Assembly: GCF_902652985.1 (NCBI RefSeq) | Contig: NC_047020.1 | Location: 23,622,001 to 23,686,000 of the forward strand | Length of the DNA: 64,000 nucleotides | Direction: 5' to 3' | DNA from: Pecten maximus | Taxonomy: Eukaryota | Shown: positions 1 to 64,000 of the stretch, one piece after another | Position numbering within the stretch: the first letter of the stretch is position 1 | Layout: every line of letters begins with the position of its first letter | Notes under the pieces: generated by a model | What the model was told of the DNA's origin: nothing | Database searches by the model: none | The model's input: the letters and a program-made list of their open reading frames with translations, nothing else | Made by a program: the position numbers and the translations under genes

Positions 1-99
1 CATGGCCCCAGCAACTTATTTAGGTCCTTATTTCCCTTTAGTATCTACCTGTAATAATATAGCAGATGTGAACACCTCCAAAAACACCCAAAAGATATT

Positions 100-260
100 A
101 CATTTACCTGTGTATCACGTTAACATTACAGTTATTAAATTTACCTGCGTATCACGTGCACGTAAATTTTTAAACATTACACTTATTAAATTTACCTGTG
201 TATCACGTAAACATTACACTTATTACATTTACCTGTGTATCAAGTTAATATTACACTTAT
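100..260. repeat. Degenerate tandem repeat, core ATTTACCTGTGTATCACGT..AACATTACA
   Basis: About 4 imperfect copies. Confidence 0.6.
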
Positions 261-580
261 TTCTTACATAAGTCTGATTGAAAATTAATGGTATCAAATA
301 CATTCAACTTCATTGATAAAGTCTTAAAAATCTCTATATAGGTGGAAGCACACTTGCCAACGAAGAATGACAGAAAATGATGGGAAGAGCTGTGATGACA
401 ATAATTCACACCAACTGTGACATGCAGTAGCTGGGGACTGCAGGAAAGTTAACAGGTTAGTGGGATATTAGATATGGGATCCATGCTGTCGAAGGAAATC
501 TACAGCAAACAATACATATCCTATTGTCTGAAACAATACATATCCTATTGTCTGAATTGTTAAGTATGTTCTGTATATAT

Positions 581-1162
581 ATTACATCTCCTTTCGACTC
601 CTACAGTATCTGACTCAAACATTCCATCCCTCATACAAACTCTAATAATATTTATTTTTGGCTCCTACAGTATCTGGACTCAAAAGTTCCATCCCTCATA
701 CAAACCCTAATAATATTTCTTTTGGGATCCTACAGTATCTGACTCAAAAGTTCCATCCCTCATACAAACCCCAATTACATCTCCTTTTGACTCCTACAGT
801 ATCTGACTTAAAGGTGCCACCCCTCATACAAACCCCAATTACATCTCCTTTTGACTCCTACAGTATCTGACTTAAAGGTGCCACCCCTCATACAAACCCC
901 AATTACATCTCTTTTTGACTACTACAGTATCTGACTCAAACGTTCCACACCTCATACAAACCCCAATTACATCTCTTTTTGACTCCTACAGTATCTGACT
1001 TAAAGGTGCCACCCGGGGCCCCTCATACAAACCCCAATTACATCTCCTTTTGACTCCTACAGTATCTGACTCAAACGTTCCACCCCTCATACAAACCCCA
1101 ATTACATCTCCTTTTGACTCCTACAGTATCTGACTCCAGCATTCCATCCCTCATACAAACCT
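581..1162. repeat. Minisatellite, about 60-bp unit (TTTGACTCCTACAGTATCTGACT...CCCTCATACAAACCCCAATTACATCTCC)
   Basis: About 9 copies read directly. Confidence 0.9.
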
Positions 1163-2190
1163 GATTTTTCCTGGTTTGGTAGTTTTGATTTTTTTTTTAC
1201 CTTCGTTTTCTGACTTAGCAGATCATGGCTATTATTGAGGAATTTAGAGGTCTATAGTCATTGTTGATATTCCTTATTACTAAGCACCATCAACACCATA
1301 TTCCTTATTACTAAGCACCATCAACACCAAAGTCAAATCAAAGCAAAATGTAATGCTATAATACTGCTAGGAGTTGTCTCCCCTACTACACTCAATGTGT
1401 AAGGCTGTACCCTATGAAAAGTGATCTGTGTACACAGACAGGGATAGAAAACAGGCATAGGAACCAATCACACCAGATCAGAAACTGGAGAATTAGACCA
1501 AATACATGCAGGCAGTCCAAACTGGGGAATGTTGGTACATCAAGTGTTCTAAACAGTCAATGTGGGAGTCGATTGAAGCAAATGGAATGAAGCTATCAAT
1601 ATATTTTCACTTTAAGTAAAGTTAATGTGTTTATAGAGAGTGGTGATCTCTTGGTCTCTTTATCAGGCTGGTGCAGTAACACTTGGTAAATTAACAAGTT
1701 AGAAATGAGGGAGATAAAAAGCAAACTTGGTCGCTGTACATGATATCATACCCATGCCTCCTCTGTCGTAATAATAGTTTAAAACCCACTGTTAATACCT
1801 AGCTTGCACAGTATCATCCTCCGATGCTATTATGAAAAATGAAATACAATGTATGATTTATGAGTCAAAAAATCTTGCATGATGGATCTCGAAATTGGAG
1901 AAAATTAAACAAATACAATTTCAACCAGGATTACAATAGTGTACAACAATAGAATAAATACAACAATGATGTAACAATGTTTCAGTAATGTTAATTGTGC
2001 ATGTCCAAATTGCAACAATACAATGCTATACTATACCTAGGCCACCTGGTCAGACTCAGTGTCAATGATAGTGGAGTATACACATTAAGATGTAAAATGT
2101 GGGGACAATAATGCAGGCATACTGCTTTTGTTAATAACTTCTTCCTGACATATTCACTCCTTTACTGTATCCTATCAGGCACATGTTATT

Positions 2191-2448
2191 TAACAAGCAT
2201 GTCCCCTACCAGCCCCCGCTAAAAATAGTAACATTGACCTTGACCTTTACCAAAAAACTAAAACTTGAACTTGGTCTGTAGCTACTCATACTGAAGTTAC
2301 ATACCAACTTTCACCATGATACCTTGCATGGCTGAGAAAAGTGCGGAAAACTGAGTGGATGAACAGACAGGCAGACAGAGAGACAGAGAGACAGACGAAC
2401 AGAAAGGAAACCTATAGTCCCCCTGGTCTCACCGGTAGGGGACTAATA
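2191..2448 (+). mobile_element. Short Helentron/HINE-like non-autonomous element
   Basis: Starts AACAAG, has TGACCTTGACCTT, a GACA microsatellite and a terminal hairpin TAGTCCCC...GGGGACTA; GTCCCC recurs near both ends. Confidence 0.55.
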
Positions 2449-3708
2449 AATAGCTGAATACAAGTAAATATAATGTCTGTGTAGCTGAATTAGGAGAGAA
2501 CAGCTGGCCGACTGACCACTTCTGTTCGACCCAGCTCAGGTCGCCCCTAGGCAAGTATTTAACCCCACTCAGACAACCAAATCTAGTCCATCACTGACAC
2601 AATATTCCTACTTACAGGTATATATAGTATCTCCTATTCACAACATCACTGTGGTTGGCACATGCTCATTTATGTTTTAAAACAGCTGCTTCTTGGTGGC
2701 TTTTTTTGGTAATATGTTTAATTTCTATTCATTTAAACATATTATGAAGCAGTTATTTTATACTGTTGAATGAATTTCAATATGATTAAGGTTGATGATT
2801 ATATCAGCTAATATCAAACTAAAGTAAACTTCTCCAAATCTTCTTGCTTTTCATTGAAAATATATCAGCTACACTGTAAGATGCCAACTTATGAAAACTA
2901 GACAATGTAATCAGGAGGAAATAATGGACGATTACCTTACAGACGTAAATTCTGAGGAATTTGATTCTACCTGACGATGTTTACAGAGAAGGACATACAG
3001 CATACGAGATATAATTTCGACCATATCTGTTTGTTCCATGCAGGTTTATAGAACACAGACCATGCAGAAACAACCAACTCCTACAAACCTGCAGCATCAA
3101 TCTTGAGACATGGCTATTAACTGTTGACTAGAACCTGTACTGTCTCCTAAAACAGAAATCTCAGCTACACATTTTCATGTGACCCAACATGTAGGGATTC
3201 TAAGGTTTTTTGTATTTATTTATTCTGTAAGGTATCGACAACAGAAAACTTTGCTACATTTCATATGTTTACCAACTTCTAGGGGTTAAAGTGTTTTTTT
3301 TTTCATATCATCTTCCTTCATGGACACAATCCCCTTGCTGGGTTCTCCTAATTGATAGGGAGGTAACAGAGTAACAGTACCTTTTTTCAACAGAGACTAT
3401 TGGTTTGGAGGGGAAAGCAGTTTCAAATAAAAAAAAAAACTTCCATGTAGAGACATACATTTGATATTACCGGGTAGCAACACAATCATATGGAGATCAC
3501 TTTTATACAAACAAGAGAACTTGGTTTGATTGACAATTTATGGCATACCAGGACACTTATAATGGGCAAGCTGAGACGTACCATAGATCATCACAAATAT
3601 ATCACTAATTCTAAACTGTAATTAGAAATGTTGATGAATCCTCGGCACCAACAGAACTACCAGAACTATTGTCTGACCACAACAAACCATGAAGACTGTT
3701 ATACAATG

Positions 3709-3737
3709 TTATCTTAATTCTGCTGAAGTTATCATTT
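3709..3737 (-). CDS. ZDHHC2/15/20: ZDHHC probable last coding exon (EMITSAELR*)
   Basis: TTACAG acceptor in the required phase 1, ending in TAA; too short for homology support. Confidence 0.5.
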
Positions 3738-6700
3738 CTGTAATTTTTTTTCCCTTAAAAAAAAAAAAGTTACAAAGCAAATTAGGATAAAAACGAATAC
3801 ATTTTACATGAGAATTCATTTTAAATGATAATATGAGAAAAATTGAGTTACTAAGTGAAAAATGAGGAGAGTGAAATAACAAGGGCAGTGAATACATAGC
3901 CTTCCACAATTACGCCTAGATTTATGTAACTAGAGACCTCATACAACCCACAGGGACTTCTTCTATACTAATGATATAATAACACCAAAACATCTTTAAA
4001 AAGAAATCATTTTCTTTTTCATCCTGTTTTACCTTTTATAAATTGAGGTTTTCTTAATACTTTTCTCTCCTAATATTTACATGAAAGTCTACCTGTACTT
4101 AATATTTACATTAAAGTCTACCTGTACCTAATATTTACGTAAAAGTCTACCTGTACCTAATTTATACGTAAAAGTCTACCTGTACCTAATTTATATGTTA
4201 AAGTCTACCTGTACCTAATTTATACATTAAAGTCTACCTGTACCTAATTTATACATTAAAGTCTACCTGTACCTAATTTATATGTTAAAGTCTACCTGTA
4301 CCTATTTTATATGTTAAAGTCTACCTGTACCTAATTTATACATCAAAGTCTACCTGTACCTAATTTATACATCAAAGTCTACCTGTACCTAATTTATACA
4401 TCAAAGTCTACCTGTACCTAATTTATATGCTAAAGTCTACCTGTACCTAATATTTACATTAAAGTCTACCTGTACCTATTTTATATGTTAAAGTCTACCT
4501 GTACCTAATATTTACGTTAAAGTCTACCTGTACCTAATTTATACATTAAAGTCTACCTGTACCTATTTTATATGTTAAAGTCTACCTGTACCTAATATTT
4601 ACGTTAAAGTCTACCTGTACCTATTTTATACATTAAAGTCTACCTGTACCTAATTTTTACATTAAAGTCTACCTGTACCTATTTTATATCTTAAAGGGTT
4701 TTGGACACATAGGGTATTTTTCCATTTTCTGTTAGCCCGACACCATAAATGTTGGCCGACACAGGTTTCCCCTCGCCTTACAAAGCTGTTTATCTATTTT
4801 AGGCCAGTTGGGGGATATTGCTGCTGGCTGAAAAATTTTAATGAGCTAGGTGGTCACGTGGTCCGACGCGTCATCTGGTTCACCTCACCAGTATCACTAG
4901 GCTAGAATCTGTCTTGTTATATGCATTTATAGAGGGAAACTTCAAAGAGCCCCATATTATTTTGTAAACATTGAAAGCAATGACAGTGAATGTCCTGATT
5001 TTATCATCTTACATGTTTAGATTTTCTTTCCACACCTCATGTCTGTAATTGTATAATCAAAATAGTAGACCAGCGGACAATATCACAACCTTGGTAATTT
5101 ACTAATATCACATTTCATCTTTTTATTTATTTTTTATTTTAAAAACCCAAACAATGGCATATACACTATAGGTCTACTCAGAGATGTAAATATCACATAT
5201 GTGATATATACATCTCTGGTCTACTATACAGTGAGGTGACAAAATGATCTCACTTGTGCAGTCTTTTTACGGTGATTAATTTTCCTAGCATTGTTAACCA
5301 TTTTATTTTTGGCATAATTTGATAAGATTTTGTACACTTTTAAGAACATGTTTTACCCTTTCCTGACGTAATATTAACATAAAAATATCCATTTCTTAAT
5401 TTTGCAAGATAAAGATTTGATAAAAATGCAGTAATTTGAAATACAGTTGTCTCATCCTGATGTTATTTAATTAGATAGTACGTAATCACAGAACTGATTT
5501 TTTTTTATCTAAGACGATACATGGGTTTATTGTACATTGAACTTTGAGGATTTCCTTTGTACATATTAAATCAAGAATTTTTAAATATTGGTTGAAATTA
5601 AAGTGTCCAGATAATTTTTTACTCAAAGCATGTTATGATGACATGTTGGAAACTAAAGATCCTTGGATTCTTTATTTTGAATCAGTAACTTTGAACTGTC
5701 AGTCTTGGGTAAATGTTTGAAGAAATCAGTTACTGTTCTGATCAATTTTACAGTAATGTATTCAAACAACGCCCTTTTTTGACAATTTCCTTAAAGAATG
5801 CTTTATGAAGGTTATGAAGGAAATGTATTTGATGTGGTGAAAATGTTACGCAGACATTCGTATTGATTTGATTAAAACATATCATTTTAAATACTATAGT
5901 ATGTTTAAACGTATTCAGTTACTCAAAGTAGAAAATATAAAAGAACTTAACAATTTAGGAAAATATTTATCACTAGCAAATAAACTAAAGGAAAGATTTT
6001 TTATAAGATTTTAAATAGAATATATTCATTTTTAATGATTATTTCTCTGTTTCCCTGTAACAAATCTGACAAATTAGCTTATTGAATTATAAATCATGTA
6101 AGAGTGGATGCCTTTGTCCATTAATGTTATATACTATTTTATCCAATAAGTTGTAAAACTTATGGAATAAAGTTGAATTTAATACAGTTGTTAAATGAAT
6201 AACGGGATCATCACTGGAGTAAATGTAAAGTATTCCCACATCACAAAACCTTTGGTAGATAGTGTGTAAATAGTGATTTAATGCGACACACATTTGGGTG
6301 TTTATAACGTTAGTTATACTATCATCTCGGCAGCAGTGAACCTGTGACCTAGGAGGCTGACCGACCTCGTTATCAGAATGAAATTTTGCATATAGGTCAG
6401 TTGTCCAGATGGGCCCATGCTGTGCCCTGTATCTCAGCGTGTATATACACAACCCCAGGAGTGTGAGGGTAATTTGACTGGCTTTTCAGAAAACCAACCT
6501 ATAGACAACTTTAACCTTTTTGTGTCTAAAACCCTTTAAAGTCTACCTGTATCTATTTTATATGTTAAAGTCTACCTGTACCTAATATTTACGTTAAAGT
6601 CTACCTGTACCTAATATTTACGTTAAAGTCTACCTGTACCTAATTTTTACATTAAAGTCTACCTGTACCTAATATTTACATTAAAGCCTACCCGTACCTA

Positions 6701-9700
6701 ATTCTCCTCCTTCCTCCATCCACCTCTGTCTCTCAGCCAGCAGACCATCACTGTCCAGGTCCACGGTCCGGGTAGGGTAGTTTACACCATCCCCCACACT
6801 GTAACACAATTATAACATTGAAAACCATATTACATGAAATATTCAAATTTCCAGCTAACAATACATTCTAAACAATAACTTTATTTTAACCTTTTACAAG
6901 AAACTTTTCGTAAAAAGTGGTCATTTTTCTGTTTTATCTTGCATAACTGCTATTCTATACTAAGTACATGTAAACAGCAGTCCTCATGGAGACTACTTTA
7001 CGATCTGGTAAGTCAATGAATCAAAAACAATGAATTTGGCAATCAGTAAAATATTGTATTGTAGTTAACAAATCAAGGCAATAAAAAGACTGCCTAAGAG
7101 TTTAAGCCTAAAACAAAGCTTAGAATTTTCCAAAGAATATTATTTAAATGTCTATATTTTTCAAGAAGATATCAGGATGTAGAAAATGTTTGTCACAATT
7201 TATTTAGACATATGAATTGGAGAAATAAGTTTCATGCAAGAGACACAGAGATGATTCAGTGAAAAGCTTAAATGCAAGACATGCATTGACTTGTAGAAGC
7301 TAAATGTTTCAAAAAGTTAATGATCGGGTAAAATTTATATGCTTAATTCAATCTGCAGATAAATATCAGGAGTGATTTAAATTATCATGTAACATGTATT
7401 GTTATTTTGATAAGTTTATAAGCATTAAAACATTTTAAGTGAAAAAGAAATATATTGGAATGTAACTGCATTGTCTGCATTAAATATAGAATTATGAACT
7501 TCCAAAGAATCATTTTATGTCTTTTAGTTTTTCTTGCTTAAACTTACGAATAAACCAAAACATAAAAAAAAAAAAATCCAGATTCTACATTATTTAGCAT
7601 ATAATACTATAATTTTTGGCTAAAGCAATCATAACATAATGACCGAAGCAGCTGACAGCTCCTTAATATTTTGAGACCAGAGTGCCCCTTCCAATCCCAC
7701 AGCTACTGGAACAATATAAGGTTAGCTCTGTAGAGACGAGAAAAATAATGGCTTTCATATACTATATAGAAATGTAAATGTATATTAAGCTGTTTAGTAT
7801 AATAATAATAATAAAAAAAAACAAACAAAAAACTCAACAATTTAATGTTGAATTTAAAATAGAAATCTATGCTACAGAATCGAAGCATCAATAATTTTAC
7901 ATATCAATGGGAAAAAAAATAAACGTATACATGGTAAATAAAATAAACAAACAGGGTTTAAGGTAAAACTAAGGCCAAATGAAAATCATTTTTTATGATG
8001 ACTGTTATATTCTGAGAGAGATATCAATATGAATCACCTGGAGTTACATACATGGATACTTTCACCTTGAATAACGAAACATAAATAATTAATCCCAGAT
8101 ATTTCTCCTTCATAATTATCTGTAAAACATTTTACAATCGTCATCTGAGAATATTTGCATTCATTTTTGTACTTTAAATGACATTGACAAAAATTCCTAT
8201 TGGGAAATGAGCAAACTTCTGTTGTTACATAAATTATATTCAAGGATAAGATATTATATAACAGTTCATGTATATAGAGGTGTCTAATTACAACAGAAGA
8301 TACACCCTTAACTAAGTTAGACATCACTAGCAAAAGCTACTGTTGAATCGGGAGCGATAACGAAGCTACTGTTGAATCGGGAGCGATAACGAAGCTACTG
8401 TTGAATCAGGAGCGATAACTAAGCTACTATTGAATTTGGGAGCGATAACTAAGCTACTATTGAATTTGGGAGCGATAACTAAGCTACTATTGAATAGGGG
8501 AGCAATAACTAAGCTACTATTGAATTGGGGAGTGATAACGAAGCTACTATTGACTTGGGGAGTGATATCAAAGCTACTATTGAATTGGGGAGCGATAACG
8601 AAGCTACTATTGAATTGGGGAGCGATAACTAAGCTACTATTGAATTGGGGAGTGATAACGAAGCTACTATTGAATTGGGGAGTGATATCGAAGCTACCCT
8701 TGAATTGGGGAGTGATATCAAAGTCACTATTGAATTGGGGAGTGATAACGAAGCTACTATTGAATTGGGAGTAATATGGAATTCATCCAGAAATATGCAA
8801 ATTGAAACCGATCATAATTGAAATTAACACCACAACTACTTGAAATTAGTTTGTTAGTAAAAAAAATATACATATAAACCTTAGCAACTACATTTTTTTC
8901 ATTTATGTGAAAATCTCCAAAGATTGAGATGGTGGTTTGGTAATTTTCTTCTCTTTAACAGAAATCATATATATATATAGTATTACACTGTGTTTCCTAT
9001 CTATACCACATCACCATTCACTGTATTAAAGAAGACACCCAAACGTTAACTCACTGTCAAATTAAAAAAGCATCATCAGTGTCTTCTTAAAATGTTGTTT
9101 CTTTAAATTTAACTTCATACCAAAAAATAAAGGAAAATCAGAAAATCTTCAAAAGCCTGTTTAAATCTGAAACTTTGGAAAAGACTGAATTCTTATTGAA
9201 ATTTCAACAACAAAAAATGTTTTAATTTAACAATAGTACACAAATCCAGTTCGTTTAACCATACAACAAAAACAAATTAAAAGAGAAGAAAATATAAAAC
9301 CAGCGGACATGCACCAGAGTAAAAGCAAAATGGTCAGAATTCTTAATTTACTTGAGACCTAGCCAAACATAGGCAAATGTATGCGAGAAATTGTATATAT
9401 TCCATAAAGAAACCTCACACCAATTCACCAGCTACAACATTACAAATTCAATATTTTAACATCCCAACCACACTTTCTGACCATTTCCCTTCAACATACA
9501 ATGGTAGGAAACATATATACATCAATAGAAAGATGCATTATCCTCAAGGACTGTTTGATAGAGTTATCTCCCCTCACAGGAAAATTAAGTGAAAACATGT
9601 TTGTGTGTGAACTGCTTCAAAACTTTATAATTTATATCTATGAGTCAAAGTATAGGCTGCTTAAGAACTTTTATAATTGGGTCAGGCCAGAGTGCTGAGA

Positions 9701-12700
9701 TTAATGAAGGCCATAACATTATAAAGGCTCATCATTATAAAGCAGCATAAGATCACTAGATAGCTCCTTAAACCCTGGCCAGATGTAAACTTTAATGCGT
9801 GACAATACAAAAGCAGCCAGTCTGTGCATTGTATTCCAGAAGTGCTATACATACCGCATGTATAATAACAAACATAGAGTATGGTAAATACTATTATATC
9901 CCAGAAACATCAAAAATTGTATTATGTACTTTTTTAATTTTTAACAAGAAAACTGAATACACACAAACATATATATATAGCGCTATTATACTAGCTGATG
10001 GGAGATGAAATTTACAGTAAATAACTACATAAATTAGTCAATATCCAGTTTATCGTTTACCTGAAATCATAATAAATATAGTAAATATTACAGAATTCGC
10101 TTTTTTTATCTGGCATACACCAGGTAAAATAATATCTGGATATTGTATACATACATCACTACAGCAATTAGCAGATTAAAGTACCTGTTGGTGTGAATAC
10201 CTAAACCAGTCAAGCCCATGCATTTAGTACCCTTAGTCAGACAGCACAACAGTGTCAACCAAACAGTCATTCTAGTGTAAGCTACAGACAAGGTACTATT
10301 AAATGGTTAACTGTTAAATTGGAAAGAGTTGTAAAAAATACTGGTGTTTCGAAAATCTGATAGAATACTCCACTCCTTAACACAACTTTCTTTTTATTTG
10401 TCAAGATCTATCAATACCAAAAACAAATCCAGTGAAATATAAACTTCAATGCATATTATTGTACATCAAAAAGATTCCCGGAAATGTTGGTTACAGTGAA
10501 AGGCAACCAGAATATGACTTTTAAAATTTGACTTGAAATTATTGTAGATCTCAACAAGTTCAGAAATAAAGTTTATGTTAATGAGGCGCAGTAGAATATC
10601 TTATTTTCATTCGACAGAGTTGCAGATGCAGAGCGTTAGTCTGGGTCATATATGACAAAGCTATGATAATGCAAATATATAGTAATGACGGTATCACACT
10701 ACGAAGTGAAGTCAGAGCTAACCTTTGTGTTTTACCCATTGTTTGGTACGTATTAGCTTGCTTCGTGCGAGTAGGAAAGGACACCCCGTCTCTTTGACTG
10801 TTATCATGGTAACCAACAAAACAAACAAAAACTTCTGTTACATTTTTCAATACATTTCATACTTAAAAACATTCATCTTGATATCCATCTCATATCCTTA
10901 TTTTTATTTGTAGCACAGATTTCTAATCGAGTTTGTATCTAGACTGAATGTTAATCAAATTTTTCACAGTACACACCAACATTTGGAACTTGTATCACAG
11001 TACAGTATATATATATTTCATACAGTACATGTACTTAAGTTTTAGTCATAGCGATATGGACTAAGAGTGTTGGGACTTATTTTCCATAGCATATTTGTAT
11101 CTGGTACCTTAAAAGGCAACAAAAAAAAAAAATTTATACAGACTACCTTGATGCTACCTTTAGAGAATATCCTCGCTGTCAGTGTGTATATTTAAATTAG
11201 CATGCATATGGATTACAACGCCAATTATCAAATGTTTCACATTTTCAATTAGCCAGACTTTGTGATTTAAAAGAAAACAAAGTCTTTTTCGTTTTTTTAT
11301 TAATTACATACTGAATGTAGGAAAACTAAACATTCATACTGTCACATGGTTTCAGTTAAAAATAAAAGTGATTCTACCAGAATCACAATGGTATAGTCTG
11401 ACGCTTTGGTTGGATTGAAAGTTCATAAAACACATGGAAGATTAAATCATTACTCTTTCTTAAAGGTCATAACAAAATGGTTCAGAATTTTCTTATTGTC
11501 AACTTTTTAACAAGCAGGAATGCAAGGACTTAATGAAACATAGAAATATTTTATGAAATTTAAGTTGAAAGGAAATCCATTTTCAACAGAATAATGATCA
11601 TTTTACATTGAAACGACAGGCAAACCAAAGAGAATTATTATCAAAAGCATAGCATAAAGCAAGCCTAGGTTTAAGGTTTCCACACATTGTCTTAACATCC
11701 AACTGAGTTGGATAGCAGGTACTTCAAATGAAAACTTATATCCTGTATTTTTCTTCAAACCTCAAGATCTGTGACAAATCTACAAAGTTTTTATGTTCAT
11801 TGCAAGACAAAATAACATGGGCTGTCAGTAATTAACTGGGGCCTTTTTCAAAAATTAGAATTTCGCTCCCTCTCTTATTTCTGTTAACATTCGAGTCAGA
11901 TAACATTTTCTATATACTTATCACCTCCTGTCCCGCGGTCCCGATATCTGTTAACATTCGAGTCAGATAACATTTCCTATATACTTATCACCTCCTGTCC
12001 CGCGGTCCCGATATCTGTTAACATTCGAGTCAGATAACATTTCCTATATACTTATCACCTCCTGTCCCGCAGTCCCGATATTTGTTAGGAAACAGATGCT
12101 CTCTATTGTTAGCTATCCAACATACACATTCTTAGAATCATGACAAGATTACTTACGTTGAAAATATAGGTAAAAACCATTGCTTCTTTGTTTCACCAAA
12201 GACTTCAATAAAGTTACTATACTTTCCCAGACTGAAGCCATTTTTATCTGGACCGCTTTGGAAAATAGGGGATCTAAACGCCTCTGAAAAACATAAAACA
12301 AAATACAATGAAATATTCAATATTTACCAGAATGTTGATTCAAGCTTAAACATTTAGGCAAAACAAAATGATGGGAGGTAAGAAATACTGCTTTTATGTA
12401 ATATTTTTGCCATTTGTTTTTTGTTTATTTTGAATATTAATGAATGTTTTATCTGACAGTAATTTACTATTTACTGTGACTGTACTTCAGCTAAAAATTC
12501 TGTGAAATGCTATTTCATTATCCTATCAGGACACAATTAGTCTACTTTGTGTCAAAATTGATATGTTGGTTGTAAGGCTTAAAACAGTCATTTGTTTGAA
12601 GTAACAATGGTTTATTTGAAGTAACAATGGTATATTTAAAGTAATAATGGTGTATTTGAAGGTACAATGGTTTATTTAAAGTAATAATGGTTTATTTAAA

Positions 12701-23600: not shown

Positions 23601-26600
23601 CTGCAAAATTATGGTCTAAAGAAAAATAAGATCAGTCTGAAACAGATCCTTCCAACCATTGGATTTAAACATAGTGATGGTAGGTTCAAAATTTGTTGCA
23701 TAATCTATATGAATGACTATTTCCACATTTGCGCTAATTCATGCATGCAGTTCAATGAACATGTTAGTCAGTTACTTCATACTCGCAGCACGGCATCCAG
23801 TAGACCCTTGAAGTATATTTTTGACTTGACCATATATTTGATTCTTGGGTTTGGAAGGATATGTCTAGCAATCTATTTGACATATGTTTTGACTCTCCAG
23901 ATTTCTGAAAAATAGTGATTTTACCTCTGAATTTGTTAAAAGTCCAGGTCATTGGGATGCCATAATTACATGGTTTACCATCTAAATGACTTCTCCTATT
24001 ACAAGTGGTATCATCTTGCTGACTATTGTCAGTGTTTTGTCTGCACAAAAAAGTTATTGAACAGAAACTGTATGTTCTTAATTTCATTTTTTTTTTCAAA
24101 TGAAATATGTGTGATCATTAGTATTTATGGCACATTAACATAACCTATATCAGCTGCTGATGATATTAAAAATGGTGGTGATGTCGTAATACAAATATGA
24201 TATCAATAAATATATACATATAAAATGTACGTATGCACCCAATTGTGACCCACTGAAAATTCATGACACTGAAGTTTTTTATACCCCGCCCAACAAAGTT
24301 GGCGGGGTATACAAATGGGTTCCGTCCATCCATCCGTCCGTCCGTCCAGATTAGCTTTCCGGACGATATCTTTTGAAGGAATGATTGGATTTTGATGAAA
24401 CTTGCTTGGTAGACTTATAACCTAAAACCCTTACTCAAGTTCAATAATCAGTATATTCCGCGCATATTTAATGAGGCTGCTGTTACCTGATTTGCTGATT
24501 GCTTTCAGCACGATATCTTTTGGAAGGAACGATTAGATTTTGATGAAACTTGCTTTATAGACTTATAACCTGAACCCGTTGCTCAAGTTCGATCATCGGC
24601 ATATTCCATGTATATTTAATGAGGCAGCTGTTACCTGATTGGCTGTATGAAAACAATGTACTGTGGATTCCACTTAATATCACCCCTGTTAATATCACAT
24701 TCCTCTTTATATCATGTTTTTCCCAATCACCAGTTTTCCATCTATATAATCTATGTAATTTTATTTGATTAATATTATGGACTTTGAGGTTAATTCCTCT
24801 TAATATCATGATTTTCTTAGCTAATCACAGGAAATATCCAGAGGATTATGTCAATTTCATTGATTTCAGATACAACTTTTACAAAATATTTCATAGAAAA
24901 TAGAAAAAATTACAGAAAAATTATTTTTAATAAAATAATAATATCTTAAGATTGAAACATCTTCATATATACATTGATTAGCTTACTTTTAGTTATGGAG
25001 ATTGGAAATGCACTAGATGTATTGGAAAAACATGTTCCTTTTAATGTCACATTCCTGTTAATATCATGTTTTTGTCTGACAAATACAACATGATATAAAG
25101 AGGAATGCACTGTATCAACCATCTGAGCCTCACTGAAAAACTTAATTGTATGGTTCATGTCAAAACAGTCATCTGTTGATACACTTCAAACCATATTAAG
25201 TCAGATCTATCTAGTAGGAAGAAAGGGATAATACAAGCATGATCAGCCCATTTTGATAGTTCAATGTACAGTATAATATTTTATTGAATTGTTACTAATT
25301 ATGTTAATTACTTTCACAGGACTTACTGACTGAACATGAATATAAATGTAATGATACTAAATGCTATATATGTCATGTTTTTTTAAATGTTGCCCACTTT
25401 AATTTCATGTAATACAATATTTGCATGGGCAGGGGATCTTGACGACTTTGTCCTTGTTATGAGTTAATGCTAATTTCCTGCCATTCTGGAAAGTAAATCT
25501 CCTGCATGCCATTCTGGAAAGTAAAATATGATACCCATGCATGCAGCCAATCGAAAGTCACAACTATAACATTTCTCAGTATACTTGATTTTTGATATTG
25601 CCTAGTCTCCTGACATTTTGGGACACATTGTAGTTTTTGTTTTACCTACAATATATGTTTTCAATCTTTAACATGGATATTTGAGATGCAGATTTCAGAG
25701 TTTTATTGCAACATTTGATTTCTATTGAAAGTGTATCAGATACAATTCAGGTCTACAGAAGCTTTATGTAAATCCTTTCCCAGCATACAATATAATTCTA
25801 TATAGTAACCCACCCATTAAACATGTCTGAATGGGCAGTTTCCATATAAATAGGCCTTAATCCACATGAGAAATTGATTTAGAATAATGGTGGTTTAAAT
25901 TGGATATAAATGTTGAGGTCATATTTTGAGGATAGCAATTAAATGATTTCCCAGTGTGTGTGACTGACTGTGTCAATAATGTGTGTATTGGGGGTGTTTT
26001 AAATAGTAGTGGCAGATCCGGATCTCAGATTGGGTGTTTACATAGTTACCCAGATACATGTACATAGTTTGATCAGCTTTTAATGTTAGCAGTAAAAACT
26101 TTCAAATAATCATTTCCTTTTCTTAATCATACAGTAAAAAAAAAAAATCATATTCATATTTCTTGTTGGAAATTTTATACTTTAAATTCGAACAGAGTTG
26201 ATTTAAAACATTACTTTCAAGGCAGTGAATGAATATGTTTAATACCAGTTTTGTTATTTAATCAGTGTTAAGATAACAAGGCTTTAAAATGTTTGCCAGC
26301 CTAATGAGATCTGTGCGATATACCATGCACAGACACCTGTATATATTTCCTGTAACTTGTTATACCCAGGTGTAAGACTATGAGGATTACCGGTCTCCAT
26401 AACTCCTTATCTACTCCATGATTAATACTTTATAAACGTATCAGTTCCTGGCTTTGTCCTAGTAATCTCTGTAGATATACTGGTGCTGTCTAGATCAAAA
26501 TTATATTACCTGGGCTGGCCGCTCAATGAATCATTTATTGTCAGAATTTGATCGATCTGTTGATATATGAACATGACCAGGTAGACATTACATACGTGGG

Positions 26601-29600
26601 TGAGGGAGGGTGGAGGGGTGGGTGGGGGAGGATTGAGAGGTGGGTAGGGGAGGGTGGAAGGGTGGGCGGGGGAGGATTGAGAGGTGGGTAGGGGAGGGTG
26701 GAAGGGTGGGTGGGGGAGGATTGAGAGGTGGGTAGGGGAGGGTGGAAGGGTGGGTGGGGGAGCTTGAGGGTTGAGGGGTGGAGGGGTCACATGGCTATGA
26801 AAAAACCCCCACATTTTTAATGATAGAAAGTAAAACTCATTTGTGGAGTTGTATCAGATGTCACCATGTTTTTACATTTATTTATATCTAGTTATTTATA
26901 AAAGATGAACAGTCATGGAATCAAATCCAGTTCTTGTGTTCAAATTGAATACATGACGATAAAAGTATTCAGATTCAAACAATACTTACTTATTACACAA
27001 TTCATACCCAACATAGAGAAATGAAGATCATGACTTGGAGTGGACACTTTAAATATTGCATGTAGGAGGATCAGTATTGTTTAAATAAACTAGGATACTT
27101 GCTGAAGAGGACACTTTTGGTTGAAGGGAGATGGTAAATCATGATCTCTTATTACTTTGGAGAACATTAGTTGTTAATTGGTAGAGAGTTCTTATTTTGC
27201 TGCCATGCGGCACTGGCTGACCTGCCAGAGTTCTAGATTCAAAGGAAGTCCTTTCTGTTATAAAATGATTGTTAGACCGAACACTAATATTTCTAAACAG
27301 GTTAACGTACTTCTTTGGAGTACCCATTAACAATGGCCATATATAGAAGATATAAATTACATTGATGATACATGATCTATTATGCTAGAAATATGCTTTT
27401 TGTTAAAAAAAAAGAAAAATACTTTAATTTTATTTTTGTTTATGTTATAACTGAACATGTTCTACACAGATTTTGACACGTCCTTGAAGCGACCGATCAG
27501 CTCCCGATACAGCTCAGGGTTATTCAGCAAAATATTCAGTCCTAGTGACGGAAAAACGTTCAACGTAAGTCTTAATCTGGTATTCATTTTGGTTTGTTAT
27601 GTTTTATTTAGACTTGTTATTTTATACTCCACCCTCAAAGAAAAATATAACAGGTTACAGAGACATTTCAATAAATGTATTAGTTTGATTACTAAAGACT
27701 AACTCAGAATTTTGCATCTTTTCAAGTATCCTAGACTCAACTACTATCAAACCTTTTAAATTCTGAAATGTACGTTAAATGTATGCTGTGAAAACATAAG
27801 TGTGTAGTGCTGGTATGTGCCAAGAATTTAGAGCACATTGAGAAATTGAGGTTCAAGTAATGCTTTTTTAAAACAAAACTTATTACATATTCTCAGAAGG
27901 AAAAATTTTACTTTATATGAGTTTGTCAGTTAATTAAAAGACATTTCAGATATAATCAGCTTTATAGAATATTTGTTTTTTTCCGTAATACAATATGAAT
28001 AATTATATTACTTCGATGAAATGCATTTCCTTTTTTATGAAATAACAACATATCAGCAAGTATTTGAATTCGAAAAATGAATTTTGAAATGTTATCGGAT
28101 TACAGGTGACATGTAGTCGTCAGATGCTGAAACAGTTGGAAGGGAGACTACTCCAGGCAATAGCTCTCTACAAGAGGAGACTGGAATGGTTGACAACAGA
28201 GAGCAGACGGTTGTTTGGCGTGATTGAAGAAAAGGCTGTGACCATTGTGTTGGATATCAGGAACATGTCCCCACAGCAGTTTGATCAGTACAAAATAGCT
28301 CTAGAAAGGGTCATCTTTGAACAACTCACACAAGTAGCTAAATTTAACCTCATTAGGTGAGTTACACATCAGAATTGATGTCCTAACTTTTGACAAAGAT
28401 AATTAAGCACTTGGTGTAATAAGTAATTAGTACATAATTATATATTTATAACTGGCCAGTTCTACCATGTGATACGGCTATGTCATAAATATCGTAAGAT
28501 ATATATGTATAATAACTCTATTGTGACATCATAGATAAATCATGACGTCACAATATCCATATGATATCATACGATTGTCTCGATATCTGTATAAAAATGT
28601 ACCATCTGAGTCAAAGTCCCCTGTCTTATAAAAAAATTAATGTGAAAGTTTTCATCGATATATTCACATAAATATGTGTTGAGTCTGATCAACAGAATCT
28701 AAAATTCTTAGCTATGTCAATCAATAAATTACATGATATGATCACAGATATAAGATCCCTGTGATTGATGTTGTGTCATTAAATGGTAGATATTATGGGT
28801 AATAACTATATGCTGGTGTTTCAGGGCTGTGGACGACTTAGTTGGTTATCAGGAGGAATGTGTACCTGTGACCTTTGACACCATACAGGGAGCTGTTGAT
28901 TGGGTGTGGTCAATAGACCGTCTCCAGTCAGTATCACGGTCTGCTGCTTGTGAGGCTGTACTCAAGGCAATGGCTGACAAAAACGTAAGTCATGCCAGTT
29001 GTCTATATATTGTCTGAATAAAGTTATGTTTGACTTAAAATGCCTCTGCTTAATTTCAATGTAGATAATTTTTTCATTTATTTTATATTTTTTTCATTCC
29101 ATAAATTTTTTTCAGAATGAAGCTGTTTACCTGTTCACAGAAGGAACTTCTATAGATACATGTAAAGAAATCATGAAAGAAAAGGTGAGTTTATAACTTT
29201 GCTGGCATGTATAAATCAAAAGATAATCTGCGTAGTATGGATCTTACCTGGTAACTAATCTGAATTTGTGTTCATAAAGGGACAGGTCTGATAAGTCTGA
29301 AAACTTCCTGCTTGATTGGGTTTACATACCCTGGCCATCCTGCTTGATTGGGTTTACATACCCTGGCCATCCTGCTTGATTGGGTTTTCATACCCTGGCC
29401 ATCCTGCTTGATTGGGTTTTCATACCCTGGCCATCTTGGTTAAAAGCATCAGAATCTATTATGCTGCACATCCTCTTAGCTGTCTTGAAAAAAATCCTTT
29501 CTCTTAACTGACCCTTTCACTCCAACTCTCCATGAATTATATAAAATTATTGATAACAAAGCCCACAATGCCTAATACATGTACTTAAGATGTACAATGT

Positions 29601-32600
29601 ATATGAATTTTCTACAAAAGGGCAATTCTGTGCTAAATTTATTATGCTAATCAGTTTTGAGTTTCTGATTAATCAATTCAGAAAGTGAAACTGATTTCCA
29701 TCAATAGCAGTACCCATCCAGTCTCAGCTGCTCTCTTGACAAGATCCTTGAAGTTATACCATGGTGACTTATTTCAGGTGATGGCACTGAAGCGTAAGAT
29801 CCCAGTTCACTGTGTGTCTTACAACTGTGGAAGTTCAGACACTGTCCGTTTTCTTCGAGACTTTGCAGCATGCACAGGTGGCAAGTAAGTATATATTTTT
29901 AGTGTCTTCACAAAAATGGCAATTTAGCAAAAATATTAAATCACTATCAGTCAAATACAGGCATATGTCATGATTTCTTACACAAAAATATGGCATGCTA
30001 GTTTTCAGTGAAGAACACAGTCATCATATGATGAAAATTTTATTATCTTTACATGTATATGTTTCAATTTTGCTCTTTAAATTAGGATTGATTTTAAACC
30101 ATTTCTAATTACTACCAGATTCCATGCATATGCTGTGATCATGGAGATGGACTCTTATGAAGGCGAGCCGTTAAACCCTCGTACCAATAAGGCTAACATC
30201 CTATTGAAGAAGAAGACCTACGGAGGAGTTCCTCCCGGATCAGGCATGAGGGAGGATGTCATCCTACTGTTTGAGGAACTCGAGGACGCTAAAAACAATC
30301 TGTCACAAATCCAAGCCCTGATGGAGGAGGTACCAGAACCAAAAATACAGATAGGTATGTCATCTTTGTTATCACCTAGTGATAGGTGTGTCATCTATGT
30401 TATCACCTAGTGATAGGTATGTCATCTTTGTTATCAACTAGTGATAGGTGTGTCATCTTTGTTATCACCTAGTTATAGGTATGTCATCTTTGTTATCACC
30501 TAGTTATAGGTGTGTCATCTATGTTATCACCTAGTTATAGGTGTGTCATCTATGTTATCACCTAGTTATAGGTGTGTCATCTTTGTTACCACCTAGTGAT
30601 AGGTGTTGTCTTTGCTATCACCTGGTTATAGGTATGTCATCTTTATTATCACCTAGTTATAGGTATGTCATCTATGTTATCACCTAGTGATAGGTGTGTC
30701 ATCTATGTTATCACCTAGTTATAGGTGTGTCATCTTTGTTATCACCTAGTGATAGGTGTGTCATCTTTGTTATCACCTAGTTATAGGTGTGTCATCTATG
30801 TTATCACCTAGTTATAGGTATGTCATCTTTGTTATCACCTAGTTATAGGTATGTCATCTTTGTTATCACCTAGTTATCAACATTTATATTGTATATTCCC
30901 TTAAATATGTCTATGTTTGCATTCTTTTTGAAAAAGAAATTGTTAAATTATGTTCATTGTGATCATATTTGGAAGTTAAGAAGTTTTCAAACCTCCTTGG
31001 TTGATAGTTCTTGATGTCCCTATCCTGGTTATAATAAAGCCAGCATGCACTCATACCAAGTCTAATATAGCTGGCACTCACACCAAGTCTAATATAGCTG
31101 GCACTCACACCAAGTCTAATATAGCTGGCACTCACACCAAGTCTGAGACAGCTGGCTCCCATACCAAGTCTAATATAGCTGGCTCCCATACCAAGTCTAA
31201 TATAGCTGGCTCCCATACCAAGTCTAATATAGCTGGCTCCCATACCAAGTCTGAGACAGCTGGCTCCCATACCAAGTCTGAGACAGCTGGCTCCCATACC
31301 AAGTCTAATATAGCTGGCTCCCATACCAAGTCTAATATAGCTGGCTCCCATACCAAGTCTAATATAGCTGGCTCCCATACCAAGTCTGAGACAGCTGGCT
31401 CCCATACCAAGTCTGAGACAGCTGGCTCCCATACCAAGTCTGAGACAGCTGGCTCCCATACCCAGTCTAATATAGCTGGCTCCAATACCAAATCTAATAT
31501 AGCTGGCTCCCATACCAAGTCTGAGACAGCTGGCTCCCATACCAAGTCCAATATAGCTGGCACTCACACCAAGTCTAATATAGCTGGTTCTCACACCAAG
31601 TCTAATATAGCTGGCTCCCATATCAAGTCTGAGACAGCTGGCTCCCATACCAAATCTAATATAGCTGGCTCCCACACCAAGTCTAATATAGCTGGCTCCC
31701 CATACCAAGTCAGAGACAGCTGGCTCCCATACCAAGTCCAATATAGCTGGCTCCCCATACCAAGTCTGAGACAGCTGGCTCCAATACCAAGTCTAAATAG
31801 CTGGCTCCCATACCAAGTCCAATATAGCTGGCTCCCATACCAAGTCTAATATAGCTGGCTCCATACCAAGTCTAATATAGCTGGCTCCCATACCAAGTCT
31901 AATATAGCTGGCTCCCATACCAAGTCTAATATAGCTGGCTCCCATACCAAGTCTAATATAGCTGGCTCCCATACCAAGTCCAATATAGCTGGCTCCCATA
32001 CCAAGTCTAATATAGCTGGCTCCCATACCAAGTCTAATATAGCTGGCTCCAATACCAAGTCTAATATAGCTGGCTCCCATACCAAGTCTAATATAGCTGG
32101 CTCCCCATACCAAGTCTAATATAGCTGGCTCCCCATACCAAGTCTGAGACAGCTGGCTCCCATACCAAATCTAATATAGCTGGCTCCCATACCAATTCTG
32201 ATACAGCTGGCTCCCATACCCAGTCTAAGACAGCTGGCTCCCATACCAAGTCTAATATAGCTGGTTCTCATACCAAGTCTAATATAGCTGGCTCCCATAG
32301 CAAGTCTAATATAGCTGGCTCCCATAGCAAGTCTAATATAGCTGTTTCTCACACCAAGTCTAATATAGCTGGCTCCCATAGCAAGTCTAATATAGCTGGC
32401 TCCCATACCAAGTCTAATATAGCTGGCTCCCATACCAAGTCTAATATAGCTGGCTCCCCATACCAAGTCTAATATAGCTGGCTTCCCATACCAAGTCTGA
32501 GACAGCTGGCTCCCATACCAAATCTAATATAGCTGGCTCCCATACCAAGTCTAATATAGCTGGTTCTCATACCAAGTCTAATATAGCTGGCTCCCATACC

Positions 32601-35600
32601 AAGTCTAATATAGCTGGTTCTCATACCAAGTCTAATATAGCTGGCTCCCATAGCAAGTCTAATATAGCTGGCTCCCATAGCAAGTCTAATATAGCTGGTT
32701 CTCACACCAAGTCTAATATAGCTGGCTCCCATAGCAAGTCTAATATAGCTGGTTCTCACACCAAGTCTAATATAGCTGGCTCCCATACCAAGTCTAATAT
32801 AGCTGGCTCCCATACCAAGTCTAATATAGCTGGCTCCCATACCAAGTCTAATATAGCTGGCTCCCATACCAAGTCTAATATAGCTGGTTCTCACACCAAG
32901 TCTAATATAGCTGGCTCCCATACCAAGTCTAATATAGCTGGCTCCCATACCAAGTCTAATATAGCTGGCTCCCATACCCAGTCTGAGACAGCTGGCTCCC
33001 ATACCAAGTCTAATATAGCTGGCACCCATACCAACTCTGAGACATCACTCATACCAAGTCTATGACAAACCACATACCAAGTCTATGACAAACCTCATAC
33101 CAAGTCTATGACAAACCTCATACCAAGTCTCATACAGCACTTGTACCAAGTCTATAACAGCACTTGTACCAAGTCTATGACAACACTTGTACCAAGTCTA
33201 ATACAGCACTTGTACCAAGTCTGTGACAAAACCTCATACCAAGTCTAAGGCAGCACTTGTACCAAGTCTATAACATCACTTGTACCAAGTCTATGGCAAA
33301 CATAATACCAAGTTTAAGACAGCACTTGTACCAAGTCTATGATAGCACTTGTACCAAGTCTCATACAGCACTTGTACAAAGTCTATGACATACCTCATTC
33401 CAAGTCTTATACAGCACTTTAATTTACCAAGTCTATGACAAACATCATACCAAGTTTAAGACAGCACTTGTACCAAGTCTCATACAGCACTTGTACCAAG
33501 TCTCATACAGCACTTGTACCAAGTCTCATACAGCACTTGTACCAAGTCTCATACAGCACTTGTACAAAGTCTATGACATACCTCATTCCAAGTCTTATAC
33601 AGCACTTTAATTTACCAAGTCTATGACAAACATCATACCAAGTTTAAGACAGCACTTGTACCAAGTCTCATACAGCACTTGTACCAAGTCTCATACAGCA
33701 CTTGTACCAAGTCTCATACGGCACTTGTACAAAGTCTATGACATACCTCATTCCAAGTCTTATACAGCACTTTAATTTACCAAGTCTATGACAAACATCA
33801 TACCAAGTCTAAGACATCACTTGTACGAAGTCTCATACAGCACTTGTACCAAGTCTCATACAGCACTTGTACCAAGTCTATGACAAACATTATACCAAGT
33901 TTAAGACAGCACTTGTACCAATTATATGACAAACATCATACCAAGTTTAAGACAGCACTTGTACCAAGTCTCATACAGCACTTGTACCAAGTCTCATACA
34001 GCATTTGTACCAAGTCTATGACAAACATTATACCAAGTTTAAGACAGCACTTGTACCAAGTCTATGACAAACATCATACCAAGTTTAAGACAGCTCTTGC
34101 ACTAAGTCAACAACTTACTTAGCAGAGTCACCTGCTATGTCATTATACCCCCGCAACGAAGTTAGGGGGGTATACTGGAATCAGGTTGTCTGTCCGTCTG
34201 TCCGTCCGTCCGTCCGTCCGTCTGTCTGTCTGTCTGTAGACGCATTTTGTCCGGACAACTCCTCCTAAACCGATGGGCCAATTCCAATGAAACTTCACAC
34301 AAATATTAATGATCATGTGTAGATGTGCATGCCACTTTATTTTTCTCAAAATTATGGTTGCTATGGCAAATGGTCACTATAAACAGGTTTTCCGATAAGA
34401 ACCATAACTTTAAGTTGTTCGGACAACTCCTCCTAAACGAAATGGCCAATTTCAATGAAACTTCACACAAATATAGAGGACTTTGTGTAGATGTGCATGC
34501 CACTTTATTTTTTTTCAAAATTATGGTTGCTATGGCAACTGGTCACTATAAACAGGTTTTCTGATAGGAACCATAACTTTAAGTTTGTCCGGACAACTCC
34601 TCCTAAACCGAAGGGCCGATTTCAATGAAACTTCACACAAATATAGAGGACCATGTGTAGATGTGCATGCCACTTTTTTTTTCTTCAAAATTATGGTTGC
34701 TATGGCAACTGATCACTATATTACTGGGTTATCTTAGTTAGCCTCTAATTAACAGTTCCAATTCACCATTGACTCGTGCAGATTGCGGGGGTATTAGTCA
34801 GCCATCCTGGCAACAGTTCTAGTTACTCTTAGTTGAAATTGAAAATTACAAAATTGATTATTTTCAAACTTAAACAATCAAAATATAATTTGCATAAAGC
34901 ATCGAACATTAAACTTAAGCACATGCCAATGTCCTAAGTAGCTCTTTAAAACTCCCATTCACCATTGTTTTCAAAGGATTTTAAATAATTGACCAACTAT
35001 TTAATTGACCCCAACAGGTTTTACAGTACCGGCCTACAATGGCTCGACTATACCAGAAATTGTTTCACATAACAGACCCTGGCTGTTCACGGGGCGATAG
35101 ACTCAACAAGCAAACAATTATCACTTCATAACTATAAACCAGATTATTAGTTTAAAGATATCAAAAACAAAAATTTGATAAAACCATCCAACCATCATCT
35201 TTATGCATAAATAGCAAAAATCATTCTCACCATAATTGAATATCAAAGCTACCATAGGGTATGTACACAGGTACACACACACCTATATGTAATTAGATAT
35301 CAAGATAAGGTATAAATAATGAAGGTAGACTGGCTGCTGTCCAGTTAAAGCTACACGGATACAGCTCACTGATCAATAAAGCCTTGTTAGCTTTGCAGGA
35401 AAAAAAGAATATATATTATCATTTTTTGGTGTCACAATGTTTAATTTTGCATTTTCTTCTTTTTCTGCTATATATGAATACAAGATGTTCAAGCAATATA
35501 ATATTCCTACAGTAAACATAAATATTGAAATTGGTATCAAAGGTAATCTTGTACAATTTATATGAAGCTTAATTACTTTATGAACTCAGTACTTGTAGCT

Positions 35601-38600
35601 TGTGATTGAATGAATTCTGCACAAACATAATGGAACAGTTACACCCAACTACCTGTTTAAACCGTAGTGTATATATATAGTATATACTGATAATTCTCTG
35701 CTGTATTTACAGACAAATCAATTCAGAAGTGACAATGGACCTGTTAATATATAGTCAGCACTTAGTGATCACACACAAACTAATATTATAGTTCTCATTG
35801 TTTATCTTTGTCATGTCTAAAACATTTGAAACTGATCTGTTGGATGGAAATAATTGGTGTACAGTTTTCTTTGTTTATGACGACGTTGGATTAATAATTG
35901 ATGGATAACTTTGTTGTGTTGTTTTGTTTATTACCACACTGATCATGTTAATTACGTGTCAGGACGGCGATATATCTTTCAACCCCGCTTTGTCTGTTGG
36001 ATTTTTCAATAGAATCTGTGATAGAGAGAGCACCGACAACAGATCCAGACGAGCAGTATATGAGCTCAAAAGACTGGCTGAAGAAATTCGGACTGACTGC
36101 TAGACGGCTTGAGTTATATGACGTTCTTGCTGGGGTGGCCTTTAAACATATGGATGGTGTGGTGGATATCAAACAGAAACCTGATCACAATACACAAACT
36201 GACGCTGTGAGTATATATACGATATGTAGACTGATGTTGTGAGTATGTATATACGATATGTAGACTGATGTTGTGAGTATACGATATGTAGACTGACACT
36301 GTGAGTATATACGATATGCAGACTGATGCTGTGAGTATATACCATATGAAGACTGACGCTGTGAGTATATACGATATGTAGACTGACGCTGTGAGTATAT
36401 ATACGATATGTAGACTGATGTTGTGAGTATGTATATACGATATGTAGACTGATGTTGTGAGTATACGATATGTAGACTGACACTGTGAGTATATACGATA
36501 TGCAGACTGATGCTGTGAGTATATACCATATGAAGACTGACGCTGTGAGTATATACGATATGCAGACTGATGTTGTGAGTATATACGATATGTAGACTGA
36601 CACTGTGAGTATATACGATATGCAAACTGACGCTGTGAGTATATACGATATGTAGATTGATGCTGTGAGTATATACGATATGTAGACTGACGCTGTGAGT
36701 ATATACGATATGTAGACTGACGCTGTGAGGATATACAATATGTAGACTGACACTGAGTATATACGATATGTAGACTGATGCTGTGAGTATATACGATATG
36801 TAGACTTACGCTGTGAGTATATACGATATGTAGAGTATATACAATATGTAGACTGACGTGAGTATATACGATATGTAGACTGATGTTGTGAGTATATACG
36901 ATATGTAGACTGACACTGTGAGTATATACAATATGTAGACTGAAGTTGTGAGTATATACGATATATAGACCGATGTTGTGAGTATATACGATATGTAGAC
37001 TGATGTTATGAGTTTATACGATATGTAGACTGATGCTGTGAGTATATACGATATGTAGACTGATGCTGGGAGTATATGGGATATGTAGACTGATGTTGTG
37101 AGTATATACAATATGTAGACTGATACTGTGAGTATATACGATATGTAGACTGATGTTGTGAGTATATACGATATGTAGACTGATGTTGTGAGTATATACG
37201 ATATGTAGACTGATGTTGTGAGTATATACTATATGTAGACCGATGTTGTGAGTATATACGATATGTAGACTGATGTTATGAGTTTATACGATATGTAGAC
37301 TGATGCTGTGAGTATATACGATATGTAGACTGACACTGTGAGTATATACGATATGTAAACTGATGTTGTGAGTATATACTATATGTAGACCGATGTTGTG
37401 AGTATATACGATATGTAGACTGATGTTATGAGTTTATACGATATGTAGACTGATGCTGTGAGTATATACGATATGTAGACTGATGCTGGGAGTATATGGG
37501 ATATGTAGACTGATGTTGTGAGTATATACAATATGTAGACTGATACTGTGAGTATATACGATATGTAGACTGATGTTGTGAGTATATACGATATGTAGAC
37601 TGACGCTGTGAGTATACACGATGTGTAGACTGATGCTGTGAGTATATACGATATGTAGACTGATGTTGTGAGTATATACGATATGTAGACTGATGTTGTG
37701 AGTATATATGAAATGTAGACTGATGTTGTGAGTATATACAATATGTAGACTGATGTTGTGAGTATATATGAAATGTAGACTGATGTTGTGAGTATATACG
37801 ATATGTAAACTGATGTTGTGAGTATATACAATATGTAGACTGATGTTATGAGTATACAATATGTAGACTGATGTGAGTATATAAGATAAATATATATATA
37901 TACTCTGATGCTGTGAGTATATATACGATATGTAGACTGATGTTATGAGTATACAATATGTAGACTGATGTGAGTATATAAGATAAATATATATATATAC
38001 TCTGATGCTGTGAGTATATATACGATATGTAGACTGATGTTGTGAGTATATACAATATGTAGACTGAAGTTGTGAGTATACAATATGTAGACTGATGTGA
38101 GTATATAAGATAAATATATATATATACAGTAATCCCTCGACCTATCGCCACTCGATAATACCGCCACCCTCGCATACCGCCACCTTGTCCCCTAAAACGG
38201 ATTTTTGCACTCTTTAATTCCCCCGTTAAGTCCGCCACCCTCGCATACCGCCATCCGCCATATGCTTTCAAGAACAAATGTGCCGAATCACTGTATATTT
38301 CCCTCGATTTCACCGCCATGTTTTAATCGCCGTGGAACTCTTTAGTGTTCTATTTTTAGATACGGGTACTTCCCCATTCAAGCACAGGTGAAGTTACGCT
38401 TCAGTGATTCTATTCGCTGATCGAATCGTCATCGGTATTGACAAGAGGAATGTTTGTTTTGTAATAGAACAAGTTATGGATTCTACTCACATTGTGTATG
38501 AGTACGACTGACCGTCCGACAATTTGTTGATTGTCGATAAACAAAGAGAAATTACCGAAGTGCAGACAGAAAGCGACATCACTGACTCCGTTACAAGTTT

Positions 38601-41600
38601 TGACAACAGTGAAACGGACCTTGACTATGACGAACCACAACATATTCCAAGCGGAACAGAGGCAAAAGCCGCTATAGAAACGGTAATGCGATTTCTAGAA
38701 ACGTCGGACAAAACAACAGAATTAGAAATAGACTCTTGCAGAATGATTTCAAAAAAAAAATATCGGAAATTATCACAGACAATATGCGACAAAAGCATAT
38801 CAGTGATTTTTTTTACCAAACTACAAAAACAATAACCATATTTAGACACTTTTACTGTTCAGTACCTGAAATTGAAATGTTTGTGTTTTCTGATTTGATC
38901 ACAATATAAGACATTGGATTCCTGCATTTTTGTTGTCAAATTATATAATACCGCCACCCTCTTTATACCGCCAATTACAACAAGAACAAAAGGTGGCGGT
39001 ATAACGAGGGTAGACTGTACTCAGATGCTGTGAGTATATACAATATGTAGACTGATGTTGTGAGTATATACAATATGTAGACTGATGTTATGAGTATACA
39101 ATATGTAGACTGATGTGAGTATATAAGATAAATATATATATATACTCAGATGCTGTGAGTATATACAATATGTAGACTGATGTTGTGAGTATATACAATA
39201 TGTAGACTGATGTTATGAGTATACAATATGTAGACTGATGTGAGTATATAAGATAAATATATATATACTCAGATGCTGTGAGTATATACAATATGTAGAC
39301 TGATGTTGTGAGTATATACAATATGTAGACTGATGTTATGAGTATACAATATGTAGACTGATGTGAGTATATAAGATAAATATATATATATACTCAGATG
39401 CTGTGAGTATATACAATATGTAGACTGATGTTGTGAGTATATACAATATGTAGACTGATGTTGTGAGTATATACGATATGTAGACTGATACTGTGAGTAT
39501 ATACGATATGTAGACTGATGTTGTGAGTATATACGATATGTAGACTGACGTTGTGAGTATATACAATATGTAGACTGACACTGTGAGTATATTCGATATG
39601 TAGACTGATGTTGTGAGTATATACGATATGTAGACTGATGCTGTGAGTATATATGATATGTAGACTGACGCTGGGAGTATATACGATATGTAGACTGATG
39701 TTGTGAGTATATATGATATGTAGACTGATGTTGTGAGTATATACAATATGTAAACTGATGTTGTGAGTATATACAATATGTAGACTGATACTGTGAGTAT
39801 ATACAATATGTAGACTGATACTGTGAGTATATACAATATGTAGACTGACACTGTGAGTATATACGATATGTAAACTGATGTTGTGAGTATATACGATATG
39901 TAGACTGATGTTGTGAGTATATACGATATGTAGACTGACACTGTGAGTATATACGATATGTAAACTGATGTTGTGAGTATATACGATATGTAAACTGATG
40001 TTGTGAGTATATATGATATGTAGACTGATGTTGTGAGTATATACGATATGTAGACTGATGTGAGTATATACGATATGTAGACTGACACTGTGAGTATATA
40101 CGATATGTACACTGATGTTGTGAGTATATAGGATATGTAGACTGATGCTGTGAGTATATACAATATGTAAACTGATGCTGTGAGTATTTACGATATGTAG
40201 ACTGATGTTGTGAGTATGATGTTAGTTTGGAAGAAACAGACAAGACCTTATTCAAAAACCAACTTTTCAACTGATTGTTGTTGTCTTCATACATATTCAG
40301 TTAATATGATCATGAAAAGGACTGTTTAAAGGAGAAAGGTGTTGTAGATGAATATAGTGTGATTCTAACCATCTCATTCACAGATAAATAAGCCCAAGTT
40401 GATGAATGCTAAGTACTGTGATCGATTTCCTGTGGTTCGCTGGAAAGACGGAGGAGTGGTTCATGTACAAGTTACACCCGAGATCCATCGTAGTTACGAA
40501 CAGAGGATGAACGTGGCAACACAGGCCTTCCATCAGCGGTACGTGTCTAGCATTACAATTGATTGCTATATTTAACAGATCGCTTTATTTCACTTGTTCC
40601 TCCATGACCATTTAAGTTCTAAAAAGTCCTTTATTAAATTTCATGCAGTCAAAGAGAATAATCATCTACCCTAATTATAGAGTACTTACATGTAGTCATG
40701 ATTGTAGTTAATAAATATTTTCACAGGTAGATAAATTTTTATGTTTACCCATTTGAAGTTAATAATTGTAAGTATAGATAACTTGTGTATACACATGTGG
40801 TATTTGTATAGACTAAATTAATTTAGATACCATATTGCTAATGAAGACATTTTACATATAATCTCATGTGTCTAAACCTTAAACAGGTGTCTGAAATCTA
40901 CTAAAAACAAATAACAAAATCAGGAACTACAGTACAGTATTGTACAGGACCTGAATTGCTTTTATAATCACATAATCACATACCTAAAATGCAAATAATG
41001 AAATAGGTCATAAATGGTTTTTATTGTTTCAATAAATTCATTATAAGTGCTTTTGACTATATACATTTGTTTATACAAGTCATTGGCAGATTCTCATTTT
41101 TCCCGTGTTACAGGGTTGACTGGCTGAACCAGGGAAGTCGTGCCTTGTTTGGGACAGTGATTGAGGATCAGATCTATATCCTCATTGACACCTCATCCTC
41201 AATGTCACCTAGTATACAGTTTGTTAAGGATAAGCTGTTCATCCTCATGCAGGTAAATCTTCACACACTTCAGTGCCAGTTACTGTAGTCTGGTGGCTTG
41301 TCTGTACAGTACAGCAGTTCAGTAAGTCAGGACAGGTGTATCTAGGGACTAATACATCTCACCATAACCCTAATACAGACCTTCTTCTTTTCTCATGGTT
41401 CTTTTAATAAGGAAACCATCAAATTCATTTAAAAATGTAATTTTCTCTATGTAGGTTGGTCTGATGCTTTTGTTTACTGTCCTATCTACACATTAAGGTT
41501 TTATAAGGAGGGTACCTGTGTAAGATCAGGCAGCGCAAAAATTATGAGCTTGTGAATAAAGTGCAGTACATTTATCAATCAATTTAATTGACAGGAACAA

Positions 41601-44600
41601 CTTCGACACAAGATGAAATTCAACTTAGTAGCCTTCAACTCTAAAGCCATATCCTGGCAGAATCGCCTGGTGGAGGTGAACGAGCAAAGTCTGAAGGGAG
41701 CGTGGAAGTGGATCCAGGGTCTGAGCTGCTGGGGGTCGACTAATACATATGCTGCCCTCCAGTTCGCTATTTCTGACCCTGGTACACAGGCGATATACCT
41801 ACTAACTGACGGACGCCCTGACCAGGTAGGTACTTTATGTGGGCTGTGTTATACCTGGACTTTTTAATCTTAATAAAGGAATAAATAAAATCAAAAATAG
41901 ATAAAACATGCATAAATTTAATGGATGATATCTTAAGCTGAACACTTCAAACTTTAAAAAAATTTTTTTTTAAATATACAATAATGTAAATGAATAAGAA
42001 TTAAGTAATTAAAACAAAATATAAACAAAATAACAAAAATATACATATATTAACCAGAACCATTAACATATTTCTCAAAATTTGATTTTAAATTTTGGAT
42101 TCTTTCAGACACAATTCTAGCTTTACCTAGAATATCTTACAGTGTAGATGTGACTGTAATCTGTAAAAGCTTACAGATTCTTATCTTTATCTCTAGCACA
42201 CAAGTTGATACCCTTATATTTTATGTTACAGCCCCCCCGGGCCATCATAGCCCAGGTACAGATGCAGCACTGTGTCCCTGTACACACCATTTCTTTTAAC
42301 TGTAACGATACAGAAGCTAACCAGTTCCTGTGTGACCTTGCCCGTAACACAGGTGGCCGCTACCATTACTTTTCAGAGAAAGGCAAGCTTGACCAGGACC
42401 AGCCGGCTTCATGGGAGGTATGTTAGACAGATTTTACAGTCAGATCTCTGCTTTTACATGTACTACCAATTATTCAACTCAAAGGTTTTTAGAAAACACA
42501 GTTAAAAAAATTTCTTGCTGCCAAACCAACAGAATTCAAAATCAGAAATAGCCCTACATGTAAGATATTTATTTGGAAATGCTGCACCCCCCTTCTAAGT
42601 ACATGTATTATGTTCAGCATATAAGTAAAAGTATATAGATATACTATATATCAACATACAATGTATATATAAGGGTAAACAATGTTCAGTATAAATAGCT
42701 TGCTATCAAATTGTGAATAGTGCTTAATATTGTGACAGCATTATCCATTATCCTAGCTTATCATGTTATTAGACTAAAATGGCTTTAACTATAATATATA
42801 AAGCTAACTGGGACCAATTTTATCCTGTCACTGTAGAGTGAAGATATCCGCCTGCTCAAGGAGGAAGCCAGTCGAGGTCGGGAGAGCCTGTACAAGGTGG
42901 AAGAACTGCGAGATGAATGCTCTAATCTGTCCTGGAAAAAGGAAGTAGAGTCACTCAAACGATGTTCCAGGTATAGTGATCTACTGTGTTTACATTTATG
43001 GACCAAATTGTTTAAAGCTATTGTTTTGAAACAGAAATAATTTAAGAATTTGAATGATTCAGGAATATATAGAAAAAGCCTTTCTCTATATGCTGTTCTA
43101 GATGTTGCAGCTTCAACACTTGTACTTGCATATTGATCAAAAGTCTTGTTTTCCAAACTAAAACCTGTCAGACCGAAACAAAATTTTGCTTTATTTAACA
43201 TTTTCACTAACCTGATTAAAGCATCAGTTTTCTATTGCTCACAGGAACCACACTAAATCGCTGTCAGACCGGGTGTCAGCTGTCCCACCACTTAACACTA
43301 ATCATCTGTATCGATCGTCCACTCCCCCTCCCCCCAGGCCACTGAGTGCCTCTCTCGATTCCCCACTGATGTCTCCAGCTCCACCCAAACAATCACGGGC
43401 CTCCTCAGCCTACAGGTCTGTGGGTTCATCCCTCGACTTTCAACGTCCAAAGTCAGCCGTCCCAACAAGTGGATCCAAAACTGAACGTAGCCCTCTCTCA
43501 GCAAGTAAGTATATTTCCATGGCAAAGTTGAGTCATGTGATTATTACATTTTCATTAAGAGGTCATCAGAGAGGTCAAATACATACCAGTGATGTTTTTC
43601 ATTACACTGTTATACAACATTCATGTAACATTCATCGTTGCATTTCCTGGAGATCTTCAAACAAATTTCTGTGATATTGTGTTGTCATGGTAACACCATA
43701 TTCATGTCATCATAACTCAGTCAAGATAATCAATTTTTCACCTGAAACCTTCATTTAGTTATTGAATGAAGGAGCAGTAACATATTTTCTTGTCACCAGG
43801 TTGGGACCAGGGTAAGGCTACAAGTTCAGACGGTCTCTCATGGTATCATAGTTCAAGTTACTCATTTATTAAACAGTAATCTCGAATTACAGTGGAATTT
43901 TGTTCTTAGAGATCTATATAAACTGTTTCTTGTGGGAAGCTGGAAATAGTCAAACCTTTGATTACAGTAATGAAACAATATTTGTGATTGAAAATAGTAA
44001 ATGCCATATATTCAGACTCCTTGGAGACACAAAGTTTTTCACTATGTAGATGTTGAAATATGTTATTTTATAGCAACAAGTTAACTTGTAATGTTTGATG
44101 GGACAAGGCAGAGGTCAGACAATTAAAGTTTGGCCACGGTATGTTGCATATGGACATGTGTTCCGCTGAAATTGATCTTGATTTCTGGTCAAATCAAATA
44201 AATGAAATTCCACTGTAAAGTATAACATGGTGAGAGATTCTTAGGTTACCTTTTATCAGGATGATTACATGTTTAACAATCAATCATAACTATGAATAAT
44301 TCTATAATCTTCTCATCCTGCTGACAATCTGCTGCTGTCTGCCTCACTTATTTAAATTTTTACAGAGTGAATATTCTGTCAAATTCCTCAAGTCTTTGAC
44401 CATTTTGTCATACTAATTGAGTTATTGGAAGAATATTTAGGAAATGAATGAAATATCTTTATCTGCAAATAGTACATGATCATTAATCTAATCCATATGT
44501 ACAAGGGAAATGAAATTTGGAGTGTTTTATTAGTAATCCAAAGGTGTTTTTTTTTTATTTTCAATATCTCAGTTTTCTCCGATAAGTAATTACAGTAAAA

Positions 44601-47600
44601 AGATATACAACAATTTGTTCAAATCATTCACAATCCCGAAATTGAGAAATTAAATGAAGTGAGACAGACTATCAGTAGCAGCCTTTCTCCATATTTTACA
44701 ACTGTCCTTGTGTAATCTATTGAACAGAATCCAAGTGTAGTGGGAAAGTTCGGTCTGGTCACACATCAACAGGTACATGGTTACACCGTATAGTCTATAG
44801 TTAGATGTATTGTGTACAGCTCATTGATTTGTACCATTTTGGTGTGATTGTGAGAGAGAGCTTCTATGTAGTTTTTTTTTTTTTGCATGGCTAAAATAGT
44901 GTTTACTTAATGTCACATTGTTAGTGTATTTTGCATGCAATATTTATACATACCTAATGATTGTCAGTCCTCCTGATTCATTTAATCATGTACTATTTGT
45001 TTGTATTAATATATACATCCCCCACCCACTCCAGTATTAATATATACATCCCCCACCCACTCCAGTATTAATATATATATCCCCCACCCACTCCAGTAAG
45101 ATAAAGTTATCTCTTCCCCAGCAACCACGGAATTGTAAAGCATTTTCTTGCAGTCTGTAACTTGTCCAATTTGACCCCAAAGTCTGCTGTTCTCAGCTCC
45201 TCTTTCATATGAAAACTTCAATACAACCACCTGTATATTCTAAAATGTTGTTTATAACCTGATCAATATGTGGTGTCCCACTTAACATCAGATAAGTAGT
45301 TCTCCCTACCGTAAATCAAATTTCAAGATGATTACAAGGATCTAACAAAGAATACCAACTCATCTATCTTTCTCTCAAGGGTATTGCAGCTTTATGTTTT
45401 CGGTACATTCCTAAGCTACTTATATATTACGTAAATCCTTGATCACTGAATGGAAAGGAAGTGAATATCAAATATGTATAATATATGGTTGAAACAGAAT
45501 ATTTCTAAAAAAATTGCACACGTGATAATTTTGGTTTGTTATAATAATAGTATCAGTACATAAATATACTAAACTAGTTTACCAGTTAATTACTTTGTAT
45601 TTAATAACGATGATTATATATACCTTATATCTAATCCCCCAGAATATTTTAGTTTGTCTGTGTATCAGTATTTATGTATATATTTGTTTATATATAATCC
45701 ATGTGTATTTGATAATTTTTGATGTTTTGATTGTAATTGCATCCAGCTGGCTAGAATGTTGTTTTTTTGTAGAAAAAATGAAAATAAAAGTTCAGTTGTC
45801 AGTACACTTAATCAGATGTACTCGTCAGTACACTTAATCAGATGTACTCGTCATTACACTTAATCAGATGTACTCGTCATTACACTTAATCAGATGTACT
45901 TGTCAGTACAGTTAATCAGAAATAATTTTTAGTAAATTTAATCATAAATAGTCTCAGTACTATTAATCAGGAATAATTTTGAGTGCGTTTAATCAGATGT
46001 AGTCGTTATTACACTTAATCAGAAATAATTTTCAGTACAAGTAATAAAAGAAGTTTTTTGGTACTTTAAATAGGAAATAGTCGTCAGAACACTTGATCAG
46101 AAGTAGTCGTCAATACATTTAATCAGATGTAGTCGTCAGTACATTTAATCATAAAGCAGATTCAGTTCACTTAATCATCTATATTTATAAGTCCATGTAT
46201 TCAGAAACAGTTATCAGTACAAATAATTTTCAGTACATTAAAGGAGTTGTTTTCAGTACACAAGTCAGAAATAGTTGCTAGTACACTTCATCAAAAATAG
46301 TTGAACGTACTCTTAATCAGAAATAATACTTATAATATTTGCACATTCTTATTTATCATATGATATGATTTTCTCAATTTTCATTTTCATGTCACAGGAT
46401 CAATTAATACCCAGCAGTTTTTCTGCCTAAGGAATGAATATTTACTTTGAAGAAAGCAAATTTCAAAACTTAAATATTGTGTTGATATTTAAAAGGTTAA
46501 AAAATTCCTCAGTTTTAAGGCTACCCTGATGTAACCTAAGTTTCCTTCTTTTAAAGCAAAATGGAAAGAAAACTAATCTTCATTGACCGAAAAAGAGATA
46601 TTTAAGCAGAAGTTTTTATTTATTATTTCGAAAATACTTTTCCTGAAATGTATAGAAAAGCAATCTTGGTGTGTTTTTTAATCGTGTTAATCGCATGTGT
46701 TTTCTTCCTATGTAGGTCACACGAGGACTAGCCTACTACGCACACTCAACAGTACTGGTAACTTCTCCCCAGAAGAATGGCTACTACCCGAGACTCGTCA
46801 GCTTTTCGAAAAACAGGCTGTTCGGCAGAAACAACTTGCAATAGGTAAAACCTAGGGTGTTCTCCTGGGGTCTTAACTAGAGAAAATTTGCTTGCATGCT
46901 TGACCCTTTGAAATATTGAGCTACTCTGGCACTGATACTCCTCTCTGCAAATTTTTCTCTAGAAGATCTACGTATTTCCTAGAAAATTTTCACTCAAATC
47001 ACTTCTGATATGAAGTTGATCCATTTTCACACATTTCTAATTCATTTATGATTCAAAATGAAAAAAATGAATAACGTCATTCAAAATTCTTTTTTCCAAT
47101 TACTGAACTTGTTCTTGATATATTGTTACTTAAAAACAATCATGTTACATTGTAGGTAGTAAAATATCCATTATGTTTATCTATTTTTTAATTTGAATTT
47201 GAAATACATTGTTTATATATTGTGTATGCTCTAACGGATTTTAAGAAGTCATTCTCAAACTATGAATCGAAAGGAAAGAAAAATTGACAAATTTAGCATT
47301 GAAAAAATTCCATTTTATTACTTGAGAAAATTTTGCAACTTCAATGCTTTTTTTATGAAGGCATTTGATTGTACATCTATATTTGTAAACATTTTATGTA
47401 CATATATATCCTATATGTTTAGCTGTTAAATTGTTAATTTACTTTTCACCTTTACTGCTTTTTTTCTATCTTTTCCATTGATTTCTCTCTGTTATGCAGA
47501 TATCATTGTGGAAGAAATATGTTAATGTCCCTATTATTGTTCTCAAAATCATATTTTAAAAAAAGACATTCCTGAGGTACATACACGTTAATCTATTATT

Positions 47601-50600
47601 TTTTCGAACCAAAATCACAAAAGCAGCATCTATACGATTACCCTTCACTATTGTTTTCACATGACCCTTATATTGTATTAAAAGCTAGTTGTCCGTGTCC
47701 ATCGTCTGTGGTCTGACAATACTAGTCTGTAGAGATGACTTTGACTGTTTGTTTTCAGTGTTACAGCGCTATGATATGTCCCCTTACATCTTGGAAGAAT
47801 ATGGTATTATACATGTCCTGAAACATATAGTGCTTGTATCATATGCTAATGACCTAACTCAGCACAGTATTATACTGTCAGTTTAAAACATATGTTGTAA
47901 CATCAGCACATAAGCTAGCTAGTTCTACTTATATTCCATCACACAAGTAGCCTGTCTGGTTTCTGGACAGAATTCTGAAGTTTTTGAAGATTTCTTTTAT
48001 TGAAAATTAAGTTTCCATGTTTGAAACTATGGTACCAAAAAATGATCAGTGCATGAAAAATATTTCAGATATTAATGTTAAAAGTCATTTGGACTTGAAT
48101 TGTCTGAATACTTTTCCCATTAGCTTTGATTGATATTTGTAGATAGTCATTTGCTTCAATGAACTTGAAGATTACATAGCGGGGGAAAAAGAAATGAGAA
48201 TTTTTACTGGAAAATAGAAAAAAAAAAAGCAAAGATAATATTAAGATTTTGCAATGGACATGCATATTCTGTGCTGAGTTAAAAGTTGGCACTGCTACAT
48301 CTGTGAATTGCCTGTAATTATCTTATGACATGCTGAATGAAACGTCTGATGTGTAATATGAATGGTAGCCTGCTAATGTATGGATTGTGTGTTTAAACCT
48401 TCAAATAATCTAGTATGTGTATATTTGTTTTGGTATATTTTTCCTTAACATTTGGAACAATATCATTTCCAATATTAATTTGTTGTTTAACAGAAAATAA
48501 TGTATGGTTAACAGTATTGAAAAGTGAAACCTGACTTTTACTGATGCCTATAAGTGAATTTTATTGTTCAATGAAAACTCTCTGATCTGAACTCCGATTA
48601 TTCTTATAGCCTCTAATTTAACATAATGACGCACGTCATGTTTTTATGAAAACTACCATATCAGTAAATTGCATTTTTGAACAGGAATTATTCAGGTTTC
48701 ACACAATTAACAAATACTGAGTAATTGGGATAGCACTATAGAGAAGAGATTTTAAGGTTGCAAAAAGCAATTGAATGTAAAAAAAAAATTGCATGGCATG
48801 TTCAAATAAGCATGCACAAATGAGAGTGAAACACCGGTTTAGATGTGAATGCAGTAGATTAAACTTTCTTGTTTTATTTTAATAATGTATTATTCTAATG
48901 GCTACCGTAAATACTAAAAAAACACACAAATAAAAAATGGATCAATGCATTAAATCAATCTAAGTTGGACTTAGAATTTGTCTGTAAAAATGCATGTAAT
49001 AATTTGGTTTTGTGACCAGGATATGATTGAACAAGCATGAAATAAATTGGTGCCGTGACCAGGATAATGCAAAAAGTAATCATTTATCATGATAGACCAC
49101 ATCGGTGATTTTGACAAGGATATTGCCAAACCTAATTGCCGAAAAATGTTGCTGTATTTAACAAATCGCTGCCGTGGCGAGGATATTACCGAAAAAAGAA
49201 AATTGATGATATGACCTAGTGGATATCGCTTAAAATTATCCTTCTGTAACAAATTGGTGATGTGACTTGGATATTACTAAAACGATAAATCCATAATAAT
49301 AACGCTATTACAAAATATGAATGTTCAATAGCCATTTATCGGTATGTAAAATGTTACCAGGGTATGAATGAAAACTAACTATAAATTGAAAGTCTTTGCA
49401 AATATAACCAATGGTGCCGTGACCAGGATAACATTGTGATATGCTACATCTGCATGTTTAACTATATTTTTATATTGTTTTGATGATATGCAGACTATGT
49501 ATAAATCTGTATTTGACAGTGATTTTGATTAATTAACTATATATTATGTTAGCCCCACAACTATAAAGTAGCAATGCATGATATACATAGTATGGCTCAC
49601 TTGTACATCTGTTGGTTACACATTTGTATTGGCCGAAAAGGTTATTATATCAATCACAATAACAACTTGTTCTTTCAGCTTTGTTTTTAATAAATGTACA
49701 AAAATTCTATTTTTTACAAAACTTTTTGTGGCCTGATGGATATATGCTTAAATTTCTTAAGTATTTGATAAATTCTTTTCGGTAGCCGGTTTCCTGTTTT
49801 CATCTGACATATTTCAAAATAATACAAAAGTACTAAAATGGTATTTAGACGATTTTTCGCAGCATGAAAATAATATGACTGATCAAATCATTCTACTAAA
49901 GATATAAATTCTAGTAAAGCATACTGTATTAATGGTGTAAGCTTGTTTTCTACAGATGAAACTAGGAAGACTAGCAGCAGAAGAAGCAAGATAAAGAGAG
50001 GCCTTAAGTAAGGACATGTATTCCTAAGCACTGAATTATAACAGTTACCAATGAAATTTCATAAGCTTGAATAATTTTTGGAAATTAATATTATGTGTAT
50101 GTTTATACTGTGGTATGCAAGATCCAATATCTGCTTCATTGTTGTGAAGTGTCCACCAGGTAATAGATTCTTAAACTGAATTCCTAGTCCATGCAATATT
50201 CCCGAGTCGAAAGGATAGCCACACCATTCAATGGAATGCATCACCGAATTTAATTAAAAGTTGACATGTATTTGCCCACTAGCTCATCATTTTCTTTTCC
50301 ATACCATTTTGTGGATTAAAAAAATCTAAATCTGATCTATCATTTTGGATCCCTCCACATTTTGAAATAGTATCTAGCACTGGTTTCCCATCTTATTTAT
50401 GTATCAGAATAGTAGATATGTATATTGGAGTAGTTCAACTTATCTACATGTATTTCTATAATGCTTACTAATGGATTATTTCATTTTTAATAACTAGACC
50501 ACATTCCATGTCATCCAAATGTGGCTTAGCAAGCATGGCCTGGTGGCCAAAAAATTGACTATACTGGACGCACTCGCACCAACCTTCATTTCCCATAGCG

Positions 50601-53585
50601 CCAAATATGTTCCTATATTGGACAAACATGTGGTCGCCAAAGTCTTTGATGGGGTAAGTAACAATGTGAAAGTGCTCACACATTCGTATTTTACCAGCAT
50701 TTATTAACAATTCTCATGAGTGTTGACCAATGACATTTTATTCTGTATGCAAGTCTATTGTTAGAACACATCTGAAGGGGGGATGGTAGGAAAGCCAAAA
50801 CTATAATACATGTTTGACTAATTATTCAGTCAGTGAAATTTTTAATATGTTGGAAACACTCAACTTTCAATTTGTAAATACTATGATCACCACCTACTGC
50901 CCTTGATTTTATTTCTCGTCTTATACAATACATGGTACATGGGTTGTTAATATTTTCTGTTGACAGGTATTGCCCTTAGCCCATGTGTCATCCCGAAACA
51001 AGCAGAAAATTACACTGGTGAACCCGATGGCTGTTGACCTAAAGGGCTATGAGGATAAAGTGATGTCGGCCATTGCCCTCTACAAAAGGTATCGTTGGTT
51101 GTTGTGTAATTTTTTTATTTTCTGTTTTGTCTTATTTTAAATCCAACTGAAGAATATGAGGTACATTTTATTGGCTTCATTTATCAAAAATCCATTTAAG
51201 TTCTTGATCTTGGCTCAAAAACATCGGTAATAAAAGCATCCTTTCAACCGAGAGTTCTTCAGTTTCAACTCATGACAATGGAAATGTTACATTGAAAGTA
51301 CCAATGTATTTATAAAACCTCAGTATGTAAAATGGTTTCGAAATGAGATGGCTTGTTCAGTTTAAAATTCAGCATAATTAAAATTATGTGCTTGTTTTCC
51401 AGGCGACTGGATAAGACGGTATGGGAAGCTCTTCCACAGGAAACAAAGGATGAGTATGTATATGGATTCATGTATTACTGAGTTGTATGATTTGATTTTA
51501 TAGCTGGTTTTATAGCATATAGTTCACCGTCTTGTCATCAAAGTAAATATTAAAAGGAATAAATATATAATTTTTTAAACTGAAATTCAACTTCTGAGGA
51601 AAATTGTTTCGCATTTTTTAGGTCACCTGAGACGAAGTCTCAGTTGACCTATTGCAATCGCCTTTTGTCCGGCGTCGTGCGTCGTAAACAATTTACATTT
51701 TCAACTTCTTCTTAAAAACTGCTGAACTAAATTCAATGAAATTTTACAGGAAGCTTCCATGGCTGAGGGTGAACCAAAATTGTGAATTATATGGTCCCCA
51801 CCCCCCAGGGGCCTGAGGGGCGGGGCCAAAAAGGGTCAAATTGACTAAAATTTCAAAAATCTTCTTCTCTACTCTCAGATATGGTAGAATCAAATACTTT
51901 TCATAGATGGAAGGGTCTTAAGGTGCTTTACCAAAATTGTGAATTTCATGACCCTGGGGTCTCACGTTTGCCCCTGGGTAGGGGGTAAACTTTACTATAG
52001 TTTATATAGGGAAATCACATTTTTGACTATTATTTGTTGGATATCTATTGGAATTCATTCTAACTTGGTTCAAATTATCAGCATGGGATGACAGTTTGAT
52101 GGTTTGTACATGTTGGCCCTGGTTGACCCCCAGGGGCTGGTGGGCGGGGCCAAAAAGGGTCAAATTGACTGAAATTTCAAAAATCTTCTTCTCTACTCTC
52201 AGATATATTAGAATCAAATACTCTTCATAGATGGAAGGCTCTTAAGGTGCTTTACCAAAATTGTGAATTTCATGACCCTGGGGTCTCACGTTTGCCCCTG
52301 GGTAGGGGGTAAACTTTACTATAGTTTATATAGGGAAATCACATTTTTGACTATTATTTGTTGGATTTTTATTGGAATTCATTCTAACTTCGTTAACGTT
52401 ATCAGCTTGGGATGACAGTTTGATGTACATGTTGGCCCTGACTGACCCCCAGGGGCTGATGGGCGGGGCCAAAAAGGGTCAAATTAACTGAAATTTCAAA
52501 AATCTTCTTCTTACAACCCAAATAAGGTAGAATTAAATACTCTTCACAGATCGAAGGGTCTTAAGGTGCTTTACCATAATTGTGAATTTCCTAGCCCTGG
52601 GGTCTCGCGTTTGCCCCATGGGAGGGGATAAACTTTACTATAGTTATAGGGAAATCACATTTTTGACTATCATTTGTTTTATTTGTTTTGAAATTCATTC
52701 TTTCATTCAAATTTACTGAAATATTTCAAAAATCAGGTGACCGTTAAGGCCCATGGGTCTCTTGTTTTTTATTCCAATCGCCTTTTGTCCGTCGTCGTGC
52801 GTCCGTAACAATTTACATTTTCGACTTCTCCAAAACCCCTAAACCAAATTTATGGAAATTTGGCAGGAAGCTTCTATGGCTTAAGGTCAACCAAAATTGT
52901 GAATTATATGGTCCCCCCCCCCCCCCCATTTACTGAAATATTTCAAATCTCAGGTGACCGTTAACGCCCATGGGCCTCTTGTTGAAATATAAAGTTTTTA
53001 TTTGATATTTCCTATTAAATTATTAAATTATTAAATCTAATATCGAAATTATCACTTCTAGAAACGAATTGCTGTTATTTTTTCAAATTATAATTATTTT
53101 TTTGTAGACTTGGATCAGAAGAACCATTATCGTTTGAAAAAAATCGTTTGCTGCTTATGAAGGCTCTAGACACAGCTGGCTGGCCTATTGAAGAGGCGGA
53201 TATCATACTTCTAGAGGAAGAAATTGCCCGGGGATACAAATTCCTCAAACAGTCTGAAGAACTCCGCAAGAAATCTGACTCGAAAAATCCTGACAGTGAT
53301 GATGAAGTTCAAGTCTCTAAGAGAAATAGACGAAAGCATAGTCGTCGTTCTCGCAGCAGTATCAGCAGCAGTGGGTCTCGCTCAAGCAGGTCATCATCAA
53401 GGTCAAGTTCTAGGTCAAGGTCAACATCTCGATCAGTGTCAAGGAAAGGATCAGGAGTAATGATATCAGAGCAACATTTGGATGTGAACTTAGATGATGA
53501 ACTTAATGTGTATGACGATAAAGCAAGCGTTGTGTCCAACCTGACCAACAATACAAATCAAGAGTACGAGGTGAGTCACACGTAA
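19700..53585 (+). CDS. VWA3B: von Willebrand factor A domain-containing protein 3B (whole gene span; at least 22 coding exons, about 1170 aa)
   Basis: Hand-spliced protein matches recalled VWA3B motifs in order: SLISTKKWLQNYGL..LKQILPTIGFKH, WLTTESRRLFGVI, PPGSGMREDV, DGVVDIK, NAKYC.RF...WKDG, IYILIDTSSSM (MIDAS-like), STNT, QAIYLLTDGRPDQPP, HTISFN..ANQFL. Phases are continuous except for one 1-nt discrepancy at about 50518. Confidence 0.92.
21010..21948 (+). mobile_element. Helentron/HINE-like non-autonomous element with internal ~322-bp tandem units
   Basis: 5' AACAAGAGGCCCATGGGCCT palindrome plus GGTCACCTGAG, internal repeats, GGAC/GAC microsatellite, 3' hairpin TAGGTCACTTGAGAC-TTT-GTCTCAGGTGACCTA; same family as 51619-52983. 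Confidence 0.8.
23464..23679 (+). CDS. VWA3B: VWA3B exon 2
   Basis: 216 nt, CAG/GTAGGT; SLISTKKWLQNYGLKKNKISLKQILPTIGFKHSD. Confidence 0.9.
24279..24645 (-). mobile_element. Truncated Helentron/HINE-like element
   Basis: Hairpin TATACCCCGCCAAC-AAA-GTTGGCGGGGTATA, TCCG microsatellite and two internal repeat units. Confidence 0.65.
24661..25112. mobile_element. Tc1/pogo-type MITE
   Basis: TA-flanked, 22-bp imperfect TIR (CTGTGGATTCCACTTAATATCA versus TGATATAAAGAGGAATGCACTG, 18 of 22), sub-terminal TTAATATCA repeats. Confidence 0.65.
26595..26790 (+). repeat. G-rich ~44-bp tandem repeat
   Basis: GGGGGAGGATTGAGAGGTGGGTAGGGGAGGGTGGAAGGGTGGGT, about 4 copies. Confidence 0.85.
27470..27564 (+). 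CDS. VWA3B: VWA3B exon 3
   Basis: 95 nt, CAG/GTAAGT; FDTSLKRPISSRYSSGLF..DGKTFN. Confidence 0.9.
28106..28356 (+). CDS. VWA3B: VWA3B exon 4
   Basis: 251 nt, CAG/GTGAGT; YKRRLEWLTTESRRLFGVIEEKAVTIVLD..AKFNLI. Confidence 0.93.
28825..28984 (+). CDS. VWA3B: VWA3B exon 5
   Basis: 160 nt, TTTCAG/GTAAGT; QEECVPVTFDTIQGAVDWV. Confidence 0.9.
29116..29184 (+). CDS. VWA3B: VWA3B exon 6
   Basis: 69 nt, TTTCAG/GTGAGT; NEAVYLFTEGTSIDTCKEIMKEK. Confidence 0.88.
29308..29435. repeat. 32-bp tandem repeat, 4 copies
   Basis: CCTGCTTGATTGGGTTTACATACCCTGGCCAT. Confidence 0.9.
29778..29884 (+). CDS. VWA3B: VWA3B exon 7
   Basis: 107 nt, TTTCAG/GTAAGT; IPVHCVSYNCGSSDTVRFLRDFAACTGG. Confidence 0.9.
30119..30354 (+). 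CDS. VWA3B: VWA3B exon 8
   Basis: 236 nt, CAG/GTATGT; FHAYA..GGVPPGSGMREDVILLFEELEDA. Confidence 0.92.
30350..30878 (+). repeat. 31-bp minisatellite anchored on the VWA3B exon 8 donor
   Basis: Unit GATAG|GTATGTCATCTTTGTTATCACCTAGT; the first copy is the true exon junction; about 17 copies. Confidence 0.93.
31048..34100. repeat. Compound satellite: 27-bp array (31048-33050) grading into 21-23-bp units (33050-34100)
   Basis: ATACCAAGTCTAATATAGCTGGCTCCC, about 70 copies, then CTTGTACCAAGTCTCATACAGCA-type units; shared core TACCAAGTCT. Confidence 0.95.
34143..34824 (-). mobile_element. Helentron/HINE-like element carrying three ~170-bp units
   Basis: Terminal hairpin TATACCCCC...GGGGGTATA, GTCC/GTCT microsatellite, units spaced 169-170 bp, GGGGGTAT recurring near the far end, ends CTAGTT. 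Confidence 0.75.
36013..36206 (+). CDS. VWA3B: VWA3B exon 9
   Basis: 194 nt, TAG/GTGAGT; MSSKDWLKKFGLTARRLELYDVLAGVAFKHMDGVVDIK. Confidence 0.92.
36197..40217 (+). repeat. 30-bp minisatellite anchored on the VWA3B exon 9 donor (about 4 kb, split by a transposon)
   Basis: Unit ACTGACGCT|GTGAGTATATACGATATGTAG; the first copy is the true junction; roughly 100 copies. Confidence 0.95.
38127..39017 (+). mobile_element. Tigger/pogo-like deletion derivative (891 bp)
   Basis: TA|CAGT...ACTG|TA, imperfect ~25-bp TIR (CAGTnnnCCCTCG......CGCCAC), sub-terminal ATACCGCCA repeats; ORF 38524..38835 resembles the acidic C-terminus of pogo/Tigger transposases (IPSGTEAKAAIETVMRFLE); no DDE domain seen. Confidence 0.78.
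40384..40538 (+). CDS. VWA3B: VWA3B exon 10
   Basis: 155 nt, CAG/GTACGT; NAKYCDRFPVVRWKDGGVVHVQVT. Confidence 0.92.
41114..41252 (+). CDS. VWA3B: VWA3B exon 11 (start of second VWA domain)
   Basis: 139 nt, CAG/GTAAAT; WLNQGSRALFGTVIEDQIYILIDTSSSM. Confidence 0.94.
41595..41825 (+). CDS. VWA3B: VWA3B exon 12
   Basis: 231 nt, CAG/GTAGGT; KFNLVAF..GSTNT..QAIYLLTDGRPDQ. Confidence 0.95.
42232..42417 (+). CDS. VWA3B: VWA3B exon 13
   Basis: 186 nt, CAG/GTATGT; PVHTISFNCNDTEANQFLCDLARNTGGRYHYF. Confidence 0.94.
42837..42970 (+). CDS. VWA3B: VWA3B exon 14
   Basis: 134 nt, TAG/GTATAG; SEDIRLLKEEASRGRESLYKVEELRDEC. Confidence 0.88.
43245..43504 (+). CDS. VWA3B: VWA3B exon 15 (Ser/Pro-rich linker)
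   Basis: 260 nt, CAG/GTAAGT, phases 2-1 consistent; lies in ORF 43273..43674. Confidence 0.82.
43800..43811 (+). CDS. VWA3B: Candidate 12-nt VWA3B microexon (SWDQ)
   Basis: ttttcttgtcaccag|GTTGGGACCAGG|gtaagg; symmetric phase 1-1 and in frame; no homology support. Confidence 0.35.
43890..44215. mobile_element. Old Tc1/mariner-type MITE
   Basis: TA|CAGTGGAATTT ... AAATTCCACTG|TA, perfect 11-bp TIR. Confidence 0.55.
44728..44772 (+). CDS. VWA3B: VWA3B probable 45-nt exon (SKCSGKVRSGHTST)
   Basis: AACAG acceptor, CAG|GTACAT donor, symmetric phase 1-1, open frame. Confidence 0.55.
45003..45098. repeat. About 31-bp tandem repeat, 3 copies
   Basis: GTATTAATATATACATCCCCCACCCACTCCA. Confidence 0.85.
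45795..46330. repeat. Decaying 26-bp minisatellite (CAGTACACTTAATCAGATGTACTCGT)
   Basis: About 4 near-perfect copies followed by many degenerate ones. Confidence 0.75.
46716..46844 (+). CDS. VWA3B: VWA3B exon (HTRTSLLRTLNSTGNFSPEEWLLPETRQLFEKQ)
   Basis: 129 nt, polypyrimidine plus TAG acceptor, TAG|GTAAAA donor, phase 1-1, coding-like composition. Confidence 0.8.
   Translation, partial: VTRGLAYYAHSTVLVTSPQKNGYYPRLVSFSKNRLFGRNNLQ
49956..50007 (+). CDS. VWA3B: VWA3B exon (ETRKTSSRRSKIKRGL)
   Basis: 52 nt, TTTTCTACAG/GTAAGG; only the phase-1 frame is open. Confidence 0.65.
50498..50653 (+). CDS. VWA3B: VWA3B exon (PHSMSSK-[frameshift]-WLSKHGLVAKKLTILDAL...VFDG)
   Basis: TAG/GTAAGT; third copy of the SxKxWLxxxGL module; one nt missing at AAA 50517-50519. 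Confidence 0.82.
50967..51088 (+). CDS. VWA3B: VWA3B exon (VLPLAHVSSRNKQKITLVNPMAVDLKGYEDKV)
   Basis: 122 nt, CAG/GTATCG, phases 0-2 consistent. Confidence 0.85.
51403..51453 (+). CDS. VWA3B: VWA3B exon (RLDKTVWEALPQETKD)
   Basis: 51 nt, TTTTCCAG/GTATGT, phase 2-2. Confidence 0.8.
51619..52983 (-). mobile_element. Two tandem Helentron/HINE-like copies (51619-52766 full; 52770-52983 internally deleted)
   Basis: Reverse complement of the 21010-21948 family, with about 3 internal ~322-bp units and the same termini. Confidence 0.82.
53108..53585 (+). CDS. VWA3B: VWA3B probable last coding exon (ALDTAGWPI..., Arg/Ser-rich and acidic tail)
   Basis: T-rich TAG acceptor in phase 2, ORF 53148..53585. 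A strong donor GAG|GTGAGT at 53570/53571 means the end may instead be spliced. Confidence 0.8.
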
Positions 53586-56500
53586 TGAATGTAGCGCTGC
53601 AGTCCCAATCCCTAGATTGTCTCGCCCCACCCCCTAGAGTGTCTCGCCCTGCCCCTAGTGTGTCTAGTCCCATCCCCTACATTGTCTGGATCTACCTACA
53701 AAAATGGCTGACTATGCCCTCTGAACTCGTTTGGCCTGACTATTGAATTACCTGACCATGCCCTCCACCTTTTCTTGGACTCCTGCCCCTGCCCCTTTAG
53801 CTAGAGTGACCCTACCCCTGCATGGCTTTTATATATGTAACATGGGTGGGAACAGGACATGTCTCCACCAATATTCTGCTAGATTGATTAATGCATGTAC
53901 AAATTGCCAAAATTTCTAAAGATGATATTCATAGAAACCAAAGCTAGTTCTAATTTTCTGTAAATACTGCTAGAAACATTTAACATTCATTATGGATAGC
54001 ACAAGTGTGTTTTCTAGTGGCACATCTAACAGAAAGATGAGAACAAATATACATATGCATGAATACATAATCAAAAGTTGAAGAAATATGTATGCAACTG
54101 CATGAAAAGTCATTTATAGAATTATTTGATTACTTGCTCATTTATTTTGATAATTGCATTTACACGATGACAGGGTGTCTAAAAGAAATATAACAAAGAG
54201 CCTATATATGTAATTATGTTTGTTGATATTGATTATAGATAATCATAAAATGAACCTTTGGAAGAATCATGTTGCCAATCAGAATGTTATACTTTTTGGC
54301 AAGCGGCCATTATGATTAAAAGAACACTTGTTAGTTTAATTAATCAATAAAAATGAACAATGCAGTATCAAGAAAGTGTTACTAATTTTATATACACATA
54401 TATATGTTACAATTAAACTATTTATAGTTCTTAAAAATAAGTGATATAATAAGTAGAAAAATGTGCTTTGTTGAAAATGGAAATGACGATAGTTTTAACT
54501 TTAACTTGCTATTATATAAATAAACCATGTTGTCTATAAGATAACTGCAGAATTGGACCAATATGTACACTAATTAAATGACTAGTATCAAAATCTACAA
54601 GATAAATTGAGCATTAAAACTTAAGAGAATGTATACCAGATGCATATTTATTTAAAACAGTGTATTATCAGCATATTATTGGATGATATCTGACTGGATA
54701 CCAGTATTGTACTATTGCACATACTTAACTATATGCCTGTGATGTTTCGACATATTTTGGATATGTTCTCTCGTGTAAAAGGTTGTCTGTCCTTACCCAT
54801 CATATAACTCACCAGGGGGATTCTTTGTAAACCTCCCATGAATCCTCTGCAGCACAATACATGGTTACGTGTGACTTTCCTTATGAAATTCAGCCTGAAA
54901 CTTTCGTAAATATATAACCAGAAACTGCAATAGCACATTGTCTTAGTGTATTTCCTGAACATATTTCGGGGAATAACTGCACATTAGTTTTTCCTGATGT
55001 TTCAGCAATATTTGTTTGGTTTAAACTGTCATTTCTGAACCATGTTTATTCACAAACATTCTATTTGTAACAAGAAAAAAAATAAAGAAAACAATATACA
55101 AAGTTAAGATTTTGTTTCAGGCATCTATTTTTTTTTAAATGTTTAAATAAATAGTTCACAATAATATTCAGCTGACGTAGGAGATGATAACTGTATATAT
55201 GTAAATAGTAACCTCTTTTATCATATCATTGCATATATCTTATAGAGTGTTTTATCCTTAAAAAGGAATTAAAATTTAATGGATTATCCAACAAATTACT
55301 GTTTAAGCTCAATGAGTTTAATAATTATCTAACTCAGTTAAGAGAACATGGATTTTGTAAAATATAATACTTGTATATGTAATATTAGGGCATAATGATA
55401 AACTGACATTTGATGATTTTCTTATCTTTCATAAAATGATTGAATCCTATCTTGACTCTCCAAATTGATATATGTATGCTAAATACAATTCGTACATAGA
55501 AGTAACAGTACAATATATCTTGGAGGAAACAGTGTTGCTCAAAAATGAATCTCGGTATTGAACTTAATATTAACTCATAATAATGTTTTTACCTGATTTT
55601 TTACCCCAGCGTTTCCTTAGATTAGTTTATGCCCTTAATTTATACATTTTGGTTTTACTTTAATGTGAATTTCAATTCAGTATTTCAGTCAATAAATGTG
55701 TTAACCGGTACTTTAGATATCAGTAAATGAAGTGAATGAATACGAACTAAAACAGAAGTTTTGTCATGGAAACAAAATGAAACATACATATAGGTTGGGT
55801 TTAAAAGTCACCGAAAGATTCCAGTGCATAAAGAAGATTTTTGTTTGCTATTCATATCTGAAGTTAATTAGATTAAAATGTTTACAGTATCCATAAATGT
55901 CACAGGGTAGTGTTACGTGTGATGATGTTTGTTAGTTGTAATACATTTGTTGTGAAGAGACAATTTCATTTCTAAACTGATCGTATCATCAGATTTGTAT
56001 TGAAACTGAAATTTATTGTCGGATTTCTTTATTGTTATATATCTTTTTTTTCCCGTGTGCTTTTCAAAACCTTATCACTTGTTATATATATTTATATATA
56101 TATTCTGTTAGTTGTTAAATTTGCTCATATTGTATGCTTTAAAAGTGATAATTATTAAATTATCTGTCAGATATACATGTATATACACTTATGTGATAAT
56201 TGGCCTCCGTCCTGTAAATACGAACAAAAGCATCTGTTACCATAGTAACTAGTCATGTTCACCAATCAGTATTACTGTTCATGTAACCAAGAGAGTAACT
56301 GACCGTCCTCATATTTTTTATATGTTCTTTTAGAATTTCTAATCTTCTTTTTTCTTTTTCATATTTGATCAGTTGGAAAAACAAGTGTTATTTTTACATC
56401 AGTAATAACCATGCGCTTTTTGTTTGCTCGCATGTTATATATCCGTTGTATGTTTACTCTTTATTCTTTGAATAATGTGTCAATCTTCATATTTACTATG

Positions 56501-58719
56501 TTTTTTAATTATTATTATTTGTTGTTTTAGTAAAGTGTCATCCCTCATTTTCCATTTTTCATTCTGTTAACCCTTGTATTTATGTTTATGCTTTTGTTAT
56601 GCTTATGTCTTATGATACAAAATGTATCAGCGCTCATATTTACGCTCATGCTTTATACATATCTTCACATGAAATAAAGGCATATGTATCAATGTGTGTA
56701 GTTATGTATACTTGAACCAGCAATAAACCCCTTTCCAGATTTTATGGCCTATTTTTCCCTTGGTGGAGGTTTGTTGCTGGTAATTTTGTATCCATCAAAT
56801 GTACTAGCTAAACTTAGACATGGATAGGGGAACCCTGGAAGTCAAAACATTTCGATTGTATACAAATTTTAATAGATTGGAAGTGTGGTAGGAGATTGAT
56901 CTAAATAATGTGTCGCGTTCTCACATTGTAATGACAAGATGCAGTATTATCAGAGGTCATGTATCATATAGATTTTCATTTCTTTTTATCTAATTATTTA
57001 ATCGTTTCAAAGAAGACATAAAATGGAATTTTCCTGGAAGAAATTGTTGGATTAGAAATAAAGAAGATGCAATAAAGATGTTTTCTAATCAAATATTCTT
57101 GACATTATATAATATTATATAATACATGACTATTGCATTACCTATCAGAAATGTTCACCCTCACTGCTGTAGAGGATTTTAAATGATTCACCAAACAAAT
57201 AGGGTTCCCTTGATCTAGTGTTAGTAGCTTGTATTACTCTAAGTACCCGGAGATATACACACTTTAAATCAATGTAGAGGCATGATAAGAATGTTAAATA
57301 TCGTTGTAAACATACAGATGTAGTTTATGTTGTGTTGTAAACAATGTCTAAGTATTTATAAGTGACAGAATTCACATTATACACAATCTTGTGTAAAATG
57401 TTATAAAGTAGATAAAATCACTTAAGGTATTTTTGTAGCTGAATTAATTACTGGAGTTACTAGGGATTTATTTAAAGAGAGTGAAAAGTATTACAGCTAG
57501 TGTTGGAACACATGTAGTTCTCCTGGGGGACAAAGGTGGTCTAGATTTCTTAATAGGTTGATAAACCAGGGATGAAGTAATTAAGTTAAATGAAAGATTA
57601 TGTAGAATTTCAAAAAATATTCTTTATTTTAGAAATTAAGAAAAATATAAAGGTAGGTTATTTTGTGTATTTACTGTAAAGAAACTTTACTACACTGTAG
57701 CAGACTGAGAACTAACAATGGGCTTAGATATTTTTGTAGAATATTTCGAGGAAAACGTTTGTACAATTTATCCATTAATCTGTAGGACAATGCAGTTTGA
57801 TGTACAAGTATGTATGTGAAAGGATAAAATAAATGAATTTCTTGTTTATTTTAGAAATACTGTAAAATGTGATGGCGGGTGCTTGTAACCTCAGAACCAC
57901 GAACCTTTTCCTGTTGGTATTCTTGTAGAAAATGTTTGAGTTTTATTTTATTTCATTTCACTTTGTTGATTCAATTTTTCTTTCATTTGCAGAAAATTAC
58001 AATTTTATACTAACTGTTGAGGTTTTTTTTAAGAACTTCAAATTGTTACTAAAACAAATTGATCCTGAGGTTATTGGTTGATGTACAAAACAGTAAGACT
58101 ATAACCTTGATAAGTGGATCCAGTTTTTACTTATTAGTCCACAAGTCAAGGGTTTTAGAAGCTAGTGTTGATATACATCAGAGTATATTATTTTGGGTAA
58201 AGTTTTGATGCATTAGATTTTGTGAAGCTTGCTTTAGAAATTGTAATCAGAATGTTAGTTCTTCTGTTGTCACAGAGCAGAAGTTTTTATTGAATAAAGT
58301 AGATGAAAATGGATGTTGACTTTCTTTTTCTAGAATTGTCATAGTGGCAATATTCACAGTCTAACTTGAATACAACATGGCGTCGGTTAAGCTTCAATAT
58401 GTGATATCCAATAGTTAATCAAATATATACGTATGCCCTTGCAGATAACAGGTACATGTACTTACTTTTGACCTTATAAGCTCGACCTTGAAATAAAGAT
58501 TTTGGAAAAATTATGTAACCTGTCAAAGGTAAAAAAATGTTTCTAATGTTTAAAAAACTGAAATTAAGTGCAATTCATTAAAAGCTAAGATATTCATTTG
58601 AGGTTTGGCCTCTTACTGTGACCTTGACCTTTTGGTTTTGTGTTCCTAGAGCGTCTCCTTACATCGGAAATTCGAAAGCTGCTCTATTCTGAACCTCTGG
58701 AATTAAGTGTTTAAGTGAT

Positions 58720-59105
58720 GGACGTTTTCTTTAAAACAAAAATGAATTTGTCCAACACACTGAACAGAAATTAATATTTAGTGATTGACGTTTTCTTTAA
58801 AACAAAAATGAATTTGCCCAACGCACTGAATAAAAATAAATATTAAGTGATTGACGTTTTCTTTAAAACAAAAATGAATTTGTCCAACACACTGAACAGA
58901 AATTAATATTTAGTGATTGACGTTTTCTTTAAAACAAAAATGAATTTGCCCAACGCACTGAATAGAAATAAATATTAAGTGATTGACGTTTTCTTTAAAA
59001 CAAAAATGAATTTGCCCAACGCACTGAATAGAAATAAATATTAAGTGATTGACGTTTTCTTTAAAACAAAAATGAATGTGCCCAACACACTGAATAGAAA
59101 TTAAT
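58720..59105. repeat. 66-bp tandem repeat, about 6 copies
   Basis: GACGTTTTCTTTAAAACAAAAATGAATTTGCCCAACGCACTGAATAGAAATAAATATTAAGTGATT. Confidence 0.9.
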
Positions 59106-60199
59106 ATTACAGGAACAGTTCATCACTCATGCTCTGTTCGCAGTGATCTCGATCATCTTAGTCTGAATGATTCTGAATATCTATAATCCGCCTAATTAAG
59201 CATAAAATAAAGTAGCTGAAAGAATTTTAAGTACCATCCACAACCTACTGTATATTCAAATGAAAAGATTGGTAGAACCATTCAGACTACATAGCGATGA
59301 ATAAAACGTGATGGCGTACGCGTGTGGACCTTTTTTTCCCTGCAGTGACACGTGAATATGCAATTAAGTCTAAAAGTTGATGAGTAGAACAGTTAAAGGG
59401 AAAGCTGTCTTGTAATTCATGATCAAGGTAAAGTAGTCGAAGTTTTATCTTTTTAATGAAACTGGCAGCCGCTTTTGTTCAGTAAATCATAAATCAAACA
59501 TAATTTATTTGATCTCATGATCTTGAAATTAAAAGGTAATATTGTTTCATTGTACGGCCAAATAGTATGACATACGACTGTTCTGAGAAAGTTGTTTTAA
59601 ATATTTAAACATATTTTATTTTTGTGACTTTCAAATTAGGTACCTGTATACATGAATAATTTCCAGAATCACTTACCACCAAATTTCAGCTAGTCATGAT
59701 CTTCAAGTATCAGCTTCTGTAAATCTAACATACCTGGAGAAGAAGTCAAAATGTCCCAATTTGCAAATGCTCCAAGGAAGAGTCGCATCCTTTATTTTGT
59801 GTGACTGTCTTCAGCAGAGCATACATTCTGTCTGACATTCATTATCGGACAAGTGTGTAATATCCTGACAAAAAGTATTCGACCAAAGGATTCTTGATGT
59901 CAATTTCTGGAAATAAATCAAATGTTTTACACTCGATGTCAAGGTCCCAGCTACACCATCAATAAATGATGATTGAGAAAATTGTACATTTATCCATTAT
60001 ACAAATTCGTTACTAATATATGACGGCCCCCCCTCGTCCCATCTATCCTCTTCTTGTTACGTAAGGCCCTTATACACTGTCCCCTACCTGTCTGACTGTT
60101 GTCCTTGATGACGCTCAACTACGTATACTCGATCCCAGCTTTCACCGTTCCTCCTCCATATTGTTTTGGTCAGACCTTTTTTTTCTCCTTCCTTCTGGA

Positions 60200-60385
60200 T
60201 GCCATATCGGTGCAGTGATGCAGATCCTGGTGCTGCCCGTCCAGAGTATATAGGTGGTCGTGTAACACAGTAGAAACACACTTACCTTTCATCTTGGCAG
60301 TACTATGGTTTCCTCCCACAGTTATAACACTCCTCGGACGCTTCCATCCAGGCCAACAAGCATGATTAATATAAGTTCATATCAT
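60200..60385 (+). mobile_element. Possible degenerate SINE fragment
   Basis: GTACTATGGTTTCCTCCCACA resembles the TCCGGTTTCCTCCCAC core of metazoan tRNA-derived SINEs; recognised from memory only. Confidence 0.3.
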
Positions 60386-61282
60386 TTGCATTTCCTGTGT
60401 GGCATTAATTCGCTGAATCATGGTGTTTTTGTTACGGTGTAGCTCTTCTTTTGATCACAACAGTTGTCTAGGGAATCTGTTCTGGGAGGTGTCGAGCTTC
60501 GTCCTGTTTTCCATGTTTCATTTCATGGTGGAACTAGGATAACCCTGATACCTAGCTAGTCCTAGTAAAGTCCCTTCGCTCGCATACCCAATAACAACCT
60601 TACATTTATCCTAACGACCACAGCATCATGTGACTGATTCTCGGTTTGGGCAATTTCGTGGTTAGTTTTTAACGTATAGATTATATATAAGAGTGATACG
60701 CTCTACTGGTGTACTCTATGTCGGTTTATCTACAAGGTACGTTTTTTCTTAAAAAAGTGACACTGGTTCAGAGAACGTGCTTTTAAAATTGTTCTCTATC
60801 GGGGAAAAAATCAACTGATTGAATTATGGACATTTGTTTAGGTCCATTTTGATTTTCCAAACTTTCCTTCTGGATTTTCACACTTTTGGTTCCAAACATC
60901 ACTGACGAATCTGAATCTTAGCATGACGAAATAGTTGTATGTTGTTCCTAATATCACTGACTAATGTTAGCATGACGAAACGATTGTATTGTGTCCTTGG
61001 TAAACCCACTTTACCGTATTTGCTCTGGATGACATGCGACGGGCCTCCCGTGTGCTGTTCAGTGAGGTAGTCACCAACTACGACAAAGAGACCCCACCTC
61101 AAAATAACCCTATCATAGTATTTTTTATATGCTTATAGAAGGAAAATTATTTTTAAAATTTGAGTTTTATTAAAACAGTGGACGATTACTCTGATATCGC
61201 ACATGCAATCGTAATGTCGAAGTCCGAGGTCCCGAAATGTTTTTCCTCATTTTCCAATTTAACAATTCTTAACCAAGACCAT

Positions 61283-62200
61283 TTACCATTAGTACACTAC
61301 AACGTCCAAACTTTGTTACCTAAACGAAAGTTTTAGTGAATTACACCATTTTGATATTTTATCATTCACTGAGGCTTGATACATCACCAAATACAGAAAT
61401 ATCAAGTGAACTGTTTAACTATAATGTTCACGATCCCTTTGTAAAATCACGGTCAGATAGGATTGGCGGAGGTATTGTCGTGTCAATAAAGATATCACTG
61501 CAATTCGGCGTCCCGAATTTGAAATCAAAACTCGTGAATGTATTTTGATTGAATTACAAATTAACAATAAAATTATTATGTGAGGAACTAGGAATTTAAT
61601 TGACCGTTCTATTGATATGGTCGCTAACTGTATATTAATTACAGGTAATTTTAACGGCATTTGATCGAGTTTGGTATAGGGGTCTTATACATAAATTGGA
61701 AAAATCAGGTATATCTGGAAAATTATTATCTTGGTGTGAAAATTATTTATCTGAGAGAAATAAAAATTTGTTATAAATGGATATTATTCTGAGCCACAAC
61801 ATATTACAGCAGGTGTACCTCAAGGTTCAATCTTAGGTCCTATTTTCTTCTTTTATATATTAATGGTATAGTGAATGATGTAGATTGTAAAATAAAAGTG
61901 TTTGTTGATGACACCGCCATGTATACCGGTATAATAGTTGAAAACCGTACTGTCGCTGTTATACTATCAATAATGATCTTTTTAACATAAATACATGGGG
62001 AAATATTTGGCTGGTTAAGTCGAATCCAGACAAAACAGAATCGTTGTTAGTAAGTAGAAAAACTAAACAAAGAATTTATAATTCTATAACTATGAACAAT
62101 GATAACGTGACTAGAATCAATTATCATAAACACTTAGGAATGTGGTTGTCAGGTGATGGCACATGGAATACCCACGTTGATTATATATTGAAAAATTTCA
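61283..62200 (+). mobile_element. Decayed non-LTR retrotransposon (CR1/L2-type LINE) ORF2 fragment
   Basis: Endonuclease remnants (VHYNVQTL, DRIGGGIV), then RT motifs AFDRVWYRGLIHKL, GVPQGSILGP, FVDDT, WLVKSNPDKT and HKHLG, with stops, frameshifts and a large internal deletion. Confidence 0.88.
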
Positions 62201-62338
62201 CCAAGATTTGTTTTCCGATCCCAAATTATAAAAATGTATGTATATTTTAATGAATTTTGAATAAAATATTGTTAAACTAAACCCTAGCTGTTCACAGGGC
62301 GATAAACCAAACAAACAAAAGTATTGCATTCCTAGCAT

Positions 62339-62785
62339 CACTGACGAATCTTAGCAGGACGAGACGGCTGTAGTAATGAATGCAGTTTAAGATTTATTAT
62401 CATTTCTGTAATAATTAACCATATATATATTACTATATTCACATCCAAGGAGTGCTCTGCACGTGTGTATTTCGTACAATCCATAAGTGATGAGGACCTC
62501 TGTCCTTCCAGTCCATTTGTCTCACGTACACACATGCCTATATAAGGTTTAAAATAGAGCAAAATGTATTGATTTTTCTCAGGGACGTATATATATATCT
62601 TCTTCACAACCAAGACTTTCAGTATCGATAAACCTGTCACTTCACGTAATTAACCATTTAGATTTTTTTTTCAACTAAAAAAGGTTGTTTTAATATCAGT
62701 TTTTCAGCGTGAGTTTAATCTATCTGTAAGACTGGTCTGCTGTGAGCCTAGTTAAAATTACCCGTCCTGCTAAAATTCGTCAGTG
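62339..62785. mobile_element. MITE with CACTG termini (CMC/CACTA-like)
   Basis: 23-bp TIR CACTGACGAAT(C/T)TTAGCAGGACG with one mismatch; a related solo end lies at about 60900-60930. Confidence 0.65.
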
Positions 62786-64000
62786 GTTTCCAATCCTATG
62801 CTGTTATAATGGACTCCTACACACCGGACTAACATTATTATAACTGGATCGAAATATTTAGGCACAGAATTATATGACAGTCGACTCCCATTGTCAAAGC
62901 ACACACATTTCGTTAATTATTGTTGTAATTTCTAACAGTTTTACGGGTCTCTTTTTCCACAACCTTTACATAAACATGTTCACCAAAGCGTCGTCCTGGT
63001 CCCACTTTCATCAATATTCCGTAACTTTAGAAAATTACTTAGCTCAAGATTTTCCATAGGGAAAGCATAACATGATTAAAACGTATAGGATTTACGATAG
63101 TTCAGCACAAAAATATTGTCTGTTTTAATTGATAACTGGTGATCTGTAAGGTAAACGCGTATGAAACTAGGTTTTACCTTGACTATTTCGTGAGAAATGC
63201 GATTTTTCATGCTGATTATCGGCGATTAATTATTATCGATACGATACTAAAGAGTTGGGAGTAAAACAATCATCAATATATCCTTAATTACGACAGACTG
63301 TGAAAATAAGTAAGGCATTTTTTTAAATTCATTTATTCACATTGAGAGTCGTTTCCCTGAAAACTGGAGTCTAATTTTCACGTGAATGTCATAGATCCTC
63401 TTTCATGGCCAAGATCTTCCCAATATTTTTTCCCCGTGTATAAAAAATAGGGATTAGTGTTATCCCTATCACAAACAGTGTTGCACTTTACAAGATTTTA
63501 TCATGGAGCATTTTTAAAATTAAAAAAAAAAAAAATAAATAAAAAAAACCTGAAATCTATAAGCTAATGGTCTTAGTCTACACCGAAAGGCTATCATAAC
63601 ACGTCAGTCAATGAGTATCACGAATTCACGCGTATTATTGATATTCTAACGGTATAAGTCTGTGATCTACAGATAATGCTTTAATCAATTCCCCAGGGAA
63701 AAGATCATGCTCGAAGGGAAATAACTCGTATAACAAAATGCGTTGTCGTTATGGCGACGAGTAAACAAATGTGTTAAATTGTCTAATGTCAATTTTATCG
63801 ACCAGGCAAAGCCTCGTTTGTAATTAACAAAGTGTAGACCTGTCATATCTCGATAGACCCCAATACAGTATCCGAAACACAATAAAGTATGATAAGGCTG
63901 TAGCTGAAATCAGGATGTGAATACCTGCAGTGTGGAATACGAAGTACAAGTACTAACGCGCACCTGCCTGGTAACAGGTACGCTACATAACACATACATG

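Follow-up and report, generated by a model that had tools for sequence, protein, structure and literature searches.

Minisatellites consisting of tandemly duplicated exon-intron boundaries were named mirages in amphioxus, in which they occur in Adh3 (Canestro et al. 2002, as cited in PMC3087553), in the globin genes BflGb6/9 (PMC3087553), and in PGBD5 and TnC (PMC3902484). Human VNTRs with a splice donor in the first unit are known from F7 IVS7 (37 bp, including the last 4 exonic nt) and CBS IVS13 (31 bp), as well as from IFI6 (6-16), LMNB2, and PDGFA (PMC1557585). Additionally, Rogers' model, as outlined in PMC3087553 and PMC2812944, proposes that introns are gained or remodelled when segments containing AGGT are duplicated in tandem, and Zhuo et al. 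2007 addressed the same topic of intron gain (cited in PMC2812944).

In the scallop Pecten maximus, we analyzed a stretch of 64,000 nt (the window) and found six minisatellites, with units of 18, 46, 20, 29, 31, and 30 bp, that start at or no more than 15 nt from a 5' splice site of ZDHHC or VWA3B. Like the amphioxus mirages, for which variable copy number is a further feature, they are tandemly duplicated exon-intron boundaries with units of tens of bp and reiterated splice signals, normal splicing is kept, several genes of the genome are affected, and both 5' and 3' boundaries are involved (acceptors outside the window). Unlike the mirages, they belong to another phylum (molluscs), extend to 40-100 copies and kilobases, and hit six donors in two neighbouring genes. 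They share with the human VNTRs a first monomer composed of the last few exonic nt and the 5' splice site, followed by identical pseudo-donors, and the most upstream site alone is used as a rule, which in scallop is based on RNA contigs at three arrays. The human VNTRs, in contrast, are isolated single loci, and IFI6 and CBS also use the second and third copies, none of which was seen joined in the scallop contigs. As in Rogers' model, the raw material is tandem repeats with splice signals at exon edges, but the scallop arrays enlarge old introns and create no new one.

The scallop arrays are thus an already described kind of repeat, here unusually dense, and the supposition of an earlier note on this DNA that such a system was undescribed gives way to the mirages (PMC3087553, PMC3902484) and the human cases (PMC1557585). 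Boundary-spanning minisatellites extend beyond amphioxus and a few human VNTRs: in the scallop genome, they occur at approximately 3-5% of the sampled splice junctions and at about one-fifth of the donors in the window. To the descriptions of mirages, this analysis adds a genome-wide motif count.

Anatomy and origin of the donor arrays

The exons and arrays concerned are given below with the evidence for each (a slash marks the exon-intron junction).

17277-17303, 16709-16803, 16023-16143, 15262-15333, 15016-15047, 14321-14441, 13863-13994, 12157-12283, minus strand: ZDHHC exons fixed by spliced contigs
16709..16803, minus: ZDHHC exon 3, 95 nt, donor GT 16708-16707 (spliced contigs, 4 runs; joints 16143>16709 and 16803>17277)
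16579..16716, minus: 18-bp array, 7.7 copies; unit is the last 8 exonic nt (CACGCCAG) plus GTATGTATTA, the first copy being the used donor (TRF, sequence, RNA contigs)
16023..16143, minus: ZDHHC exon 4, 121 nt, donor GT 16022-16021 (RNA contig joint 15333>16023)
15970..16027, minus: 46-bp array, unit 1 and the beginning of unit 2, opening with exonic GGAT and then GTAAGT (sequence)
15747..15968, no strand: repeated element of ~220 bp inserted in the 46-bp array (separate contigs with very high depth in RNA runs; sequence)
15509..15731, minus: remainder of the 46-bp array, 4.8 copies, 96% matches (TRF)
13863..13994, minus: ZDHHC exon 8, 132 nt, donor GT 13862-13861 (RNA contig joint 12283>13863)
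13021..13862, minus: 20-bp array (GTAAATATTAGACTCCACAG), 42 copies, with a degenerate 18-nt unit, GTAAGTGTAACCTTACAG, ahead of it at the donor (TRF, sequence)
6698..6798, minus: ZDHHC exon 10b (exon 11 of the earlier note), 101 nt, donor AATTAG/GTACGG (sequence and ORF)
6536..6702, minus: 29-bp array, exon-proximal part, 5.8 copies, beginning 5 nt within exon 10b (TRF, sequence)
4697..6535, no strand: piggyBac-like non-autonomous transposon inside the 29-bp array, 1,839 bp, terminal inverted repeats of ~15 bp, TTAA target duplication (genome copies; ends read)
4069..4696, minus: 29-bp array, distal part, 21.7 copies (TRF)
30105..30354, plus: VWA3B exon 8, start approximate, donor GT 30355-30356 (tblastn, sequence, frame)
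30351..30877, plus: 31-bp array, 17 copies; unit is ATAG plus GTRTGTCATCTTTGTTATCACCTAGTG (TRF, sequence)
36013..36206, plus: VWA3B exon 9, donor GT 36207-36208 (tblastn, sequence)
36198..38112, plus: 30-bp array, block 1; unit is ACTGAYGCT plus GTGAGTATATACGATATGTAG (TRF, sequence)
38113..39023, no strand: non-array stretch breaking up the 30-bp array (gap between TRF rows)
39024..40217, plus: 30-bp array, block 2, 39.5 copies (TRF)
40384..40539, plus: VWA3B exon 10, start inferred, closing intron 9 (tblastn)

All arrays proposed in the earlier note were recovered by TRF at their places. They run head to tail in 4.8 to more than 40 copies with 85-96% matches. Arrays of any kind make up 23.6% of the window, which contains no N. 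As the note had read them, every unit of five of the donor arrays holds the last 4-9 exonic nt and the GT, which TRF, the sequence, and the exon ends confirmed, and the sixth, in ZDHHC intron 8, opens at the donor with a degenerate unit. ZDHHC exon 3 ends in CACGCCAG/GTATGT, with the array beginning 8 nt within the exon; exon 4 ends in GGAT/GTAAGT, directly followed by one complete 46-bp unit; and exon 8 ends in ATTAG/GTAAGT, followed by the 18-nt unit and then 42 units of 20 bp. In VWA3B, exon 8 ends at 30354 in ATAG/GTATGT (array from 30351) and exon 9 at 36206 in ACTGACGCT/GTGAGT (array from 36198).

The donors of ZDHHC exons 3, 4, and 8 were placed by spliced contigs and the other three by homology and reading frame. 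The ends of VWA3B exons 8 and 9 are based on tblastn of six homologues and on frame continuity: alignments of homologues P0002/7/11/18/21 end at 30335-30341, and the frame carries on from exon 8 to exon 9 (ATA G/AA TCT). In our reading, ZDHHC exon 10b continues the reading frame of exon 9, and its predicted peptide appears to resemble the C-terminus of ZDHHC15/20. The donor anchoring of the 29-bp array claimed in the note stands at this exon, whereas the placement next to 4697 does not; an exon adjoining 4697 was rejected because 4697-6535 is a transposon, which splits the array, and the actual exon lies at 6698-6798. This transposon has at least 40 near full-length copies with 93-96% identity (470 candidates in a search of the same genome).

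Exonic letters that depart from the consensus, such as CACGCCAG and ACTGACGCT, recur in the units, which supports the derivation of the arrays from their own exon-intron junctions. The consensus units of the six arrays are unrelated to one another, supporting independent origins; one 11-nt string, GTAAATATTAG, is common to the 20-bp and 29-bp arrays. This shared string could point to dispersed satellite or transposon-borne repeats with donor-like motifs that match the exon ends by coincidence, as could more than 30 loci with 19-23-bp arrays that are 62-74% similar to the 20-bp array. However, those arrays have different units, with mainly ACAG/GTAA in common, the units in the window reach into non-consensus exon letters, no near-identical copy was found elsewhere in the genome (searched for the 20-bp array), and the genuine transposons of the window look quite unlike the arrays. 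We consider such a dispersed origin very improbable.

An assembly artefact of repeat-rich introns is hardly credible at all. Minisatellites are difficult to assemble, and some arrays elsewhere are 100% identical (e.g., L054, 86 bp in 3 copies), but the arrays of the window hold transposon insertions with target-site duplications, their copies have diverged internally (85-92% by TRF), independent contigs extend into the 18-bp array with zero differences (e.g., 16460-16610), and the same boundary-array structure is present in L068 and L071, orthologues taken from two further assemblies. The transposons inserted in two of the arrays also show the age of the arrays.

Within the window, no array overlaps an acceptor, as the note had stated, the closest lying 39 nt away. 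Two other arrays were considered and rejected. The 67-bp array at 11880-12087 is not a seventh donor array, as it is separated from the exon 9 donor by 69 nt that are unlike its unit. The 29-bp array at 17342-17806 is not anchored at an acceptor; 38-39 nt separate its end from the exon 2 acceptor downstream, and this gap holds no more than a vaguely recognizable, degenerate copy.

Splice-site usage and intron growth

Spliced RNA contigs from four runs of four studies confirmed the exon ends of ZDHHC exons 2-9, a check that the earlier note had proposed, with GT..AG at all introns among them. At exons 3, 4, and 8, that is, at three of the six arrays, the first donor copy was the only one joined; splicing takes place at the authentic, exon-adjacent site and yields a normal mRNA. 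Splicing at later copies of the 18-bp and 30-bp units would keep the reading frame. The suggestion that the decoy copies provide alternative donors found no backing in the RNA contigs at these exons, an assembly type that drops rare isoforms. Tens of perfect decoy donors thus stand beside real ones with splicing undisturbed in the available data, which makes the scallop genome a natural test bed for 5' splice site choice among identical copies and for intron growth.

VWA3B introns 8 and 9 measure 5,658 and 4,177 nt here, versus 255 and 433 nt in the orthologue of another species, and the 30-bp arrays occupy approximately 75% of intron 9. Both intron positions match those of orthologue L068 (protein positions ~aa 406 and ~aa 474), so that neither is a new intron in the sense of Rogers' model. 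These results support the view that the introns are old and were swollen by the arrays, with no new intron made, and bear out the note's proposal of a route to intron expansion, by which introns of a few hundred nt become several kb.

Taken together, the arrays are most likely mirage-type minisatellites, i.e., local tandem duplications across the splice junction that were tolerated and later expanded, a reading to which we assign a probability of roughly three in four. As we infer the duplication mechanism and the cause of the local donor excess, a short junction-spanning stretch (from a few up to some tens of nt of exon, then the GT donor and 10-40 nt of intron) would have been duplicated in tandem, in place, at each site. 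The spliceosome would stay with the 5'-most, exon-adjacent donor, and because this site is used, the duplication would be tolerated at no cost; the extra copies would be intronic and the mRNA unchanged. The arrays may then have expanded and contracted as any minisatellite does, by slippage or unequal exchange, enlarging conserved, pre-existing introns of a few hundred nt to a size of several kb. The genome is very rich in minisatellites (18-24% of the genic DNA sampled), and therefore many junctions would be hit.

Frequency at donors and acceptors

Neutral tolerance alone is at odds with the window, for which it predicts 0.3-0.5 donor arrays versus the 5-6 seen. Under uniform placement of 19 independent arrays among ~30 donors, 0.34-0.48 donor-anchored arrays are expected, and the probability of at least five is 3e-5 to 1.4e-4, in a window that was chosen because it shows this feature. 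The note's claim that donor proximity exceeds chance therefore holds within the window. Neutral tolerance also leaves unexplained the six donors versus no acceptors in the window and the greater length of donor-spanning arrays (median 16 versus 6.75 copies, P = 0.005; the sample was small and in part selected).

The unbiased dynein set of 70 exons (67 donors and 68 acceptors) contained three donor-spanning and two acceptor-spanning arrays, with 1.6 of each expected. The donor count (P = 0.22) and the acceptor count fit uniform seeding, near the neutral expectation. Since acceptors are also affected in this set, the donor-specific mutational process suggested in the note is not shown. Nor does the absence of arrays from acceptors extend beyond the window as a rule, as acceptor-spanning arrays occur at three loci of the same genome, L038 (54 bp, 9 copies), L045 (42 bp, 28 copies), and L050 (38 bp, 5 copies). 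Further donor-spanning arrays were found at L047, L054, and L056; another donor-array locus, L008, has an exon that is only an ORF and is a biased find because it was picked by similarity to the 20-bp array. Pooled over this genome, 8-9 donor-spanning and three acceptor-spanning arrays were found, and donors appear to be hit or retained more often than acceptors. Six arrays of the dynein set (L040, L048, L049, L051, L060, and L063) were rejected as anchored, as they lie near a junction without spanning it.

Genome-wide, tandem triples of the donor consensus outnumbered those of reversed or permuted motifs approximately 5-fold. Tandem CAGGTAA gave 48,065 matches, whereas four controls with the motif permuted or reversed gave 7,654-9,267, and tandem AGGTRAGT gave 14,521 versus 3,099, in counts that are weighted by array length, donor arrays being the longer class. 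The one-base variant CAGGTTA, changed at +3, gave 13,823 tandem matches (a 3.5-fold drop), and the single-copy background of the motifs differs by just ~1.4-1.5-fold. The tandem acceptor motif showed no excess (644 versus 1,231 matches), as judged by one exact 8-mer that is a poor acceptor proxy. This donor-motif excess is a cheap and annotation-free statistic that can be compared across genomes. The genome-wide donor enrichment proposed as a check in the note is accordingly seen in the tandem motifs, whereas the dynein set (3 versus 2) fits uniform seeding.

These counts bear on the possibility that 5' splice sites are true hotspots, at which tandem duplications are born more often than mere tolerance would account for, through polymerase pausing, R-loops or U1-bound nascent RNA, or exon-edge chromatin. 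The roughly 10-fold excess over uniform seeding in the window, the genome-wide tandem donor excess with its decrease upon the +3 change and its absence for the acceptor motif, and the pooled donor majority would all agree with such a process. However, the window was picked for the feature, the motif counts favour long arrays, the acceptor proxy is poor, and the unbiased set has its acceptors equally hit. Moreover, asymmetric tolerance would yield an identical asymmetry, since an acceptor copy lying upstream is able to compete for splicing. We therefore regard a hotspot, whichever of these candidates might underlie it, as unlikely.

Selection might instead retain arrays of decoy U1 sites that aid exon definition or keep long AT-rich introns from being cleaved and polyadenylated prematurely. 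Many copies of the decoy donors keep a strong consensus, donor-spanning arrays are the longer ones, and arrays contain the functional GTAA variant far more often than GTTA. Nevertheless, arrays without a junction anchor showed no sense-strand excess of donor-like motifs, with two sense versus three antisense in the window after removal of the anchored arrays and six versus five in the unbiased loci including the anchored L047 and L054 (both small samples), and acceptor-spanning and donor-free arrays are equally common in the unbiased set. The lack of sense bias disfavours selected U1 decoys, which the note had offered as an explanation and which we consider improbable.

A broader proposition for this scallop genome is that minisatellites preferentially arise or find a safe harbour at 5' splice sites, far more than under neutral tolerance, and that donor-seeded arrays, in their thousands, make up the ~5-fold excess and are a main engine of intron growth. 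We hold this to be rather doubtful; if true, it would imply a donor-specific mutational or selective mechanism that has not yet been described.

In line with the reading preferred here, copy number differs within one pair of recent paralogues outside the window, L049 and L050, in which the acceptor-spanning unit is present in two and five copies, respectively.

Donor-anchored arrays in a known class of elements

The arrays at splice junctions in the window belong to a known kind of element, of which they form a new and unusually dense example, and do not constitute a new kind. The earlier note held that such arrays had not been described as a system, but the same structure has already been reported in the human genes F7, IFI6, CBS, LMNB2, and PDGFA, in which the first monomer of a minisatellite lies across an exon-intron boundary (Borensztajn et al., PMC1557585), and in amphioxus, in which mirages occur at 5' and 3' boundaries with variable copy number and intact splicing (PMC3087553, PMC3902484). 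We found no mollusc description or genome-wide count of junction minisatellites in the literature searched, subscription journals being outside the search.

The window (C6:23,622,001-23,686,000 in a 918,306,378-bp assembly with 3,983 contigs, over which the genome-wide searches were run) contained two head-to-head animal genes, encoding a ZDHHC2/15/20-like palmitoyltransferase (minus strand, start codon near 19127) and VWA3B (plus strand). It had no N, and 23.6% of it consisted of tandem arrays; all arrays previously named were recovered by Tandem Repeats Finder. ZDHHC exon ends were mapped by aligning RNA contigs from four runs, each of a different study, to 12101-18100, with one spliced contig per run, and all introns between the RNA-mapped exons had GT..AG on the gene strand.

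Mapped ZDHHC exons (a slash in sequences marks the exon-intron boundary)
Exon 2: 17277-17303, minus, 27 nt, spliced contigs of several runs
Exon 3: 16709-16803, minus, spliced RNA contigs
Exon 4: 16023-16143, minus, spliced RNA contigs
Exon 5: 15262-15333, minus, spliced RNA contigs
Exon 6: 15016-15047, minus, 32 nt, spliced contigs of several runs
Exon 7: 14321-14441, minus, spliced RNA contigs
Exon 8: 13863-13994, minus, spliced RNA contigs
Exon 9: 12157-12283, minus, spliced RNA contigs
Exon anchoring the 29-bp array: 6698-6798, minus, in frame with exon 9, ends AATTAG/GTACGG

The proposed anchoring was borne out at the RNA-fixed ends of exon 3 (CACGCCAG/GTATGT), whose 18-bp array begins 8 nt within the exon, and exon 4 (GGAT/GTAAGT), which is directly adjoined by one complete 46-bp unit, followed by a repeated element of ~220 bp and 4.8 further units. 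The array of ZDHHC intron 8 likewise lay near its donor, the RNA-fixed end ATTAG/GTAAGT being followed by a degenerate 18-nt unit and then 42 20-bp units. As in human F7, where the sole donor used is the most upstream of identical copies (PMC1557585), the first, exon-adjacent donor of exons 3, 4, and 8 was used in the spliced joints of all four runs; the RNA contigs of these runs over 12101-18100, which drop rare forms, contained no joint that starts at a later copy.

For VWA3B, exon ends were placed by tblastn of six full-length homologues against the window, and one exon was searched. The alignments terminated at 30335-30341 and 36206-36215. Exon 8 ends at 30354 (ATAG/GTATGT) with a 31-bp array from 30351, and exon 9 (36013-36206, ACTGACGCT/GTGAGT) carries a 30-bp array from 36198, in agreement with the claimed anchoring. 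The frame was unbroken from exon 8 to exon 9 and from exon 9 to exon 10 (~40384).

The 29-bp array also proved to be anchored, at the exon at 6698-6798, whose donor is based on frame and homology rather than RNA, while the exon placement beside its distal block failed, as 4697-6535 is a transposon. The 1,839 bp separating the array blocks correspond to a complete member of a high-copy non-autonomous family, which is piggyBac-like in its terminal inverted repeats of ~15 bp (AGGGTTTTAGACACA...) and its target duplication, TTAA. The genome carries at least 40 nearly complete copies with 93-96% identity, among 470 candidates, which suggests that the family is young and abundant. Both 29-bp blocks are therefore a single array divided by the transposon. 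Candidate exons at ~10700-10800 and 6698-6798 (both minus) each continue exon 9 in frame with similar peptides, and inclusion of both would reach a stop codon; the pair may have arisen by duplication and be spliced in a mutually exclusive manner.

Over the 26 mapped exons, an array started 3-8 nt within the exon at five donors and 15 nt downstream of a sixth. Uniform placement of 19 independent arrays over introns with ~30 donors predicted 0.34 donor matches, or 0.48 with array sequence taken out of the denominator. Anchoring in the window thus exceeded chance, as claimed (P(>=5) = 3e-5 to 1.4e-4), with P values that exaggerate the surprise because the window was flagged for this very feature. 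The existence of donor-anchored arrays is well supported.

Junction arrays at other loci and in other species

Arrays resembling the 20-bp array occurred at >30 further loci, with different units sharing mainly ACAG/GTAA. Among these loci, found by that likeness, L008 has two consecutive putative exons (ORFs) with an array after each, the first beginning exactly at CAACAG/GTAAAT. An unbiased sample consisted of exons found with Pfam models for kinase and dynein heavy chain; the dynein set was enlarged to 70 distinct exons via paralogue conservation, and each candidate was then read. Orthologous VWA3B loci of four further assemblies (L068, L070, L071, and L072) were mapped as well.

Junction-spanning arrays outside the window
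L047 (dynein): donor-spanning, 26 bp x16, 12 exonic nt
L054 (dynein): donor-spanning, 32 bp x16 plus 86 bp x3
L056 (dynein): donor-spanning, 48 bp x11, 15 exonic nt
L045 (dynein): acceptor-spanning, 42 bp x28
L050 (dynein): acceptor-spanning, 38 bp x5
L038 (kinase): acceptor-spanning, 54 bp x9, 35 exonic nt
L068 (VWA3B, GCA_021962125.1): donor-spanning 39-bp x2 duplication, 10 exonic nt
L068 (VWA3B, GCA_021962125.1): two acceptor-spanning arrays, 65 bp x5.5 and 54 bp x3.1
L071 (VWA3B): donor-spanning, 127-bp x2.8

Acceptors are clearly not exempt. The claim that no array lies at an acceptor held in the window (nearest array 39 nt off, 26 mapped exons) but not at L038, L045, and L050. Three donors and two acceptors were spanned in the 70 dynein exons, where uniform seeding expects 1.6 per junction type; therefore, these counts, from short introns, showed no significant departure from uniform seeding. 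L049 (C13:6.88 Mb) and L050 (C13:6.92 Mb) are copies of part of a dynein heavy-chain gene that arose by recent segmental duplication, and they have 2 and 5 units, respectively, of the same 38-bp acceptor-spanning repeat, indicating that junction arrays are dynamic. Transposons within two of the arrays show these to be old, and arrays with 97-100% identity elsewhere in the genome indicate that the process is ongoing. One dynein intron (L048/L055, C1:289401-292221) is nearly all one array (30 bp x ~90 in 2.8 kb), and in another (L051:2043-2437) a 45 bp x8 array fills ~390 nt; both begin 15-25 nt past the donor, which is left out.

The L068 junction repeats (2436-2513, 4829-5181, and 5352-5521) all lie within a 9.7-kb VWA3B gene, and junction-spanning arrays were absent from L070 and L072. 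Introns 8 and 9 occur at the same protein positions in L068, with 255 and 433 nt vs 5,658 and 4,177 nt in the scallop. This comparison accords with the suggested role of arrays in intron expansion and shows that they enlarged pre-existing introns and created no new ones.

Donor motifs in minisatellites and the origin of the excess

Patterns of three tandem motif copies were counted over the whole genome with both strands summed, each pattern read backwards serving as control.

Genome-wide tandem motif counts (matches; reversed control)
CAGGTAA (donor): 48,065; 8,741
CAGTGAA (permuted): 8,912; 7,654
CAGGTTA (one-base variant): 13,823; 9,267
AGGTRAGT (donor): 14,521; 3,099
TTTYCAGG (acceptor-like): 644; 1,231

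The acceptor-like motif showed no excess over its reversed control genome-wide (644 vs 1,231). Single-motif frequencies differed just ~1.4-1.5-fold in 216 kb of non-array sequence, and therefore minisatellite units genome-wide are several-fold enriched in donor consensus. The first hundred matches per donor pattern represented 8-10 separate arrays with unrelated units. By a rough calculation, the excess is compatible with ~5-10% of arrays being donor-derived, a few-fold over genome-wide uniform seeding, in counts that are weighted by copy number and with donor-spanning arrays being the longer ones (median 16 vs 6.75 copies in other arrays, P = 0.005). This signal merits an annotation-based test.

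The donor excess in the window and in the motif counts fits a donor-linked mutational bias, as the earlier note proposed, and also fits unequal tolerance of donor and acceptor copies. Selection for decoy U1 sites, likewise proposed, is less likely, because, in arrays without a junction anchor, donor-like motifs do not favour the sense strand. In the best-supported account, a local tandem duplication would cover the junction, it would be tolerated because splicing picks the exon-adjacent site, and the array would then lengthen by ordinary minisatellite expansion.

Other repeats of the window

An 11-mer, GTAAATATTAG, is common to the 20-bp array (13021-13848) and the 29-bp array (4069-4696 / 6536-6702), the remaining unit letters differing; the match may have arisen by chance, the sequence being AT-rich, or from a remote relationship between the arrays. 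Two short repeated elements in ZDHHC introns (15747-15968 and 14558-14791) are covered by separate RNA contigs whose depth is very high (up to ~550-780), and they resemble SINE-like repeats that are transcribed. Near the 5' ends of the two genes lie uninterrupted G stretches of 23 nt (18525-18547) and 30 nt (20590-20619). Within VWA3B, one family of 324-bp tandem units occurs at 21070-21747 and 51802-52701, in opposite orientation and 30 kb apart. At 34187-34720, a (TGTC)n microsatellite precedes tandem units of ~170 bp (TTTGTCCGGACAACTCCTCCTAAACCGAAGGGCC...). This family recurs at L038:301-940 and at another locus, L058, and is therefore, in contrast to the junction arrays, a dispersed element that carries repeats.
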